Shown: positions 1-37,178 of the stretch, piece after piece | Layout of the letters: every line of letters starts with the position of its first letter | Position numbering within the stretch: the first letter of the stretch is position 1 | Virus record (IMG/VR): IMGVR_UViG_3300000062_000013 | Location: 1-37,178 of that record | DNA from: a virus | DNA: 37,178 bases | Direction: 5' to 3' (one strand) | The notes under the pieces: model-generated | What the model saw: the letters and a program-made list of their open reading frames with translations, nothing else | The model's database searches: none | Told to the model about the DNA's origin: nothing | Translations under genes and position numbers: made by a program

Positions 1-79
1 CGGCGGTGGTGGGGGCGGCGGCGGATTTTCTGGCGGTGGTGGGGGCGGTGGCTCCGGAAGTGGTAGCGGCGAAGTTATT
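1..79. repeat. Terminal overlap, identical to 37100..37178
   Basis: Base-by-base comparison gives 79/79 identity. The repeat is inside, and in phase with, the tape-measure coding frame. Confidence 0.95.
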
Positions 80-523
80 TATGCAGGAACAGGTTTTGGA
101 TATGACGCGAGAAGCGGAAATTACATAAATGCGAAAACAGGCACCGAAGTTTCAGCTTCTACTATTTCTTCCCGTAATGATTTGGCTAAACTTAAACATT
201 TACATACTGGCGGAATCGTTGAGGGTAGAGAGGGGCAAGAAGTGCCTATTATGGCTCTTGGTGGCGAAATGGTTTTAACCAAAGACGACCAAAGAGAAAT
301 ATTTAAAGGTACTGGAAAATCGGTAGTAGGTGGCGGCAGTAACGGCTTAATGTCAAATGTTGAGGATGTTGTAAACCGTATGCAGAACGCTCTTTTAGCA
401 GCTTTTGAAATGGCAAATATCAATGTATCCGTTAATAATGTTTTAGAACTTGACGGCGAAACGTTAGCAAGAAACATTAGAAAACCGTTAAATAAAGAAA
501 ATTCAAGATTCGGGAGAACTTAA
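2..523 (+). CDS. Tail tape measure protein, C-terminal portion (same gene as 35289..37178, joined across the circular junction)
   Basis: The frame is open from base 2 and in phase with the ORF opening at 35289 once the 79-bp terminal overlap is collapsed. A Gly-rich run is followed by HTGGIVEGREGQEVPIMALGGEMVLTKDDQ, a motif I recognise from tape-measure C-termini. TAA at 521..523. Lies directly upstream of the tail-tip genes. Confidence 0.8.
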   Translation, partial: GGGGGGGGFSGGGGGGGSGSGSGEVIYAGTGFGYDARSGNYINAKTGTEVSASTISSRNDLAKLKHLHTGGIVEGREGQEVPIMALGGEMVLTKDDQREIFKGTGKSVVGGGSNGLMSNVEDVVNRMQNALLAAFEMANINVSVNNVLELDGETLARNIRKPLNKENSRFGRT

Positions 524-524
524 T

Positions 525-893
525 ATGACGGAAATGTTATTAATTAATGGGCGACATATCGGCAAAATTGAATCTTTCGGCAGCGAAAAATATACGGAAG
601 AAAGAGAAATGACAACGGTAAGCGGTCGCTTGGTAACGGATATTGTATATGAAAAATATAAATTCAATGTTACTTACCGTTTTTTAACGGATGAGGAATT
701 AACATTTTTAATTAATGCGATAAAAAATAAAGTGTTTACTGCTACATTTTTGGATAAAGAAACGCTCCAAAAAATTAGTCGTCAATGTTATTTATCGCCG
801 CCCAATAATATCCGAATCGGGGACGGTTTCGATATTGAAACGCGATTATGGGACCGTTTAACATTTTCGGCAGTTGCTACCGAAGCGGAATAA
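525..893 (+). CDS. Tail component in the distal-tail-protein (Dit) position; function by synteny only
   Basis: ATG is 1 nt after the tape-measure stop, giving a 122-aa ORF. Its position immediately after the tape measure is the only functional evidence. Confidence 0.6.
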   Translation: MTEMLLINGRHIGKIESFGSEKYTEEREMTTVSGRLVTDIVYEKYKFNVTYRFLTDEELTFLINAIKNKVFTATFLDKETLQKISRQCYLSPPNNIRIGDGFDIETRLWDRLTFSAVATEAE

Positions 894-901
894 GTGATAA
901 A

Positions 902-2683
902 ATGCAAACTGTATCCAGTGATTATTTAGAAGTTATTGATAAGCAATTTCGCCGTCGGGTAACGATGAACAGTATTTTATCTTTGGCGAATCCTGCTGAT
1001 GTTGAAAGAACAAGTTTTGAAAGTGGTTCTCCCGAATCGGTTATTTCAAATCATAATCAACTTTACGACCAAATAACAAAAATGAGCTACGGATGGAACA
1101 CTTTGGAACCCGACCGCGTTAATTCTTCCGGTGATTTTGTTATTTTTGATTTAGATACTGTCGGGCAATACGGTTTTTGGACGGATGAAATGTGCGATGA
1201 ATTTGGCATTTTCGCTACGCCGCAAACCATTAAATTGACATATTCCGAAATTTTAAGTTTTAATAATTTAATGGTTTTCTTTGACAATTACGCGAGTGAA
1301 TACGCTAGTGATTTTGAAATTACTTTTTATGATAATCAAGGCGTATCCGTTTATAATAAACGGATACCGGACAATGATTCCGTTAATTTTTCTTTGGATA
1401 ATCGCGTTAATTTTGTTTCCGCCATTGAATTGAAAATTTATAAATGGTCTAAACCGTTCCGCCGTGCAAAAGTTTTAGAAATATTGAACGGTTCAATAAT
1501 TGAGTTTACCGATAACGAAATTGTAGGATATAATTCTATTGATAATTTTTCGATATTGGAAGAAGTGTTTATTGTATCCCAACAGTCGCTTGATATTGAA
1601 AATTTACATTCGCGATTTAATCCATTACATACCGAAGGTATTTTTAATCAATTGCAAAATAAACAAATTTTTCAAACGGAATTTAATATTAATGGCGTTA
1701 CGTTGTCTGCCGGTATTGGTTATTTATGGAATTATGAAAATTACGGCAATATAACTTCATTTAAAATGCGGTCCGTTTATGAATTTATCAACGGTTTATA
1801 TATCGCTGAATCATACGAAGAAATAACAGCAATGGACTTATTCATTAAATTATTTTCTTTGGCAAATATTACCGAATATTCAATAAGTCCGGAACTTGCC
1901 GATATCGTTTTAAATCAATATGTGCCGGAAATGAATTTATCAGATGCGTTTCAATTTGCAGCAAATGCGGCTTCTGCTTATATTTTTATCCAAAAAAGCG
2001 GAATTATTACTATTGAATTGATAAGAAATATTTTTACAAATTCGGTTGCCGTTATTGATTTTAATTTTATTTATCCGAATGGAAAATCATATTATCCGCA
2101 AATTAACCAAAAAGATTTAATTGATGGTGTTACCGCTAACATTTATAAATATAATGTTGATTCCGAAGCTGTAACGGAACCGCTCGTTACCGATTTGGAA
2201 ATAAGTTTCCCTGATGACGGTTTTATTTACATTGAATATGGAGCTATTGCAGATTCGGTTACTGCTACTGCTTCTTCCGGTTCTTTTTCGGATGTAGTAT
2301 ATTTTGCTGATAAATTAAAATTATCGGGTTCTGGCGACATTGTTATAAGTATTGAAGGACGTAAAATAACCCAAAATGTTATTAAAAAAACCGTAACAAA
2401 AGATAATATTTCATCTATTAAAATTGAAAATATCGCGGTTGTTGATAATCCTTTTATAAATACGATATCAAGAGCTGTCATAATGTCTAATTTAAAATTA
2501 CAATTAAATGATTATTATACCCAAATTGTATTTAATGATAGGGGGCGCCCCGATTTAGAATTAACGGATTTTATAACTGTTGAAACTGAATATGGTTTTA
2601 TTAATGGATTAATTACAGAACAGCGATTTAATTGGAATAAATTTTTAACTGGTTACGTTGCTGTTGATTGTAAGAAGAATTAA
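902..2683 (+). CDS. Tail-associated / baseplate protein (Tal position), function by synteny
   Basis: Long ORF (track 848..2683). I prefer the ATG at 902, just after the upstream TAA at 891..893, because 848 has no SD and would overlap the upstream gene by 46 nt. No catalytic motif recognised. Confidence 0.6.
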   Translation: MQTVSSDYLEVIDKQFRRRVTMNSILSLANPADVERTSFESGSPESVISNHNQLYDQITKMSYGWNTLEPDRVNSSGDFVIFDLDTVGQYGFWTDEMCDEFGIFATPQTIKLTYSEILSFNNLMVFFDNYASEYASDFEITFYDNQGVSVYNKRIPDNDSVNFSLDNRVNFVSAIELKIYKWSKPFRRAKVLEILNGSIIEFTDNEIVGYNSIDNFSILEEVFIVSQQSLDIENLHSRFNPLHTEGIFNQLQNKQIFQTEFNINGVTLSAGIGYLWNYENYGNITSFKMRSVYEFINGLYIAESYEEITAMDLFIKLFSLANITEYSISPELADIVLNQYVPEMNLSDAFQFAANAASAYIFIQKSGIITIELIRNIFTNSVAVIDFNFIYPNGKSYYPQINQKDLIDGVTANIYKYNVDSEAVTEPLVTDLEISFPDDGFIYIEYGAIADSVTATASSGSFSDVVYFADKLKLSGSGDIVISIEGRKITQNVIKKTVTKDNISSIKIENIAVVDNPFINTISRAVIMSNLKLQLNDYYTQIVFNDRGRPDLELTDFITVETEYGFINGLITEQRFNWNKFLTGYVAVDCKKN

Positions 2684-2723
2684 ATATTTAAACGGCATGC
2701 ATAAATAAAGAGTGTGAATAAAA

Positions 2724-3128
2724 ATGATAGATTGGCTTACAGCTGACGAATTTAAAACGATGTTTCCCAGTACTGAAATATCGGAAGATGATTTTAAAGT
2801 TTTCAAAGATTCGGCAACAGAGGACATTAATTTTATAACTTCGGATAAAATTATTAAACTTGGTTTTGATAATTTAGAATCATGGGTACAGCACCGTATC
2901 AAGCGAGCTATCGCGTATCAAATTTTATTTTATAATGATAATGGCGGACTTGACGGCATGACGGAAGAAGATTATAATTCGGCTTCGGTCGGTTCTTTTT
3001 CTATTTCACAGGGCGGCAGTTCGCCAAATATTTCGCCGTTTATAATAAACGGCAGGCGAGCTCATCCAAAAATTAAAGAACTTCTCATGACAACGAATTT
3101 ATTAAACGCTGCTGTAAATGGAATTTAA
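2724..3128 (+). CDS. Hypothetical tail-module protein
   Basis: 134-aa ORF co-oriented within the tail operon, TAA stop. Contains one copy of the genome-wide palindrome (3036..3052), translated as SPFIING. Confidence 0.6.
   Translation: MIDWLTADEFKTMFPSTEISEDDFKVFKDSATEDINFITSDKIIKLGFDNLESWVQHRIKRAIAYQILFYNDNGGLDGMTEEDYNSASVGSFSISQGGSSPNISPFIINGRRAHPKIKELLMTTNLLNAAVNGI
3036..3052. repeat. Palindrome copy P1, CCGTTTATAATAAACGG (19-bp palindrome with flanks 3035..3053), inside a CDS
   Basis: Read directly. Lies within 2724..3128. Confidence 0.95.
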
Positions 3129-3142
3129 AAAAGGTGTTAAAA

Positions 3143-4765
3143 ATGGCAACCGTAAACGATTACGATTCTTTGGCTCTTGCGCTTCATTATGATTCTATCC
3201 ATAATGTCAGCAAATCATTGCCGCATAATCCTGCCGCTTCGGGTTGGAATGACATTTCTGGTAATAATAGAAATGGAACGTTTGCCACAAGCGGTTTTGA
3301 ATGGATTGATGAAAAAGGATTAAGATTCAACGGCGGGCAACGCTTAACATATTCAGCTTCGGGAATAACGATTAACCGAAGTTATACAATGTCGGTTTTA
3401 TTTAAACCCGTATTTGTTGGCTCATATCCACGTTTATTTGCAGAAAATACATTTCCCACGTTGTATTTAAGAACAAATGATTCTAATTTTACATACGGTG
3501 TTTATTCGCATGGTATTGATACCAATTATTTGGACCCGAACGGGCAACCAATTAGACCAATTGAAAACGATTGGAACCACGCTACCGTTGTTTATAATTA
3601 CGATACAAAAACTTTAAAACTTTATGTAAACGGTTTACTCGTTTCGACAAGAACAAATTTAACAACAACGGCAACGAATCAAAACATAGCTTATTTGGGT
3701 GCACGCTCTCAAAATGATAGATTTTTTACAGGTTCGATAAGTACCTTTATGCTATATGAAAGAGCGTTATCCGATACCGAAGTTTTAAATAATTATAAAA
3801 TCGATTATGAAAGATACGTAGTTGAGCCCGAACCCGAACCGCCAGAACCAATAACGGATACACCTATAAAAGTAATTGAAGGTATGTTTGAAAGTTCCCA
3901 AAATGGCTATGAGTGGGACATTTCTATTTTAAAATCTGAATTTTCAGAACGTCCGCCGTTTTTGATATTTTCAGATAATCAGAAAAATCCCCTTTATTTT
4001 AATCTCGAAAAAGAAACGGCAACAACATTATTTTATACCGTCCGTTTAAACGTTGTTGCCGGATTAAATGAAGTCTATATTTATGCTGCTGATAGCGATA
4101 AAAGCGATGAACGAAAAACATTTACAGAATTTACATCTTTTGCAAATGGGTTGCCGTGGGGTTGGCAAACAGCACCACACAGCGGCACATTATCAAGCCA
4201 AAATGATTTTAATAGTTTACAATGGGTTAATAATTTGGGTACTTTTTGGTTTGCAGAAAACGGATTTTTAAGACATCAAGGTGGCGATTCCTTTTTAAGA
4301 CCGCCTTTGCGCATGACGGAAGAAAGCAAGGGATTTACTTATGAATCGTTATTAGAATGTTTACCACATAACACTTATTGGATTTTTGGTTTCGGTTCAC
4401 GCAATACCAGTGCCGGAAATCATGCAGACGGTATTAATTGTAGAGATGCCTCAATGAGTGAGGTTTTTAATGCCATTAATGCCGTTTCATTTGGAAATTT
4501 CAATATTGAATCAACCCTTACAAAATTTGTTGCAGGTTTTTCCGTTTATGAAAACTCCGGAAAAGCGTATTTAATAAGAGAATCAACTTATACAAAATTC
4601 CAAAGTAACGAAGGCGTAAGAACTAATGACATTTCCCAAACGCGATTTTCTTTAAAATATTGGGGCGGTTATCAACAATCGCGTTGGTATTGGATGAGAA
4701 AAAGGCATAACCCGATACCGAACACGTTTATTATTAAAGATTATGAGCCCCCGATTCCCGAATAG
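3143..4765 (+). CDS. Tail fibre / receptor-binding protein with concanavalin-A-like (LamG) lectin domain; ends at an in-frame TAG
   Basis: ATG at 3143 is preceded by AAAAAGGTG. The N-terminal region (GLRFNGGQRLTY ... WNHATVVYNYDTKTLKLYVNGLLVS ... FMLYERALSDTEV) fits the Laminin_G_3 pattern common in phage fibres. An EPEPEPPEP linker follows. The apparent stop is TAG at 4763..4765, and the frame stays open into 4811..5206. Confidence 0.65.
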   Translation: MATVNDYDSLALALHYDSIHNVSKSLPHNPAASGWNDISGNNRNGTFATSGFEWIDEKGLRFNGGQRLTYSASGITINRSYTMSVLFKPVFVGSYPRLFAENTFPTLYLRTNDSNFTYGVYSHGIDTNYLDPNGQPIRPIENDWNHATVVYNYDTKTLKLYVNGLLVSTRTNLTTTATNQNIAYLGARSQNDRFFTGSISTFMLYERALSDTEVLNNYKIDYERYVVEPEPEPPEPITDTPIKVIEGMFESSQNGYEWDISILKSEFSERPPFLIFSDNQKNPLYFNLEKETATTLFYTVRLNVVAGLNEVYIYAADSDKSDERKTFTEFTSFANGLPWGWQTAPHSGTLSSQNDFNSLQWVNNLGTFWFAENGFLRHQGGDSFLRPPLRMTEESKGFTYESLLECLPHNTYWIFGFGSRNTSAGNHADGINCRDASMSEVFNAINAVSFGNFNIESTLTKFVAGFSVYENSGKAYLIRESTYTKFQSNEGVRTNDISQTRFSLKYWGGYQQSRWYWMRKRHNPIPNTFIIKDYEPPIPE

Positions 4766-4810
4766 GATTTTATACCAATCCGTTTTTGGACTGGCACAAG
4801 AACCGATTAT

Positions 4811-5206
4811 GTGAATGCGGAAGATTATAATAGAATTTCCAATAACATAGCCATAGTTAATGAAATTTATTCACGCCTCGGATATGTCGGCGAGCTCCGA
4901 CCAATGCGATGCGATTGGGATATATACCCCCTATGCATGACTTTTAAACAGTATTGGGCGAATATGCGCTTAAACATACAGGACCTTTACTTAATGTTTC
5001 CGTATGCTAAAATTTTTCCAAACGCTCCCCTGTATCCGTTATTTAATCCGCCTGGGGTTTTAAATCCTGTGGAAAGATTAACGGCAGACTTATTAAACGC
5101 TATGGAAATTACGCTTAAAAATTTATATGAATTTTCAATATCATTTGACCGCTTACCGATTTTACTTACAGAAAACCGTATGCGTCAAAGAATTGTTAGG
5201 AAGTGA
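4811..5206 (+). CDS. Tail-fibre C-terminal segment; probably the read-through continuation (from 4766) of 3143..4765 rather than an independent gene
   Basis: Same frame as 3143..4765 with no stop between 4766 and 4810. The only candidate start is a GTG with no SD. The FWTGTRTDYVNAEDYNRISNN motif (the DxNRIxxN type seen in Firmicutes-phage fibre proteins) begins upstream of that GTG. Confidence 0.55.
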   Translation: MNAEDYNRISNNIAIVNEIYSRLGYVGELRPMRCDWDIYPLCMTFKQYWANMRLNIQDLYLMFPYAKIFPNAPLYPLFNPPGVLNPVERLTADLLNAMEITLKNLYEFSISFDRLPILLTENRMRQRIVRK

Positions 5207-5212
5207 AATAAA

Positions 5213-7141
5213 ATGACAGATAGCTATAATAACCGATTTCAAGATGAAATATTATCGCCTGCTGAGCCAATATATGATATAAAAAAAGTATCGGATAACA
5301 GCATAATTTTAGAAGATATTCAATTATTGCTTAAAAACACTATCGTGCAAGAGGGCAATTTTTTGAATGCAGCTGTCATGAATAATATTCTTGGTCGCAT
5401 TAATGCAAATTCTAAAAATTTAGCTTCGGTAATGTTAATTGTAAATAGTATGCGTCGCATACAATCCTCCGGTACGGATAATCTTGAAATAACAGGAATC
5501 AATGACGAAACCGATTTATTTATGAAAAACAATCATTCAGATTTTGGAATTTTAGCAGCAAACGTATCAGCAGGTATAAATCAAATTAAAATAATTAACG
5601 CTAGCGGTTTTAGATTTAATTCTTCATTTGATATTAATGTTCAAAGCTCTAATTCTTTTAATCAAGTATCAGTAAAAGTTGGGAATTTTATTGCATTAAA
5701 TAAAGCTGTTATTGATGTTATAAATAATGCTTTAAACAGAAGCATTCAATGGTGTTATGGAAAAATAGGTGTTAATTCAATATTGGAAGGCGGTATTTCA
5801 ACTGACCAAACTACAACTGAAAAATTAAATTTAATAAATCTTTTAACAAATACGAACGTCCAAGTTTTTCCAATACCAAGATATGTCGCTATTAGAATTT
5901 ATGATGAAGAGGATAAATGTGCATACGCATTAGGGTTTATTTATAACCAATATAATAACGCAGTTATGTGGAAAACAAATCAAATATCTGAAAATCAAAC
6001 GTCATTCACAAATACGCAAATAGCAACGCTTAATGGTTTTGGGTTAAATAACAATTTTTCGGATTATTCAAACTCCGCACAGGCTTTTTATAATATTTTT
6101 CCTTTAAAACCGAAAGGTGTCAAAGCAGCTTATAATTTCGCTCTTGATATAACGCAAGCGTCAACGGGATGGGCGGTTTGGTCGTGGGATAATAATTATA
6201 CAACATTTACAAAAACATCATTAGCGATTAGGACAACAACACAAAACCAATCTCATTTTAAAGGTTTTATAAAAGTATCGACTAATTATATCGCTTGTAT
6301 TGAGGGAATTTTATACAAATTCAAATCGCTTGCAAATGGAAAATTAGATGTATCTTCGCCGTATGAAATTTTGACAATTCCATTTTTAAACGGTCGAACG
6401 ATTAATAATATTTCTTTAACTGACAATGTTGCATTTATATATGGTACAAATTCGTTATTAGCTTACTCTTTGGATGGTGTAAATTGGACGGAAATCATAA
6501 TGAATAACGATTCGTTAAAAAATACAAACTATTTTACTGGAATATATGTAATTGAAGATAATTCAATTTATGTGTCTACTCAACATCCTACGCAATCATC
6601 AAGGCAACAAATTTTTAAATATGAATCTTTCAATCCCGAAAATTTCAAAAATAAAAAATATGTTTTAAATACCGAACCCGTTTTAATTAATTCGGTTTCG
6701 TTGGTTGCAAATGACATTATTTTAGGCCTGAATTCGTCATTATTGCAAAATCATACGCAAGGGGAATTATTAAGAAGAACGAATAATTCAACGATTCCGC
6801 CGAACTCGAAAGTAAATGTAACCGTTGAAATTGAAAATTTATTTTCGCATAACGCCGTCGTTTTATTCCCGCAATTCACGAATTTACAAAATGTATCAAT
6901 CGACGCAGAAATTTCACATCGGAATAATATTAATGAATTGGAAAATTTTGAAAATATTCCGCTTGTTCACGAAATAGAATTAAATGCAGATTGGCGCGAA
7001 CAAACATATTATCTTAATTTTCCAAATGAATCTTCTATTTTCGCGGCTTCATTTACGGTTACAAATAATAATGAATTTGCAATAGAATTGTTTCAATTGA
7101 TAGCGATTTTATACGATGAAATTTATGATACAGGGGTATAA
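5213..7141 (+). CDS. Large tail fibre / host-recognition protein, possible beta-propeller with an Asp-box-like motif
   Basis: 642-aa ORF with SD AGGAAGTGA upstream. Asn/Ser-rich. YSLDGVNWTEI resembles a BNR/Asp-box, one residue short of consensus. Sits at the distal end of the tail module. Confidence 0.6.
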   Translation: MTDSYNNRFQDEILSPAEPIYDIKKVSDNSIILEDIQLLLKNTIVQEGNFLNAAVMNNILGRINANSKNLASVMLIVNSMRRIQSSGTDNLEITGINDETDLFMKNNHSDFGILAANVSAGINQIKIINASGFRFNSSFDINVQSSNSFNQVSVKVGNFIALNKAVIDVINNALNRSIQWCYGKIGVNSILEGGISTDQTTTEKLNLINLLTNTNVQVFPIPRYVAIRIYDEEDKCAYALGFIYNQYNNAVMWKTNQISENQTSFTNTQIATLNGFGLNNNFSDYSNSAQAFYNIFPLKPKGVKAAYNFALDITQASTGWAVWSWDNNYTTFTKTSLAIRTTTQNQSHFKGFIKVSTNYIACIEGILYKFKSLANGKLDVSSPYEILTIPFLNGRTINNISLTDNVAFIYGTNSLLAYSLDGVNWTEIIMNNDSLKNTNYFTGIYVIEDNSIYVSTQHPTQSSRQQIFKYESFNPENFKNKKYVLNTEPVLINSVSLVANDIILGLNSSLLQNHTQGELLRRTNNSTIPPNSKVNVTVEIENLFSHNAVVLFPQFTNLQNVSIDAEISHRNNINELENFENIPLVHEIELNADWREQTYYLNFPNESSIFAASFTVTNNNEFAIELFQLIAILYDEIYDTGV

Positions 7142-7143
7142 AA

Positions 7144-7416
7144 ATGGTCGATTTTCTTGGAAAACCTAAAATGAAAAATAATTTTTTAAGAAAAGGAATA
7201 GGCTCCGCTGTTAGTGAAAATGAAATTTTCCAATACGCAGTGGATAATATTATTTATAAATCCAAAAATGATATTATTTTAAGCGAACATTATAATCCGA
7301 TTCAGGCGAAAGGTTTATTTGAAAAATACAAAAAATCATTAGCGGAATCCGCTAATATTCCTTTGCATTATTCATTATTAAATAAATTATTTCCAGAATC
7401 GTTAATGAGAAAATGA
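7144..7416 (+). CDS. Hypothetical protein, last gene of the tail operon
   Basis: 90-aa ORF with SD AGGGG upstream and a TGA stop. Followed by the terminator-like palindrome at 7426..7455. Confidence 0.55.
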   Translation: MVDFLGKPKMKNNFLRKGIGSAVSENEIFQYAVDNIIYKSKNDIILSEHYNPIQAKGLFEKYKKSLAESANIPLHYSLLNKLFPESLMRK

Positions 7417-7425
7417 TTTTCTTTT

Positions 7426-7455
7426 AATCCGTTTATTATAAACGGATTCTTTTTT
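7426..7455 (+). terminator. Palindrome copy P2 extended to a 23-bp palindrome (AATCCGTTTATTATAAACGGATT) plus T-run; intrinsic-terminator-like
   Basis: Core at 7429..7445, flanking arms at 7426..7448, then C + T6 (7450..7455). Starts 10 nt after the TGA of the last tail gene. Confidence 0.7.
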
Positions 7456-7550
7456 ATATTCGCTATATTTATATATATACTTTTTTCGCTGTTACTCTAC
7501 ATTAACAGATAAAAATTTATGCACAGAAACATAGTATTTATATACTAAAA

Positions 7551-7591
7551 TGTAAAGTTTATGAAGTGCATAAAGTTTATATAGTTTAAAC
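7551..7591. promoter_or_regulatory. AT-rich border motif, copy A (TAAAGTTTATGAAGT + ATAAAGTTTATATAGTTTAAAC)
   Basis: Lies in the 7417..7632 intergenic region upstream of the rightward early cluster. The plus strand carries TATAGT. Confidence 0.4.
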
Positions 7592-7632
7592 GCTTTATTC
7601 TAATTGTTGAGAAATCAACAGGAAATAAAATC

Positions 7633-7761
7633 ATGACAAAATACAGCGAATCAATGACAGTAGCCGAAGTTGAAAACCATTTGAACAGAATTACAAACGA
7701 TTATTCCGTTTCATATTCCGAAGCAAGAGATATGTTTATTGGAATGGAAATGGATATTTAA
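7633..7761 (+). CDS. Small hypothetical protein (42 aa), below the ORF-track cutoff
   Basis: Translated by hand as ATG..TAA, giving MTKYSESMTVAEVENHLNRITNDYSVSYSEARDMFIGMEMDI. Its TAA overlaps the AAGGAG SD of the next gene. It is the first ORF after the 7417..7632 control region. Confidence 0.45.
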   Translation: MTKYSESMTVAEVENHLNRITNDYSVSYSEARDMFIGMEMDI

Positions 7762-7773
7762 GGAGCGGTCGCA

Positions 7774-8022
7774 ATGAAAATCCAAAAAGGAACAATCGGA
7801 TACCGAGCAGCTATATTAAAAACTTTAACCGCTGACGAAAAGCAAGAATATGATAATCTCCAAAAAGAGATAATCGGAATGAGTAAACCCGAAAATATGA
7901 AAAAAGGATATATGACTGCCGGCGGCAGATATTTAACAGCGTCAGAAGCTTACAAATATTTAACGGACCGCGAACATGAAATTGAACAAATCGCTGAAAA
8001 ACGATATGAGGAGATGATTTAA
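7774..8022 (+). CDS. Hypothetical early protein
   Basis: 82-aa ORF with a strong SD (TAAGGAGC) 8 nt upstream. Confidence 0.6.
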   Translation: MKIQKGTIGYRAAILKTLTADEKQEYDNLQKEIIGMSKPENMKKGYMTAGGRYLTASEAYKYLTDREHEIEQIAEKRYEEMI

Positions 8023-8238
8023 ATGAAGTTTTCAAAATCAAAAATGATTGCCCGATTAATTAAAGAAGGGAAAAGAGAATCGATAACGGACGAAGTCCTT
8101 AAAATCATGGATGATTTGGACGGTCAAGAAGCCGTTATAAGCAAATGGGATAAAATGATATACGGGCGAATTAGTTTAGTATGTACAGGAAAAAGCGGAA
8201 CTGTTCAGCCTGTACATTCCGATGATACGGAGCCATGA
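8023..8238 (+). CDS. Hypothetical early protein
   Basis: 71-aa ORF. Its ATG abuts the upstream TAA, suggesting coupled translation. Confidence 0.55.
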   Translation: MKFSKSKMIARLIKEGKRESITDEVLKIMDDLDGQEAVISKWDKMIYGRISLVCTGKSGTVQPVHSDDTEP

Positions 8239-8243
8239 TTTGA

Positions 8244-8630
8244 ATGAAAATCATTAATTTTTTGGTTGGAAAAGAACCGTCAGTTATTGAAATTGACGGC
8301 GATTTAAAATCTATGCAAGCTACCGTAGGCGGTTATATCCAAGCCGTATATATAAATCATCCTTTCGTTATCGTTTGCGATGAAGAAGGATTATTAAAAC
8401 AAAAATGGCATAATCGAACAATCCCTATCAGAGGACAGACTTTTGGTATTCCGATTCATGGCGATTTTTTTATTTGTAAAATCGATATTGAAAACGAATT
8501 TACAGGAATTGATTTGGAAATTACGGCAACGGCTGACGAAATCAGAAAATATTTAAAAGAAAACGATGTTTATTTTACTGCTCTTACAGAATCGTATGCG
8601 GCAAAAGTAGAAAAGGAGATGAAAAAATGA
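8244..8630 (+). CDS. Hypothetical protein, DUF3846-like (tentative)
   Basis: 128-aa ORF. The pattern LKSMQATVGGYIQAV ... VIVCDEEGLLK ... GDFFICK resembles what I remember of DUF3846. Not verified. Confidence 0.5.
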   Translation: MKIINFLVGKEPSVIEIDGDLKSMQATVGGYIQAVYINHPFVIVCDEEGLLKQKWHNRTIPIRGQTFGIPIHGDFFICKIDIENEFTGIDLEITATADEIRKYLKENDVYFTALTESYAAKVEKEMKK

Positions 8631-8815
8631 ATGAAAAAAAATATTACAGTACGGGCGAAGTTGTAACAGCCCTTGACGGTTTAATAAGTCAAGGGCATTT
8701 AATTTTATTATGTCATCAAGGCAAAATAAAAGCGGTTCGGCGTAACGAAAAAGGGGCGCATTTTAAAATCCCTGCCGATGAATTGGAACGATTAAAAAAA
8801 GAATATGGAGTTTAA
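8627..8815 (+). CDS. Excisionase/MerR-type helix-turn-helix DNA-binding protein
   Basis: 62-aa ORF with an ATGA overlap onto the upstream gene. YSTGEVVTAL ... GKIKAVRRNEKGAHFKIPADELERL fits the HTH_17 (excisionase-family) pattern. Confidence 0.55.
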   Translation: MNEKKYYSTGEVVTALDGLISQGHLILLCHQGKIKAVRRNEKGAHFKIPADELERLKKEYGV

Positions 8816-8818
8816 AAA

Positions 8819-9637
8819 ATGTCTGGGCTTAACGCTTTTCAATATATGGGCAGTAAATTAAATACGCTGCCTTTCCTGTATCGGAATTTTCCAAAAAATT
8901 ACCAAAAAATGCATTTCGTTGATGTGTTCGGCGGTTCCGGAGTTGTAACATTTAATAAGCCGCTGTCGGCTTTGGAAACCTACAACGATTTAAATTCAAA
9001 TGTGGTTCGCTTCTTTACGATTTTAAGAGAAGATTACGAAACCGCAATAAACGCTATCGGATACACGCCTTTTAATAGGGAAGAATACGATATAGCGGCA
9101 AAAACATTATCGGGGGGGGGCGGTACAGAATTAAGCGATTCAGACTTTGCCCGCTATTGGTATCTGCTTTTTAATGGTTCTTTTAACGGTAGCATTGAAC
9201 AAGGCGGCAGTTTTAAAACAATCATCGACCCGAACGGAGCGAATCCTGCCGTTAATTATTTTAACAAACAAAAGAAGTTAAAAGAAATTTCAAAACGGTT
9301 ATCAGCTGTTCAAATTGAAAATAAACCTTATTCGTATATTTTGCAAAAATACGATAGGGAAAGTACTTTTTTTTATTGCGACCCTCCTTATGTTTTGGAA
9401 ACGCGAACGGATAAAACGATTTATAAAAGATTCGATTTCACCGACAACGACCAAAAGAGATTTTTGAAACAAGTAAAAGCATTATCGGGCAAAGTCATGG
9501 TTTCAAATTATGATAATGATTTATACAACGATTCGTTATTGGATGACGGTTGGAGAAAATTGGCAGATAAAGAAAAAGTTATTGCCAGCTCAAAATTAAG
9601 GCGGTCGCAATCCGAAATAATCTATGTGAATTATTAA
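8819..9637 (+). CDS. DNA N6-adenine methyltransferase, D12 (Dam) class
   Basis: Three motifs fit the Dam/D12 class: N-terminal FQYMGSKLN, the AdoMet motif VDVFGGSGVV, and the catalytic FFYCDPPYV (DPPY). Carries a G9 homopolymer at 9112..9120. Confidence 0.8.
   Translation: MSGLNAFQYMGSKLNTLPFLYRNFPKNYQKMHFVDVFGGSGVVTFNKPLSALETYNDLNSNVVRFFTILREDYETAINAIGYTPFNREEYDIAAKTLSGGGGTELSDSDFARYWYLLFNGSFNGSIEQGGSFKTIIDPNGANPAVNYFNKQKKLKEISKRLSAVQIENKPYSYILQKYDRESTFFYCDPPYVLETRTDKTIYKRFDFTDNDQKRFLKQVKALSGKVMVSNYDNDLYNDSLLDDGWRKLADKEKVIASSKLRRSQSEIIYVNY
9112..9120 (+). repeat. G9 homopolymer inside the methyltransferase gene
   Basis: Reads tcg ggg ggg ggc ggt, encoding SGGGG. It is the longest G run I saw in this AT-rich genome. 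Confidence 0.9.
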
Positions 9638-9729
9638 TGAGGCGTTGCAAGAACTGACCTGTTTTCAATTAAAAAAGGTTTGGTATAGAAAAATATACCA
9701 AACTTAAAAAACGTCCCAAAACTTGAAAT
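9637..9729 (+). repeat. 93-nt element with conserved ends (copy 1)
   Basis: Begins ATGAGGCGTTGCAAGAACTGACCTGTTTT (9637..9665) and ends GTCCCAAAACTTGAAAT (9713..9729). The interior differs from copy 2 and holds the 9678..9703 hairpin. Confidence 0.8.
9678..9703 (-). terminator. Intrinsic terminator for the leftward replication operon
   Basis: GTTTGGTATA-gaaaaa-TATACCAAAC, a 10-bp stem. On the minus strand it is followed by a T6 run (complement of A6 at 9671..9676). Lies about 50 nt past the stop at 9754. Confidence 0.6.
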
Positions 9730-9753
9730 ATCAACGATTTTGAAATATTAATT

Positions 9754-10029
9754 TTATTTATAACCGACTAATTCTTTTTTTAATTGACCGTTAGCGATTT
9801 CTTCAAGTGTTAAATTTGTTTCACATTCTTCGCTATCGTAATTATAAATAAATATTGTCGGTAAAGTTCGCTCATTATCGTTTTCATATTCAAGTTTATT
9901 AAATCGTTTAATTCGGCAATTTGTCATAAAATAGTCAAGTTCGCCGATTTCGTTTATTAATTGAGCTGCCAAATATTCAATGCGGGCAACCCTTTCGCTT
10001 TTTGTTATTTTATAATTCTCTTTTGGCAT
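9754..10029 (-). CDS. Hypothetical protein, last gene of the leftward replication operon
   Basis: ORF track gives 9754..10047. I prefer the second ATG at 10029 (MPKENYK) because GAGGAA lies 7 nt upstream and this avoids overlap with the polymerase stop at 10040. Confidence 0.55.
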   Translation of the reverse strand: MPKENYKITKSERVARIEYLAAQLINEIGELDYFMTNCRIKRFNKLEYENDNERTLPTIFIYNYDSEECETNLTLEEIANGQLKKELVGYK

Positions 10030-10039
10030 ATTGTATTCC

Positions 10040-11914
10040 TCATTCATTTAAAAAATTATCAACCGCAGGCGTTCCAAAATTACTCAATGATGAATTTTTA
10101 AAATCCCGAACATCCCGCTTTTCATGTTTTCTATTTGTTTTGCTTAGTGTTCCCACCGTCTTTTTTGGTTGTTTTAATTCATCTAACATTTTATTAGCTT
10201 CATCAATGTAAAATTTCCGGTCTAACCATTCGGGCGGCTTCATATCGATTATATTTTCATTTATAATTTTAACCATTCGCGGGAGCGTTTGAATTTTTGT
10301 ATGTGTTTTTTGTCCCTCTCGCCCCTTTTTGATTTCTTCATAATCGTTTGAATCTTTTGTGATAAAAACCCTTAAAATTTTATTTGGTAAATGTTCGCCT
10401 GTTCTCATATTTATAAAATAATCATAAGCCCCGATATCTAAAATTCTTTGAAATAGTCTTAAATCTGTACAGCTGTTAATGGTTTCTTCAATCGGGATTC
10501 CATTAATAATATATTCATAAACGCTCTCGCTAATGATTTTTTGTTCGCAATCTAATTTTTTTGGCGCTTTATAAATTCCCTTGCGTTTGATTTTTCCGTT
10601 TTCATTCCAAATATAGTTATTAACATCTCTTTGATAACATTCGATAACGGGCGAATTTGTTAATTTAAAACCCGTTCGTTCTTCCCATTCTCTGCATGCT
10701 GATTCTATTTTTTCAATATCGGCAGCGGTATATGGTTTAATCGCTATTCCGTCCGTATTTATATTTATGAGTTCGCCAAAATCTTCAATTTTTTCAATTA
10801 AATCCAAAATGAACAGCTGACCCAAAACACAAATGCGGCGACCCTGCCGCCTATCTGTTAAATTTGAACCCTCGAAAATAAAGGCGCCGTATGTCGAATT
10901 TAAAACGATTTTAAGCGGATATTCCAATGGGTGTTTTTGAATTTTATATCCTACTCGCCTGCTTATGATTTCGCGATATAAAATTAATCCTTCATCATCG
11001 ACAGACCGCGAAAACGCGTATCGGGTGGCGATTTCTGGGTAATATGTCGTAGCGTCCATATCCATTATCGCCATGTCATCGTCATTCGCTTTTTTCCAAT
11101 AATACGGTTTTTCCAAAGAATGAGCGCCGCCCCATGCGACATTAAATATTAAATTCTGAATCCTAATCGCTAGCGAGGGATTAGTATATTTGCCGTTAGG
11201 GTTTAAATAAGGGTGTGATTTTTGCGATAAAAACCATTCCGGGACCTGTTTATATTTTTCTATTTTCAAGTTCGGCGGCAGTTCGATATTATATTCATCG
11301 TCCGCGTCAAATTCTTGTTTTTTCGCTTTTAAAATTTTTGCCGTTAATTGAGCTTTTGTTTTTCCGTAATCGGCAAAATCTAAATCAAATTCTTCAATTA
11401 ATAAACCGTGTGCGTCAAAGTCATATTTTAATTCATCGAATACCATTCTTAAATTTTCAATATCGGCAAAACAATAATTAATAAATTCTTTTAAATCGTT
11501 ATCGGATAATACACCTTCAAAATCAAATGATATATTACTTTCATGAATAGCTACGCCTGCTGACGCTTCCAATCGTTTTAATTTTTTTGGTGGTGTCGGC
11601 ATTGCGTCATAAAAATTTAAATCGGGTGTATCAATCCCTTGAAAAATAGTCCACCCCTTACGCTTTTCTTTAATGATTGCATCCGATACTGATTTCGGCG
11701 ATAGTCCTGCCTGTAACGCTTTTAAAATCCATTGGTCATATTCGCGGATATTATAACCAATAAAAAGATATTCCCGATATTGATTTAAAAATTTCATTAA
11801 TCCTTTACGGTCATTATGGAAATGCACGCGTTCGCCTGTTTCTGAAAATATAAAACACGCCAGCCAATGACGTTTTAAAACTTCCGTATCTACAAAAATC
11901 AAAGTCGGATTCAT
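10040..11914 (-). CDS. Family-B DNA polymerase with 3'-5' exonuclease domain
   Basis: Exonuclease motifs: Exo I FVDTEV, Exo II YNIREYDQWIL, Exo III YCFADIENL. Polymerase motifs: A-like DMDATTYYPEIA, B KIVLNSTYGAF (KxxxNSxYG), C ININTDGIAI (DTD-like). Confidence 0.8.
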   Translation of the reverse strand: MNPTLIFVDTEVLKRHWLACFIFSETGERVHFHNDRKGLMKFLNQYREYLFIGYNIREYDQWILKALQAGLSPKSVSDAIIKEKRKGWTIFQGIDTPDLNFYDAMPTPPKKLKRLEASAGVAIHESNISFDFEGVLSDNDLKEFINYCFADIENLRMVFDELKYDFDAHGLLIEEFDLDFADYGKTKAQLTAKILKAKKQEFDADDEYNIELPPNLKIEKYKQVPEWFLSQKSHPYLNPNGKYTNPSLAIRIQNLIFNVAWGGAHSLEKPYYWKKANDDDMAIMDMDATTYYPEIATRYAFSRSVDDEGLILYREIISRRVGYKIQKHPLEYPLKIVLNSTYGAFIFEGSNLTDRRQGRRICVLGQLFILDLIEKIEDFGELININTDGIAIKPYTAADIEKIESACREWEERTGFKLTNSPVIECYQRDVNNYIWNENGKIKRKGIYKAPKKLDCEQKIISESVYEYIINGIPIEETINSCTDLRLFQRILDIGAYDYFINMRTGEHLPNKILRVFITKDSNDYEEIKKGREGQKTHTKIQTLPRMVKIINENIIDMKPPEWLDRKFYIDEANKMLDELKQPKKTVGTLSKTNRKHEKRDVRDFKNSSLSNFGTPAVDNFLNE

Positions 11915-11938
11915 TAATTATCCCTCAAAAAAGTAAAA

Positions 11939-11967
11939 AATAAGCCGTTTATTATAAACGGCTTATT
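11939..11967 (-). terminator. Palindrome copy P3 extended to a 29-bp palindrome (AATAAGCCGTTTATTATAAACGGCTTATT); terminator/attenuator-like on the minus strand
   Basis: Core at 11945..11961. On the minus strand it is followed by TTTTTTACTTTTTT. Lies between the DUF669-like stop (11963) and the polymerase start (11914). Confidence 0.6.
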
Positions 11968-12601
11968 CTGTGAAAATTTGTTTTTCAAGTTCAGCAATGT
12001 CGCTTAATTGCTTTTCAGCAAGCCCATAAGCATAAATGTTTGAATAAATATCGCCGGTCTTTTCGTTCTCGGTTTCAGTCTTTTCAATCAAATACATAAC
12101 GCCGTATGTGTATTCTTTGGTTTTTTTGTCTTTGAATGTTGAAAAAGCGTCATTGAGAGCAATACAATCTTCATCAATGTTATCAACACCGGCAAAATTA
12201 AATCCCTTGGTACGGATAAATTCAGCTTTATTTTGAGCTGCCCAAAAACTCGGTATCAGGCGGTTCAAATTGTAATAAAACATTTGAATGTTTTTCTTTA
12301 TACGTTTTTTATCATCATCGTTATCTTCCGATAGCTTTTTATCATAAATCGTATAAAGTTGATTATCAAGCTTACCATAAAATAAACCGTCGCCGCTTAC
12401 GCTTTGCTGAATCTGCCAAACAATTTTAGCATAAATATTGCCTTTCGTTTTTTCGCTTTGGCTTTCAAAAGTTTTCACTTCAAAAAGCGTAGCAACATAT
12501 TGGTCCGGTGGCAACGGCTCATTAAATAAATCGAATCCGTTGCGTTTGTCGTTGTAATTGTCCCAATCGTTGATTTCATCATTTAAATTTTCGTATGTCA
12601 T
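11963..12601 (-). CDS. DUF669-like protein (tentative), replication/recombination module
   Basis: 212-aa ORF next to the ERF gene. The LPPDQYVATLFEVKTFESQSEKTKGNIYAKIVWQI pattern resembles DUF669 as I recall it. Not verified. Confidence 0.5.
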   Translation of the reverse strand: MTYENLNDEINDWDNYNDKRNGFDLFNEPLPPDQYVATLFEVKTFESQSEKTKGNIYAKIVWQIQQSVSGDGLFYGKLDNQLYTIYDKKLSEDNDDDKKRIKKNIQMFYYNLNRLIPSFWAAQNKAEFIRTKGFNFAGVDNIDEDCIALNDAFSTFKDKKTKEYTYGVMYLIEKTETENEKTGDIYSNIYAYGLAEKQLSDIAELEKQIFTE

Positions 12602-12606
12602 TTAAA

Positions 12607-12819
12607 TTACTCCTCTTGCTTTTTATTTTTGATTTTCCATGCTTTTAAAAGACGGCTGTCAATATCGCTTTCGGGAATAGACCATTTTTCAGAAAATTCC
12701 GGCTTAAAAGCGTTAGGGAAAGCCCCTTTTTTGATAAGTCGATAAATCCATATCGGCTGATTGTTGTAAATTTCTGCTACTGTTTTTACATCATATAAAA
12801 TTTCAGAATCGGCAGACAT
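12607..12819 (-). CDS. Excisionase-type helix-turn-helix DNA-binding protein
   Basis: 70-aa ORF with a TAATG overlap onto the ERF stop. VKTVAEIYNNQPIWIYRLIKKGAFPNAF ... WSIPESDI fits the HTH_17 pattern. Confidence 0.5.
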   Translation of the reverse strand: MSADSEILYDVKTVAEIYNNQPIWIYRLIKKGAFPNAFKPEFSEKWSIPESDIDSRLLKAWKIKNKKQEE

Positions 12820-13682
12820 TAATCATTTCTCCTTCTCGGCGGCTTAGGTGCTGCCGTTTTCGATTCTTCCGCTGTGGGTTCAGCTGTCGGCATTTTTAAT
12901 TCCGTGCCTTGGTCCGGTGCTTTTGATTCTTCTGGCGCATATTGTTCTTCGCTGTAAGATTCAATGCCGGCAGGTGTAGCTGTTGCGGTTCTTCTTGGTG
13001 TTGCCTTTGGCTTTTCGGTGTCGGATTGTCGGATTACGTCAGGCGTTGATTTGGGAACATCTGACGGCTTTTTTTCTTCCGGTGTAGGTTTAACTGGCTC
13101 GGATTGTTCGGGTTTGTCCTGGGTCGTTGGTGCAACGTTTGAATCATTTTGGATATCATCATTATCTTTCAAATTCAATTTCGCATCTTTATCTTCCGCG
13201 ACCAATCCCAAAATAGATAAAACGCCGTAGCGGCGAGCGTATGAAACAGCCGCGCCATAATCCTGTGGGGTGTATTCTTCAAAAATAACAAAGTCTTCCA
13301 TAACGGGTTTTCCTTTGTCATCTCGGATAAATTTATCGTTTTCATCTCGTAACGCTTTTGATTTTGTACGGACCGTTTTATTTAACGGAATCGTCATCAT
13401 GCATTCCATCCATTGCCCTGTTTCAGCGTGTATGATTAATGTAGAAACGGCAGCGGTGGACTTATCGCTTCTAAATTCGCCATTATCGCCGCCAAAAGTG
13501 AGCAGTAAACCGTTTTTAATTAAATGCGGTTTAACAAAATCAAGCACGGCTTCAAGGTTTGCATAATAATAATTGTATCCTTTCGCTCCCTTGCTTAGGA
13601 TTTCGGGGCTTTCATGGATACTTTTCTGTACTTCCAATAGCGATTTGTATAATTCGGTATTTTCCATTTTTCCCATTTTCAT
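12819..13682 (-). CDS. ERF-family single-strand annealing protein
   Basis: YYYANLEAVLDFVKPHLIKNGLLL and AVSYARRYGVLSILGL are ERF signatures. The C-terminal tail is Pro/Glu/Lys-rich and low complexity. I chose the start at 13682 (MKMGKM), which has AAGGAG 10 nt upstream; the track start is 13745. Confidence 0.75.
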   Translation of the reverse strand: MKMGKMENTELYKSLLEVQKSIHESPEILSKGAKGYNYYYANLEAVLDFVKPHLIKNGLLLTFGGDNGEFRSDKSTAAVSTLIIHAETGQWMECMMTIPLNKTVRTKSKALRDENDKFIRDDKGKPVMEDFVIFEEYTPQDYGAAVSYARRYGVLSILGLVAEDKDAKLNLKDNDDIQNDSNVAPTTQDKPEQSEPVKPTPEEKKPSDVPKSTPDVIRQSDTEKPKATPRRTATATPAGIESYSEEQYAPEESKAPDQGTELKMPTAEPTAEESKTAAPKPPRRRND

Positions 13683-13737
13683 ATCGGGGTATCTCCTTAA
13701 AATTCTTTTTTCATTTGTCGTATTCAAAATAAAATTT

Positions 13738-13754
13738 GGGGGCATAAATCCCCC
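13738..13754 (-). terminator. Short GC hairpin after the ParB-like gene (possible attenuator)
   Basis: GGGGG-cataaat-CCCCC abuts the TGA at 13755..13757. On the minus strand it is followed by AAATTTTATTTT. Confidence 0.35.
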
Positions 13755-14981
13755 TCATTTCTTCTTTGCCGCTTTCGCTTTTTCTTCGGCTTGCAACTTT
13801 TCGTAAAGTTTGGAATCGTGAACGAATGACATATAATAAGGCTGAGAATTGAACCATTCAATAGATTCTTTTACAACCTCGGCGGATGTTCTGCCGTCTG
13901 TTTTCGCTGTGTCAAAGTCGCTGGCAAGTGTTTCGACGATTTGCCCAAAAATTGTCATAAGTGAAGTATCGGATTCATTTTCCATAGCGGGAGAATCAAG
14001 CCAAAGTTCGGTAAGTCCCATAAGGACCTGGGCAAACTGATTTGCTTTTAATCCTTTTTCGACAGGTTCCGGAGCTTCTGCTTCTTCTTCATCGTCATCA
14101 ATTTCTTGGTTTGTCGCTGTTTCTTTGCCTTTTTCTTCGGCTTTTTTAATCATGGCTTCCATTTTCTTTACCAAATCGTCATCGGAAGCGCCTTTTAAGG
14201 ATTCTTCCCGAATCATGGTAATAACGGCGGTGGGCGTAATCTTTCCTTCAATGACTTTGCTTTTTACATCTTCGGGAGCCGTTGCCAATTTAATAGCGTC
14301 AGAAATATAGGTGTGGCTCTTACCGATTTTTTTGGAAAGCGTCATTACTGTAAATGTTTTTTCAATGTTGATTAAACGATTCCAAGCGTCGCCCAATTCC
14401 ATTTTCGTAAGCGGCTTGGAGTGTCCGCCGGTAATCATCATTTCAAAAAAGCGGTCGGTCCATGTTGTTTTTTCTTCTCGGATAATGATTTCAACAGATT
14501 CAATATTTGCGCCTGCGTCTGCATTTTCCGCTCTTCGTTTGTTCAAAAATGAAACGGCTTTTAAACGGCGGTGCCCGTCAATTAAAACGAGTTTGTTAAA
14601 AAGCGGTTTTGTGGTGTCGGTTTCCAAAAATACCGTAATCGGCTGATAAATTCCGTTTTCTTTGATACTGTCGCAAAGTTCAAAGAATGTTCCGTCATGT
14701 TCGCCGTAATCGATTCTTGCATTGAAACCGTCTTCGACAAATAAATCGGTAACAGGCACATTCATAACTTGATTATAGGCAATTTCGTATGCCGGAGGTT
14801 CATTTGCTGAAAAGTCTTGGACGGATTCAGCGGCTTCTGTTTTGGGTTTGGTTGTTGCTTTTGTTTTGGGGGTTGCCTTTTTGGTTTCGGTCGCCGCTGT
14901 TTCTGGGACCTCCAATTCGGTGCCGGCTGTTGTGGGTGTGGTTGTTTCTTCGGTGGGTTTATTCTTTTTTACGGGTGGCAT
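13755..14981 (-). CDS. ParB N-terminal-domain (ParB/Srx-like) protein
   Basis: LVLIDGHRRLKAV matches the ParB/sulfiredoxin box. The N-terminus is Thr/Lys/Pro-rich and low complexity. No ParA partner is present in the genome. Confidence 0.65.
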   Translation of the reverse strand: MPPVKKNKPTEETTTPTTAGTELEVPETAATETKKATPKTKATTKPKTEAAESVQDFSANEPPAYEIAYNQVMNVPVTDLFVEDGFNARIDYGEHDGTFFELCDSIKENGIYQPITVFLETDTTKPLFNKLVLIDGHRRLKAVSFLNKRRAENADAGANIESVEIIIREEKTTWTDRFFEMMITGGHSKPLTKMELGDAWNRLINIEKTFTVMTLSKKIGKSHTYISDAIKLATAPEDVKSKVIEGKITPTAVITMIREESLKGASDDDLVKKMEAMIKKAEEKGKETATNQEIDDDEEEAEAPEPVEKGLKANQFAQVLMGLTELWLDSPAMENESDTSLMTIFGQIVETLASDFDTAKTDGRTSAEVVKESIEWFNSQPYYMSFVHDSKLYEKLQAEEKAKAAKKK

Positions 14982-15055
14982 TTATTTGTATCTCCTATTA
15001 TCGATTTTAATTTGATTGTCTTAATTTTAGTTTTAAGACATGATTATAAAATACA

Positions 15056-15086
15056 TTTAAACTATATAAAGTTTATCGAATGTCAA
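15056..15086. promoter_or_regulatory. AT-rich border motif, copy B; candidate leftward promoter for the ParB-like gene
   Basis: TTTAAACTATATAAAGTTTATCGAATGTCAA. On the minus strand this gives a perfect TTGACA (15081..15086), with TAGTTT/TATAGT candidates 14-16 nt downstream. Confidence 0.4.
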
Positions 15087-15116
15087 TAAATTACGATTTT
15101 ATCATATAAAATCAAT

Positions 15117-15133
15117 CCGTTTATAATAAACGG
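15117..15133. repeat. Palindrome copy P4, CCGTTTATAATAAACGG
   Basis: Overlaps the VRR-NUC stop codon (protein ends SRLL*). Confidence 0.95.
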
Positions 15134-15468
15134 CTGTCAATGTTGCGCGGGCGATTGATATCTTTTTTCATCATTTCATAATCTTTTTCAAATTCAATTT
15201 TAAAAGCGGCTAGCGTTGCCTCATTTACGGAATAAGTAAATGCAAAAGCGTGCTTCCATAACGCTAATTTTTTGGATTGCAATTTAGTCGGTTCTTCCGT
15301 TCCTTTTTTTACTTCAATTGCCAAAAAATTACCTAGCATTGAACCGATTATATCGGGTTCGCCGCGTCGCGAATATTGCGACATGGAATTGAATTTAACG
15401 GCACGGCAGCGCGGAAACGCATTTAAAAATTTTAAAATTTCCGTTTGTATTTCCTGTTCTTTTCTCAT
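15121..15468 (-). CDS. VRR-NUC domain nuclease (PD-(D/E)xK)
   Basis: GEPDIIGSMLGNFLAIEVKKG carries the D...E-x-K catalytic signature of VRR-NUC. The size (115 aa) is typical. Confidence 0.7.
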   Translation of the reverse strand: MRKEQEIQTEILKFLNAFPRCRAVKFNSMSQYSRRGEPDIIGSMLGNFLAIEVKKGTEEPTKLQSKKLALWKHAFAFTYSVNEATLAAFKIEFEKDYEMMKKDINRPRNIDSRLL

Positions 15469-15596
15469 CGTTTCGCCTGATAATGTTTATAATGTTTTAA
15501 GCCATTTTTTCTTACTGTTAAAGGTGTTCGCCTGCGAGCGAAAATTAAATAATTCCCGAATTTTAATAATAAGGGAAAATCATTTTTTTGAATCAT

Positions 15597-16061
15597 TTAA
15601 GCCGCCTCCGGCTTCCGTTTTTCTTTGGTTTGATTTTCTTTTTTGGAAATGAATTGACAATTTGACGGCTCATAATTTCCGTATGGGTTGATTCTATCTA
15701 ATTGTAAATCGGTATTAGCAGCGTCATACCCCCCAAATTCTTCTGCCCATTTCCAAAAAGGGATAAAATCATAACGCCATTCATCGCAAACCTTTATGCC
15801 CTTTGCTCCGTATATCGCATAGTTTTGCTTGTCGCCTGGGTTGTGGCAACGTTGTTTTATGTGTTTCCAAATGGAATAAAGGCGCGTTCCGCTTTGCCCA
15901 TGTGTTCGGGCTTTGGAATCGCAACATTTACGGCAAATAATATTTAAATCGCCATTGGGATAACGATTTTGCCAATATTTGCGTTTAACGTGCCTATCTG
16001 TTTCACATTGCGGGCAATATAATTTAATAAAAATATTTTCCTCTGCTGTTGATTTAGTCAT
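15597..16061 (-). CDS. HNH-type homing-endonuclease-like protein
   Basis: N-terminal Cys pairs (CPQC, CRKC). RLYSIWKHIKQRCHNPGDKQNYAIYGAKGIKVCDEW and LQLDRINPYGNYEPSNCQFISKKEN match the phage HNH-like family with that conserved block. Confidence 0.6.
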   Translation of the reverse strand: MTKSTAEENIFIKLYCPQCETDRHVKRKYWQNRYPNGDLNIICRKCCDSKARTHGQSGTRLYSIWKHIKQRCHNPGDKQNYAIYGAKGIKVCDEWRYDFIPFWKWAEEFGGYDAANTDLQLDRINPYGNYEPSNCQFISKKENQTKEKRKPEAA

Positions 16062-16077
16062 TTAAATTAGCTCCTAT

Positions 16078-16094
16078 CCGTTTATTATAAACGG
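16078..16094. repeat. Palindrome copy P5, CCGTTTATTATAAACGG
   Basis: Lies between the SNF2 stop (16100) and the HNH start (16061). Confidence 0.95.
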
Positions 16095-16099
16095 CGTAA

Positions 16100-17383
16100 T
16101 TAAACAGATTCGCTTGCTATGTATTTTTTATACATATCGTCATTAAAATCTTTTCCATTATCTAACGCCGCTTTTATAGCGCCGTCTATGGAATTTTCAC
16201 ATTCCAAAAGATAATAAAAACAGGTTCGTTGCTGTCCGATTCTGTGCGTGCGTCCAAAGCTTTGGTCGTAAAGTTCAAAAGAATCCGTCAATTCAAAATA
16301 AACGGTATGCCGTGCTTGATATAAATCTAAACCTCTTGCGCCTGCTTGATATTGTACAAAGATTATGCCGTTCTCGTTTTCATCGAATTTTTGACGCGTT
16401 TTTATTTGTCCGTTAATTATCGATGTCGGGCGATTCAATGATTTTAAAGCGTCTGCCATACGCATAAAGCTTTCATGATATTGATAAAAAATAACTATGC
16501 GGTCCTCTGTCGATTCTACTAAATCAGCAAGGGCAGACAGTTTATTTTTATTGTATGAACTTGTTAAATGGCGTTCGCCGTGTCGCTGCGCCATAATTGT
16601 ATCGCCCATAATTTCAATTTCATCTTTGCCGCTTTTGATTGTAATAATTTTATCTTTTTTAAATTGTTTATATTCCGGTATCGGCGGCACCGTTATTATT
16701 TGGAGAGCTTCCACAGGCGGTATATTTTCAAGTTCAGGCGACATTAAAAGCGCGTCATCATAAGACATTGTAATTTGCCCTAAGTTGCGGAATAGCGATT
16801 TTAATTCATCAATATTTTGATAGCCTACAATTTTCTGAAACGGGCGACTTAATTTTCCGCCAAAAGATTCTAATGTCCATTTGCAATATTTATTCATAAA
16901 ATCTTTTTTCGTTATCGGATGACCTAATAAAATTAAATGGCTTATCGATTCTTCCCATTTATTAAACGGTGTGCCGCTCAATAAAATTTTATATTTCGGC
17001 AGCAGGTTTAATACAAATTTTGTGCGTTTGGCTGACATCGTTTTTATCATTTGTGATTCATCGACAATTAAAATAAATTCATTATCGGGAAACATTTTTT
17101 TTAATTGTGTTTCGCGGCGTGGTGCTGTATCAATCGACATTACCAAAAAAGAAATCGAATAAAGGCGACATTTTTGCCGCCAATCTTCAATTTTGGATGC
17201 TTGACATAAAACCAAAACTTTCAAATTCGGTTCTGCCGTTGTCAATTTTTCAGCACGGGTTAAACTGATATCTGTTTTGCCTAATCCGAGCCCGACTGTA
17301 TAAAGATTATTTCGGTAGCGGTCGCCTTCTTCTACTAACTGTTTTTGATGATTATACAAACTGACCCTTGCTAGCGTTTTCAT
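16100..17383 (-). CDS. SNF2/DEAD-like superfamily-2 helicase
   Basis: Motif I GLGLGKT, motif II LIVDESQ, motif III LLSGTP, and motif VI QSFGRTHRIGQ. Confidence 0.8.
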   Translation of the reverse strand: MKTLARVSLYNHQKQLVEEGDRYRNNLYTVGLGLGKTDISLTRAEKLTTAEPNLKVLVLCQASKIEDWRQKCRLYSISFLVMSIDTAPRRETQLKKMFPDNEFILIVDESQMIKTMSAKRTKFVLNLLPKYKILLSGTPFNKWEESISHLILLGHPITKKDFMNKYCKWTLESFGGKLSRPFQKIVGYQNIDELKSLFRNLGQITMSYDDALLMSPELENIPPVEALQIITVPPIPEYKQFKKDKIITIKSGKDEIEIMGDTIMAQRHGERHLTSSYNKNKLSALADLVESTEDRIVIFYQYHESFMRMADALKSLNRPTSIINGQIKTRQKFDENENGIIFVQYQAGARGLDLYQARHTVYFELTDSFELYDQSFGRTHRIGQQRTCFYYLLECENSIDGAIKAALDNGKDFNDDMYKKYIASESV

Positions 17384-17405
17384 TTTAACCCTCTCGCTGT
17401 CGGTA

Positions 17406-18314
17406 TTAAATTTTGTTTGTAAAATCTTTGCAGCTGATACCGTATTTTACAGCGAGGCAATCAATTGATATTTTTTCGTTAGCAGTCAATGACCCAAATT
17501 CTTTTGTTGCCATTTTGTAAATAAAATCGCATTCATTTCTTGGATAAACCGCTTCCGGCAACATGAATTTTTGGTACAGCATATTTAATAATTTAAAATA
17601 ATGTGCTGTTTCAGAATTTGGCTGTAAAATCCGATTGCAGCGGTACTCTTTTTCTTGCACATTTTTAATCATGCCGTCAGCAATCGTTTTTTTAGCTCTT
17701 TCGTAACATTCATTTGCTTGTTTTGCAATCGGGTCTTCTGATTCGTTTTCTTCTCCAAGAATAACGACAAAGAAACCGTCTGTATCGGATTTTATCGGTT
17801 TTTCGGTTATCATTGTTTTTACAGAATGTCCATATTCTACATTCTTTTTCCATTTTCGGAGTTGCTCGCATTCGTTTGTAAGATTTTTGTAATAGTCTTC
17901 CAAATCTTTATTTTGAGATTTTAAAACGCGGTTGTCATCTTCCAATTTTTCAATTTTTTCCGACATTGAAAGATATTTACTATTGAGTGATTTTTTTAAA
18001 TCAAACAATTCATCATACTCATTTGATTTTTTTTCTAACTGATATTTTAAATTTTCGTATTCAACGGACCGTTTTTCAATCAAGGCGTTTTGTTCGTTCA
18101 GTCGCCCGCGTACGCTGTCGCACGTTTTGCGAGTTTCGCGAAGTTTAACCGACAGCATTAAATTATCATCAGCGAGCGCTTTATTTTTAATGCGCATTTC
18201 ATTGTATTTCATTTGCAGGGCTGACGCTTTCGTTTTTTGGTCGTCAAGTTCTTTTTTCAAGTCTGCCGCATACTTTTCTTTTTGTTTCATGGTTTCTAAA
18301 AGTCCATTGCTCAT
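17406..18314 (-). CDS. Coiled-coil hypothetical protein
   Basis: 302-aa ORF with AGGAGA SD. The N-terminal two-thirds is heptad-like and K/E/L-rich. Confidence 0.6.
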   Translation of the reverse strand: MSNGLLETMKQKEKYAADLKKELDDQKTKASALQMKYNEMRIKNKALADDNLMLSVKLRETRKTCDSVRGRLNEQNALIEKRSVEYENLKYQLEKKSNEYDELFDLKKSLNSKYLSMSEKIEKLEDDNRVLKSQNKDLEDYYKNLTNECEQLRKWKKNVEYGHSVKTMITEKPIKSDTDGFFVVILGEENESEDPIAKQANECYERAKKTIADGMIKNVQEKEYRCNRILQPNSETAHYFKLLNMLYQKFMLPEAVYPRNECDFIYKMATKEFGSLTANEKISIDCLAVKYGISCKDFTNKI

Positions 18315-18316
18315 GT

Positions 18317-18643
18317 TTATTTCTCCTGTTTGTCTTTTAAGTTTTCTAATGCTTCAATAATTTCAATAATCAGCATAGTATCGCAAATTATTCCGGTGGC
18401 GCCTGCTATCAATTTATCAATTTGCTGATTTCGATAGCTGTTGCAAGGTTTTAATTTTGTTTCTATTGCCTCATAATGCGGGCAATTTTCGCAATCGGGC
18501 TCCTCTTCGGATTCAGATTCGGGGCAATCGGGATTATCGCAAATTGTATATTCCGGTGTTAAGCAATTGCCGATACCGAAAGGTACCGGCACGCTGTCGC
18601 CGCCTTCTAAAATTGCATATTTGCAAATTGGTTTCTGGCTCAT
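18317..18643 (-). CDS. Cys-rich hypothetical protein
   Basis: 108-aa ORF with several Cys pairs (CDNPDCPE, CENCPH). The SD GGAG is formed by the right arm of the palindrome at 18654..18669. Confidence 0.55.
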   Translation of the reverse strand: MSQKPICKYAILEGGDSVPVPFGIGNCLTPEYTICDNPDCPESESEEEPDCENCPHYEAIETKLKPCNSYRNQQIDKLIAGATGIICDTMLIIEIIEALENLKDKQEK

Positions 18644-18653
18644 GATTTCGGCT

Positions 18654-18669
18654 CCGTTTATTATAAACG
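18654..18669. repeat. Palindrome copy P6, CCGTTTATTATAAACG (outer G replaced by A)
   Basis: Overlaps the stop of the small ORF 18661..18819 and supplies GGAG for the 18643 start. Confidence 0.9.
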
Positions 18670-18819
18670 ACTTTGTAAATGCTTTTCCATTTCTTCTGCT
18701 GCTTCGGTATTTGAAAAAGTGTCCAAAACAGCTTGTGTTATCGGTTCGCCATCTAAATAAACGGTGGCGGTCAAAGCTCCTAAATTACAATGTACTATTT
18801 TACATCTTGCGTTTAACAT
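18661..18819 (-). CDS. Small hypothetical protein (52 aa), below the ORF-track cutoff
   Basis: Hand translation gives MLNARCKIVHCNLGALTATVYLDGEPITQAVLDTFSNTEAAEEMEKHLQSRL. GAGGGA lies 6 nt upstream of the ATG. Its TAA lies inside the palindrome. Confidence 0.45.
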   Translation of the reverse strand: MLNARCKIVHCNLGALTATVYLDGEPITQAVLDTFSNTEAAEEMEKHLQSRL

Positions 18820-18849
18820 TTGGTATCCCTCGCTATTGAAAAAATAATT

Positions 18850-19134
18850 TTAATCTGTCATTTCTGACAGAATCTTTTTAAGTCCGCGCAATCCTTTCGG
18901 TTCGCCGTCAATCGTAAATTCTTTTGTTAAATAAACATTCGCTCGTGATGATGAGCAATTGCAAATTAAATGACATTGTTTGCCTTCATATTCAAATTTT
19001 TTATTAATTGTATATTTGGCTTCTTGCCGTGCTCTTTCCTGTGCATTTCCGTTGAATTTCCAAAAATATGAATTTTTTGTACTTTCCCATGTTTCAATCA
19101 TTTCCTCAATTTCTGCTTTTGTAATGTTTGCCAT
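18850..19134 (-). CDS. Hypothetical protein
   Basis: 94-aa ORF with AGGAAA SD. Preceded by the 16-bp palindrome TGTCGATTAATCGACA. Confidence 0.55.
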   Translation of the reverse strand: MANITKAEIEEMIETWESTKNSYFWKFNGNAQERARQEAKYTINKKFEYEGKQCHLICNCSSSRANVYLTKEFTIDGEPKGLRGLKKILSEMTD

Positions 19135-19146
19135 GATTTTGTTTCC

Positions 19147-19162
19147 TGTCGATTAATCGACA
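19147..19162. promoter_or_regulatory. Perfect 16-bp palindrome TGTCGATTAATCGACA, operator-like
   Basis: Read directly. Ends 13 nt upstream of the 19134 start on the minus strand. Confidence 0.45.
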
Positions 19163-19183
19163 AAATAAATAATGCTTTCAAAG

Positions 19184-19210
19184 TATATAAAGATTATGAA
19201 GTTTAGAAAG
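19184..19210. promoter_or_regulatory. AT-rich border motif, copy C (TATATAAAGATTATGAAGTTTAGAAAG)
   Basis: Lies between the primase-helicase stop (19212) and the 19134 start. Confidence 0.4.
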
Positions 19211-19211
19211 A

Positions 19212-21248
19212 TTATGAATCTTTAATATAAAATCTCTGTGTCCTGTTAGTGTTTTTATCCCATTTTGGCGTACTGTAATAATCCAAATCTTTTAATTGCG
19301 TTGAAAATGTATTCCTTGATAGCGGTTTATAATTATTGTTACGGCACCATGTCAAATAGTCTTTATAAAATGTGTCTGCCGGTGTCGATTCAATATCAAT
19401 TTGCGTTTCTTCACATTCATTTATAAATTCAATGACAGGATTATTGTATATTTTATATTCGTTTGCCATTTGTATTACTTTTTCGCTAACAGTAAACCCG
19501 TTTTTTTGGATTCTAAAATATGCTTCAATGAATAATTTAAGCCAATATTCAAGCGCGGCAGGCGTTGTAAGTTTTTTAATAATGTAAGGGTCAATTTTAA
19601 CTTTTCCCTCTTCCGTTATCGTTTCTTTTTTAAATGTTGCCAAAAAAGGAATGAAAATTAACCGTCTTAAAAACGCATAGCTTTTATCGCTACTTCGCGG
19701 CATTTCGTTTCCTGCAAAAATTAATTTTGCAGCGTTTTTAAAATCAATTCCTGATTTATGTTTTACGTTTGCCGTTGTCATGTCGCCCGTTACTAATTTT
19801 TTAAATGTATCTGTTTCTTCAATAAATTTTTCATTCACTTCTCCCGAAATATTGTATAGCTTGCCTATGATTTTTTCTAATAAAAATTCGCTTGATAGTT
19901 GTTTTAAACTTAAAAATGAGCCATTATTTTGCCCAAAAATCTCAATCAATACATTTAAAAACGTACTTTTTCCGTTTGCTCCGCCGCCGATTAAATAAAA
20001 TACTTGTCCGGCTTCATTTCTTAAACTTAAAATAAATCCGCCGATTTCCAAAATTAAATTTTCAATATCGGGGTCATTTACTGAAATATCTTTTAAGAAA
20101 TTATCAACATCGGCAGAATAAGCATTTTCATCATATTGTACATTAATTTTATACATTGAAACGATATCGGGGGACGGTGTTTTAAATTCGCCTGTTTTAT
20201 TGGACCAAACGCGGCTGCCGATATTGATATATTCAAATAAATCATTTGTTTGATTATCTAATTGTTCAATTCCGTCATCGGTTGCGGCTATATATTTTAA
20301 AATTTCGGTCCGTTCGCGGCTTGGTGTATTTGCAATGCTGTCTACTAATATTGATTCTATTTTATTGATTGAATAGTATCCGTCATAATAGATATGTGGC
20401 GCGTTATTTATTTTAATTACGTTTTTCGTTTTAATAAACCATGTCGCTGCTTCTTGAAATTTAAATCCATATCCTTTTTCATAAAAATCTAATTTATCGG
20501 CTTTATCCATGTCGCTTATTGTCGCATTTCTAAAAGTTTCCGGTCTTAAAATTTCTTTCATTTCGTTATCGGGTAACGGCTCTTGGAATACTTTTTGATT
20601 TATGATTTTGCAGCAATCCATAACATAGTCGGGCGGCATCATTTTTTGCAATCCCATAGCGAACTCGGAGAGTACGGTATTTCTGCCGTCGCCGTTTTGC
20701 ATATTTAAAAGTGAATCGCGGGGTTTGTAGTGCCAAAAAACATAGGGCAGCTCATCTAATTCTTCGCCTTTATACAGTTTATCGTTTATAATAAACGTGC
20801 GTGCCTTGTTTAGCATTTTAAGCGGTTCGTACGGTGGCGTTTTGGTATCTGTTGCTACTTTATACTCTACATTGAGCCCGATTGCGCAAACGTGTCCGGC
20901 TGGTATTGTTTTAGTCAGTCTTATTTTTGGATTGCTTGGATTTTTAAAATAAAAGTGTGCTCCTCTGCCTGTTTTTATGATTGTCGTTTTAAAATTCATT
21001 TTGAAACAAATTTCTTTTATGATTTCTGTTTCTTTTTCGGAATCGCAATCAAGGAACATGAGCCCTTCTTTAAGTTCGCCCGCTATTGATTGGTATTTTG
21101 TAAAATCGGTAACGGGCAATAGTTCTGTTTTGCGTGTCAATAATGGTTTTTTAATTCCGCTATTGGTAAGTTCTTTATCATCTAATCGGAATAGTCCGGC
21201 ATACAGGCTGCCTATGATTTCATAAAATTCTGTTAATGTCATGCTCAT
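19212..21248 (-). CDS. Bifunctional primase-polymerase / D5-type SF3 helicase
   Basis: N-terminal prim-pol motifs LMFLDCDSE (DxD) and TGRGAHFYF. C-terminal P-loop LIGGGANGKST followed by a D5/P4-primase-like region. Confidence 0.75.
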   Translation of the reverse strand: MSMTLTEFYEIIGSLYAGLFRLDDKELTNSGIKKPLLTRKTELLPVTDFTKYQSIAGELKEGLMFLDCDSEKETEIIKEICFKMNFKTTIIKTGRGAHFYFKNPSNPKIRLTKTIPAGHVCAIGLNVEYKVATDTKTPPYEPLKMLNKARTFIINDKLYKGEELDELPYVFWHYKPRDSLLNMQNGDGRNTVLSEFAMGLQKMMPPDYVMDCCKIINQKVFQEPLPDNEMKEILRPETFRNATISDMDKADKLDFYEKGYGFKFQEAATWFIKTKNVIKINNAPHIYYDGYYSINKIESILVDSIANTPSRERTEILKYIAATDDGIEQLDNQTNDLFEYINIGSRVWSNKTGEFKTPSPDIVSMYKINVQYDENAYSADVDNFLKDISVNDPDIENLILEIGGFILSLRNEAGQVFYLIGGGANGKSTFLNVLIEIFGQNNGSFLSLKQLSSEFLLEKIIGKLYNISGEVNEKFIEETDTFKKLVTGDMTTANVKHKSGIDFKNAAKLIFAGNEMPRSSDKSYAFLRRLIFIPFLATFKKETITEEGKVKIDPYIIKKLTTPAALEYWLKLFIEAYFRIQKNGFTVSEKVIQMANEYKIYNNPVIEFINECEETQIDIESTPADTFYKDYLTWCRNNNYKPLSRNTFSTQLKDLDYYSTPKWDKNTNRTQRFYIKDS
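20783..20797. repeat. Palindrome copy P7, CGTTTATAATAAACG (15-bp core), inside the primase-helicase CDS
   Basis: Read directly. Encodes ..FIIND.. on the minus strand. Confidence 0.9.
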
Positions 21249-21272
21249 AAAACCACTTTTCCTGTTATGGTT

Positions 21273-21446
21273 TTATGTTTGGTTTGTTTTATAAAAGTCC
21301 AAAAGTCTTTCTAAAATTGCGCCGTCTGATTCTGCTTTTTTGGTTATGTCGTCAAACTGGCGTAAATTTTGTAATTTTGTTTTTGTGGATTTTTCCACCA
21401 AAATACTGCTCCACTCTTTCCGGTATTCGCTTTTTGGTCTTCCCAT
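21273..21446 (-). CDS. Small DNA-binding-like protein (possible ribbon-helix-helix)
   Basis: ORF track gives 21273..21464. The ATG at 21446 (MGRPKSEY) has AAAGGAAG upstream. The N-terminus is basic, followed by a short beta-like segment. The functional call is weak. Confidence 0.45.
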   Translation of the reverse strand: MGRPKSEYRKEWSSILVEKSTKTKLQNLRQFDDITKKAESDGAILERLLDFYKTNQT

Positions 21447-21447
21447 T

Positions 21448-21588
21448 TTAATCTTCCTTTTCATATTCTTCTTTTATGTATCTTTGATTTTCTCTTATAA
21501 TTTCCGGTATGCTGTCTATCGTTTGTATTATTTTTTTGCTGATATACGCTAGGGCAATTAGGTATATGCAAAACATTATTAAAATCAT
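21448..21588 (-). CDS. Small membrane-anchored hypothetical protein (46 aa)
   Basis: Hand translation gives MILIMFCIYLIALAYISKKIIQTIDSIPEIIRENQRYIKEEYEKED. AGGAA SD lies 9 nt upstream. One hydrophobic N-terminal helix. Confidence 0.4.
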   Translation of the reverse strand: MILIMFCIYLIALAYISKKIIQTIDSIPEIIRENQRYIKEEYEKED

Positions 21589-21632
21589 TTTCTTTTATTC
21601 CTTTCGGTTTTAATTTTGGTTTTTTTTCGGTT

Positions 21633-21932
21633 TTAATTTTGGTATGCTGACAATGCGAAAGTTATATTTTCATCGTTAATAGTAACGATGTAGTATGTTA
21701 TTACTTTTTGTCCTTTGCAGCCTGTTTGTATGCATTGGTATGCGCCGTATAATTCCGGTGTGATGTTGTTTTCTGGTGGGAATCTTATAGCGCTGTCGCC
21801 TATGTTTAACGGTTGTCTGTTTGAAATATTGAAGACATCGCGGAAAAACTTGGTTATTTTTTTGCCGTTTCTGCCATCGTCATTTTCATTTATTAATCGT
21901 TCGGTTAGTTGTGCAATTTTTTCGATTTGCAT
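21633..21932 (-). CDS. Hypothetical protein, first gene of the leftward early operon
   Basis: 99-aa ORF with a strong SD (AAGGAGGCAAAAAATG). Confidence 0.6.
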   Translation of the reverse strand: MQIEKIAQLTERLINENDDGRNGKKITKFFRDVFNISNRQPLNIGDSAIRFPPENNITPELYGAYQCIQTGCKGQKVITYYIVTINDENITFALSAYQN

Positions 21933-22002
21933 TTTTTGCCTCCTTAAAAATACTATATTGAGTATGGCATTTATAGTATATATATTTAACTATTTCTTTT
22001 TT

Positions 22003-22019
22003 CCGTTTATAATAAACGG
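22003..22019. repeat. Palindrome copy P8, CCGTTTATAATAAACGG
   Basis: Lies about 70 nt upstream of the first leftward early gene (start 21932), at the edge of the ORF-free control region. Confidence 0.95.
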
Positions 22020-22035
22020 TTTTTGTTTGTTTTAA

Positions 22036-22110
22036 TTTGTTTTGATTTTCGGTATTTTCTTTATTTTGGATTTTTGAATTTCGTTTTATTTTTTTTTTGA
22101 TATTTTTTAA
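22036..22110. promoter_or_regulatory. Extremely A/T-rich tract (includes T10 at 22089..22098), candidate DNA-unwinding element
   Basis: Read directly. Lies next to the iteron cluster and the replication genes. Confidence 0.4.
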
Positions 22111-22115
22111 ATATC

Positions 22116-22558
22116 GTAAGGAGTGTAAGGATTTTGTAAGGTAATTTTCGTTATTGGGAGAAGTTCCTTACAGACCTTACAAACATTACAGTATAAAATA
22201 GTATATTGTCTATATTACCTTATATGCTAACATAGAGTATATGTTGCTTTGCACAGAAACTAAATTGAAAAAATTCTGTAAGGTCTGTATGGAGTTCTCT
22301 TGGTATTGAAAATCACCTTACACTTTCTTACACTTTGATGTGTAAGGCGTTTTAAAAATCAAATCAAATCAAATCAAATCATAAAAAAAAGTTTGTTTTT
22401 AGGATACTAATAGTACCTATAGTCTTTAGAATGAAAATTATTGTCAATAATGCGTTTTGCAAATTTTTGAAAAAGGGGCTTAAATTTATGTGTTTTTATA
22501 CTCATAAAATTCTGTAAGGTTTGTAAGGAATGTTTATCGCTGACGTTTTTTCCTTACA
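22116..22558. repeat. Iteron-like cluster of TGTAAGG / CCTTACA heptamers (candidate origin or operator array)
   Basis: Ten perfect copies. Forward copies: 22124, 22135, 22277, 22341, 22513, 22522. Reverse copies: 22166, 22175, 22316, 22552. Also GTAAGG at 22116 and several one-mismatch copies. The 15-mer AAAATTCTGTAAGGT occurs twice (near 22270 and 22507). The region has no ORF of 60 aa or more. Confidence 0.7.
22356..22380. repeat. Pentanucleotide microsatellite (AAATC)x5
   Basis: Read directly. Followed by AT, so it ends in AAATCAT, the heptad repeated in the 28-mers at 25020 and 29575. Confidence 0.95.
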
Positions 22559-23076
22559 ATATTCATAAATCGCTATGGGGCTGATAACTGTTATTTTTTG
22601 GCAATTTTTGATTTTTCAATTTTACTTTTTTTGCTTTTGTGATTCTTTGGCAATTTTAAAATCGTCCAAACGGTCCAAAAACAAGGCTAAAATGAACGAA
22701 TATGATTTAATATAGTTTTGTATGACTTAATCGCCGAACACTTGCCAGCTGTCAGCAATGCAATTTCGTTATTTGGAAAGGTTGTTTAAAAACGATAGCG
22801 GAAAACGTAAAAGATAAGAGCCGAATAAAACAATAAATTTATATATCATATATGCGTATAGTAACGTGCTGTAAAGTTCCAAATCTTTCTTGCTTTAGAT
22901 TCGGATACCCTCTCAAAAAAGTCATGATTGCCGCTGTTGTTTTTCAGATGATGACAGCGGTTCAAACTTATCAAAAACGATAACAGCAAACACCTTTTGT
23001 TTTCAAAACCTCCATTTTTATTTTTTTCAATATCTTTAAATAGTTCTGCCGCTTATTCTTTTTTGGTGATTTTAAA

Positions 23077-23547
23077 ATGAATGAATTTCTTTTAAAACTG
23101 TTTAAACCGATTGCAAAAGCAGTCGCCGCAGACCGCCGCGAACATTGGGCAAAACGCCTTGACAGCGGCGGACGGATTACATCCCGCGAATTGAAAGACG
23201 CAACGAATAACCGCGTTATGTTGCGAACAGCCGATACCGAATATAAAATTATTTCATATCCGGCATTTTTAGAATATATCCGAGAAGATGATACGGCAGA
23301 CTTTGTTTATCAGCCGGAAGGCGTTTTTGATTGCGACAATTTCGGCGCCGTTTTCGATGGTCGTATTAAAGAAATGGGCAATTTCAGTTGCGGGCGTATT
23401 CATGGCTATTTTACATGGGTAGAGGGCTATCACGAATGCAATTTAATTTATACGACAATGGGCTACATTTTATATGAGCCGCAGAACCGCAAAATTTACC
23501 GTTTTGATGAAGATATGACCCGCATTTCCGAAGTCGCTTTAATGTAA
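23077..23547 (+). CDS. Hypothetical protein (orphan, locally G+C-rich); possible Cys/His papain-like fold, speculative
   Basis: 156-aa ORF with GGTGA SD. VFDCDNFGAVF ... GYHECNLIY is loosely reminiscent of transglutaminase/NlpC-type Cys-His cores. Two 60-nt lines I counted (23101..23220) each have 32/60 G+C, well above the rest of the genome. Confidence 0.55.
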   Translation: MNEFLLKLFKPIAKAVAADRREHWAKRLDSGGRITSRELKDATNNRVMLRTADTEYKIISYPAFLEYIREDDTADFVYQPEGVFDCDNFGAVFDGRIKEMGNFSCGRIHGYFTWVEGYHECNLIYTTMGYILYEPQNRKIYRFDEDMTRISEVALM

Positions 23548-23561
23548 AAAAGAATAATCAT

Positions 23562-23578
23562 CCAATAGATAGTTACGC
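23562..23578. repeat. 17-bp inverted-repeat arm CCAATAGATAGTTACGC (left)
   Basis: Perfect reverse complement of 24987..25003. Confidence 0.9.
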
Positions 23579-23586
23579 TTCTAAAC

Positions 23587-23612
23587 TATATAAAGTTTAT
23601 GAAGTTTAGAAA
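23587..23612. promoter_or_regulatory. AT-rich border motif, copy D (TATATAAAGTTTATGAAGTTTAGAAA)
   Basis: Lies between the convergent genes, immediately after the 17-bp inverted-repeat arm at 23562..23578. Confidence 0.35.
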
Positions 23613-23658
23613 ATTGAATGATAATTGAAAATGACAATCTGAAAAATGCAAAAAAAAT

Positions 23659-23683
23659 AATCCCGTTTATTATAAACGGGATT
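23659..23683. terminator. Palindrome copy P9 extended to a 25-bp palindrome (AATCCCGTTTATTATAAACGGGATT); bidirectional terminator-like
   Basis: Core at 23663..23679. Lies between convergent genes ending at 23547 (+) and 23692 (-). T-rich sequence follows on both strands (TTTCTTATTTT and ATTATTTTTTTT). Confidence 0.65.
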
Positions 23684-23691
23684 TTCTTATT

Positions 23692-24459
23692 TTAAACCGC
23701 TTCTTTGCCTGTGATTGTTAAGGGTTTATCCCATTTACCTATGTCGTAATGGCTCCAAAAGTTGGTATTGAAATAATCAATTCGTCCGTCGCAATCGCTG
23801 AAACGGTAAGATTCGGCAAACTCCTGAACATCTTTTAAAATTGCTCTGGCGGTCGGTGTCATGAAATCATAACGGTTGCCATAGTTCCAACCTTGAACGC
23901 GTCCCATCTCTTTCTCAACGATTTTTTGGACCGTTTCGGGTGTGTTGTCGCAGGCGTATCTTTCCGTTCTTATTGCGGTTTCAATCCAATTTTTAATGCC
24001 CTCATCCGTCCAAATTTGTTCCGGTGCTGTCATTAATTTAATGTTTAAATTCTGTCCGCCGCTGTAGTATTCCGTTGTTATGGAAAACTTCCAACCTTTA
24101 TATTTTTTCACATATTCGCGGACGCTGATAGTGATTTCTTTTAAATTCATACTTGAATTATAACGGTCGCCTGCCCAGCCGTGTTCCGTGTAAAACTGTG
24201 AGCGGAAGCCCTCGGCGGTTTCGGGTTGCGGGTCATCATAAAACGGTTTTGTTTCATGTCTGCAATTCGGGTGCCATACAGGGCTTGCTGTTGTTTTTTG
24301 GCTGAATGAAAGAATTTTAAAAGCGCGGTCAAATTCGACATTAACCGCCTTCATTGTTTCTAAATCGCCGCCTCGGTCGGGGTGGTGTTGCATTGCTAAT
24401 TTTCGGTATTCGGTTTTGAGCGTTTCAAGGGTTTTACAGCTGCTGAAAAATGTTTTCAT
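23692..24459 (-). CDS. J-domain (DnaJ-like) protein with uncharacterised C-terminal domain
   Basis: N-terminal LKTEYRKLAMQHHPDRGGDLETMKAVNVEFDRAF contains the HPD tripeptide of J domains. The remaining ~190 aa is unrecognised. Confidence 0.75.
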   Translation of the reverse strand: MKTFFSSCKTLETLKTEYRKLAMQHHPDRGGDLETMKAVNVEFDRAFKILSFSQKTTASPVWHPNCRHETKPFYDDPQPETAEGFRSQFYTEHGWAGDRYNSSMNLKEITISVREYVKKYKGWKFSITTEYYSGGQNLNIKLMTAPEQIWTDEGIKNWIETAIRTERYACDNTPETVQKIVEKEMGRVQGWNYGNRYDFMTPTARAILKDVQEFAESYRFSDCDGRIDYFNTNFWSHYDIGKWDKPLTITGKEAV

Positions 24460-24465
24460 TTTAAA

Positions 24466-24609
24466 TCACTCCTGATTTTCAAATTCGGTTCTTAATCTTA
24501 AAATGTCGCTCGGACTGTTTCCTAAAAGGTGTTGCCCGATAGCGTCCATGTATGCTTTGGCTGTTACTTCTTCGGTTTTTCCGTTTTTAAAATCTTTAAA
24601 ATATTTCAT
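24466..24609 (-). CDS. Small hypothetical protein (47 aa), below the ORF-track cutoff
   Basis: Hand translation gives MKYFKDFKNGKTEEVTAKAYMDAIGQHLLGNSPSDILRLRTEFENQE. Strong SD AAGGAGAG 8 nt upstream. Its end (CAGGAGTGA) supplies the SD for the J-domain gene. Confidence 0.5.
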   Translation of the reverse strand: MKYFKDFKNGKTEEVTAKAYMDAIGQHLLGNSPSDILRLRTEFENQE

Positions 24610-24622
24610 GTTGATTCTCTCC

Positions 24623-24865
24623 TTAAAGTCCAATGTTTAAAATTCCGTCTTTCATCGTTTCGGTTGTTGTCGCTTTGTATTGCTTGAAAATGGTTTTCAA
24701 GTGTTTTAAAATTTCGTTGTCGTTGCCTTCAATTTCAATTGTTTTTACCCAGTCATAAAAGGACTTCTCGCATTTGAAATCATTGGAAATTCTGTTTTCA
24801 ATTTTAATGTTTCTGTTTTTGTTCATATTTGAAAACGATTGATTTAAATTGATTCTGATTGTCAT
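24623..24865 (-). CDS. Hypothetical protein
   Basis: ORF track gives 24623..24910. I prefer the ATG at 24865 (MTIRINLNQ), which has AGGAG 10 nt upstream. Confidence 0.5.
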   Translation of the reverse strand: MTIRINLNQSFSNMNKNRNIKIENRISNDFKCEKSFYDWVKTIEIEGNDNEILKHLKTIFKQYKATTTETMKDGILNIGL

Positions 24866-24924
24866 GATTTTCTGGCTCCTGATTTTTAATTTAATTCTTA
24901 ACAAATACAAGAAGGCGTTAATAG

Positions 24925-24969
24925 TATATAAACCTTATGAAGTTTATAAAGATTATGAAGTTTAGAAAG
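24925..24969. promoter_or_regulatory. AT-rich border motif, copy E (tandem 1.5 copies: TATATAAACCTTATGAAGTTTA TAAAGATTATGAAGTTTAGAAAG)
   Basis: Lies in the divergent region between 24865 (-) and 25108 (+). Confidence 0.4.
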
Positions 24970-24986
24970 TTATATATACGATTGGT

Positions 24987-25003
24987 GCGTAACTATCTAT
25001 TGG
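24987..25003. repeat. 17-bp inverted-repeat arm GCGTAACTATCTATTGG (right)
   Basis: Perfect reverse complement of 23562..23578. Confidence 0.9.
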
Positions 25004-25019
25004 TTGTTGTTGTTATAAT

Positions 25020-25047
25020 AAATCATAGTAAATCATTTTAAATCATG
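25020..25047 (+). promoter_or_regulatory. 28-nt element with three AAATCAT heptads at 10-bp phasing; candidate late promoter/activator site (copy 1)
   Basis: AAATCATAGTAAATCATTTTAAATCATG matches 29575..29602 at 27/28 positions. Lies 60 nt upstream of the small-terminase ATG, and a TATAAT sits at 25014..25019. Confidence 0.5.
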
Positions 25048-25107
25048 GCAACGGCTGACGAATATTTAAATACTTGTTTTCAAATATATTCTATCCGTTG
25101 ATGTTTT

Positions 25108-25497
25108 ATGGGTCGCCCGAAAAAAGAGATAGTACAAATTCAAAAAGTGGTAGAAGTAACGCCTACCGATGACGATTTAATTGCGATAGCGGAAGGCGGA
25201 TTAACTGAAATCATTAGCGGGCGAATTATAACTTTAAAATCATGGATTGCTTATGATTCAACATTAAAAGCGGATGTAAAATATACGCAAAAATACATAC
25301 CCCCCGACGCTTCTATGATTCGGTATGCGTTGAATAATCGTAATCAAGAACGCTGGCAGGACCGTGTAAAAGTTGAATTAGTAGATAGAACAGCCCTAGA
25401 AGAACTTTTGCAAGAAACAAAATCAATCATAGGCAGAGAAGTTGCAATAATTGAGCTTACAGACGGTTTTGAAAATGAGTATGAGGCGACCGAATGA
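25108..25497 (+). CDS. Terminase small subunit (by position and basic N-terminus)
   Basis: 129-aa ORF with an ATGA overlap onto the large terminase. N-terminal MGRPKKE. Confidence 0.55.
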   Translation: MGRPKKEIVQIQKVVEVTPTDDDLIAIAEGGLTEIISGRIITLKSWIAYDSTLKADVKYTQKYIPPDASMIRYALNNRNQERWQDRVKVELVDRTALEELLQETKSIIGREVAIIELTDGFENEYEATE

Positions 25498-26891
25498 AAA
25501 AAACGATTGACGGCGAAGAAATAAATGCGAAATCAAATCCGAATCAATTGGAATTAATACGCCGTGTTATTTTTAATCTTTTAAAGTCTATCATTATTGT
25601 TTATGGCGCAAAAGGTAGCGGCAAGACTATCGGAACATTAAAAGCGTTTGTAACATATATTTTAAAAAAACCGCCTACTGCTACTTATTTGATGTGTGCC
25701 AATACGCTCGGTTCTTTGGAACGCAATTGCCTCATACCGCTTTTATTACTTTACGGTTCCCAAAATATTTCATGGAGTACTTCCGGCAGCGGTAAATGCG
25801 CTAATATTTTTGGAAGAACGGTATGGATTGAGGGCGCTGATAATGCGCGTTCATGGACAAAGATTCAGGGGCTAACGGTTTCCGGTGTTTATGTTGATGA
25901 ATTAACAAACATTGATGAAACCTTTTTTATGATTGCGTTAGGTTCAGCCCGTGCCGATGACGAAAATAAAATATTCTGTACAACTAATCCCGATTATCCG
26001 ACGCATTGGGTTAAAACAAAATTCATAGATAAGCGACATAATCCCGATATGGAAATTGATGTTTTCTTTTTCCCATTAGAGGGCAACGCTTTTTTGCCCG
26101 AAACCGTTAAAAATAGATTGAGGAATCAGTATCAAGGGGTTTATCATGACCGTTTTATTTTAGGGAAATGGGTAGCGGCAGAGGGTGCAGTATATCCGAC
26201 ATTCATAAAAAATAAAAAGAAAATTGTAATTAAGGCTTCTGATATTGATTATTCCAAATATAAATTTTCGACAATCGGCGTAGATATTGGCGGGACCGTT
26301 TCCGGCACAGCGTTTATACATACCGTTTTTTCGCATGACATGAAAAAAATAGGTTTTGTCGGCAATACTTTTTGGAATAAAGAAACCGAAATGCTGGCAG
26401 GTCGGTCGGGTGATACGGATTCCGAAGATTTAAAAGAGCGTTTTATAGCGTTTTTGCATAATGAAAATAAAAAACATCCTGCTGCTGAATGTCGTTTTGA
26501 ATCGGCTGAAACGTATTTAAAAAATACCTGTCAATCGGCTGTTTTTGAATACGGTTTAAGTTTACCTGTTAAAAATGCTATCAAGGGCTCCATTTTAGAA
26601 CGTATTAGATTTTTAAATGGTTTGTTTGCTACTGATAATGTTTTTATAAGCTCGGAATGTACCGATTTAATTGCAGCGTTAGAAAGTGCTGTATGGAATC
26701 CAAAAGAGAGAACCAAAGATGAGCGTTTAGATGACGGTAAAACGTGTAGGGTGGACTTATTAGACGCGGCGGAATATTCTTATGAACCGTTTATGAAAAT
26801 CATTTCCAATGCTAACGGTTTTGATTTTATGAAGAATAAAACTGATTTATACAATAACGAAACATTAAAAAAAGATAGAGCTATGAAATAA
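25494..26891 (+). CDS. Terminase large subunit
   Basis: Walker A VYGAKGSGKT and Walker B GVYVDELT. The C-terminal half is nuclease-like. Sits upstream of the portal gene. Confidence 0.8.
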   Translation: MKKTIDGEEINAKSNPNQLELIRRVIFNLLKSIIIVYGAKGSGKTIGTLKAFVTYILKKPPTATYLMCANTLGSLERNCLIPLLLLYGSQNISWSTSGSGKCANIFGRTVWIEGADNARSWTKIQGLTVSGVYVDELTNIDETFFMIALGSARADDENKIFCTTNPDYPTHWVKTKFIDKRHNPDMEIDVFFFPLEGNAFLPETVKNRLRNQYQGVYHDRFILGKWVAAEGAVYPTFIKNKKKIVIKASDIDYSKYKFSTIGVDIGGTVSGTAFIHTVFSHDMKKIGFVGNTFWNKETEMLAGRSGDTDSEDLKERFIAFLHNENKKHPAAECRFESAETYLKNTCQSAVFEYGLSLPVKNAIKGSILERIRFLNGLFATDNVFISSECTDLIAALESAVWNPKERTKDERLDDGKTCRVDLLDAAEYSYEPFMKIISNANGFDFMKNKTDLYNNETLKKDRAMK

Positions 26892-26907
26892 CCGTTTATA
26901 ATAAACG
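26892..26907. repeat. Palindrome copy P10, CCGTTTATAATAAACG (outer G replaced by A)
   Basis: Starts 1 nt after the terminase TAA and ends 15 nt before the portal ATG. Confidence 0.9.
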
Positions 26908-26921
26908 AAAAAGGCGATACA

Positions 26922-28385
26922 ATGATAACCACAAGCGGAATGAACATAAACGATTTAATTAAAAAAGAATATGCAATACAACCTATTCGGTCAGCCGATT
27001 ATGATAATTTGGTTATTCTTTGGCGCGATTGGTATAAAGGCAAACATTCAACGTTTCATGATGTAAACGTTAGCAGCGGCGTTATTAATTATTCGGACCG
27101 TATCAAACAAATGAATATGGGCAAAAAGATAGCGGAAGCCCGCGCCGATTTAATTATGAATGAAAAAGTAAGAATCAATATCGATGAACGTTTGCAAGAA
27201 GAATTTGAGGCGACCCTTAACGAAAATAATTTTTGGGTAATGGGCAATAGAAGTGTGGAAACGGCAGCGGCTCTCGGTTCTGCCGCATGGGTAATTTATG
27301 AGAAAAATAAAAAGGTATCAATCGACTATATAGACCCCGAAATGATTTATCCACTATCGGTTTATAATGGTAAAATTACCGAATGTGCTTTCGCTAGCGT
27401 TTTTTATGAAAAGGGCAAATCCTATGTTTATTTATGTGCTCATTTTTTGGAAGGCGACGGCTACCGCATTGAAAATAAATATTATGAAGTTTTAAATAAC
27501 AGTATCGGCAAACAGGTCCCTGCTGAAAATTTCAAAGTGGCGCCTGTTGTTAATGTTTCTCAAAAAAGATTCTTCATAGTGTCGCCGAATATCGCAAATA
27601 ATCTTATTGACGGTTCGCCGCTCGGTATTTCTCGTTATGCAAATTCCATTGATACCTTGGAAGTTTTGGATATTATTTTTGATTCGCTTGATAAGGAATT
27701 TATTTTAGGGCGCAAAAGGATTATGGTAGGTTCGGAAACGTTAGCGTATGACGGCAAAAATCCTATCCCGACTTTTAATTTAAGAGAAAAAATATTTAAT
27801 GTGTTTTCGCTATCGGGCAATGAAAATAAATCATTAATTCAAGAAATTGATATGAAATTGAGAACAGGCGACCACGTTGGAGCAATTGAACTTTGTTTAA
27901 ATATGCTGTCGTCCGCTTGCGGTTTAGGCGTGGATTATTTTTCATGGACTAAAAACGGCGGCGTGCGAACTACAACGGAGGTAATCTCTGCCAATAGCGA
28001 TTTATACCGGTCCGTTCAAAAAGATGAAAATCTTTTGGAAATCGAATTGAAGGGACTTATTAACGCGATTTATGAAATTAAAGGTTGGTCGATTGATACC
28101 GAAATTAAAATTATTTGGGATGATTCGATTATTCAAGATGAAAACGCACGCAGAACCGATTTATTAAGAGAAGTTCAAAACGGAATCCGTAGCCCGATAT
28201 CGTATTTAATGGAAGTGTATAATATGACAGCAGAGGACGCTGCTTTAATATTGCCTACTTCGGATGTTAATGCTTTTTTGGAAACTGTAAAAAAGGCAAT
28301 GAGTGAAAAACCTTTACCCGATGATGAAACCGAAATTGAAAAAGAAGATGAAATTAAAACCGATGATTCTCTTATTATCGAATAA
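26922..28385 (+). CDS. Portal protein (SPP1-type size and position)
   Basis: 487-aa ORF between the terminase and the head-morphogenesis gene. Acidic C-terminal tail. Confidence 0.7.
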   Translation: MITTSGMNINDLIKKEYAIQPIRSADYDNLVILWRDWYKGKHSTFHDVNVSSGVINYSDRIKQMNMGKKIAEARADLIMNEKVRINIDERLQEEFEATLNENNFWVMGNRSVETAAALGSAAWVIYEKNKKVSIDYIDPEMIYPLSVYNGKITECAFASVFYEKGKSYVYLCAHFLEGDGYRIENKYYEVLNNSIGKQVPAENFKVAPVVNVSQKRFFIVSPNIANNLIDGSPLGISRYANSIDTLEVLDIIFDSLDKEFILGRKRIMVGSETLAYDGKNPIPTFNLREKIFNVFSLSGNENKSLIQEIDMKLRTGDHVGAIELCLNMLSSACGLGVDYFSWTKNGGVRTTTEVISANSDLYRSVQKDENLLEIELKGLINAIYEIKGWSIDTEIKIIWDDSIIQDENARRTDLLREVQNGIRSPISYLMEVYNMTAEDAALILPTSDVNAFLETVKKAMSEKPLPDDETEIEKEDEIKTDDSLIIE

Positions 28386-28406
28386 TTTAATTTTACAGGT
28401 TAAATT

Positions 28407-29177
28407 ATGTCCCCTGGTTTAGAATTTTACGATTTGACCGTTCAGGCAGAAATTTATGATGTCATTGCCGATATTGAAAATGGTATGCTTATGAATATTG
28501 GAAAAGTATTTAGAAGCAATAAAAACGATATCGGCAGCGTTCAATGGGAAATAGAAAAATTATCAATGGCGGGCAGACTTACGCGGTCAAATTTAAATGT
28601 GATAGCGGCAAACGCTGACAGGTCCTATAAAGCTATTGAAAAAGAATTTATCGCTATGGGGCATACTGTTATAAAAAATAATACAGCTTTATTAAAAAAT
28701 ACCGTATCAGTCGGTAATATGCAAGCTGTGGATAATATCGCAAAAGCGTATGCGAAAAACGCGTACAGCGGCGTTAATTTATCCAATACGGCGGCATTAC
28801 AGGCTGCCAATCGCGAATTTATAAACGTTGTAAATAAAACTGTCGTTTCGGTATCTCGCGACATTGTAACACCGCAAGAAGCTTTAAAACAGGCATTAAG
28901 CGACTTAGGCGGTAGCGGTTTAAAAATTGATTATGTAAGTGAAAGTGGGCGACGCACTAGCACTACTTTGGATGTTGCCGTTAGGCGTGATATAAGAACG
29001 ACATCGGCACAGGTTAGTCGTGAAATTCAACTTTCCAAAAATGAAGAATGGGGGGTTGATTTAATTGAAATTTCCAGTCATTACGGAGCCCGTCCGAAAT
29101 GTGAAGAATGCCAAGGGAAAATATATTCGCTATCGGGACAATCTACAAAATACCCAGCGTTTTCAGAATCGACATAG
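28407..29177 (+). CDS. Minor capsid / head-morphogenesis protein (Phage_min_cap2 / SPP1 gp7-like), N-terminal part ending at an in-frame TAG
   Basis: Sits directly after the portal gene. Ends ...SSHYGARPKCEECQGKIYSLSGQSTKYPAFSEST then TAG at 29175..29177. The conserved block continues in the same frame downstream. Confidence 0.7.
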   Translation: MSPGLEFYDLTVQAEIYDVIADIENGMLMNIGKVFRSNKNDIGSVQWEIEKLSMAGRLTRSNLNVIAANADRSYKAIEKEFIAMGHTVIKNNTALLKNTVSVGNMQAVDNIAKAYAKNAYSGVNLSNTAALQAANREFINVVNKTVVSVSRDIVTPQEALKQALSDLGGSGLKIDYVSESGRRTSTTLDVAVRRDIRTTSAQVSREIQLSKNEEWGVDLIEISSHYGARPKCEECQGKIYSLSGQSTKYPAFSEST

Positions 29178-29483
29178 GGCGAACCCGATGGGCTTTTCGG
29201 TATCAATTGCAGGCATACATTTTATCCGTTTGTGGACGGCGTTAGCTCGCAACGTAATTTTCCGGTAGATGAAGAAGAAAACAAACGTATTTATGCTGAA
29301 AGTCAAATGCAGCGCTCGCTTGAGCGTGATATTCGTTCTGCAAAGCGTGAAGAATTAACTTTGAAGGCTGCCGGCATTGATTCATCGGCGGCTCATCAAC
29401 GCGTAAAAGAAACACAGGCGGATATGCGCAAATTTGTAAATGAAACAGGGCGAACCCGTGAACGGACCCGCGAATTAATTTAA
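29178..29483 (+). CDS. C-terminal continuation of the minor capsid / head-morphogenesis protein (ORF track lists 29232..29483 from a GTG)
   Basis: Same frame as 28407..29177 with no further stop. 29178 onward reads GEPDGLFGINCRHTFYPFVDGVSSQRNFP. This is the conserved GLxGxNCRH core of the family, and it lies upstream of any possible start codon. Confidence 0.65.
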   Translation, partial: GEPDGLFGINCRHTFYPFVDGVSSQRNFPVDEEENKRIYAESQMQRSLERDIRSAKREELTLKAAGIDSSAAHQRVKETQADMRKFVNETGRTRERTRELI

Positions 29484-29495
29484 TTCTTTTTTTTT
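29472..29495 (+). terminator. AT-rich hairpin plus T9 after the head-morphogenesis gene
   Basis: GAATTAA-T-TTAATTC (29472..29486) overlaps the TAA and is followed by T9 (29487..29495). The stem is weak, almost all A/T. Confidence 0.35.
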
Positions 29496-29501
29496 GGTTG
29501 T

Positions 29502-29517
29502 CGTTTATAATAAACGG
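29502..29517. repeat. Palindrome copy P11, CGTTTATAATAAACGG (outer C replaced by T)
   Basis: Lies downstream of the head-morphogenesis stop and the T9 run. Confidence 0.9.
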
Positions 29518-29574
29518 CATACCGATTTTATACAATTTTATACTAAATCGTATAATATCATTTAATTTTATTTT

Positions 29575-29602
29575 AAATCATAATAAATCATTTTAAATCA
29601 TG
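29575..29602 (+). promoter_or_regulatory. 28-nt AAATCAT x3 element (copy 2)
   Basis: AAATCATAATAAATCATTTTAAATCATG lies 135 nt upstream of the scaffold ATG. A TATAAT sits at 29551..29556. Confidence 0.5.
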
Positions 29603-29737
29603 TCGCCCGTTTACGATATTTTTATATAGTCAGAAAATTATTAGTTTATAAGCGTAACGTAAACGCATAAATTACGGCATAGCGGAATATGACCCGCTTT
29701 AAAAATCATAGACAATCAAACATAAGGATTTAAAACA

Positions 29738-30349
29738 ATGGCAGAACCTCAACCACCACAACCCCCAGAACCGCCTAAACCACCTCAACCGCCCGAACCT
29801 CCGGCACCGCCTAAACCACCTCAACCGCCCGAACCTCCGGCACCGCCAGAGCCACCTCAACCGCCCGAACCCGAAAAAAAATCATATTCGCAAGCTGAGC
29901 TTGACGCAATGGTTGAAAGGGGAAAAGCGCAAGAACGCAAAAAGTTTGAAAAAAACCAATTGCCAGAGGACCAATTAAAGAAATTCCAAGAGTGGCAAAA
30001 GACACAAAAGACACCCGAAGAATTGAAAGCGGAAGAACTCATGCAGAAAACGCAAGCCGAAAATGATTTGAAAAAGAAATCGTTGGACCTTGACCGTAAA
30101 ATTGCATTAATTGATTTGGGCATTACGGACAAAGACAACCGTATATTAATTTCTGTTTTGGCAGAAAGAGAAATGAAAGCAGGCGATGACGAAGAAGCCT
30201 TTAATAAATATGCGGCTGCTGCGTGGGAAAAGTTCAAAGACAAACTCGGCGATGACAAACTGGCAAGCGGACAAGGACAAGGGAGAAAAGTTCCGCCCGC
30301 TGCCGATACCAGAACCGATACACATAATAAACTTTATCCGAAAAAATAA
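29738..30349 (+). CDS. Scaffolding protein (DUF4355-like) with N-terminal proline-rich repeat
   Basis: Sits immediately before the major capsid gene. Charged, helical K/E-rich body. N-terminal PQPPEPPxPP repeats are encoded by a 36-bp tandem repeat. Confidence 0.6.
   Translation: MAEPQPPQPPEPPKPPQPPEPPAPPKPPQPPEPPAPPEPPQPPEPEKKSYSQAELDAMVERGKAQERKKFEKNQLPEDQLKKFQEWQKTQKTPEELKAEELMQKTQAENDLKKKSLDLDRKIALIDLGITDKDNRILISVLAEREMKAGDDEEAFNKYAAAAWEKFKDKLGDDKLASGQGQGRKVPPAADTRTDTHNKLYPKK
29771..29872 (+). repeat. 36-bp tandem repeat, 2.8 copies, encoding PPKPPQPPEPPA
   Basis: 29771..29806 and 29807..29842 are identical. A diverged partial third unit runs to 29872. Lies inside the scaffold gene. Confidence 0.9.
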
Positions 30350-30357
30350 TTTAATTT

Positions 30358-30375
30358 AAAAATCAGTAGGTGAAG
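30358..30375 (+). promoter_or_regulatory. Shared translation-initiation region AAAAATCAGTAGGTGAAG (capsid gene)
   Basis: Identical 18-mer at 33383..33400. In both cases it ends exactly 5 nt before the ATG. Confidence 0.7.
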
Positions 30376-30380
30376 CATAA

Positions 30381-31346
30381 ATGGTATTAACATTAGCACA
30401 AGTAAAACCGTTATCACAGGACAAATTAACAAATGATGTTATTGATGAGTTCCGCAAATCGCCGCTCCTTGACATGATGACGTTTGACAACAACGCAAAA
30501 GCCCAAGGCGGTCGCTCGTTTACATATTCGTACAATCGAATGAAAACGCTGCCCCTCGCCGCTCAAAGAGAATTGAATGCGGAATATTCCAGACAAGAAG
30601 CCGACACCGAAGCCGTTACAGTCGATTTAAAGATTTTTGGCGGTAAATTCGCTATCGACAGAGCTTTGCAGGCAAATGAATGGCAGGTTGTTGATTTATT
30701 CAATTTCCAAATGCTCCAAAAAACACAGGCGGCAAGGGCTTTGTTTAATCAGTATTGTATCATCGGCGACAAATCAGTTACAGGCGGCGGTTTCGACGGT
30801 TTGGACAAAATCGTCAGCGGCACAAGTACGGATTATGTACCGTCTGCAACAATTGATATTTCGACGGCTTCTGCTATCGATACGAATGCAACACAATTAA
30901 GTTTTGCTGTTCGGCAGGCAATCTCCAAAATGGATTCCACACCCGATTTTATGATTGTAAACAGAGAGCTTTATGCCTGTTTGCAGTCTGTCGCTGACAA
31001 ATTGACCGGCTTTAATGTTACCAAAACGGCAACAGCTGACGGCATCGGTCAAGAAATTTTGACATGGGGCGGAATGCGTATTTTGGAAATGGGCGACAAA
31101 ATGGGTACAAGCGACCCGATTATCCCGATTGACAACGGAACAGGCGAAACATCTGCTTATTTCGTTCGCATGGGACTTGACGGTTTCCACGGAATCACAC
31201 CCGAGGGTAACACGCTCATTAAAACGTACTTCCCCGACATGACTGCCCCCGGCGCTGTAAAAGAAGGTGAAGTTGAATTTGTCGGTGCTGTTGCAGTAAA
31301 AGCGACAAGAGCAGCCGGAAAAATCAGTGGTATCAAGGTAATTTAA
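30381..31346 (+). CDS. Major capsid protein
   Basis: 321-aa ORF after the scaffold gene. Strong shared translation-initiation region. Followed by a hairpin and T-run. Confidence 0.7.
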   Translation: MVLTLAQVKPLSQDKLTNDVIDEFRKSPLLDMMTFDNNAKAQGGRSFTYSYNRMKTLPLAAQRELNAEYSRQEADTEAVTVDLKIFGGKFAIDRALQANEWQVVDLFNFQMLQKTQAARALFNQYCIIGDKSVTGGGFDGLDKIVSGTSTDYVPSATIDISTASAIDTNATQLSFAVRQAISKMDSTPDFMIVNRELYACLQSVADKLTGFNVTKTATADGIGQEILTWGGMRILEMGDKMGTSDPIIPIDNGTGETSAYFVRMGLDGFHGITPEGNTLIKTYFPDMTAPGAVKEGEVEFVGAVAVKATRAAGKISGIKVI

Positions 31347-31366
31347 TTACCTTGCTATCTTTTTTT
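31337..31366 (+). terminator. Hairpin and T-run after the major capsid gene (possible partial terminator)
   Basis: GGTAATT-T-AATTACC (31337..31351) overlaps the TAA. T7 at 31360..31366 begins 8 nt after the stem, so the geometry is non-canonical. Confidence 0.3.
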
Positions 31367-31375
31367 GGTGATACC

Positions 31376-31675
31376 ATGACAGAACAATATTTTGAAATCA
31401 CAGCGACAAGAGGCAAAGAACGTCCGCGTACACTTTTGGGTACAGCTGCCGATATTCTCCGTTTTGAAAACAACGGTTACGCGGTAACGAAAAAAGAAAC
31501 GGACGCAATCCCCCCGATTCAAAAAGTCGGTGCTGTCGGTGTTACGATTTCGATATCGGACGAACAGATTAAAGAACTTGCGGAAAGACTTTGTAAAGAA
31601 GTTAAATTGCAATTGTCCGAAGAACCCGAAGCGGAAACCGCTGAAACGCCGGAACCTCCAAAGAAAAATAAATAA
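31376..31675 (+). CDS. Hypothetical head-associated protein
   Basis: ATG at 31376 (MTEQYFEI); the ORF track starts at an upstream TTG (31352). Acidic C-terminus. Confidence 0.5.
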   Translation: MTEQYFEITATRGKERPRTLLGTAADILRFENNGYAVTKKETDAIPPIQKVGAVGVTISISDEQIKELAERLCKEVKLQLSEEPEAETAETPEPPKKNK

Positions 31676-31687
31676 TTTGGTGTTAAA

Positions 31688-32023
31688 ATGGTTCGCTCAA
31701 TACCGGTAAATCTTTTAATTCATTCAGTCGTTTATTATAAACGGATTGGTAAAACCGAATATGAAGAAATTCTTTATGATTCGGGAATTGAATTAAAAAA
31801 GGTAAGAGTAGAACCGAAACACCGAATTATAAAAAACACAGACGGCGACGATTTACAAAGTCAATCAATATTGTTTTATGATTCCGTTAAATCTGTACCG
31901 CGTGATATTGATTTTAATATGAATGATAAAATAACTTTTAACAATAAAGATTATATTATTCTTGCCGTTAATGATTTTTACGATAATAAAAAATTACATC
32001 ATAAAGAAATCGCGTTAGGGTGA
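31688..32023 (+). CDS. Head-tail connector (head-closure/adaptor position)
   Basis: 111-aa ORF with GGTG SD; call rests on synteny. Contains a palindrome copy (31729..31744), translated as VVYYKR. Confidence 0.5.
   Translation: MVRSIPVNLLIHSVVYYKRIGKTEYEEILYDSGIELKKVRVEPKHRIIKNTDGDDLQSQSILFYDSVKSVPRDIDFNMNDKITFNNKDYIILAVNDFYDNKKLHHKEIALG
31729..31744. repeat. Palindrome copy P12, CGTTTATTATAAACGG, inside a CDS
   Basis: Lies within 31688..32023. Confidence 0.9.
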
Positions 32024-32027
32024 AGTT

Positions 32028-32375
32028 ATGCAAATGGTCGGTTTTGATTTAATTGAAAAAAAAATCACAAAGGCGACCGAATACGCAATTGCTATGCTGA
32101 CATCCGATATAATGAAAGATTCAAATGTTTTTATTCCTTTAATCCAAGGACATTTAAGAGATTCAGCGATAACACACACAGCAGGCGTATCAGGGCTAAT
32201 AATCTGGGGCGCTGAATACGCCGCCCGCTTATATTATGGTGTCGATTTTAATTTTACATTAACGGAAAATCCGTTAGCCTCGCCGCTGTGGTTTGAAGTC
32301 GCTAAAAATTATTTCGGCGATACTTGGAACGAAAAATTTAATGGATATTTTAATGAATATTTAAGAAATAATTAA
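32028..32375 (+). CDS. Minor capsid / head-tail joining protein (HK97 gp10-like position)
   Basis: 115-aa ORF. YAARLYYG ... NPLASPLWFEVAKN resembles the minor-capsid family of lactococcal-type phages as I recall it. Confidence 0.5.
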   Translation: MQMVGFDLIEKKITKATEYAIAMLTSDIMKDSNVFIPLIQGHLRDSAITHTAGVSGLIIWGAEYAARLYYGVDFNFTLTENPLASPLWFEVAKNYFGDTWNEKFNGYFNEYLRNN

Positions 32376-32400
32376 ATCGTTATGAGGAGAATTTAACAGA

Positions 32401-32925
32401 ATGGATAATTTAATAGGTTATGTTTTTGGAAACAATTTATCAAGTCCGCTTACAGTAGCGGCAGCTTGGTTATTTGGTTTCATTGGAACATTCATCGGCT
32501 TTTGTTTCGGTAATTGGTGGGGGCTCATCATCATTCTTTTATTTTTGATGTTTGCCGATACCATTATTGGAATTGCAGCAGCTCGGAAATTGGGCGAACC
32601 CGTAACAAGCGAAACATTTTGGGAAAAATTCTTTTGGCATAAAGTCATCGGATACGGTTTTGCTATTGGAATTGCGGTTTGTTTTGATAAATTTATTTTG
32701 GTTTATCTGACAAACGGTATTGATTTGATTTCGTTTGTTAATTGGATTCCGTTTGCGGACGAAATTGTCGCGTTCCTCATTACTGTTATTATGGTTTCTT
32801 GGTTAATTTTTAAAGAAACATGGTCCGTTATTGAGAATTTATCAATTATTGATTCCAAAATAATTCCGTCGCCTATCAAAAAGGCAGTATTAAAAATGAT
32901 GGGTATATTTAACCCCGAAGATTAA
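32401..32925 (+). CDS. Holin-family membrane protein (Phage_holin_4_1 / TcdE-like)
   Basis: Several hydrophobic helices. MFADTIIGIAAARKLGEPVTSETF parallels the DT(I/L)xGxxxAxK..S motif of this holin family. The C-terminal ETWSVIENLSII..IPSPIKK parallels its E.xSIxEN...P motif. Confidence 0.6.
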   Translation: MDNLIGYVFGNNLSSPLTVAAAWLFGFIGTFIGFCFGNWWGLIIILLFLMFADTIIGIAAARKLGEPVTSETFWEKFFWHKVIGYGFAIGIAVCFDKFILVYLTNGIDLISFVNWIPFADEIVAFLITVIMVSWLIFKETWSVIENLSIIDSKIIPSPIKKAVLKMMGIFNPED

Positions 32926-32947
32926 AAACATTAACAGGCGATTTTAA

Positions 32948-33376
32948 ATGGGTTGGAAAGAAGATTTAGACATAGAAATGCGGAAAACTTGCAACAGGAT
33001 TTTAAATAATGGAATCGCTGTCGGAGAACGGTATGATAAAGATACAGCTGTTTCTATGATTTCGCAAATCACATCTACCAAACCCGATTTACAGGGTCAT
33101 TCTGGCGTTGGTGCTCTTCTATTTGTTTTTTTGGCAAATGTAAATACAATTAAGGACGCAAGCGAATTAACGGTATTGCATGACGATTTTGTTATAAATC
33201 GAAATGTCCAAAAAATAAAAGGAATAGCGGAAAACGGAATTAGTTGGCAAATTTTTAATTTTCAATCGCGGGAACCGACTGTTTATATGGGGTTATCCGA
33301 TGACGGAAAAAAGAGAATTTATAGAATGACTATGACAGCCAATTATGCTTATAGTAAAAGTCCTAAATTAATTTAA
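32948..33376 (+). CDS. Tail completion / terminator-position protein
   Basis: 142-aa ORF immediately upstream of the major tail gene. Call rests on synteny only. Confidence 0.45.
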   Translation: MGWKEDLDIEMRKTCNRILNNGIAVGERYDKDTAVSMISQITSTKPDLQGHSGVGALLFVFLANVNTIKDASELTVLHDDFVINRNVQKIKGIAENGISWQIFNFQSREPTVYMGLSDDGKKRIYRMTMTANYAYSKSPKLI

Positions 33377-33382
33377 TAATTA

Positions 33383-33400
33383 AAAAATCAGTAGGTGAAG
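33383..33400 (+). promoter_or_regulatory. Shared translation-initiation region AAAAATCAGTAGGTGAAG (major tail gene)
   Basis: See 30358..30375. Confidence 0.7.
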
Positions 33401-33405
33401 AACTC

Positions 33406-33900
33406 ATGCCTCAAAACATAAACAGTTATGCGGAACAGGATAAAGATTTTATTCTGAATTGGAAAGCAGGTTTTGAATTTGATTTAAACAAAACAGGCAG
33501 CTTGCGAGATTATACAAAACTCGGCGGAATTAATACGGTTACGCCAAATCATGAAGCGATTATTCAAAGCACCACTTTTTACAATGCGGGCGGAACTCCT
33601 CATGATGAAGTTACCGGTAACCGATACCAATTTACTATTGCCGGATGGCGTGATAAATTGGATGAAGGACAGCAAGAATTATTCACAGCCGCCCGCCTCA
33701 AAGCGACAGGGAACGCCTGTATTATGTACGTCAAGGTAACAACCGAAACGGTCATTTATGAAGGCTTGGCGACTGTTTACGGCTCCTTTGACAGGCTCGG
33801 CGACGCTCCCAATATTTCGCCGTTTGAATTGACGGTTGTTTATTCGGGACTTCCGGAAATTATCGATACTCCGGCTTCGGAATTTGCTCCGGCACCTTAA
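33406..33900 (+). CDS. Major tail protein
   Basis: 164-aa ORF carrying the same 18-nt initiation region as the capsid gene. Sits upstream of the chaperone and tape-measure genes. Followed by a 10-bp-stem hairpin. Confidence 0.65.
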   Translation: MPQNINSYAEQDKDFILNWKAGFEFDLNKTGSLRDYTKLGGINTVTPNHEAIIQSTTFYNAGGTPHDEVTGNRYQFTIAGWRDKLDEGQQELFTAARLKATGNACIMYVKVTTETVIYEGLATVYGSFDRLGDAPNISPFELTVVYSGLPEIIDTPASEFAPAP

Positions 33901-33916
33901 TTTATCATTTGATTTT

Positions 33917-33940
33917 GACGGTTTGATATCTCAAACCGTC
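33917..33940 (+). terminator. Strong hairpin after the major tail gene (no T-run; terminator or 3'-stabiliser)
   Basis: GACGGTTTGA-tatc-TCAAACCGTC, a perfect 10-bp stem 17 nt after the TAA at 33898..33900. Confidence 0.45.
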
Positions 33941-33949
33941 ATATCTTAA

Positions 33950-34042
33950 ATGAGGCGTTGCAAGAACCGACCTGTTTTAAACGATTATATTAAAATCGAA
34001 CTTTACTATACCCTAATTCTAAATTGTCCCAAAACTTGAAAT
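33950..34042 (+). repeat. 93-nt element with conserved ends (copy 2)
   Basis: Begins ATGAGGCGTTGCAAGAACCGACCTGTTTT (33950..33978, 28/29 match to copy 1) and ends GTCCCAAAACTTGAAAT (34026..34042, 17/17). Total length is identical at 93 nt. Confidence 0.8.
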
Positions 34043-34085
34043 TTAAATTAATGGAAACAATTAAATAAAAATGGAAGTTAAATAA

Positions 34086-34622
34086 ATGACAGATGACGAA
34101 AAAACAATTTCATTTTCTGCAAACGGTTTAAAATCCGCTAGCGGAAAAGGCTTATTATATACCGAAACGCTCCGTTTTGAGATTTTAGGTATGGGTAGCC
34201 ATATTTTACAAGTGGACCAATACTCTAACAGTTTAAAATTATTAAAAACTGTGGAATTGTTGGAAAAAGAATATGAGCAGACGCTTTTATTAATTAATGA
34301 ATACCAAAAAGGAAATGACAGCGGCGAATTATTTGCAGCGGTTACCGAACTTGAAAAGAACGGCATTCTTTTAGCAAACGGTATTTTTGGCGAATCGACA
34401 GCAAACGAATTATGGAATTATTATCAGCAAGATATTTTAAGGTTTTTCGTTGTTACCGTATCGTTTTATCATGAGTATTTTATGCCTGCTGTTGCTCGTT
34501 GCGTTGAACGTTGGAAAACAAAAGCTTCCGACATTTACGGAATTGAAAACGATATTAAAGAATCGTATGAAGAAAGCTTATCGGCGTTGGATATATCAGA
34601 TGATGAGAATACACCGCTTTAA
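34086..34622 (+). CDS. Tail assembly chaperone (position-based)
   Basis: 178-aa acidic ORF between the major tail and tape-measure genes. Confidence 0.5.
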   Translation: MTDDEKTISFSANGLKSASGKGLLYTETLRFEILGMGSHILQVDQYSNSLKLLKTVELLEKEYEQTLLLINEYQKGNDSGELFAAVTELEKNGILLANGIFGESTANELWNYYQQDILRFFVVTVSFYHEYFMPAVARCVERWKTKASDIYGIENDIKESYEESLSALDISDDENTPL

Positions 34623-34643
34623 TAAAGTCCAGGAATAACGAAA

Positions 34644-35270
34644 ATGAGCGATATTTTAAAGCACGGAATTAAAGAAGAAATTTTATTTTACGGTCGCCCC
34701 TATACGCTTTATTTTTCTTTTAATCGGGTTTTAAATTCAATTTTCGTTATGAGTAACCCTGTTTTTTTGGAAGAAGATAAGATTAAAATTTCTTTTAATA
34801 ATTTGTTTAATTACAAAAGCGACAGCGAGAACCGTAAAAAAATAGACGAATTATCTTTTGATTTAAAAAAAATGTTTATCGCTTATGTTTTTGATATGTA
34901 TGTTAAAGAACAAGATGAAAAAACATATATTGTAAGTCCGGCTAATCCTATTTTTGATATTGAGCAGGACATTAAACTGGTATATGTTTCATTCGTTGAG
35001 GCTTACAATATCGATTTATCCAAAGAAAACGATAAACTTTCATGGCGAAAATTCCAAACGTTATTAAAAGAGTTACCGCCTGAATGTGCTTTGAATAGAA
35101 TTATTAAACAATATCGTCAAGCTAAGCCGCCGCGGGTGGAAGATTTTAAAAATTATGACGATTACGCCAATGCCCGCAATAATATAAAACGTTACGCAAT
35201 TAAATCGCCAGCTTACGATAAAGAGAAAATTAAATATATTCAAAGTGTAGTTCAGAAACGCCGTTTATAA
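34644..35270 (+). CDS. Gp15-like tail assembly protein (tentative)
   Basis: 208-aa ORF directly upstream of the tape measure. The N-terminal pattern ILFYGRPYTLYFSFNRVL resembles Phage_Gp15 as I recall it. Its TAA lies inside the palindrome at 35261..35277. Confidence 0.5.
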   Translation: MSDILKHGIKEEILFYGRPYTLYFSFNRVLNSIFVMSNPVFLEEDKIKISFNNLFNYKSDSENRKKIDELSFDLKKMFIAYVFDMYVKEQDEKTYIVSPANPIFDIEQDIKLVYVSFVEAYNIDLSKENDKLSWRKFQTLLKELPPECALNRIIKQYRQAKPPRVEDFKNYDDYANARNNIKRYAIKSPAYDKEKIKYIQSVVQKRRL

Positions 35271-35277
35271 TAAACGG
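35261..35277. repeat. Palindrome copy P13, CCGTTTATAATAAACGG
   Basis: Contains the TAA of the Gp15-like gene. Its right arm runs into the GGGAGG SD of the tape-measure gene. Confidence 0.95.
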
Positions 35278-35288
35278 GAGGTGTTTTT

Positions 35289-37178
35289 ATGAGTGATTCC
35301 GACGGAAAAGTAACAATTGAAGTTATAGCCGATAATAAAAAAGCGCTGAAAACAATTCAAGAAACCAAAGAAACATATAAGAAAGGCGGCGCCGATATCG
35401 AAAAAGATTTTTCTGCAAATCTAAAAGATGTAGAAAAATCTTTTGAATCGTTAGGCGAAGAAGCTAATGATTCAATGGATAAAATTAATAGCGGCGGCAA
35501 TGAATCGAGCGACAAACTTAATAAAGTGATGACAGGCGCAACGGTTGCAATCGGCGCCGCATTTGCAGCTATGGCAGCTGTTGCGGTTGCTGCTTTGGTT
35601 CAAATTTCCAAAGAAAGTTTAAAACTTTTTGTGTCTTATGATGACGCTTTGAGAGAAATGCAAACCGAAATTGATATGAGTACAGCGGAGGGCGTTGCTG
35701 ATTTTGAACAATTGAAAGACGCAATTAGAGAAGTCGGCGTAACTACAAAATTCACAGCTTCCGAAGCGGCAGACGCAATGAATATTTTGGTAAGCGCGGG
35801 GTATAGTGCTGCTGATAGCGTTTATATGTTAAATGAAGCGGCTAAAATGGCAACCATTACTAAAATGAGTTTAGCCGATACCGTTAATTTATTGGATAAT
35901 TCGATTACCGTTTTGGGTTTAGACGCTTCACAAACAGGCGGATTCATTGATAAATTAGCTAAAGCTTCTTTGGACGGTAAAGCGTCAATGAGCGAACTTA
36001 GCGAATCTTTGGAAGGCGTTGGAACATTAATGAGCTCCGCAAACCAAGATATAGATAAAATGACTGCCGCTTTCGCTTTGTTATCAAATGAAAACATAAA
36101 AGGCGCTGAAGCAGCAGGCACCATGAAAAATCTTATTATTGGATTACAAAAACCGACAACCGAAGCGGCAGACAGTTTGAAAAAATTGGGCGTATCCGTT
36201 TATAACACAGACGGAACAATGCGCGACGTTTTGGATATTATAACAGATTTAAATACGGCTACGGCAGACTTGGACGCGAAAAGTAAAGATGATATCTTCA
36301 ATAATTTATTTTCAAAAAGGGACGTAGTTGCCGTTCAAGGTTTAATGCGTCAGATTGATAAAGATAGCGGGCAACTTTATACAAATCTCGTTGAAAATTC
36401 GGAAGGAGCCGCCGCTGCAATGGCTGAAACGTTAGAGGGCGGCGTTGGTGGATTAATTCGGTCATTTAAAGGTATGGCGGAAGAAATGAAATTAACAATA
36501 GGTGAGCCGCTAGCGGATATTATGAATGATATTTTACCAATTGTAAAAGAAGCGTTTAGCGAAATAATGACAGCCGTTAAAGGTTTCTTTGAAGCGTTTA
36601 CACCCGAACAAATGGAAGCGCTTAAAAACGCTATCGGTTATATTGTTGAATATGCGAAAATCGCTATATTGCATTTGATTAATATTGCAACCGTAATAAT
36701 TCCGTTGTTGGCTGACGGTTTTGTTTTAATTATGCGTTTAATTTCTCCAATTTTAGATATCGGGTTAAAGATTTTTAAATTATTGTCTGTCGGTATCGTT
36801 GAAGCGTATAAATTAGTGGCTTCTGCTGTTCGTTTATGGTGGAAACAAGTAAATGATTTATATACAGTAGTCAAACCCGCTTTAACTTTTGTTTATGATA
36901 TGTTAAATGTTATTTTGGATGAAATGACAAAAATTTACGATGTCGGCAAAAGTGTTTTAAGCGCTTTGGGATATGAATTTAAAGAAACTGAAACTTCAAT
37001 ATCAGGCGTAACCGAAGAAATACAAAATGTTAAAAATGAATTAACAGCCCTTGACGGAACAACTGCGAACGTTACGGTTAATACCAATTATTCAAGTTCC
37101 GGCGGTGGTGGGGGCGGCGGCGGATTTTCTGGCGGTGGTGGGGGCGGTGGCTCCGGAAGTGGTAGCGGCGAAGTTATT
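35289..37178 (+). CDS. Tail tape measure protein, N-terminal 630 codons (open at window end; continues at base 80 after collapsing the terminal overlap)
   Basis: ATG at 35289 with GGGAGG SD. No stop through 37178 (1890 nt, exactly 630 codons). Ala-rich helical and hydrophobic segments are typical of tape measures. Not in the ORF track because it has no stop inside the window. Confidence 0.8.
   Translation, partial: MSDSDGKVTIEVIADNKKALKTIQETKETYKKGGADIEKDFSANLKDVEKSFESLGEEANDSMDKINSGGNESSDKLNKVMTGATVAIGAAFAAMAAVAVAALVQISKESLKLFVSYDDALREMQTEIDMSTAEGVADFEQLKDAIREVGVTTKFTASEAADAMNILVSAGYSAADSVYMLNEAAKMATITKMSLADTVNLLDNSITVLGLDASQTGGFIDKLAKASLDGKASMSELSESLEGVGTLMSSANQDIDKMTAAFALLSNENIKGAEAAGTMKNLIIGLQKPTTEAADSLKKLGVSVYNTDGTMRDVLDIITDLNTATADLDAKSKDDIFNNLFSKRDVVAVQGLMRQIDKDSGQLYTNLVENSEGAAAAMAETLEGGVGGLIRSFKGMAEEMKLTIGEPLADIMNDILPIVKEAFSEIMTAVKGFFEAFTPEQMEALKNAIGYIVEYAKIAILHLINIATVIIPLLADGFVLIMRLISPILDIGLKIFKLLSVGIVEAYKLVASAVRLWWKQVNDLYTVVKPALTFVYDMLNVILDEMTKIYDVGKSVLSALGYEFKETETSISGVTEEIQNVKNELTALDGTTANVTVNTNYSSSGGGGGGGGFSGGGGGGGSGSGSGEVI
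37100..37178. repeat. Terminal overlap, identical to 1..79
   Basis: See 1..79. Confidence 0.95.

What the first reader, a model, noticed from the sequence alone, without database searches (positions are those of the whole stretch)
1..37178. TAG is never used as a convincing terminator; possible late-gene-restricted TAG recoding or programmed read-through without an encoded suppressor
I read the stop codon of all 50 CDS ends I annotated. The counts are 39 TAA, 9 TGA and 2 TAG. Both TAGs are the in-frame cases above, and both are in late structural genes. Stop-codon-recoded phages (TAG read as an amino acid, with recoded codons enriched in late genes) are established in gut metagenomes, but they usually carry a suppressor tRNA and often release-factor genes. 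I found no tRNA-like sequence in any intergenic region here. So this would be either a minimal, host-dependent variant or low-efficiency read-through that sets the dosage of two low-copy virion proteins.
Basis: partly seen in the sequence, partly recalled or inferred. Interest (0 to 1): 0.8.

Follow-up and report, generated by a model that had tools for sequence, protein, structure and literature searches.

The report
Sparse in-frame TAG codons, no suppressor tRNA
This complete 37-kb phage genome never ends a gene with TAG, yet carries two TAG codons inside late virion genes; relatives keep TAGs at fixed spots in essential late genes and none encodes a suppressor tRNA, so this looks like a sparse, unusual form of phage stop-codon recoding.

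Summary
An independent gene call gives 51 genes: 39 TAA, 10 TGA and 2 TAG. Both TAGs are in frame.

- **TAG 29175-29177** splits one Phage_min_cap2 domain, at a residue that is Tyr in most homologues.
- **TAG 4763-4765** lies in a Pro/Glu-rich linker between a LamG-type tail protein and a conserved 146-residue module.

Neither downstream piece has a ribosome-binding site or a nearby start codon. No tRNA was found, even with relaxed settings, and the genome is circular and complete.

Related low-GC phages from other metagenomes strengthen the case. The tail-junction TAG is kept in five deeply diverged lineages. Relatives also carry conserved in-frame TAGs in the large terminase and a Gp15-type tail protein, plus lineage-specific ones. 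None of about 140 longer ORFs in the clade convincingly ends in TAG, whereas more distant Clostridia phages use TAG for 12-27% of stops.

The TAG sites align with Lys, Arg, Tyr, Trp or Phe in homologues, never Gln.

I conclude that TAG is translated through in late genes by a factor supplied in trans. It probably acts as a weak, selected throttle or gate. This is a new variant of known stop-codon-recoded phages. The inserted residue, the read-through efficiency and the host are not resolved.

The parts
3143..4765 (+). Tail (receptor-binding-type) protein, 540 codons from ATG 3143 (a GTG at 3134 is also open). It has a LamG/concanavalin-like domain and ends in the Pro/Glu-rich linker ...YEPPIPE followed by TAG.
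   Evidence: Pfam Laminin_G_3, E=2.8e-20. Its C-terminal half is homologous to the proteins that precede the same TAG in L005, L008 and L010.
4763..4765 (+). In-frame TAG no. 1 (context GAA TAG GAT).
   Evidence: TAG sits at the same column, directly before [DE]FIP, in L004, L005/L007, L008 and L010. L003 has TGG there.
4766..5206 (+). A 146-codon conserved module (DFIPIRFW...DYNRISNN...MRCDWD...LLNAME...) ending in TGA. I read it as a C-terminal extension made by TAG read-through.
   Evidence: Homologues P0124-P0128. The module is a free-standing 160-aa gene with its own ribosome-binding site and ATG only in L003. Here the first start codon is GTG 4811, it has no ribosome-binding site, and it would cut off the conserved N-terminus.
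28407..29177 (+). Minor capsid protein 2 (SPP1 gp7-type head protein), N-terminal 256 codons.
   Evidence: PF06152 profile positions 11-255, E=6.5e-39.
29175..29177 (+). In-frame TAG no. 2 (context ACA TAG GGC), inside the PF06152 domain.
   Evidence: It aligns with Tyr in 17 of 20 distant homologues (2 Phe, 1 Lys, 1 Met). It also aligns with Tyr in clade relatives B, C and G.
29178..29483 (+). Minor capsid protein 2, C-terminal 101 codons, carrying the family's most conserved motif (GEPDGLFGINCRH), then TAA.
   Evidence: PF06152 profile positions 265-366, E=7.8e-28. The first start codon is GTG 29232, it has no ribosome-binding site, and it lies after the motif.
1..37178 (.). Complete circular phage genome (37,099 unique bases) with 49 TAA/TGA-terminated genes, no TAG-terminated gene and no tRNA.

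Best explanation
**What it is.** The window is a complete genome of about 37 kb. It belongs to a siphophage of a low-GC Firmicutes/Clostridia-type host. In this phage lineage UAG is not a reliable stop signal. In late (morphogenesis) mRNAs the ribosome reads through UAG and makes the full-length protein.

**What is inferred about the mechanism.**
- The phage has no tRNA gene, so the decoding activity must be supplied in trans. Candidates are a host amber-suppressing tRNA, or host near-cognate tRNAs (Lys, Tyr, Gln, Trp) competing with weak or inhibited release factor 1.
- Decoding is probably inefficient. Each TAG would then act as a selected throttle or gate on proteins needed in low copy number. 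In this phage those are a minor head protein and an extended isoform of a tail-tip protein. In relatives they are the large terminase and a Gp15-type tail protein.
- This would explain why there are only 2-5 TAGs per genome, why old ones are kept as TAG, and why all normal genes end in TAA or TGA.

**Shown here.**
- The TAGs lie inside continuous, homologous coding sequence.
- Three TAG positions are conserved across diverged lineages.
- TAG is absent as a terminator.
- tRNA genes are absent.
- Restart signals after the TAGs are absent.

**Inferred only.** That read-through happens in vivo, its efficiency, the residue inserted, and the source of the suppressor.
For: 1. **A single domain is split.** PF06152 matches profile positions 11-255 and 265-366 on the two sides of TAG 29175. 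The best 120 homologues listed are contiguous proteins, most of about 365 aa.
2. **The junction TAG is conserved.** It is kept in five lineages (window, L004, L005/7, L008, L010). Their DNA is barely alignable. Only 19% of invariant residues keep the same codon in all five.
3. **Relatives carry further conserved TAGs.**
   - In the large terminase, TAG sits at the same column in L014, L016 and L013. That column is Lys in about 26 of 30 full-length homologues.
   - In the Gp15-type protein, TAG sits at the same column in L005/7 and L008.
4. **There are lineage-specific TAGs.** They occur in a tail protein and in the tail-tip protein of L008, and in a TGT/DpdA-like gene of L013.
5. **Controls are clean.** Repeating the same homology-spanning test with TGA or TAA returns only ordinary gene boundaries and antisense artefacts.
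6. **TAG is not used as a stop.** No convincing TAG terminator occurs among about 140 ORFs of 80 aa or more in the clade. Distant relatives use TAG for 12-27% of stops, and phage CPD1 for 16%.
7. **Restart is unlikely.** Of the window's 49 genes, 41 have a GGAG-type ribosome-binding site and all start with ATG. The only start codons after the two TAGs are GTGs 16 and 18 codons downstream, without such a site. The first start codon after the junction TAG differs between lineages.
8. **The junction TAG sits in a linker.** The surrounding sequence is Pro/Glu-rich, like the interdomain linker inside the same protein.
9. **No tRNA anywhere.** None is found in the window or in any fetched locus.
10. 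**Literature.** Known TAG-recoded phages concentrate recoded stops in late genes. A suppressor tRNA was detected in only 40% of them (bioRxiv 10.1101/2021.08.26.457843).
Against: - There is no direct evidence of translation: no proteome data and no reporter assay.
- No suppressor or host was identified. Two scans of species-representative genomes found no close prophage.
- The window itself has only two sites. The min_cap2 TAG is unique to it and is one substitution from a Tyr codon, so taken alone it could be a plain nonsense mutation.
- The two assemblies that share it (JGI and ENA) may come from the same reads.
- TAG/CTA and CTAG are depleted in all frames. L003 has no TAG stops either, yet has no in-frame TAG. 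Terminator avoidance therefore does not prove altered decoding.
- No common sequence context or downstream RNA structure was found at the TAG sites.
- An N-terminal terminase fragment made in excess would seem wasteful if read-through is weak.
- The aligned residues (K, R, Y, W, F) do not point to one inserted amino acid.
Confidence: 0.62

Rival explanations
1. This is ordinary code-15-type reassignment. TAG is an efficient sense codon (Gln) read by a dedicated suppressor tRNA that was simply not seen. The tRNA could be non-canonical, or carried by a co-infecting relative or by the host.
For: TAG-recoded phages are established. A suppressor tRNA is detected in only 40% of them, and small (about 24 kb) recoded prophages exist in Oscillospiraceae. 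TAG is fully absent as a terminator here. About 11 kb of relative B and 3 kb of relative C were not retrieved, so a tRNA there cannot be excluded. The window and relative B come from neighbouring ENA samples.
Against: The window genome is complete and has no tRNA, even at relaxed thresholds. None of the seven TAG columns contains Gln in any homologue; they hold K, R, Y, W, F, S, M, I and L. Free neutral use of a sense codon should give many TAGs and exchange with synonymous codons. Instead there are 2-5 per genome, and the old ones are retained as TAG.
Confidence: 0.17
2. The genes are split. TAG is a true stop, and the downstream pieces are made separately by termination-reinitiation or a non-canonical start such as the ATA/ATC/ATT two codons after the junction TAG. 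The fragments work as separate subunits.
For: In L003 the 146-residue module is a free-standing 160-aa gene. TAGGA at most sites resembles a ribosome-binding core.
Against: The start codons after the TAGs are neither conserved nor canonical. AGGA lies only 4 nt from the Ile codon, and that codon varies (ATA, ATC, ATT). The min_cap2, terminase and Gp15 TAGs lie inside single domains that are contiguous in the full-length homologues aligned or in the few relatives available (Gp15). The residues right after the TAG are conserved as amino acids.
Confidence: 0.1
3. The phage is defective or decaying. The two TAGs are nonsense mutations in a non-viable variant, or they are assembly errors.
For: TAG 29175 is unique to this genome and one transversion from TAT/TAC. 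The window has only two sites.
Against: The junction TAG is shared by five lineages from different studies. Relatives keep TAG in the essential terminase. The genome has no frameshifts or other disruptions and otherwise has tight, intact gene packing. The same sequence appears in two assemblies. A defective genome would not explain the total lack of TAG terminators.
Confidence: 0.05

Closest known systems
Stop-codon-recoded (alternatively coded, 'code 15') phages: crAss-like, Lak, and the Garnet/Topaz prophages (Ivanova 2014; Borges et al. 2021/2022; Peters et al. 2022)
   Same: In-frame TAG in conserved phage genes. Concentration in late structural and packaging genes. TAG stops purged. Low GC. 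Hosts that presumably use the standard code. Many of these phages also lack a detectable suppressor tRNA.
   Different: Here there are only 2-5 TAGs per genome rather than dozens to hundreds. Three sites are positionally conserved across deep divergence. The aligned residues are Lys/Arg/Tyr/Trp/Phe, never Gln. A complete genome has no tRNA, release-factor or synthetase gene. The habitat is landfill or other non-gut metagenomes rather than gut.
Programmed stop-codon read-through in viruses (Qbeta A1 via UGA; MuLV gag-pol via UAG; tobamovirus replicase) - from general knowledge
   Same: A single conserved leaky stop yields a short product and a C-terminally extended product in a set ratio. The tail-junction TAG in a linker fits this pattern.
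   Different: Those cases are RNA viruses with defined stimulatory contexts or pseudoknots. No shared context or structure was found here. Several unrelated genes are affected, and some TAGs lie mid-domain where the short product is unlikely to be useful.
Programmed -1 frameshift of tail assembly chaperones gpG/gpGT (Xu, Hendrix & Duda 2004) - from general knowledge
   Same: Translational recoding sets the stoichiometry of low-copy tail-assembly proteins. In relatives B and C the Gp15-type protein just upstream of the tape-measure gene carries a conserved TAG about one third of the way in.
   Different: The event is read-through rather than a frameshift. The window's own Gp15 gene is uninterrupted.
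Ambiguous or reassigned UAG in pyrrolysine-decoding organisms ('Genetic Code 34' archaea; Pyl-using Firmicutes)
   Same: TAG is rare as a stop. In-frame TAGs behave like a one-codon family under purifying selection. Read-through and termination coexist.
   Different: No pyl genes or tRNA-Pyl occur in the phage. The host is unknown. The phage looks bacterial: GGAG ribosome-binding sites and Clostridia relatives. In bacteria Pyl is reported only in a few enzymes.
Laboratory amber (sus) phage mutants grown on suppressor hosts - from general knowledge
   Same: Nonsense codons in essential late genes are tolerated only when a host suppressor is present. TAGs are one substitution away from Tyr, Lys or Trp codons.
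   Different: These are natural metagenomic lineages, and their TAGs have been conserved over long divergence.

Membership tests
Stop-codon-recoded (TAG-sense) phages | In-frame TAG inside conserved protein-coding sequence, with homology continuing across the codon | tested here: met
   PF06152 is split at profile positions 255/265. Alignments span the TAG in min_cap2, the tail junction, the terminase, Gp15 and others.
Stop-codon-recoded (TAG-sense) phages | TAG not used as a terminator | tested here: met
   0 of 49 genuine stops in the window. No convincing TAG stop among ORFs of 80 aa or more in the clade. One or two small early ORFs in relative B may end in TAG.
Stop-codon-recoded (TAG-sense) phages | Marked gain in coding density or gene length when TAG is read as sense | tested here: inconclusive
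   Coverage by ORFs of 60 aa or more rises only from 31,893 to 32,271 nt, and two gene pairs merge. The effect is real but far smaller than in described recoded phages.
Stop-codon-recoded (TAG-sense) phages | Phage-encoded suppressor tRNA (CUA anticodon), and/or release factor or synthetase genes | tested here: not met
   ARAGORN at default and relaxed settings and Rfam find nothing. Pfam/PHROGs scans of 37 of the 51 window proteins (28 precomputed) show no translation factor. This feature is absent from about 60% of described members too.
Stop-codon-recoded (TAG-sense) phages | TAG aligns with Gln (code 15) | tested here: not met
   The TAG columns hold Tyr (min_cap2), Lys (terminase), Arg/Lys (Gp15), Trp (junction), Tyr/Ile/Met, Phe/Ser and Tyr. 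No Gln appears.
Stop-codon-recoded (TAG-sense) phages | Recoded stops enriched in late, structural or lysis genes | tested here: met
   Six of the seven distinct sites are in packaging, head or tail genes; the seventh is in a TGT/DpdA-like gene next to the packaging genes. None lies in the replication module.
Programmed stop-codon read-through | A specific stop conserved among relatives, followed by a conserved in-frame extension | tested here: met
   Junction TAG in five lineages, terminase TAG in three, Gp15 TAG in two.
Programmed stop-codon read-through | Stimulatory 3' context or RNA structure | tested here: inconclusive
   Five of seven sites have a purine after TAG, which is no more than expected for a first codon position. 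There is no shared downstream fold.
Programmed stop-codon read-through | Both the short and the extended product are made | not testable with these tools
   Needs proteomics or reporter assays.
Pyrrolysine decoding of UAG | tRNA-Pyl and pylS/pylBCD present in the translating cell | not testable with these tools
   They are absent from the phage. The host genome was not identified.
Pseudogenes / defective phage | Disruptions are random, mixed with frameshifts, and not conserved among relatives | tested here: not met
   Only TAG occurs in frame; there are no in-frame TAA or TGA codons. The TAG positions are conserved.

The most novel reading that the evidence does not exclude
This would be a tRNA-independent switch of the meaning of UAG. 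Either the phage disables or out-competes release factor 1 late in infection, or its Clostridia-type host has naturally ambiguous UAG, for example constitutive pyrrolysine decoding or a native amber suppressor. UAG in late mRNAs would then be read by near-cognate tRNAs (Lys, Tyr, Trp, Gln) or as Pyl. The phage lineage would have placed and kept single TAGs in terminase, minor head and tail genes as a translational gate on virion assembly. The TAG sites align with Lys, Tyr and Trp, which are exactly the residues whose tRNAs are near-cognate to UAG, and never with Gln. That fits this reading, although mutational proximity alone would also explain it.
Probability: 0.15. Interest if true: 0.85.

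Novelty: new variant of a known kind. Interest (0 to 1): 0.62.

Why it matters
Stop-codon recoding in phages is thought to evolve in steps: depletion of TAG stops, then acquisition of a suppressor tRNA, then spread of recoded stops through late genes.

This clade appears to sit at a sparse stage, and in a different order. TAG stops are already purged. A handful of TAGs are fixed in essential, low-copy late genes. A complete genome nevertheless has no suppressor tRNA, and the TAG sites do not look like Gln.

If the TAGs are read through, three things follow.
- Small phages can depend on a host-supplied or non-tRNA suppression activity.
- Individual amber codons can be maintained by selection as regulatory elements rather than as neutral synonymous codons.
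- Standard code-11 annotation of such phages silently breaks terminases, head proteins and receptor-binding proteins. Density-based detectors of alternative codes would miss them, because the gain in coding density here is only about 1%.

Tried and rejected
- **Close relatives in cultured phages.** Megablast of 12 kb against the GenBank phage collection found no match.
- **Relatives through min_cap2.** A scan of IMG/VR found none.
- **Homologues of the fused tail protein.** The protein database held only the window's own fragment.
- **Prophage relatives in named genomes.**
  - The scan with the 146-residue module found nothing.
  - The scan with the capsid found only distant prophages in Clostridia metagenome-assembled genomes. 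These have normal TAG use and no true in-frame TAG.
  - The host therefore stays unidentified.
- **Hidden suppressor tRNA.** Relaxed and mitochondrial ARAGORN modes gave only noise, with no CUA anticodon. Rfam at E<=1 gave two meaningless hits.
- **The 1.1-kb gene-free region 21932-23077.** I checked it as a possible RNA gene. It contains iteron-like GTAAGG repeats and looks like an origin or regulatory region.
- **Common context or RNA structure after the TAGs.** None found.
- **Ribosome hopping over the TAG.** Rejected, because the flanking codons do not match consistently.
- **Queuosine link.** Relatives B and G encode a TGT/DpdA-like protein. The window has no homologue, so this was dropped as a general mechanism.
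- **Structure of the 146-residue module.** The single-sequence model had pLDDT 40.6, too poor for a fold search.
- **The unsampled 11 kb of relative B.** An attempt to retrieve it through the SNF2 helicase returned only unrelated contigs.
- **Apparent extra TAG-ended ORFs.**
  - L014 1175-1741 is an antisense artefact.
  - L015 4394-4834 is a true gene boundary, with an ATG three codons downstream, in a 47% GC relative outside the clade.
- **Inferring the inserted amino acid.** The aligned columns gave no single answer.

Full report
**1. What the window is**

The first 79 nt equal the last 79 nt, so the window is a circular genome of 37,099 unique bases. It is the same phage as ENA contig ERZ27245258:k141_1692669, and differs only by one 36-nt repeat unit in the scaffold gene.

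The tape-measure gene (777 aa) runs across the window ends.

The gene order is:
- small and large terminase, SPP1-type portal, minor capsid protein 2, scaffold, major capsid, connectors, major tail protein, Gp15-type protein, tape measure and tail-tip genes on the + strand;
- a replication module on the - strand: DNA polymerase, ERF, ParB-like, HNH, SNF2 helicase and D5-type primase.

Of 49 genes, 41 have a GGAG-type ribosome-binding site, and all start with ATG.

The nearest cultured phages by capsid are Clostridium perfringens phages, at 41% identity. The nearest genomic relatives are prophages in Clostridia metagenome-assembled genomes. The host is therefore most likely a low-GC member of the Bacillota. 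It was not identified.

**2. The observation**

Mapping the ENA gene calls onto the window gives 51 genes: 39 TAA, 10 TGA and 2 TAG.

Both TAG-ended genes continue in frame, for 146 and 101 codons. ARAGORN at default and relaxed settings, and Rfam at E<=1, find no tRNA.

TAG makes up 12% of stop trinucleotides in the off-frames of the genes. Zero genuine TAG stops in 49 genes then has a probability of about 0.002.

**3. TAG 29175 lies inside a domain**

Pfam PF06152 (Phage_min_cap2) matches profile positions 11-255 upstream of the TAG and 265-366 downstream. The best 120 of 371 homologues are contiguous proteins, most of about 365 aa.

In an alignment of 20 homologues the TAG column is Tyr in 17, Phe in 2, and Lys and Met once each. 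It is followed at once by the family's most conserved motif, GEPDGLFGINCRH. Clade relatives B, C and G have Tyr there.

The first start codon after the TAG is a GTG 18 codons downstream. It has no ribosome-binding site and lies beyond the motif.

**4. TAG 4763 is a conserved junction**

The 146-residue downstream module has few homologues. I fetched their contigs.
- L004, L005/L006/L007 (one phage), L008/L009 and L010 all have TAG directly before [DE]FIP (TAG GAA TTT ATH CC). The proteins upstream differ, but each ends in a Pro/Glu/Asp-rich linker.
- Only L003 has the module as a free-standing 160-aa gene with its own ribosome-binding site and ATG. There the TAG-equivalent codon is TGG.

These lineages are so diverged that their DNA barely aligns. 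Only 19% of invariant residues keep the same codon in all five.

**5. More in-frame TAGs in relatives**

I ran a census that asks whether a homologue from another phage spans the stop codon. It found the following:
- **Large terminase:** TAG at the same column in L014, L016 and L013 (...GYIENL-TAG-KEY...).
- **Gp15-type protein:** TAG at the same column in L005/7 and L008.
- **L008 only:** TAGs in a 145-aa tail protein and near the N-terminus of the tail-tip protein.
- **L013 only:** a TAG in a TGT/DpdA-like gene.

The same census with TGA or TAA as the candidate codon returns only ordinary gene boundaries and antisense artefacts.

The terminase column is Lys in about 26 of 30 full-length homologues. 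Codon identity at invariant residues is 0.33 for the terminase in three lineages and 0.58 for Gp15 in two. Joint retention of TAG at the three old sites is therefore unlikely if TAG were just one of several synonymous codons.

**6. Terminator use in the clade and outside it**

In the low-GC clade, every TAG-ended ORF of 80 aa or more is either one of the in-frame cases or an antisense artefact.

Outside the clade, TAG is used normally:
- distant relatives in Clostridia metagenome-assembled genomes end 12-27% of such ORFs in TAG;
- C. perfringens phage CPD1 ends 11 of 67 genes in TAG;
- L015 has a normal TAG gene boundary.

Relative B may have one or two TAG-ended small early ORFs. That would fit standard decoding early in infection.

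**7. What residue is inserted?**

Across the seven distinct sites, the aligned residues in homologues are:

| Site | Aligned residues |
|---|---|
| min_cap2 (window) | Tyr |
| Large terminase | Lys |
| Gp15-type protein | Arg / Lys |
| Tail junction | Trp |
| 145-aa tail protein (L008) | Tyr / Ile / Met |
| Tail-tip N-terminus (L008) | Phe / Ser |
| TGT/DpdA-like gene (L013) | Tyr |

Gln never appears. That is unlike described code-15 phages, where TAG aligned best with Gln.

All the main residues are one substitution from TAG. The pattern may therefore reflect mutational origin rather than the decoded residue. The identity of the inserted residue stays open.

**8. Mechanism**

No suppressor tRNA, release factor or synthetase is encoded. 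No shared context or downstream structure was found.

Four features argue for read-through that is costly or regulated, supplied in trans, and used as a throttle or gate on late proteins:
- there are few sites;
- the sites are retained as TAG;
- they are restricted to proteins needed in low copy number;
- TAG is purged as a terminator.

The rivals are an undetected dedicated suppressor (classic reassignment), split genes with reinitiation, and a defective genome. I weigh each in the rival-explanations section.

TAG/CTA and CTAG are depleted in all frames, and L003 lacks TAG stops without having in-frame TAGs. This fits the published idea that depletion of TAG stops precedes recoding. It also means that terminator avoidance alone is weak evidence.

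**9. Comparison and verdict**

This is best filed as a sparse variant, without a suppressor tRNA, of stop-codon-recoded phages. Some sites also have features of programmed read-through, notably the tail junction and perhaps Gp15. It departs from the described kind on two features: an encoded suppressor tRNA (itself detected in only 40% of known members) and TAG aligning with Gln. I therefore call it a new variant rather than a plain member.

The efficiency of read-through, the residue inserted and the source of the suppressor remain to be tested.

Noticed in passing
window 1348, 3037, 7430, 11946, 15118, 16079, 18655, 20783, 22004, 23664, 26893, 29502, 31729, 35262: A perfect 15-bp palindrome, CGTTTATWATAAACG, occurs 14 times against 0.04 expected. 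Copies lie mostly between genes or at gene ends, for example between terminase and portal, just after the min_cap2 stop, and at the Gp15 stop. It contains TATAAT. It is absent from all relatives fetched. It could be a terminator hairpin, an operator or a small mobile palindrome.
   Followed up: partly
window 21932-23077: A 1.1-kb stretch has no called gene. It lies between the - strand replication genes to its left and a + strand 156-aa gene that starts at 23077. It is full of GTAAGG/CCTTAC iteron-like repeats plus an (AAATC)5 run, and looks like an origin of replication or a regulatory region.
   Followed up: partly
window 29746-29871: A 36-nt tandem repeat (3.5 copies) encodes a Pro-rich N-terminal stretch of the scaffold protein. 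The ENA assembly of the same phage has one copy fewer (191 vs 203 aa).
   Followed up: partly
whole window; L003, L013, L014, L016: The tetranucleotide CTAG is absent from about 60 kb of relatives B, C, D and G. It occurs only 12 times in the window, against 73 times in the similar-sized C. perfringens phage CPD1. TAG/CTA is among the most under-represented trinucleotides. This suggests avoidance of a CTAG-specific restriction system or a similar DNA-level pressure.
   Followed up: partly
L014 4057-4809; L013 1056-1823: Relatives B and G encode a TGT/DpdA-like protein (PHROG 'queuine tRNA-ribosyltransferase', E=7e-35) just upstream of the packaging genes. This hints at 7-deazaguanine DNA modification. 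The copy in G itself contains an in-frame TAG. The window has no homologue.
   Followed up: partly
L005 3760-4401; L008 3850-4518: In relatives B and C the Gp15-type protein just upstream of the tape-measure gene has a conserved TAG after about 77-85 codons. This would give a short and a long product, much like the gpG/gpGT frameshift pair of other siphophages. The window's own Gp15 gene (34644-35270) is uninterrupted.
   Followed up: partly
window 5213-9637: Pfam and PHROGs recognise no endolysin or integrase anywhere in the genome, and the only holin-family matches (Pfam Phage_holin_4_1; weak PHROG holin hit) fall on a 174-aa protein inside the tail gene block. The 642-aa protein after the tail module and several small ORFs have no family match. 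A D12-class adenine methyltransferase (8819-9637) ends the + strand block.
   Followed up: no
window 2724-3128: A 134-aa protein matching a 'head-tail adaptor' PHROG (E=1e-16) sits inside the tail-tip gene block, between the 611-aa protein and the LamG tail protein. This is an odd place for a connector. Relatives L003 and L005 lack a gene at that position.
   Followed up: no
window 1-79 and 37100-37178: The terminal 79-nt repeat lies inside a Gly-rich stretch of the tape-measure protein (GGGGGGGGFSGGGGGGGSGSGSG). The assembler broke the circle in a low-complexity coding repeat.
   Followed up: yes

What the first reader, a model, noticed from the sequence alone, without database searches (positions are those of the whole stretch)
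3036..35277. Thirteen copies of a perfect 15-17 bp palindrome (C)CGTTTAT[A/T]ATAAACG(G), mostly at cistron junctions
Copies are at 3036, 7429, 11945, 15117, 16078, 18654, 20783, 22003, 23663, 26892, 29502, 31729 and 35261.
- **Junction copies:** ten sit at gene boundaries. They overlap stop codons (15121, 18661, 35268), feed directly into an SD (18643 and 35289 starts), or lie between convergent genes.
- **Terminator-like copies:** three have extended arms of 23-29 bp plus T-runs and look like intrinsic terminators (7426, 11939, 23659).
- **Why it is odd:** the sequence itself, not just the ability to form a hairpin, is conserved at all sites. The RNA stem would be a weak, A/U-rich stem of 7 bp. 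Such strict conservation points to sequence-specific recognition.
- **Candidates:** a dimeric DNA-binding protein (the genome encodes a ParB-like protein with no ParA, two excisionase-type HTH proteins and a possible RHH protein), an RNA-binding or processing factor acting on polycistronic transcripts, or a nuclease target.

I know of no described element with this sequence.
Basis: seen in the sequence. Interest (0 to 1): 0.75.

Follow-up and report, generated by a model that had tools for sequence, protein, structure and literature searches.

The report
Invariant dispersed palindrome in a phage
An uncultured tailed phage carries 14 identical, unusually evenly spaced copies of a 15-17 bp palindrome, most likely docking sites for a two-part DNA-binding protein (some also serving as transcription stop hairpins); similar unexplained repeats are already known in some mycobacterial phages.

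Summary

- **Position:** ten copies lie at gene junctions (P~2e-7) and four inside genes.
- **Spacing:** on the circular 37.1-kb genome they are far more evenly spaced than random (P~3e-4, post hoc).
- **Unit:** the unit is a 17-bp dyad, C-CGTTTAT-W-ATAAACG-G. Isolated half-sites are not enriched.
- **Hairpins:** four copies sit in longer palindromes with unrelated flanking arms. Three of these have T-runs and are terminators.
- **Distribution:** the motif is confined to a narrow clade. Relative Rel1 has 3 perfect copies plus decayed orthologous ones, Rel3 has 3 near-copies, and 1.2 Mb of more distant relatives has none. It is not a repeat family in any host-type genome scanned.
- **ParB-like candidate:** it does not track the motif. 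Rel1 has sites but no ParB. Small HTH_17 proteins fit the distribution better.

Best reading (about 0.5): operator-like sites for a dimeric DNA-binding protein, with some recruited as terminators. RNA-hairpin roles remain a serious rival. The closest analogue is the unexplained 17-bp repeat of Cluster O mycobacteriophages, so this is a new member of a known kind.

The parts
1348..1362 (.). It is the core of a 25-bp perfect palindrome, 1343-1367, inside ORF 848-2683, and encodes VSVYNKRIP.
   Evidence: There is no indel relative to the orthologues in Rel1, Rel3 or Rel4.
3037..3051 (.). Motif copy 2. It is the core of a 19-bp palindrome, 3035-3053, inside the 3' part of ORF 2724-3128 (head-tail adaptor-like).
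7430..7444 (.). Motif copy 3. It forms the top of a 23-bp hairpin, 7426-7448, followed by a T-run. This is the terminator at the end of the rightward late/tail operon, and it lies upstream of the cassette that contains HTH_17 gene 8627-8815.
   Evidence: The equivalent site is conserved in Rel1 (L286:4652) and Rel3 (L289:14607), with compensating changes in the flanking arms.
11946..11960 (.). Motif copy 4. It forms the top of a 29-bp hairpin, 11939-11967, with a T-run on the minus strand. It lies between ORF 11963-12601 and the DNA polymerase gene.
   Evidence: -16.8 kcal/mol.
15118..15132 (.). Motif copy 5. It contains the stop codon of endonuclease gene 15121-15468 (minus strand) and lies 137 nt upstream of the ParB-like gene start.
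16079..16093 (.). Motif copy 6, between the SNF2 helicase stop and the HNH gene. It lies 17 nt before the HNH start codon.
18655..18669 (.). Motif copy 7. It contains the stop codon of ORF 18661-18819 and lies 11 nt before the start codon at 18643.
20783..20797 (.). Motif copy 8, inside the D5-type primase-helicase gene, where it encodes TFIIND. The orthologous Rel1 site differs at 3 bases (KFVINE).
22004..22018 (.). Motif copy 9. It lies at the edge of the ~1-kb non-coding ori-like region, 71 nt upstream of the first gene of the leftward early operon.
23664..23678 (.). Motif copy 10. It forms the top of a 25-bp hairpin, 23659-23683, with T-runs on both strands. This is a bidirectional terminator between convergent genes.
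   Evidence: The Rel1 counterpart is CCGTTTATACCAAACGG.
26893..26907 (.). Motif copy 11, between the TerL stop (26891) and the portal start (26922).
29502..29516 (.). Motif copy 12, in the 255-nt gap before the scaffold/capsid genes, just upstream of a promoter-like site. Rel1 has a 1-mismatch copy in the same gap.
31729..31743 (.). Motif copy 13, inside the Minor_capsid_1 gene 31688-32023, where it encodes VYYKR. Rel1 has a 1-mismatch copy at the identical codon position.
35262..35276 (.). Motif copy 14. It contains the stop codon of ORF 34644-35270 and is followed directly by GGAGG and the tape-measure start at 35289.
4725..4739 (.). The only degenerate copy, CGTTTATTATTAAAG (2 mismatches), near the 3' end of ORF 3134-4765. 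It may be a decayed site within the largest inter-copy gap.
13755..14981 (-). ParB/Noc-like protein (408 aa) with no ParA partner.
   Evidence: Pfam HTH_ParB scores 26.4 against a cut-off of 22.6; ParB_N is weak. It matches PHROG 1033 at 1.8e-31 and PDB ParB/Noc chains at E=3e-5, with a DGHRR box. The gene is absent from Rel1 and present in Rel3 at 33% identity.
12607..12819 (-). Small HTH_17 (excisionase/MerR-like) DNA-binding protein number 1, next to the ERF gene. It is a candidate binder.
   Evidence: It is present in the window, Rel1 and Rel3 (all with the motif) and was not detected in Rel4 (no motif).
8627..8815 (+). Small HTH_17 DNA-binding protein number 2, in the cassette downstream of motif/terminator 7430. 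It is a candidate binder.
   Evidence: The Rel1 homologue (L286 4361-4567) has a perfect 27-bp palindromic copy 85 nt upstream.

Best explanation
The element is a 17-bp dyad-symmetric DNA site, C-CGTTTAT-W-ATAAACG-G. I propose that a dimeric sequence-specific DNA-binding protein recognises it as double-stranded DNA, like an operator.

Sites are kept about every 2.7 kb around the circular genome. They sit preferentially in the few non-coding bases between cistrons. Where no junction is available, they have been written into coding sequence by point substitution.

Occupancy would act genome-wide in one of two ways. It could act as a roadblock or insulator, or silence transcription units. Alternatively the sites could serve as loading points for a protein that spreads or slides over the DNA.

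Because a palindrome already sits at these junctions, several copies have been extended into real hairpins with T-runs. These copies also work as intrinsic terminators (7430, 11946, 23664).

**What is shown:** the existence, invariance, dyad symmetry, placement, spacing, restriction to one clade and in-situ turnover of the sites.

**What is inferred:** that a protein binds them, and what binding does.

The binder is not identified. Judged by which phages have the motif, the small HTH_17 proteins (12607-12819, 8627-8815) or a host factor fit better than the ParB-like protein. The ParB-like protein could at most explain why this phage has so many perfect copies.
For: 1. **Invariance.** There are 14 identical copies, none with 1 mismatch and none expected by chance.
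2. **The whole palindrome is the unit.** The half-site CGTTTAT occurs outside the palindromes 16 times against 14 expected. Beyond the 15-mer, only the flanking C/G is conserved, in 22 of 28 half-sites.
3. **The symmetry goes beyond what a hairpin needs.** T7 and A9 would lie in a 3-nt loop, yet they are invariant and complementary. The centre is always A or T, 8 A to 6 T on the plus strand. There is no significant bias relative to transcription (8 A-sense, 5 T-sense, 1 ambiguous).
4. **In-gene copies arose by substitution.** Four copies lie in ORFs in different reading frames. At least three show no indel against orthologues.
5. **Spacing is much more even than random.** The gap CV is 0.40 against 0.91, P~3e-4. 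The result also holds against a null that places copies at gene junctions.
6. **The arms are conserved by sequence, not just pairing.** At the tail-operon end, the 7-bp arms CCGTTTA/TAAACGG are identical in the window, Rel1 and Rel3. The adjacent stem bases covary and the centre drifts. This fits base-specific reading of duplex DNA better than a requirement for pairing alone.
7. **Clade restriction.** GTTTANNNTAAAC occurs 14 times in the window, 5 in Rel1, 3 in Rel3 and 0 in Rel4. It occurs 0 times in 1.2 Mb of more distant relatives. No scanned genome or IMG/VR contig carries clusters.
8. **Size and architecture.** These match known operators and the 7-3-7 repeat of Cluster O phages, whose authors also inferred dimeric protein binding (PMC4351075).
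Against: - No binder is identified and nothing here measures binding.
- Extension beyond the 17-mer by 3 or more complementary bases occurs in 4 of the 10 copies that carry the flanking C/G (P~3e-5). Three of these have T-runs. Hairpin formation is therefore selected at some sites.
- Variants in relatives keep the stem but lose the palindromic centre (CCGTTTATACCAAACGG, CCGTTTAGAGTAAACGG).
- The five copies tightly abutting an SD are all 'A-sense' (P=0.03 one-sided). This hints at an RNA- or coding-level constraint.
- Operator families usually include degenerate members; this one has none.
- The ParB-like protein does not track the motif.
- The spacing test was chosen after looking at the data.
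Confidence: 0.5

Rival explanations
1. The element works as an RNA hairpin. In this view the copies are intercistronic stem-loops in the polycistronic transcripts. They would act as terminators or attenuators, 3'-end stabilisers or processing signals that set relative expression of operon segments. The fixed sequence would be read by an RNA-binding protein or RNase.
For: - Ten of 14 copies are at cistron junctions.
- Three or four are convincing intrinsic terminators.
- Four copies have extended arms of unrelated sequence, which is covariation.
- The copies bracket plausible expression blocks: after TerL, before the scaffold/capsid genes, before the tape-measure gene and at the operon end.
- Variants in relatives keep the stems but change the loops.
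- All five SD-abutting copies share one orientation.
Against: - The core hairpin is very weak, -1.8 to -5.1 kcal/mol. Several junction copies fold at only -3.3 to -3.6 kcal/mol and have no T-run.
- Pairing alone would let the stem drift by compensatory change. Instead the 7-bp arms are invariant across three diverged phages while the neighbouring stem bases covary.
- The loop is UAA or UUA at near-equal frequency with respect to the sense strand.
- Four copies lie inside ORFs, one as a -13 kcal/mol hairpin.
- Even spacing is not expected for such a role.
- There is no Rfam match.
- The stems are too short for RNase III, which needs roughly two helical turns (established knowledge).
Confidence: 0.25
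2. The element works as a single-stranded DNA hairpin or extruded cruciform used in replication or recombination. Examples are lagging-strand priming signals for the D5-type primase-helicase, or entry sites for the ERF/Hjc-like recombination module. A palindrome would work on either strand.
For: - The spacing is even, at about 2.7 kb, which is Okazaki-fragment scale.
- The sites are orientation-independent and are tolerated inside genes.
- The AT-rich centre favours extrusion (inference).
- The phage encodes a D5 primase-helicase, polB, ERF, an SNF2 helicase and a small Hjc-like endonuclease. The SNF2 helicase and the endonuclease are present in the three motif-bearing phages and were not detected in Rel4.
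Against: - Most copies are only 15-17 bp, too short and weak for stable hairpins or cruciforms.
- Rel4 has a 40%-identical primase and a polB but no motif.
- A separate iteron-rich ori-like region already exists.
- I know of no precedent for sequence-invariant priming hairpins in such phages.
Confidence: 0.1
3. The element is a selfish or recombination-spread palindrome with no function for the phage. It would be a miniature REP/MITE-like sequence, or a target copied around by an endonuclease or by template switching.
For: - In Rel1 one perfect copy sits in a 16-aa in-frame insertion in TerL that the window and another homologue lack.
- HNH and Hjc-like endonuclease genes are flanked by copies at 15118 and 16079.
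- Many copies lie at mosaic boundaries between the window and Rel1.
Against: - Only 17 bp are conserved. There are no shared flanks or target duplications.
- No transposase or RAYT-like gene was found.
- In-gene copies at 1348, 20783 and 31729 show no indel.
- Orthologous copies persist across about 50% protein divergence, which implies purifying selection.
- The window has no decayed copies apart from one.
- Even spacing is unexpected for a selfish element.
Confidence: 0.07

Closest known systems
17-bp repeat of Cluster O mycobacteriophages (Corndog and relatives), 5'-TGTTCGGNNNCCGAACA (PMC4351075)
   Same: - Both have 7-bp inverted arms separated by an A/T-rich 3-bp centre; here that reads CCGTTTA-TWA-TAAACGG.
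- The arms are invariant across all copies in a genome.
- Copies are spread through the genome, in short intergenic gaps and inside ORFs.
- There is no clear orientation rule.
- The motif is absent from the host and from other phages.
- Sites are lost by single base changes between relatives.
- The phages carry an orphan ParB-like gene, with no ParA and no integrase.
- The function is unknown; the authors inferred a dimeric DNA-binding protein.
   Different: - The sequence is unrelated, AT-rich rather than GC-rich. The host is probably Firmicutes, judging from strong GGAGG ribosome-binding sites.
- There are 14 copies in 37 kb, against 34 in about 70 kb.
- Here the centre is fixed to TWA.
- Several copies are extended into terminators and supply stop codons.
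- Spacing is unusually even.
- Copy number differs sharply between relatives.
KorB-OB / KorA-OA operator network of plasmid RK2 (PMC11790492)
   Same: - It uses a short perfect palindromic operator with an odd central base pair (OB core TTTAGCSGCTAAA) in many dispersed copies.
- A ParB-family CTPase loads at these operators and slides up to about 1.5 kb to silence promoters.
- The window phage encodes a ParB/Noc-like protein with a copy 137 nt upstream of its gene.
- KorA's operator TGTTTAGCTAAACA happens to share the arms GTTTA/TAAAC.
   Different: - The ParB-like gene does not co-occur with the motif across relatives.
- No ParA/IncC or KorA-like partner was found.
- The ParB_N match is below the Pfam cut-off, and the ENLQR-type box is not conserved.
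- Most copies are at cistron junctions rather than promoters.
- The number of OB sites (12) is from my own recollection.
Stoperators of Cluster A mycobacteriophages (L5 gp71 repressor; PMC9283540, PMC6550527)
   Same: They are many copies of a 13-14 bp site spread across the phage genome, mostly in short intergenic gaps inside operons. Bound repressor blocks elongating RNA polymerase and silences the genome (abstracts).
   Different: Stoperators are asymmetric, bound by a monomer and oriented with transcription. Those phages are temperate and have a known repressor. Here the site is a perfect dyad with no orientation rule, and no repressor or integrase was found.
Conserved inverted repeats (CIRs) bound by the phiC31 repressor (my own recollection, not checked here)
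   Same: They are 17-bp conserved inverted repeats at well over a dozen loci in a Streptomyces phage genome. Many are not at promoters, and they are bound by a phage repressor.
   Different: That is a temperate actinophage with an identified repressor. This comparison was not tested with the tools here.
REP/BIME extragenic palindromes and intrinsic terminators
   Same: They are palindromes at the 3' ends of cistrons inside operons. Some act as terminators or mRNA stabilisers. Three or four copies here meet the stem-plus-T-run definition.
   Different: REPs are longer, imperfect, chromosomal and mobilised by RAYT transposases. Ordinary terminators do not share one invariant sequence. Most copies here are weak 6-7 bp stems without T-runs.

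Membership tests
Dispersed dyad-symmetric repeats of phage genomes (Cluster O type) | Short inverted-repeat arms that are invariant across many copies within one genome | tested here: met
   There are 14 of 14 identical copies, none with 1 mismatch, and none expected by chance.
Dispersed dyad-symmetric repeats of phage genomes (Cluster O type) | Copies spread through the whole genome, in intergenic gaps and inside ORFs, with no fixed orientation to transcription | tested here: met
   Ten copies are at junctions and 4 are in genes. The central base is 8 A-sense, 5 T-sense and 1 ambiguous.
Dispersed dyad-symmetric repeats of phage genomes (Cluster O type) | The motif is specific to the phage clade and is not a repeat of hosts or unrelated phages | tested here: met
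   Only singletons occur in IMG/VR and in 185,579 representative genomes. There are 0 copies in 1.2 Mb of distant relatives, against 14, 5 and 3 in the window, Rel1 and Rel3. Caveats: the genome scan listed 100 stretches, which may be a cap, and the true host is unknown.
Dispersed dyad-symmetric repeats of phage genomes (Cluster O type) | Bound by a dimeric DNA-binding protein | not testable with these tools
   This needs EMSA, DAP-seq or ChIP-seq. It is also unproven for Cluster O itself.
ParB/KorB CTPase clamp with parS/OB-type sites | A protein with the ParB N-terminal CTPase fold, including the GxxRxxA arginine box and the ENLQR-type box | tested here: inconclusive
   Pfam ParB_N scores 16.6 bits, below the cut-off of 26.3. 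phmmer matches ParB/Noc chains at E=3e-5 across residues 67-256, and DGHRRLKA aligns with GERRxRA. The ENLQR-equivalent stretch reads TGGHS.
ParB/KorB CTPase clamp with parS/OB-type sites | A ParB-type HTH DNA-binding domain | tested here: met
   PF17762 HTH_ParB scores 26.4 bits against a cut-off of 22.6. PHROG 1033 matches at 1.8e-31.
ParB/KorB CTPase clamp with parS/OB-type sites | The protein and its palindromic sites co-occur and co-vary across related elements | tested here: not met
   Rel1 has 3 perfect and 2 one-mismatch copies but no ParB gene; contig L293 shows the endonuclease gene running directly into ERF. Rel3 has a 33%-identical ParB but only 3 imperfect copies in 22 kb.
ParB/KorB CTPase clamp with parS/OB-type sites | A ParA-type partner (for partition) or a KorA-type clamp lock | tested here: not met
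   No ParA or KorA-like family was hit in any scanned ORF.
Intrinsic (Rho-independent) terminators | A stable stem-loop immediately followed by a T-run on the transcribed strand | tested here: inconclusive
   The criterion is met at 7430, 11946 and 23664 (both strands). It is weakly met at 22004 (plus strand), 15118 and 35262. It is not met at 1348, 3037, 16079, 18655, 20783, 26893 and 31729. A subset are terminators; the family as a whole is not.
Stoperators (Cluster A mycobacteriophages) | An asymmetric site oriented with transcription, plus an immunity repressor in a temperate phage | tested here: not met
   The site is a perfect dyad with mixed orientation. No repressor or integrase was detected.
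REP/MITE-like mobile palindromic elements | A longer conserved unit with flanks or target duplications, a cognate transposase, and copies that appear as insertions | tested here: not met
   Only 17 bp are conserved and there is no transposase. Three in-gene copies show no indel. One exception is the Rel1 TerL copy, which lies in a 16-aa insertion.
Sigma-70-type promoters | A -10 hexamer with a -35 element at 16-18 nt and a sensible leader | tested here: not met
   The motif contains TATAAT, but the aligned flanks show no -35 conservation. At SD-abutting copies the predicted transcription start would fall inside the SD (inference).
Chi-like or other half-site signals | The short asymmetric half-site is itself over-represented | tested here: not met
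   Outside the palindromes, CGTTTAT occurs 16 times against 14 expected, and ATAAACGG 6 times against 2.8.

The most novel reading that the evidence does not exclude
The copies could form a genome-wide array of loading sites, one about every 2.7 kb. From them an orphan phage ParB/KorB-like clamp, or a small HTH protein working with it, would spread over the whole phage chromosome to silence, insulate or compact it. This would be a 'parS array' used for whole-genome control rather than partition. It would also explain the orphan ParB-like gene and the 17-bp repeats of Cluster O mycobacteriophages.
Probability: 0.2. Interest if true: 0.75.

Novelty: new member of a known kind. Interest (0 to 1): 0.55.

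Why it matters
Invariant palindromes dispersed through phage genomes have been described before: the Cluster O repeats, the phiC31 CIRs and the stoperators. For the symmetric type that is not at promoters, the function is still unknown.

This phage offers a compact second example, 37 kb with 14 sites, from a different host phylum. It adds three features:
- **Spacing:** the sites are unusually evenly spaced.
- **Terminator overlap:** some sites clearly double as terminators.
- **Natural comparison set:** one relative has many perfect sites plus ParB, one has fewer and decaying sites without ParB, and one has ParB with few sites.

If a binder is found, this could show how small phages impose genome-wide control with a single short site. 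It could also give a function to orphan ParB-like or HTH_17 proteins, which are common on mobile elements (PMC12704722). If the copies turn out to be only terminator or processing hairpins, the finding is a curiosity of one lineage.

Tried and rejected
- **Promoter family:** the motif contains TATAAT, but there is no conserved -35 in the oriented alignment, and transcription starts would fall inside the SD.
- **Chi-like or half-site signal:** half-sites are not enriched outside the palindromes.
- **Generic host repeat or terminator family:** the 17-mer gives only singletons in genome contigs (about 100 stretches) and 5 in IMG/VR. The 15-mer gives 97 singletons in IMG/VR. The recurrent Alistipes and Oscillospiraceae hits are coding coincidences at one conserved gene each.
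- **Known RNA family:** nothing meaningful in Rfam, and no tRNAs.
- **Assembly or adapter artefact:** excluded, because in-frame copies and the same motif occur in independently assembled Rel1 contigs.
- **Methyltransferase target:** the D12-class Dam-like MTase (8819-9637) is absent from Rel1, and such enzymes read short sites.
- **ParB as the binder, tested by co-occurrence:** this failed. A search for ParB relatives found almost none and none in IMG/VR. The two weak ParB hits, P0002 and P0003, sit on short unrelated contigs without the motif.
- **Search for more clade members:** TerL and portal scans of IMG/VR, a polB scan of JGI metagenomes and a P0077 look-up gave only Rel1, Rel3 and Rel4 plus uninformative fragments.
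- **PDB sequence searches with the two HTH_17 proteins:** nothing useful.
- **Other repeated palindromes in 80 distant relatives:** none found.

Full report
**Observation**

An exact search finds 14 copies of CGTTTATWATAAACG in the window. None appeared in any of 100 dinucleotide-preserving shuffles. The fourteenth (1348-1362) lies inside ORF 848-2683. Allowing up to three mismatches adds a single site, 4725 with two mismatches, so there are no one-mismatch variants at all.

Treating the two arms of each copy as 28 half-sites, only one further position is conserved: a C before the 15-mer, in 22 of 28. The element is therefore the 17-bp dyad C-CGTTTAT-W-ATAAACG-G. The half-site alone is not enriched outside the palindromes, at 16 observed against 14 expected.

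**Genome context**

The window is an ENA metagenome contig (ERZ27245258, k141_1692669). It has a 79-nt terminal direct repeat, so it represents a circular 37,099-bp genome. The tape-measure gene runs from 35289 across the junction to 523.

It is a siphovirus-like phage. There is no near relative in INPHARED.
- **Late rightward operon:** terS, TerL, portal, capsid, tail.
- **Early leftward operon:** D5-type primase-helicase, SNF2 helicase, HNH, a small Hjc-like endonuclease, a ParB/Noc-like protein, ERF, a small HTH_17 protein and a family-B polymerase.
- **Small cassette:** a second HTH_17 protein and a Dam-like methyltransferase.

No integrase, repressor, ParA, sigma factor or transposase was detected. 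Strong GGAGG ribosome-binding sites and 36% G+C suggest a Firmicutes host (inference).

**Placement**

Ten copies are at least partly outside ORFs, although only 11% of 15-mer positions are (P=1.6e-7).
- Three genes use the motif's TAA as their stop codon.
- Four copies end 11-17 nt before a start codon.
- Four copies lie inside ORFs, in two different reading frames.

Around the circle the gaps run from 961 to 4516 bp, with a CV of 0.40. Random placement gives a CV of 0.91 (P~3e-4). A null that puts ten copies at gene junctions gives P~5e-4. This test was devised after looking at the data and should be read with that caveat.

**Hairpins**

The bare core folds weakly, at -1.8 to -5.1 kcal/mol. 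In context the copies range from -3.3 to -16.8 kcal/mol. Four of the ten copies with the flanking C/G extend the palindrome by three or more further pairs, using unrelated sequences (P~3e-5). These are 1343-1367, 7426-7448, 11939-11967 and 23659-23683.

Three of them are followed by T-runs and are picked up as terminators. They mark the end of the late operon, a site before the polymerase gene, and a bidirectional site between convergent genes. The fourth is a 25-bp perfect palindrome inside a gene with no T-run, and I cannot explain it. One possibility is that template switching tends to extend an existing palindrome (inference).

**Relatives**

The portal and polymerase identify one close relative, Rel1, at 45-66% protein identity. 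It was assembled at about 100% identity from at least six samples. A JGI contig (L293) physically joins its two fragments.

Two more distant relatives were also found:
- Rel3: Logan ERR14656823, polymerase 42% identical.
- Rel4: polymerase 42% identical.

*Copies in Rel1.* Rel1 carries three perfect copies:
- one inside TerL;
- one inside the 123-aa gene after the tape measure;
- one that is a 27-bp palindrome at the tail-operon end.

It also has one-mismatch copies at the places orthologous to 29502 and 31729, and two- or three-mismatch remnants at the places of 23664 and 20783.

*Copies in Rel3, Rel4 and more distant phages.* Rel3 has three near-copies in 22 kb and Rel4 has none. The relaxed pattern GTTTANNNTAAAC occurs 14, 5, 3 and 0 times in these four phages. 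It is absent from 1.2 Mb of IMG/VR phages with about 37%-identical portals. Neither IMG/VR nor the 185,579-species genome collection contains any contig with clustered copies.

*What this means.* The motif is a property of this narrow clade and has been held by selection across deep divergence. Sites are nevertheless gained and lost.

**How copies arise**
- At 1348, 20783 and 31729 there is no length difference from orthologues.
- In the primase the window reads TFIIN where Rel1 reads KFVIN, so the site was made or lost by point substitution.
- One Rel1 copy sits in a 16-residue in-frame insertion in TerL. Small insertions therefore also contribute.

**DNA or RNA?**

At the tail-operon end, the arms CCGTTTA/TAAACGG are an island of identity in otherwise diverged DNA in the window, Rel1 and Rel3. 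The adjoining stem bases covary and the three central bases differ. If only pairing mattered, the arms should have drifted as their neighbours did.

Several other observations point the same way:
- In the window, the two bases flanking the centre would be unpaired in a 3-nt loop, yet they are invariant and complementary.
- The centre is A or T in near-equal numbers with respect to the sense strand.
- Copies occur inside genes.
- The spacing is even.

Together these favour base-specific recognition of duplex DNA by a symmetric dimer, with some sites additionally recruited as terminators.

The RNA alternative keeps real weight:
- most copies are at cistron junctions;
- some copies have extended, covarying arms;
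- variants in relatives keep the stems but change the loops;
- all five SD-abutting copies share one orientation (P=0.03).

**Who binds?**

*The ParB-like protein.* It has a ParB HTH domain above the Pfam cut-off and a weak ParB_N match. It also shows ParB/Noc-like similarity with a DGHRR box, though the ENLQR-type box is not conserved. One copy lies 137 nt upstream of its gene.

However, Rel1 has no ParB gene: the endonuclease gene runs straight into ERF on contig L293. Rel1 still keeps perfect copies, including ones not shared with the window. Rel3 has a 33%-identical ParB but only three imperfect copies in 22 kb. ParB is therefore not required for the motif. At most it might explain why this phage has so many perfect copies. 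Rel1's decayed orthologous sites would fit relaxed selection after ParB loss, but that is an inference.

*The HTH_17 proteins.* They fit the distribution better:
- Number 1 is present in the window, Rel1 and Rel3, and was not detected in Rel4.
- Number 2 is present in the window and Rel1, and in both it lies downstream of the tail-end copy.

With only four genomes this is weak evidence.

*A host factor.* This cannot be excluded.

**Comparison with known systems**

The nearest described case is the repeat of Cluster O mycobacteriophages, 5'-TGTTCGGNNNCCGAACA. It has 7-bp invariant arms and an A/T-rich 3-bp centre, with 34 copies per genome. Copies lie both between and inside genes and show no orientation rule. 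The repeat is absent from the host, and sites are lost by single changes.

Those phages also have an orphan ParB-like gene and no integrase. Their authors inferred binding by a dimeric protein of unknown role (PMC4351075).

RK2's KorB/OB and KorA/OA network shows how a ParB-family clamp can use dispersed perfect palindromes for long-range silencing (PMC11790492). Here, however, the co-occurrence criterion fails. Stoperators are asymmetric and oriented. REP elements and ordinary terminators do not fit the invariance or the weak stems.

**Verdict**

The finding is a real, statistically robust and selectively maintained sequence family. It is a new member of a known but mechanistically unsolved kind. 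I put about 0.5 on a dyad-symmetric protein-binding site with some terminator recruitment. I put 0.25 on a primarily RNA-level hairpin, 0.1 on a replication or recombination hairpin, and under 0.1 on a selfish element.

Noticed in passing
window 22020-23076 (especially 22124-22558): This is a ~1-kb non-coding, AT-rich region between the early leftward operon and gene 23077-23547. Ten of the window's 12 TGTAAGG/CCTTACA heptamers cluster here in both orientations (2.1 expected genome-wide), together with a (CAAAT)n tandem run at 22355-22380. It looks like an iteron-type replication origin. Rel1 has a ~1-kb non-coding gap at the same place (L107 4795-5815).
   Followed up: partly
window 1-79 and 37100-37178: The first and last 79 nt are identical, so the contig is a circular assembly of 37,099 bp. 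The 777-aa tape-measure ORF starts at 35289 and ends at 523 across the junction. ORF 182-523 in the mechanical ORF list is its C-terminus.
   Followed up: yes
L289 (Rel3) 3760, 5260, 10598, 10917, 13011, 16305, 16481, 19247: Rel3 is 37% G+C and has a ParB homologue. It carries 8 copies in 22 kb of the GC-rich palindrome CGCCGGCG (about 1.3 expected under an order-2 model). Five or six of them extend to GCGCCGGCGCGA, mostly inside genes. This may be a second, different dispersed palindrome family in this clade.
   Followed up: partly
window 5599, 11168, 27392, 34136, 36508; also 1900, 20162, 28195, 28526, 31551, 35393: The palindromic octamers CGCTAGCG (5 copies, 0.15 expected) and CGATATCG (6 copies, 0.64 expected) are over-represented. 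All copies are in coding sequence and have no conserved flanks. The meaning is unknown.
   Followed up: partly
L016, L026, L032, L046, L052, L075, L079, L102, L105 (for example L075 2230-2246): The identical 17-mer CCGTTTATWATAAACGG sits between the divergent parE/gyrB-like and plsY-like genes, about 20 nt upstream of the former's start. This holds in nine uncultured gut or rumen Bacilli/Erysipelotrichaceae MAG species with 32-36% G+C, similar to the phage. It could be a host operator and a clue to the host or to a host binder. However, the whole intergenic region is conserved there, so the match may be a coincidence.
   Followed up: partly
Rel1 TerL (L107 8743-8796; L108 1737-1790): Rel1's large terminase has a 16-residue in-frame insertion (GTVVRGESVYNKRAGG) that the window and another homologue lack. 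The insertion carries a perfect motif copy in the same reading frame (SVYNKR) as the window's copy in an unrelated tail gene.
   Followed up: partly
window 13755-15132 compared with L293/L286 (Rel1): The ParB-like gene is present in some relatives and absent in others. In Rel1 the endonuclease gene is followed directly by ERF. In the window the ParB gene sits between them, with motif copy 15118 at its upstream edge. Several other segments that differ between the window and Rel1 are also bounded by a motif copy: 17406-18643, 23692-24910 and the cassette after 7430.
   Followed up: partly
window 2724 to about 3900: Gene 2724-3128 and the N-terminal ConA/Laminin_G-like domain of ORF 3134-4765 have no counterpart in Rel1, where the homologue starts at about residue 259. 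Motif copy 3037 lies inside this window-specific segment.
   Followed up: no
literature (PMC11790492): The RK2 KorA operator, quoted as TGTTTAGCTAAACA, has the same arms GTTTA/TAAAC as this motif, but with a 2-bp centre rather than 3 bp. This is probably a coincidence.
   Followed up: no
window about 36800-37178 and 80-523 (tape-measure gene): This is a Gly-rich, low-complexity stretch of the tape-measure protein (GGGGGGGGFSGGGGGGGSGSGSG). The 15-mer GCCCCCACCACCGCC (canonical form; either strand) is repeated 4 times in the window; its position was not mapped, and the assignment to this stretch is inferred from its Gly-rich reverse complement.
   Followed up: no

What the first reader, a model, noticed from the sequence alone, without database searches (positions are those of the whole stretch)
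3143..5206. Second in-frame TAG fuses the LamG tail-fibre ORF to the downstream ORF
TAG at 4763..4765 is followed in the same frame by DFIPIRFWTGTRTDY and then the track ORF starting VNAEDYNRISNN... (4811..5206). There is no stop between 4766 and 4810. There is no ATG, GTG or TTG in frame before the GTG at 4811, and no SD in front of it, whereas almost every other gene here has an obvious SD. The W..T..DY.NAEDYNRI..N motif, which I recognise as the start of a conserved fibre module, straddles the proposed GTG start. Both in-frame TAGs share the local context A-TAG-G.
Basis: partly seen in the sequence, partly recalled or inferred. Interest (0 to 1): 0.75.

Follow-up and report, generated by a model that had tools for sequence, protein, structure and literature searches.

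The report
Conserved amber codon joining fibre modules
In this 37-kb phage a TAG "stop" codon sits inside the tail-fibre gene and is almost certainly translated, joining a sugar-binding fibre to a conserved 146-residue end module; the same TAG is kept at that joint in seven related phages, none shown to carry a suppressor tRNA.

Summary
ATG 3143 to TAG 4763-4765 encodes 540 aa. The same frame stays open to TGA 5204, with no start codon before GTG 4811.

Of 45 genes, only two end in TAG, and both run on in frame. The other TAG (29175) lies mid-domain in minor capsid protein 2, whose homologues are single ~365-aa chains.

Seven related lineages from other metagenomes have TAG at the same joint, one codon before an invariant FIPI motif. 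Their upstream parts and Pro/Glu linkers differ. Only one lineage (L005) has the module as a separate gene, and it starts 8 codons before FIPI, not at the 4811 equivalent. Relatives carry further in-frame TAGs, including one in an SNF2 helicase.

The window has no tRNA, release-factor or tRNA-synthetase gene, so who decodes TAG is unknown.

I read this as sparse amber recoding or suppression, a known kind of phenomenon. It has an unusual, strictly conserved TAG at a domain joint, which suggests selection on the codon itself.

Unproven:
- the amino acid inserted
- the read-through efficiency
- the host
- the function of the module

The parts
3143..4762 (+). Fibre ORF up to the amber codon (540 aa): N-terminal LamG-type domain, a linker, then a ~300-aa fibre body
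   Evidence: The body is homologous to the ORFs that precede the module in L007, L009, L010, L013 and L002.
3332..3784 (+). Laminin_G_3 / concanavalin-like lectin domain (aa 64-214). It is present only in the window's version of the fibre.
   Evidence: PF13385, E 4.2e-20. The relatives' fibres start at the body.
3818..3865 (+). Pro/Glu-rich linker VVEPEPEPPEPITDTP between LamG and the fibre body
4739..4762 (+). Pro/Glu-rich linker DYEPPIPE just before the TAG. Relatives have analogous linkers (EPEPPDPEI, IEPEPE, NAPIPP).
4763..4765 (+). In-frame amber codon TAG at the joint between body and module (context GAA TAG GAT TTT ATA CC)
   Evidence: TAG is at the same position in 7 lineages. The motif TAGGWWTTTATHCC is unique to the joint.
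4766..4810 (+). Start-less conserved segment DFIPIRFWTGTRTDY, the true N-terminal part of the module
   Evidence: FIPI is invariant, with synonymous codon turnover. pLDDT is 89 for residues 1-10.
4811..4813 (+). GTG that table-11 ORF finding takes as the start. Rejected as the real start.
   Evidence: No Shine-Dalgarno sequence. There is no start at the equivalent position in any relative.
4766..5206 (+). Conserved C-terminal module (146 aa plus TGA stop). It is mostly helical and belongs to no known family.
28407..29483 (+). Minor capsid protein 2 gene, interrupted by the window's other in-frame TAG (29175-29177, codon 257)
   Evidence: PF06152 matches as one stretch, aa 15-345, E 1.8e-72. 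The listed homologues other than the window's own fragment are single chains, mostly ~365 aa. The TAG column is Tyr in 32 of 42.
848..2683 (+). Conserved 611-aa tail-tip protein upstream (synteny anchor of the clade)
5213..7141 (+). Conserved 642-aa protein that follows the module directly in every lineage

Best explanation
TAG 4763 is decoded as an amino acid by elongating ribosomes. The real gene is then 3143-5206 and encodes a 687-aa tail fibre. Its parts are a LamG lectin domain, a PE linker, a fibre body, a second PE linker, the TAG-encoded residue, and a conserved 146-aa helical end module.

This is one instance of sparse amber suppression or recoding that runs through a small clade of siphoviruses. 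One member comes from a landfill biofilm metagenome. TAG is hardly ever a true terminator in the clade. A few TAGs lie inside ordinary genes: minor capsid protein 2 in the window, and a Gp15-like protein, a 138-aa head-tail protein, the fibre body and an SNF2 helicase in relatives.

The window's complete genome encodes no tRNA, release factor or tRNA synthetase. Decoding must therefore be supplied by the host or by an unrecognised factor (inferred).

The joint TAG differs from the other TAGs. It is kept in every fused lineage while neighbouring codons turn over. I infer selection on TAG itself. The most likely reason is that decoding is incomplete or conditional, so the codon sets how much fibre carries the end module, or when. 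This would work like the leaky stop of Qbeta A1 or the frameshift-extended tail proteins of other phages.

Shown: the sequence anatomy, the conservation, and the absence of a start codon or tRNA. Inferred: that the fusion protein is made, the partial termination, and the role of the module.
For: - **Stop usage.** TAA 35, TGA 8, TAG 2. Both TAGs are followed by in-frame, start-less coding sequence.
- **Capsid TAG.** It sits mid-domain: PF06152 matches in one stretch across it. The listed homologues other than the window's own fragment are single chains, mostly ~365 aa.
- **Joint TAG in seven lineages.** These are the window, L001/L002, L006, L007/8/12, L009, L010 and L013. Pairwise module identity is 34-84% (mostly 34-66%). 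The TAG is always exactly one codon before FIPI and always follows a variable PE-rich linker.
- **No fused homologue with a sense codon.** The 6 module-containing representatives found among 1.84 billion are all 70-160 aa.
- **Codon turnover.** 16 of 21 invariant module residues use two or more codons among the seven lineages, yet TAG is 7 of 7. The Ile after the TAG uses ATA, ATC and ATT and is never ATG, GTG or TTG, so it is read as Ile, not as an initiator.
- **Start codons after stops.** After TAG the first ATG is 37-152 codons away. After in-frame TAA or TGA it is 0-10 codons away in nearly every case. Fisher p = 3.6e-5.
- **Other TAGs in relatives.** Homology-supported in-frame TAGs occur in other genes of relatives.
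- **No decoding genes.** No tRNA by ARAGORN, Rfam or a CUA-anticodon-arm scan. No release-factor or synthetase genes by Pfam.
- **Genome completeness.** The genome is complete and circularly permuted.
- **Structure.** The AlphaFold model places the segment between TAG and GTG confidently in the fold.
- **Literature.** TAG-recoded phages of 22-34 kb exist, and only about 40% of recoded genomes have a detectable suppressor tRNA (10.1101/2021.08.26.457843).
Against: - There is no protein-level evidence.
- No decoder was identified.
- Residues aligned to TAG sites are inconsistent: Tyr, Trp, Leu, Gln/Asp/Glu, Lys/Arg, Val/Ala, Ser. No single amino acid can be assigned, and Gln (code 15) is not favoured at the only conserved column.
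- One lineage (L005) makes the module as a stand-alone protein, and structural neighbours in BFVD are stand-alone ~160-aa proteins. The module therefore does not need to be fused.
- No conserved RNA structure follows the TAG.
- The +4 G is frequent (9 of the first 10 sites) but not universal. TAG-T and TAG-A sites also look read through.
- The idea of two products rests only on conservation of the codon.
Confidence: 0.75

Rival explanations
1. Termination and reinitiation. The fibre ends at TAG (540 aa). Ribosomes then restart two codons downstream at the Ile codon AUH of FIPI, using UAGGA, which overlaps the stop, as a Shine-Dalgarno sequence. Fibre and module would be separate proteins made in a coupled way.
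For: TAGG[A/T] is conserved at all seven joints and resembles an AGGA Shine-Dalgarno core 4 nt before AUH. The two intervening codons show little variation (GAA in 5 lineages, GAT, GTA; TTT in all 7). L005 shows that the module can work as a separate protein.
Against: The putative start is ATA in 3 lineages, ATC in 2 and ATT in 2. It is never ATG, GTG or TTG, although such a change would cost nothing at the protein level and would raise initiation. AUA and AUC are very poor initiators; this rests on general knowledge and was not tested here. In L005 the conserved protein starts 8 codons upstream and includes W-D-F. The rival does not explain the mid-domain TAGs in the minor capsid protein, Gp15, the helicase and others, which have no such cassette. 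It does not explain the PE linker before the TAG either.
Confidence: 0.08
2. Two ordinary genes under table 11. The fibre stops at TAG and the module starts at GTG 4811, as the ORF list suggests.
For: GTG 4811 is the first canonical start in frame. Public gene callers split the locus.
Against: There is no Shine-Dalgarno sequence. The 15 upstream codons are conserved at protein level, with synonymous changes. No relative has a start at the equivalent position; their first starts lie 21-46 codons in and would delete invariant residues. Gene callers in fact picked different internal Met codons in each lineage.
Confidence: 0.04
3. Nonsense mutations or assembly errors in a defective metagenomic genome, so that both genes are pseudogenes.
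For: TAG 29175 is one substitution away from the Tyr codon found in relatives. That TAG is specific to the window.
Against: The joint TAG is found in independent assemblies from JGI, ENA, Logan and IMG/VR, in seven diverged lineages. Two independent assemblies of this phage agree. Among the called genes checked, the only start-less in-frame continuations follow TAG stops, never TAA or TGA. A homology-based search for in-frame TAA or TGA was too noisy to be conclusive. The genome is otherwise intact and compact.
Confidence: 0.03
4. Plain genome-wide reassignment of TAG to glutamine (genetic code 15), exactly as in crAss-like, Lak, Garnet or Topaz phages, with nothing special about the joint codon.
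For: In-frame TAGs occur in conserved genes, and TAG is absent as a terminator. The phenomenon is documented in small phages, many of them without a detectable suppressor tRNA. Gln aligns with TAG at two sites.
Against: There are only 2 TAGs against 336 CAA/CAG codons. There is no suppressor tRNA. The best-conserved TAG column is Tyr or Phe. If TAG were just a rare Gln synonym, its retention at the joint in all seven lineages, while 16 of 21 invariant residues changed codon, would be unexpected.
Confidence: 0.1

Closest known systems
Amber (TAG) stop-codon recoding in phages: genetic code 15 in crAss-like, Lak, Garnet, Amethyst and Topaz clades (Borges et al. preprint 10.1101/2021.08.26.457843; Peters et al. 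PMC9523058)
   Same: In-frame TAG occurs in conserved genes, and both TAGs in the window are in structural genes. TAG is depleted as a terminator. G+C is low. Genome size (37 kb) is comparable with Garnet and Amethyst. Standard-code gene calling fragments the genes.
   Different: The density is very low: 2 TAGs in 37 kb, rather than most late genes being fragmented. There is no suppressor tRNA, release factor or synthetase. Glutamine is not supported as the inserted residue. One relative comes from a landfill biofilm rather than a gut. One TAG is positionally fixed at a domain joint across the clade.
Programmed stop-codon read-through that makes an extended virion protein: Qbeta A1, by read-through of the coat-gene UGA (own knowledge)
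   Same: A conserved stop separates a complete structural protein from an in-frame, start-less extension. A minor extended form would be a natural outcome.
   Different: Qbeta is an RNA phage with a UGA stop read by tRNA-Trp at a few per cent. Here the genome is dsDNA, the stop is UAG, and the same genomes also carry TAGs in mid-domain positions that need efficient decoding. The two-product outcome is not demonstrated here.
C-terminal extension of tailed-phage structural proteins by programmed frameshifting: lambda gpG/gpGT, SPP1 gp17.1/17.1*, Listeria phages A118 and PSA, T7 10A/10B (own knowledge; review PMC5009743 listed)
   Same: Recoding at the end of a structural ORF would add a C-terminal domain to a fraction of the chains in a tail or head component.
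   Different: The mechanism here is in-frame stop decoding, not a frameshift. There is no slippery sequence.
Sporadic in-frame TAG in ordinary genes of organisms that decode UAG constitutively as pyrrolysine, such as 'Ca. Methanomethylophilus alvus' (Borrel et al. 2014, PMC4153887)
   Same: TAG almost vanishes as a terminator (1.6% there; 0 of 43 true stops here). A handful of unrelated genes, whose homologues lack TAG, carry one in-frame TAG. No element-encoded tRNA is needed. At least one relative comes from an anaerobic habitat.
   Different: There is no evidence that the host decodes pyrrolysine. The nearest named homologues are from Bacillaceae prophages. The hairpin plus T-run terminators point to a bacterial host. 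According to that same paper, pyrrolysine-decoding bacteria do not avoid TAG stops.
Tail-fibre gene followed by a small accessory or assembly-protein gene (own knowledge)
   Same: A ~150-aa conserved protein is encoded immediately 3' of a variable fibre. It stands alone in L005, and structurally similar proteins in BFVD also stand alone.
   Different: In seven of eight lineages it has no start codon of its own and is joined in frame through TAG. It has no sequence or fold similarity to characterised fibre chaperones.

Membership tests
TAG-recoded (code 15) phages | In-frame TAG inside conserved genes, with homologues continuous across the site | tested here: met
   Minor capsid protein 2: one PF06152 stretch spans the TAG, and homologues are single chains. 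The fibre joint is conserved in 7 lineages. Further sites occur in relatives.
TAG-recoded (code 15) phages | TAG avoided as a genuine terminator | tested here: met
   0 of 43 genuine stops in the window. In relatives, at most about 3 of the 10 TAG-ending called genes could be true terminators.
TAG-recoded (code 15) phages | Phage-encoded suppressor tRNA with a CUA anticodon | tested here: not met
   ARAGORN, Rfam and a custom anticodon-arm scan found none in the complete genome, nor in 10 related loci. The literature finds one in only about 40% of recoded genomes, so this feature is frequent rather than obligatory.
TAG-recoded (code 15) phages | TAG aligns with glutamine in homologues | tested here: inconclusive
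   The aligned residues are Tyr (32 of 42), Trp, Leu, Gln/Asp/Glu, Gln/Arg/Asp/Lys, Lys/Ile, Val/Ala and Ser. There are too few sites, and most are variable.
TAG-recoded (code 15) phages | High density of recoded codons, concentrated in late and lysis genes | tested here: not met
   There are only 2 TAGs in the window, both in late genes. Relatives have 2-5 each, including early genes: an SNF2 helicase in L003.
Programmed stop-codon read-through (Qbeta A1 type) | Conserved stop codon between a complete ORF and an in-frame extension that has no start codon | tested here: met
Programmed stop-codon read-through (Qbeta A1 type) | Both the terminated and the extended product are made, in a set ratio | not testable with these tools
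   This needs proteomics or a reporter assay in the unknown host.
Programmed stop-codon read-through (Qbeta A1 type) | Conserved stimulatory context or downstream RNA structure | tested here: inconclusive
   The TAG-G-[A/T] context is conserved, but the following bases also encode E/D-F-I-P. RNAalifold finds no structure (2 invariant pairs, -0.47 kcal/mol).
Pyrrolysine decoding of UAG by the host | Host with pylTSBCD; pyrrolysine found at the TAG positions | not testable with these tools
   The host is unknown. There are no relatives in the GTDB genome collection. Only indirect parallels exist.
Laminin_G_3 / concanavalin-like lectin domain (PF13385) | Profile match above the Pfam gathering score | tested here: met
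   72.9 bits against a cut-off of 27.6, aa 64-214
Phage minor capsid protein 2 (PF06152) | Full-length profile match above the gathering score | tested here: met
   244.8 bits against a cut-off of 26.3. Profile positions 12-366 of 366 match, but only when the TAG is read through.

The most novel reading that the evidence does not exclude
These phages infect a host in which UAG is decoded constitutively. Candidates are a pyrrolysine-decoding anaerobe, a bacterium with a resident amber suppressor, or a host with weakened RF1. This would explain why the phages need no tRNA, avoid TAG as a terminator and pick up stray in-frame TAGs.

The joint TAG would be kept for one of two reasons. It could encode a residue with no synonymous codon, such as pyrrolysine. 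Or it could be a selected leaky stop that sets the ratio of fibre chains with and without the end module. The second case would be a programmed read-through in the tail fibre of a dsDNA phage.
Probability: 0.15. Interest if true: 0.85.

Novelty: new variant of a known kind. Interest (0 to 1): 0.6.

Why it matters
- **Annotation.** Standard-code gene callers cut this fibre and the minor capsid protein into fragments. In every member of the clade they start the end module at arbitrary internal Met codons. The public protein sets therefore misrepresent these genes.
- **Detection of recoding.** Amber recoding can be so sparse, at two codons per genome, that code-prediction methods based on coding density would miss it. 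It also occurs outside gut phages and without a suppressor tRNA.
- **A testable case.** A stop codon fixed at a domain joint over deep divergence is a concrete case for asking whether phages use a leaky stop to set the make-up of a receptor-binding fibre.
- **Host clue.** The pattern (no TAG terminators, stray in-frame TAGs, no tRNA) says something about the translation system of the unknown host.

Tried and rejected
- **DNA similarity.** Megablast of 25 kb, and tblastn of the module, against GenBank phages gave no match. tblastn of the large terminase found only distant hits (at most 36% identity), with hosts not informative.
- **Module searches in collections.** IMG/VR and the GTDB genomes gave nothing. 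JGI metagenomes gave two loci of one lineage.
- **Tail-tip protein searches.** The 611-aa protein found nothing in GTDB genomes, so there is no prophage and no host. IMG/VR gave L011-L013.
- **Joint pattern without the TAG.** An exact-pattern scan of IMG/VR, meant to find lineages with a sense codon at the joint, gave two unrelated chance hits.
- **Fibre body search.** The search for homologous proteins with the fibre body returned nothing, not even the protein itself. That search was wasted, and I do not treat it as evidence of absence.
- **Module family and fold.** No Pfam family, no PDB sequence and no PDB fold match. BFVD gave only uncharacterised ~160-aa phage proteins, TM 0.5-0.58.
- **RNA structure.** No conserved structure lies after the TAG.
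- **Control for in-frame TGA and TAA.** A homology-based control was swamped by antisense and off-frame HSPs. I replaced it with the called-gene test. Two apparent TAG sites in L003 (3716, 4769) turned out to be codons containing N.
- **Ribosomal hop.** A hop over the TAG in the manner of T4 gene 60 was considered and rejected. The codons before and after the TAG do not match in most lineages.
- **Archaeal host.** A methanogen host was considered because of the pyrrolysine parallel. It is judged less likely because of the Bacillaceae-like homologues and the hairpin plus T-run terminators.
Full report
**1. The observation**

The window is a complete, circularly permuted siphovirus genome of about 37.1 kb.
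- Its two ends share 79 nt inside the tape-measure gene.
- A twin assembly of 37,204 bp exists in ENA.

At the site of the finding:
- ATG 3143, preceded by AAGGTG, opens a frame that runs to TAG 4763-4765 (540 codons).
- The same frame continues without a stop through DFIPIRFWTGTRTDY (4766-4810), passes GTG 4811 and ends at TGA 5204-5206.
- There is no ATG, GTG or TTG in 4766-4810, and no Shine-Dalgarno sequence before 4811.
- Residues 64-214 are a Laminin_G_3 lectin domain (PF13385, E 4e-20).

**2. Is it more than chance?**

I listed 45 genes by hand. Their stops are TAA 35, TGA 8 and TAG 2.

The two TAG 'stops' are the only places where reading TAG as sense merges two real ORFs:
- the fibre with its downstream ORF;
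- the ORF pair 28407-29177 and 29232-29483.

That second pair is minor capsid protein 2.
- With the TAG read through, PF06152 matches in a single stretch, aa 15-345 against profile positions 12-366 of 366, E 1.8e-72.
- The listed homologues other than the window's own fragment are single chains, mostly ~365 aa.
- The TAG lies 10 residues before the invariant GINC.H motif.
- It aligns with Tyr in 32 of 42 homologues (Phe 5, Lys 2, Met 2, Ile 1).

This phage therefore needs TAG decoded to make an essential head protein. It never uses TAG as a plain terminator.

**3. Relatives**

The 146-aa end module is rare.
- A phmmer search of 1.84 billion representatives found six clusters, all 70-160 aa.
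- A word-based search found one.
- All but one were called from internal Met codons.

I fetched their contigs, plus two more loci through JGI metagenomes and three through IMG/VR. They are syntenic siphoviruses with this gene order:
1. tape measure
2. a ~127-aa protein
3. a ~600-aa protein
4. the fibre ORF
5. the module
6. a ~650-aa protein

One of them, L013, comes from a landfill biofilm metagenome.

Seven lineages have the fibre ORF ending in TAG and running in the same frame straight into [E/D/V]-F-I-P-[I/T]:
- the window
- L001/L002/L003
- L006
- L007/L008/L012
- L009
- L010
- L013

Other features of these joints:
- The TAG is always exactly one codon before FIPI.
- The sequence before it is a Pro/Glu-rich linker of variable length (PPIPE, EPEPPDPEI, IEPEPE, NAPIPP).
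- L002 even carries an extra ~90-aa domain before the TAG.
- The window itself uses the same kind of linker (VVEPEPEPPEPITDTP) between LamG and the fibre body.
- The fibre bodies are homologous to one another.
- The LamG domain is an N-terminal addition found only in the window.

Only L005 has the module as a separate gene.
- It lacks a fibre ORF.
- Its module gene starts at an ATG eight codons before DFIPIR (MSEDVSTW-DFIPIR) and overlaps the stop of the 593-aa gene.

**4. Is the stretch after the TAG translated, and how?**

- **FIPI is read as protein.** It is invariant in all eight lineages. Its Ile and Pro codons vary synonymously (ATA/ATC/ATT; CCA/CCT/CCG).
- **Codon turnover.** Sixteen of 21 invariant module residues use two or more codons among the seven fused lineages, yet the TAG is 7 of 7.
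- **Structure.** The AlphaFold model of the module (pLDDT 75.7, pTM 0.73) gives residues 1-10 a pLDDT of 89, so the segment before GTG 4811 is part of the fold.
- **Start codons.** In the relatives the first canonical start after the TAG lies 21-46 codons downstream, at non-equivalent positions.
- **All called genes, window plus five relatives.** Nine of 12 TAG-ending genes are followed by at least 40 open in-frame codons, with the first ATG 37-152 codons away. The 22 TAA/TGA-ending genes with such an open stretch have an ATG within 0-10 codons in nearly every case, so they are ordinary adjacent genes. Fisher p = 3.6e-5.

The main rival is termination followed by reinitiation at the Ile codon, with UAGGA acting as a Shine-Dalgarno sequence. 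It cannot be excluded from the joint sequence alone, but four points weigh against it.
- That codon is ATA, ATC or ATT and never ATG, GTG or TTG.
- The conserved protein in L005 begins upstream of it.
- The model does not explain the linker.
- The model does not explain the other in-frame TAGs.

No conserved RNA structure follows the TAG. The motif TAGGWWTTTATHCC occurs only at the joint.

**5. Other in-frame TAGs in the clade**

Sites supported by homology:

| Locus and position | Gene | Residue in homologues |
|---|---|---|
| L007 3988 and L013 6885 | Gp15-like protein | Gln, Arg, Asp, Lys |
| L009 4123 | end of Gp15 | Lys, Asn, Arg, Asp |
| L010 407 | 138-aa head-tail protein | Lys, Ile |
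| L010 9095 | fibre body | Phe, Val, Ala |
| L011 11825 and L013 11854 | 17 codons into the fibre | Ser or Phe (ambiguous, L009) |
| L013 5301 | not identified | Tyr (L007) |
| L003 8453 | SNF2 helicase | Leu (window) |
| L003 7623 | not identified | Gln (window), Asp, Glu |

- TAG decoding is therefore a property of the whole clade and is not confined to late genes.
- Most aligned residues are one substitution away from TAG. This is what stray mutations tolerated under suppression would look like. They do not identify a single inserted amino acid.
- These sites are specific to one lineage or shared only by close relatives. The joint TAG is the exception.

**6. Who decodes TAG?**

- The complete window has no tRNA by ARAGORN, by Rfam at E up to 1, or by a scan for a CUA anticodon arm.
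- The ten related loci scanned (L001-L010) have none either.
- Pfam and PHROG annotation shows no release factor or synthetase. It does show a terminase, an SPP1-type portal, minor capsid proteins, a tape measure, an ERF recombinase, an SNF2 helicase, a D5-type primase, a ParB-like protein and a Dam-type methylase.
- No relative was found in the GTDB genomes, so the host is unknown.
- The closest named homologues of the minor capsid protein are from Bacillaceae prophages, at about 38% identity.
- The genome has hairpin plus T-run terminators. A bacterial host, probably from the Bacillota, is most likely.

**7. Comparison with what is known**

- **Amber recoding in phages.** It is well documented, including clades of 22-34 kb. 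Only about 40% of TAG-recoded genomes have a detectable suppressor tRNA (10.1101/2021.08.26.457843). Proteomics has validated TAG = Gln in crAss-like phages (PMC9523058). The present case fits the kind but differs in several ways. It has very low density and no tRNA. Glutamine is not supported. One relative comes from a landfill biofilm rather than a gut. One TAG is fixed at a domain joint.
- **Pyrrolysine decoders.** The pattern of no TAG terminators plus stray in-frame TAGs also parallels organisms that decode UAG constitutively as pyrrolysine (PMC4153887). Amber avoidance has been used as a host signal for viruses of such archaea (PMC6336856). Nothing here shows such a host.
- **Extended virion proteins.** In function, a conserved stop before a start-less extension recalls Qbeta A1 and the frameshift-extended tail and capsid proteins of lambda, SPP1, A118/PSA and T7 (own knowledge).

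**8. Verdict**

Best explanation (confidence about 0.75): TAG 4763 is translated. The product is a 687-aa fibre made of LamG, fibre body, linker and end module. This is part of clade-wide sparse amber suppression or recoding by an unidentified decoder.

The strict conservation of this one TAG suggests selection on the codon itself. The likely reason is that decoding is partial or conditional and so controls how much fibre carries the module. That step is inference.

Novelty: a new variant of a known kind. Interest: moderate to high (0.6).

**9. Limits**

- There are no protein data and no read data.
- There is no host.
- The inserted amino acid is unknown.
- The function of the module is unknown. 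It matches no Pfam family, PDB sequence or PDB fold. Its only structural neighbours are uncharacterised ~160-aa phage proteins in BFVD.
- One capped protein search returned nothing and was wasted.

Noticed in passing
window 1347, 3036, 7429, 11945, 15117, 16078, 18654, 20782, 22003, 23663, 26892, 29501, 31728, 35261: A 17-nt near-palindrome, CCGTTTATAATAAACGG, occurs at 14 places with up to 2 mismatches; 0.01 are expected by chance. Most copies lie between genes. Several sit inside longer hairpins followed by a T-run (7426-7448, 11937-11969, 23659-23683), so they look like a family of intrinsic terminators with a shared core. The core also contains TATAAT. One copy occurs in the L001/L002/L003 phage.
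   Followed up: partly
window 29746-29871: A 36-nt tandem repeat of 3.5 copies encodes a Pro-rich N-terminal stretch of gene 29738-30349. The twin ENA assembly (L004) has one more 36-nt copy, so the repeat number varies between assemblies.
   Followed up: partly
window 1-79 and 37100-37178: The two ends of the window overlap by 79 nt within the Gly-rich repeat of the tape-measure gene (777 aa in L004). The window is a circular contig cut inside that gene. For that reason the gene does not appear in the ORF list.
   Followed up: yes
L007 12993-13001 (minus strand): The homologue of the window's 624-aa protein appears split in L007. A 591-aa ORF ends in TGA. A 59-aa ORF follows that still aligns with the C-terminus of the L003 homologue and itself ends in TAG with a 14-codon extension. 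This could be a split, an error or further recoding.
   Followed up: no
L010 8906-10330; L013 11806-13206: Some relatives have two in-frame TAGs in the fibre gene. L010 has them at 9095 and 9860. L013 has them at 11854 and 12748, and the first of these is shared with L011.
   Followed up: partly
window 8819-9637: A D12-class N6-adenine DNA methyltransferase (PF02086, E 6e-27) lies at the end of the rightward late block.
   Followed up: no
window 32401-32925: A 174-aa protein lies between the Minor_capsid_2 gene and the tail genes. The precomputed Pfam hits label it Phage_holin_4_1, which is an odd position for a holin. No clear endolysin or integrase was recognised anywhere in the genome.
   Followed up: no
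window 2724-3128: A 134-aa protein matching PHROG 541 ('head-tail adaptor', E 1e-16) lies among the tail-tip genes, just upstream of the fibre. It is absent at this position in the relatives.
   Followed up: no

What the first reader, a model, noticed from the sequence alone, without database searches (positions are those of the whole stretch)
28407..29483. In-frame TAG interrupts a conserved head-morphogenesis (minor capsid protein 2 / gp7-like) gene
The ORF 28407..29177 ends ...SSHYGARPKCEECQGKIYSLSGQSTKYPAFSEST at TAG (29175..29177). The next codon is in the same frame and reads GEPDGLFGINCRHTFYPFVDGVSS... through to TAA at 29483, with no other stop. As I recall this family, the H-x-GARP-x-C...QGK block and the GLxGxNCRH block belong to one contiguous domain. 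The downstream part has no ATG or SD until a GTG at 29232, which lies after the NCRH core. So the TAG must be decoded for a functional protein to be made. The alternatives are a nonsense mutation or a base-call error.
Basis: partly seen in the sequence, partly recalled or inferred. Interest (0 to 1): 0.85.

Follow-up and report, generated by a model that had tools for sequence, protein, structure and literature searches.

The report
Translated TAG codon in phage head gene
A stop codon (TAG) sits inside a conserved phage head gene, and related phages carry TAG, and only TAG, inside other conserved genes such as the terminase, so this group most likely reads TAG as an amino acid, although no suppressor tRNA was found in this complete genome.

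Summary
TAG at 29175..29177 splits a single Phage_min_cap2 domain: one Pfam match runs across it. Homologues are single proteins of about 365 aa with Tyr at that column, and no start codon follows before the NCRH motif.

The TAG is not an isolated lesion. The window is a complete circular 37-kb siphovirus genome. None of its 44 curated genes ends in TAG. It has a second in-frame TAG at 4763..4765, at a tail-protein junction, and that TAG is conserved in three other phages. Relatives from other metagenomes carry in-frame TAGs in the large terminase (same site in three phages), Gp15, an SNF2 helicase and an HNH-like gene. No homology-supported interruption by TAA or TGA was found in the relatives. 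The terminase TAG persists although synonymous sites are saturated.

The best explanation is that TAG is translated in this clade. This resembles code-15 stop-codon recoding but is very sparse (two sites in 37 kb). No suppressor tRNA, release factor or synthetase was detected. The amino acid inserted is undetermined.

The main rival is a recent Tyr-to-amber mutation or a base-call error in a dispensable gp7-like gene. It cannot be excluded without reads.

Novelty: new variant of a known kind.

The parts
28407..29483 (+). Minor capsid protein 2 (gp7/MuF-like position, directly after the portal gene). One 358-codon gene that includes the in-frame TAG.
   Evidence: Single PF06152 match across the TAG. 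Homologues are single 357-375 aa proteins. Syntenic intact genes in L006, L007, L010, L013, L018 and L021.
29175..29177 (+). In-frame TAG, codon 257. It aligns with a nearly invariant Tyr (TAT/TAC) that follows the S-T-S motif.
   Evidence: Column content. The following 100 nt fold no better than shuffled sequence (z +2.4).
29178..29480 (+). C-terminal 101 codons (GEPDGLFGINCRH ... RTRERTRELI). They can only be made by reading through the TAG.
   Evidence: No start codon before GTG 29232. Identity to homologues is 0.50-0.59, and the C-part/N-part ratio of 1.2-1.85 falls in the range seen between intact pairs, 1.03-1.91.
3134..5206 (+). Tail (LamG-domain) protein gene followed in frame by a 146-codon conserved module. 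Second TAG-containing reading frame of the genome.
   Evidence: PF13385 Laminin_G_3 in the upstream part. The frame continues after the TAG. One HSP to L004 runs across the TAG, 37% identity over 480 columns.
4763..4765 (+). In-frame TAG at the junction. It is preceded by a Pro/Glu-rich linker and followed at once by the conserved (D/E)FIPI... N-terminus of the downstream module.
   Evidence: The same TAG-(E/D)FIP arrangement occurs in L003, L004/L011 and L012. Only L002 has a stand-alone gene with its own SD and ATG.
4766..5206 (+). 146-codon helical module of unknown function. The first canonical start, GTG 4811, lies inside the conserved N-terminal motif.
   Evidence: AlphaFold model with pLDDT 77.6. 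Only weak fold matches to uncharacterised 160-182 aa phage proteins.
1..37178 (.). Complete circular genome in which TAG is not used as a terminator and no tRNA, release factor or aminoacyl-tRNA synthetase was detected.
   Evidence: 79-nt terminal direct repeat, with the tape-measure gene running across the ends. 44 curated genes end in TAA (35) or TGA (9) and none in TAG. ARAGORN found 0 tRNAs. Rfam found no tRNA-like hit, even at E<=1. Pfam and PHROG scans of about 40 of the 44 curated products found no RF or aaRS.

Best explanation
The TAG at 29175..29177 is translated, so 28407..29483 is one working 358-codon minor-capsid (gp7/MuF-like) gene. The phage belongs to a clade of low-GC (about 34-42%) siphoviruses whose traced members come from metagenomes, one of them a landfill biofilm. 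In this clade TAG is avoided as a terminator and occurs rarely, in frame, inside conserved genes.

Shown: the anatomy of the gene; the clade-wide pattern that every supported interruption is TAG; the conservation of particular TAG sites; and the absence of a detectable phage-borne suppressor tRNA.

Inferred: ribosomes insert an amino acid at TAG. The decoder would be supplied by the host (a suppressor or other CUA-anticodon tRNA, or weak RF1 termination) or by an undetected non-canonical phage RNA. Read-through may be only partial. Partial read-through would still be enough for a protein needed in about three copies per virion. It would also make the conserved TAGs in TerL, Gp15 and the tail junction act as translational throttles or gates for late genes. 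The amino acid inserted is unknown. The conserved sites align with K/R/Q, and this site aligns with Tyr.
For: One Pfam domain spans the TAG. All homologues are single genes with Tyr at the column. No internal start exists. The downstream 101 codons are as conserved as in intact pairs.

The genome is complete and circular, with 0 TAG terminators in 44 curated genes. Listeria phage A500, a standard-code phage of the same GC and gene families, ends 8 of 63 genes in TAG, which gives P(0 of 44) = 0.0025.

A second in-frame TAG at 4763 is conserved in L003, L004/L011 and L012. In relatives, every stop crossed by an alignment in a true coding frame is TAG. The sites are TerL in L013, L021 and L018 at the same column; Gp15 in L004 and L012; and the SNF2 helicase and an HNH-like gene in L006. 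That makes 6 sites, 12 occurrences and 6 phages, with no supported TAA or TGA.

Synonymous sites between the three TerL genes are saturated (same-codon fraction 0.62-0.74 against 0.63 expected from codon usage), yet the TAG is retained.

TAG-to-amino-acid recoding is established for phages, and only 40% of TAG-recoded genomes have a detectable suppressor tRNA (bioRxiv 10.1101/2021.08.26.457843; metaproteomic validation in PMC9523058).
Against: This particular TAG is seen in only one contig, from one sample, and no reads could be inspected.

All relatives have TAT or TAC here, so the TAG is one transversion from Tyr, exactly as in a classical amber mutation. Gln, the only amino acid known for phage TAG recoding, fits this column poorly, and no single amino acid fits all five sites.

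No suppressor tRNA, RF or aaRS was found in the complete genome, so no decoder is identified. The host is unknown.

Coding density rises only from 0.862 to 0.872 under code 15, so the usual genome-wide signature of recoding is absent.

SPP1 gp7 is dispensable (PMC6316719), so a broken gene could be tolerated.
Confidence: 0.72

Rival explanations
1. A recent nonsense (amber) mutation, TAT/TAC (Tyr) to TAG, or a base-call or assembly error in this one genome. On this reading the gene is truncated at residue 256 and non-functional, and the phage survives because gp7-like minor capsid proteins are dispensable.
For: The column is Tyr (TAT/TAC) in all closer relatives, one transversion away. The TAG is unique to this contig, which was seen once. 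SPP1 virions lacking gp7 assemble normally and about 25% are infectious (PMC6316719). An intact downstream sequence is also what a very recent change would leave.
Against: The same genome has no TAG terminators (P about 0.0025) and has a second, evolutionarily conserved in-frame TAG. Relatives tolerate in-frame TAGs in TerL, which is normally indispensable for DNA packaging, and in a helicase. No other stop type was supported in any of them. A random Tyr-codon transversion would give TAA as readily as TAG. The contig is a complete circular genome with its own replication genes and no integrase detected, so it does not look like a decaying prophage.
Confidence: 0.2
2. Designed, partial read-through that makes two useful products from the min-cap gene, a 256-aa short form and a 358-aa long form, in the manner of the Qbeta A1 protein or the retroviral gag-pol.
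For: The tail-junction TAG at 4763 looks like such a site: linker, then TAG, then a separate module, conserved in 4 phages and stand-alone in L002. Retention of TAG despite synonymous saturation suggests that the stop itself is functional.
Against: In the min-cap gene the TAG cuts through one domain, between the STS block and the GxNC(R/G)H block. No relative has a TAG or a domain boundary there. No stimulatory RNA structure follows it.
Confidence: 0.05
3. A naturally split gene, with two separately initiated polypeptides (1-256 and a downstream piece) that assemble into a functional protein.
For: Gene callers annotate 28407..29177 and 29232..29483 as two genes, both with PF06152 hits.
Against: There is no ATG, GTG or TTG between the TAG and GTG 29232, which lies after the conserved GINCRH motif, so that motif would be lost. 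Among the 120 best of 369 homologues, every hit except the window's own 256-aa fragment covers at least 68% of the query, and most cover 84-100%.
Confidence: 0.02

Closest known systems
TAG-recoded ('genetic code 15') phages: crAss-like, Lak, and the Garnet/Topaz and other clades of Borges et al. (bioRxiv 10.1101/2021.08.26.457843; validated by metaproteomics in PMC9523058)
   Same: In-frame TAG inside conserved, mostly late genes (terminase, tail, head). Low GC with TAG depleted as a terminator. Small genomes occur in that group (24-25 kb). About 60% of such genomes have no detectable suppressor tRNA.
   Different: Recoding here is very sparse: 2 sites in 37 kb in the window, 2-3 supported sites in each relative. 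Coding density barely changes (0.862 to 0.872), so density-based screens would probably miss it. No tRNA, RF or aaRS was detected in a complete genome. Individual TAG sites are retained across synonymously saturated divergence. The aligned residues (Tyr; K/R/Q; L) do not point to Gln.
Classical amber (sus) mutants of laboratory phages, grown on suppressor hosts
   Same: A single-base change from a Tyr codon to TAG inside a structural gene. The full-length product requires suppression.
   Different: This is a natural metagenomic population. The same genome and its relatives show systematic TAG avoidance as a terminator and conserved in-frame TAGs in other genes.
Programmed stop-codon read-through giving C-terminally extended virion proteins (Qbeta A1 via UGA; MuLV gag-pol via UAG). 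These examples are from my own knowledge.
   Same: The tail junction at 4763 has this layout: a complete protein, a linker, a stop, then an extra module that is stand-alone in a relative.
   Different: The min-cap TAG lies inside a domain. No downstream stimulatory structure was found. Read-through of this kind is not established for tailed dsDNA phages, which usually use frameshifting.
SPP1 gp7 / MuF-type minor head proteins
   Same: The gene lies directly after an SPP1-type portal gene (PF05133). Some homologues carry C-terminal toxin domains, as MuF polymorphic toxins do (PF14436, PF18451). Few copies are needed per virion.
   Different: The Pfam family is PF06152, not PF04233 (Phage_Mu_F). 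No PF04233 hit at E<=0.01. No solved structure is detectable by sequence.

Membership tests
Phage_min_cap2 (Pfam PF06152) minor capsid protein | Match to the family profile above the curated threshold, over the full length | tested here: met
   244.8 bits against a cutoff of 26.3. Residues 15-345 match profile positions 12-366 of 366 in one stretch across the TAG.
Phage_min_cap2 (Pfam PF06152) minor capsid protein | Conserved motifs SSH-GARP-C, QG-I-S-SG and G-NC-H present and collinear | tested here: met
   The invariant columns S223, S224, H225, R229, P230, Q236, G237, N267, C268 and H270 are all present. The only departure is the TAG at the Tyr column.
Phage_min_cap2 (Pfam PF06152) minor capsid protein | Gene located directly downstream of the portal gene in the head module | tested here: met
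   Order TerL 25494, portal 26922, min-cap 28407, scaffold 29738, MCP 30381. Same order in L006, L007 and A500.
TAG-recoded (code 15) phage | In-frame TAG in conserved genes, with alignments to homologues running across them | tested here: met
   Window sites 29175 and 4763. Relatives: TerL, Gp15, helicase, HNH-like gene and tail junction.
TAG-recoded (code 15) phage | TAG not used as a genuine terminator | tested here: met
   0 of 44 curated genes. The control phage A500 has 8 of 63. In the UViG relative no TAG terminator could be verified by homology.
TAG-recoded (code 15) phage | Marked gain in coding density or gene length when TAG is read as sense | tested here: not met
   Density 0.862 under code 11 against 0.872 with TAG as sense, using a crude caller. 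There are too few TAG sites to shift it.
TAG-recoded (code 15) phage | Phage-encoded suppressor tRNA(CUA) or other code-change genes (RF2, GlnRS). Present in only about 40% of described cases. | tested here: not met
   ARAGORN found none in the window or in any relative. Rfam found nothing tRNA-like at E<=1. Pfam and PHROG scans of about 40 of the 44 curated products gave no RF or aaRS domains.
TAG-recoded (code 15) phage | TAG columns aligned mainly with Gln in standard-code homologues | tested here: inconclusive
   Min-cap: Tyr. TerL: K/R/Q/I. Gp15: R/K/D. HNH-like: F/E/Q/D/L. Helicase: L. No single best amino acid.
Programmed read-through site | Stop codon conserved at the same position among diverged relatives | tested here: not met
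   Not met for the min-cap TAG: all relatives have Tyr. It is met for the junction TAG at 4763 and for the TerL and Gp15 TAGs of relatives.
Programmed read-through site | Stimulatory downstream RNA structure or sequence context | tested here: not met
   Fold z-scores are +2.4 after 29175 and -0.8 after 4763. The +4 base is G at 7 of 10 sites, read by eye, which is not decisive.

The most novel reading that the evidence does not exclude
A clade of small siphoviruses with no code-change genes of their own relies on a host-supplied way of decoding TAG. Candidates are a resident amber-suppressor or pyrrolysine-type tRNA(CUA), or weak RF1 termination. On this reading the phages keep a handful of selected in-frame TAGs in TerL, the Gp15 chaperone and the tail-protein junction as translational gates or dosage controls for late genes. 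The min-cap TAG in this window would be a newly arisen member of that set. This would be a cryptic, low-density form of stop-codon recoding that coding-density screens would probably miss.
Probability: 0.3. Interest if true: 0.85.

Novelty: new variant of a known kind. Interest (0 to 1): 0.66.

Why it matters
Stop-codon recoding in phages has so far been recognised mainly through large gains in coding density, and is mechanistically tied to phage-borne suppressor tRNAs. Here a complete 37-kb genome and its relatives show only two or three in-frame TAGs each. Some of those TAGs are kept under selection in genes as central as the large terminase, and no decoder is detectable in the phage.

If this is confirmed, three things follow. 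Recoding is under-counted in viromes, and standard code-11 gene calling breaks genes such as this min-cap or TerL into false pseudogenes. Some hosts, or unknown phage factors, must decode TAG. Single conserved stop codons may serve as translational control points for late genes.

On the practical side, the two called genes 28407..29177 and 29232..29483 should be annotated as one gene.

Tried and rejected
- Megablast of the gene against 50,697 phage records found no match, so no close cultured relative exists.
- tblastn of the 146-aa junction module against phages found nothing.
- The portal single-protein scan of IMG/VR found only a 31%-identity relative.
- Two scans of GTDB genomes, with the portal and with the junction-module alignment, found no prophage relative, so no host could be inferred.
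- The third protein-database search, with a query spanning the 4763 junction, returned nothing. No homologue with a sense codon at that junction could be found, and the exhaustive phmmer search had given only six short proteins.
- A search for a hidden suppressor tRNA was negative with ARAGORN on all loci and Rfam at E<=1 on the window. The 1.1-kb non-coding region 21932-23077 looks like an iteron origin and not a tRNA.
- RNA folds downstream of the window TAGs gave no signal.
- Inferring the inserted amino acid from aligned columns was inconclusive.
- A structure model of the 146-aa module had no informative fold match in PDB or BFVD.
- The min-cap profile found nothing in PDB.
- Rejected: a natural split gene (no start codon; homologues are single proteins).
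- Rejected: an old pseudogene (the downstream part is as conserved as in intact genes).
- Rejected: using 'an in-frame ORF follows the TAG' as evidence by itself. The standard-code phage A500 shows the same thing by chance at 3 of its TAG stops.

Full report
**1. Observation**

The sequence is as described. The frame opened by ATG 28407 reads ...SSHYGARPKCEECQGKIYSLSGQSTKYPAFSEST, then TAG (29175..29177), then GEPDGLFGINCRHTFYPF... up to TAA 29481..29483. The 18 codons after the TAG contain no ATG, GTG or TTG. The first possible start, GTG 29232, lies beyond the NCRH motif.

With X at the TAG, the 358-aa product matches Pfam PF06152 (Phage_min_cap2) as one stretch, residues 15-345 against profile positions 12-366 of 366 (E 1.8e-72). 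tblastn against 50,697 phage records gave 249 records, 162 of them covering at least 80% of the query in one piece annotated as a single minor capsid or head protein. The large protein search gave 369 homologues. The only truncated one is the window's own 256-aa fragment, seen on one contig. In an alignment of 24 homologues the TAG column holds Tyr in 19, Phe in 2, Met in 2 and Ile in 1, within the motif S-T-S-Y-G-E-P-D-G.

**2. What the window is**

The window carries a 79-nt terminal direct repeat, and the tape-measure gene runs across the ends. It is therefore a complete, circularly assembled genome of about 37.1 kb. The source is ENA ERZ27245258, contig k141_1692669. GC content is 35.7%.

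It is a siphovirus with these genes:
- head and tail: TerS/TerL, SPP1-type portal, min-cap, scaffold, major capsid, connectors, major tail protein, Gp15, tape-measure protein and tail proteins;
- replication: DNA polymerase, D5-type primase, SNF2 helicase, ERF, ParB-like protein and Dam methylase.

No integrase, tRNA, release factor or aminoacyl-tRNA synthetase was found. This is not a decaying prophage.

**3. TAG in the rest of the genome**

In true coding frames TAG occurs only twice, at 29175 and 4763. The 44 curated genes end in TAA (35) or TGA (9), and none ends in TAG. Listeria phage A500 has the same GC content (36.7%), the same head and tail families and the standard code. It ends 8 of 63 genes in TAG, which gives P(0 of 44) = 0.0025.

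One caution came from that control. In A500, TAG stops are often followed by long in-frame ORFs simply because the next gene shares the frame. Continuation of the frame is therefore no evidence on its own. Only homology across the stop counts.

**4. The second TAG (4763..4765)**

The LamG-domain tail protein (3134..4765) ends in a Pro/Glu-rich linker (...YEPPIPE) and then TAG. The frame continues for 146 codons beginning DFIPIRFWTGTRTDYVNAEDYNRISNN. The first canonical start, GTG 4811, lies inside that conserved motif.

An exhaustive phmmer search found only six relatives. One of them, P0123 in L002, is a stand-alone gene with its own SD and ATG, and its product starts MSEDVSTW-DFIPIRNW. Three other distinct phages have exactly the window's arrangement, with an upstream ORF, then TAG, then (E/D)FIP... 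in frame and no start codon. They are L003, L004 (= IMG/VR L011/L013) and L012 (= L021). The junction TAG is therefore an inherited, maintained feature. It is either a read-through site or, less likely, a termination-reinitiation site.

**5. Relatives**

Syntenic relatives were recovered from ENA, Logan, IMG/VR and JGI metagenomes. The one whose source could be traced comes from a landfill biofilm.

tblastn of the 44 curated window proteins against all these loci shows that every stop crossed by an alignment in a true coding frame is TAG:
- TerL at FLPxGYIENL-TAG-KEYxGVF in L013, L021 and L018;
- Gp15 at EMTCxEQ-TAG-ExFTILL in L004 and L012;
- the SNF2 helicase in L006;
- the HNH-like gene in L006;
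- the tail junction.

Including the window's min-cap site, that makes six sites, twelve occurrences and six phages. No supported TAA or TGA interruption was found. The single TGA hit lies at the end of a 23%-identity HSP in a distant phage with 58% GC and is most simply its natural stop.

Synonymous sites between the three TerL genes are saturated. The same-codon fraction is 0.62-0.74 against 0.63 expected from codon usage alone, yet the TAG is retained in all three. The TAG itself therefore appears to be under selection. No tRNA was found in any locus.

The min-cap gene is intact in all these relatives, with TAT or TAC at the window's TAG column.

**6. State of the downstream part**

The 101 codons after the TAG are 50-59% identical to homologues. 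The ratio of C-part to N-part identity is 1.19-1.85, inside the range seen between intact pairs (1.03-1.91). There is no sign of relaxed constraint. This fits either a translated codon or a very recent change.

**7. Interpretation**

The most economical reading is that TAG is decoded as an amino acid in this clade and that 28407..29483 is one functional gene. This works like the TAG recoding ('code 15') described for gut phages. In that work small genomes (24-25 kb) occur, and only 40% of recoded genomes have a detectable suppressor tRNA. Metaproteomic proof exists for crAss-like phages (PMC9523058).

It differs from those cases in four ways:
- The density of recoded codons is very low, so coding density rises only from 0.862 to 0.872 under code 15.
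- A complete genome lacks any detectable code-change gene.
- Individual TAG sites are conserved despite synonymous saturation.
- The aligned residues do not point to Gln: Tyr here, K/R/Q in TerL, R/K/D in Gp15, L in the helicase, and mixed residues in the HNH-like gene.

Whether decoding is complete or partial cannot be told from sequence. Partial read-through would be enough for a protein present in about three copies per virion (PMC4493119). It would also explain why TAGs are kept in late genes.

No stimulatory RNA structure follows the window's TAGs. The decoder and the host remain unknown.

**8. Rivals**

The main rival is a recent Tyr-to-amber mutation or a base-call error in this single assembly. 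SPP1 gp7 is dispensable, with about 25% infectivity without it (PMC6316719). The change is one transversion, and this TAG has been seen only once. I give this about 0.2. It is lowered by the genome-wide absence of TAG terminators and by the clade-wide, TAG-only pattern.

A designed two-product read-through within the min-cap gene is unlikely, because the TAG cuts a domain and no relative shares it. A naturally split gene is rejected, because there is no start codon and homologues are single proteins.

**9. Verdict**

This is a new, sparse variant of a known phenomenon, phage stop-codon recoding. It has an unexplained decoding mechanism and conserved TAG sites in essential genes. Interest is 0.66.

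The decisive tests are the read pileup at 29175-29177, peptides spanning the TAG positions, and host identification followed by inspection of the host's tRNA(CUA), Pyl and RF1 status.

Noticed in passing
window 4763..5206 (also L003:44-505, L004:7887-8354, L012:9962-10420): A conserved in-frame TAG joins a variable tail (LamG) protein to a 146-aa helical module. That module is a stand-alone gene in L002. It is either a possible programmed C-terminal extension of a tail protein or a termination-reinitiation site. The function of the module is unknown.
   Followed up: yes
L013:3184, L021:5553, L018:3184: The large terminase genes of three related phages share an in-frame TAG at the same column (window has AGG/Arg; other relatives have AAA/Lys). 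In L013 the 100 nt after the TAG fold unusually well (z -3.2), a single observation.
   Followed up: partly
window 21932..23077: A non-coding region of about 1.1 kb between divergent gene blocks, with repeated TGTAAGG/CCTTACA motifs and an (AAATC)n run. It looks like an iteron-type origin or regulatory region. L006 has a gap of about 1 kb at the same place, with TTACA-type repeats.
   Followed up: partly
window 32401..32925: A 174-aa protein with a clear Phage_holin_4_1 (PF05105) match sits among the head-tail connector genes, in the same position as in L004 and L007. No endolysin was recognised anywhere in the genome.
   Followed up: no
window 35280..37178 joined to 1..523: The tape-measure gene spans the ends of the window. 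The 79-nt terminal repeat lies in a Gly-rich run (GGGGGGGGFSGGGGGGGSGSGSG). That low-complexity repeat could also be the point where the assembler closed the circle.
   Followed up: partly
proteins P0019, P0045, P0095 (homologues of the min-cap protein): Some homologues carry C-terminal toxin-type domains (PF14436, PF18451), which is the MuF polymorphic-toxin architecture. The window protein has no such extension.
   Followed up: no
L006:433..1680 (-) and L006:2..445 (-): In a relative from ERZ27280802, the in-frame TAGs lie in replication-module genes (an SNF2 helicase and an HNH-like protein) and not in late genes. TAG use in the clade is therefore not confined to structural genes.
   Followed up: partly
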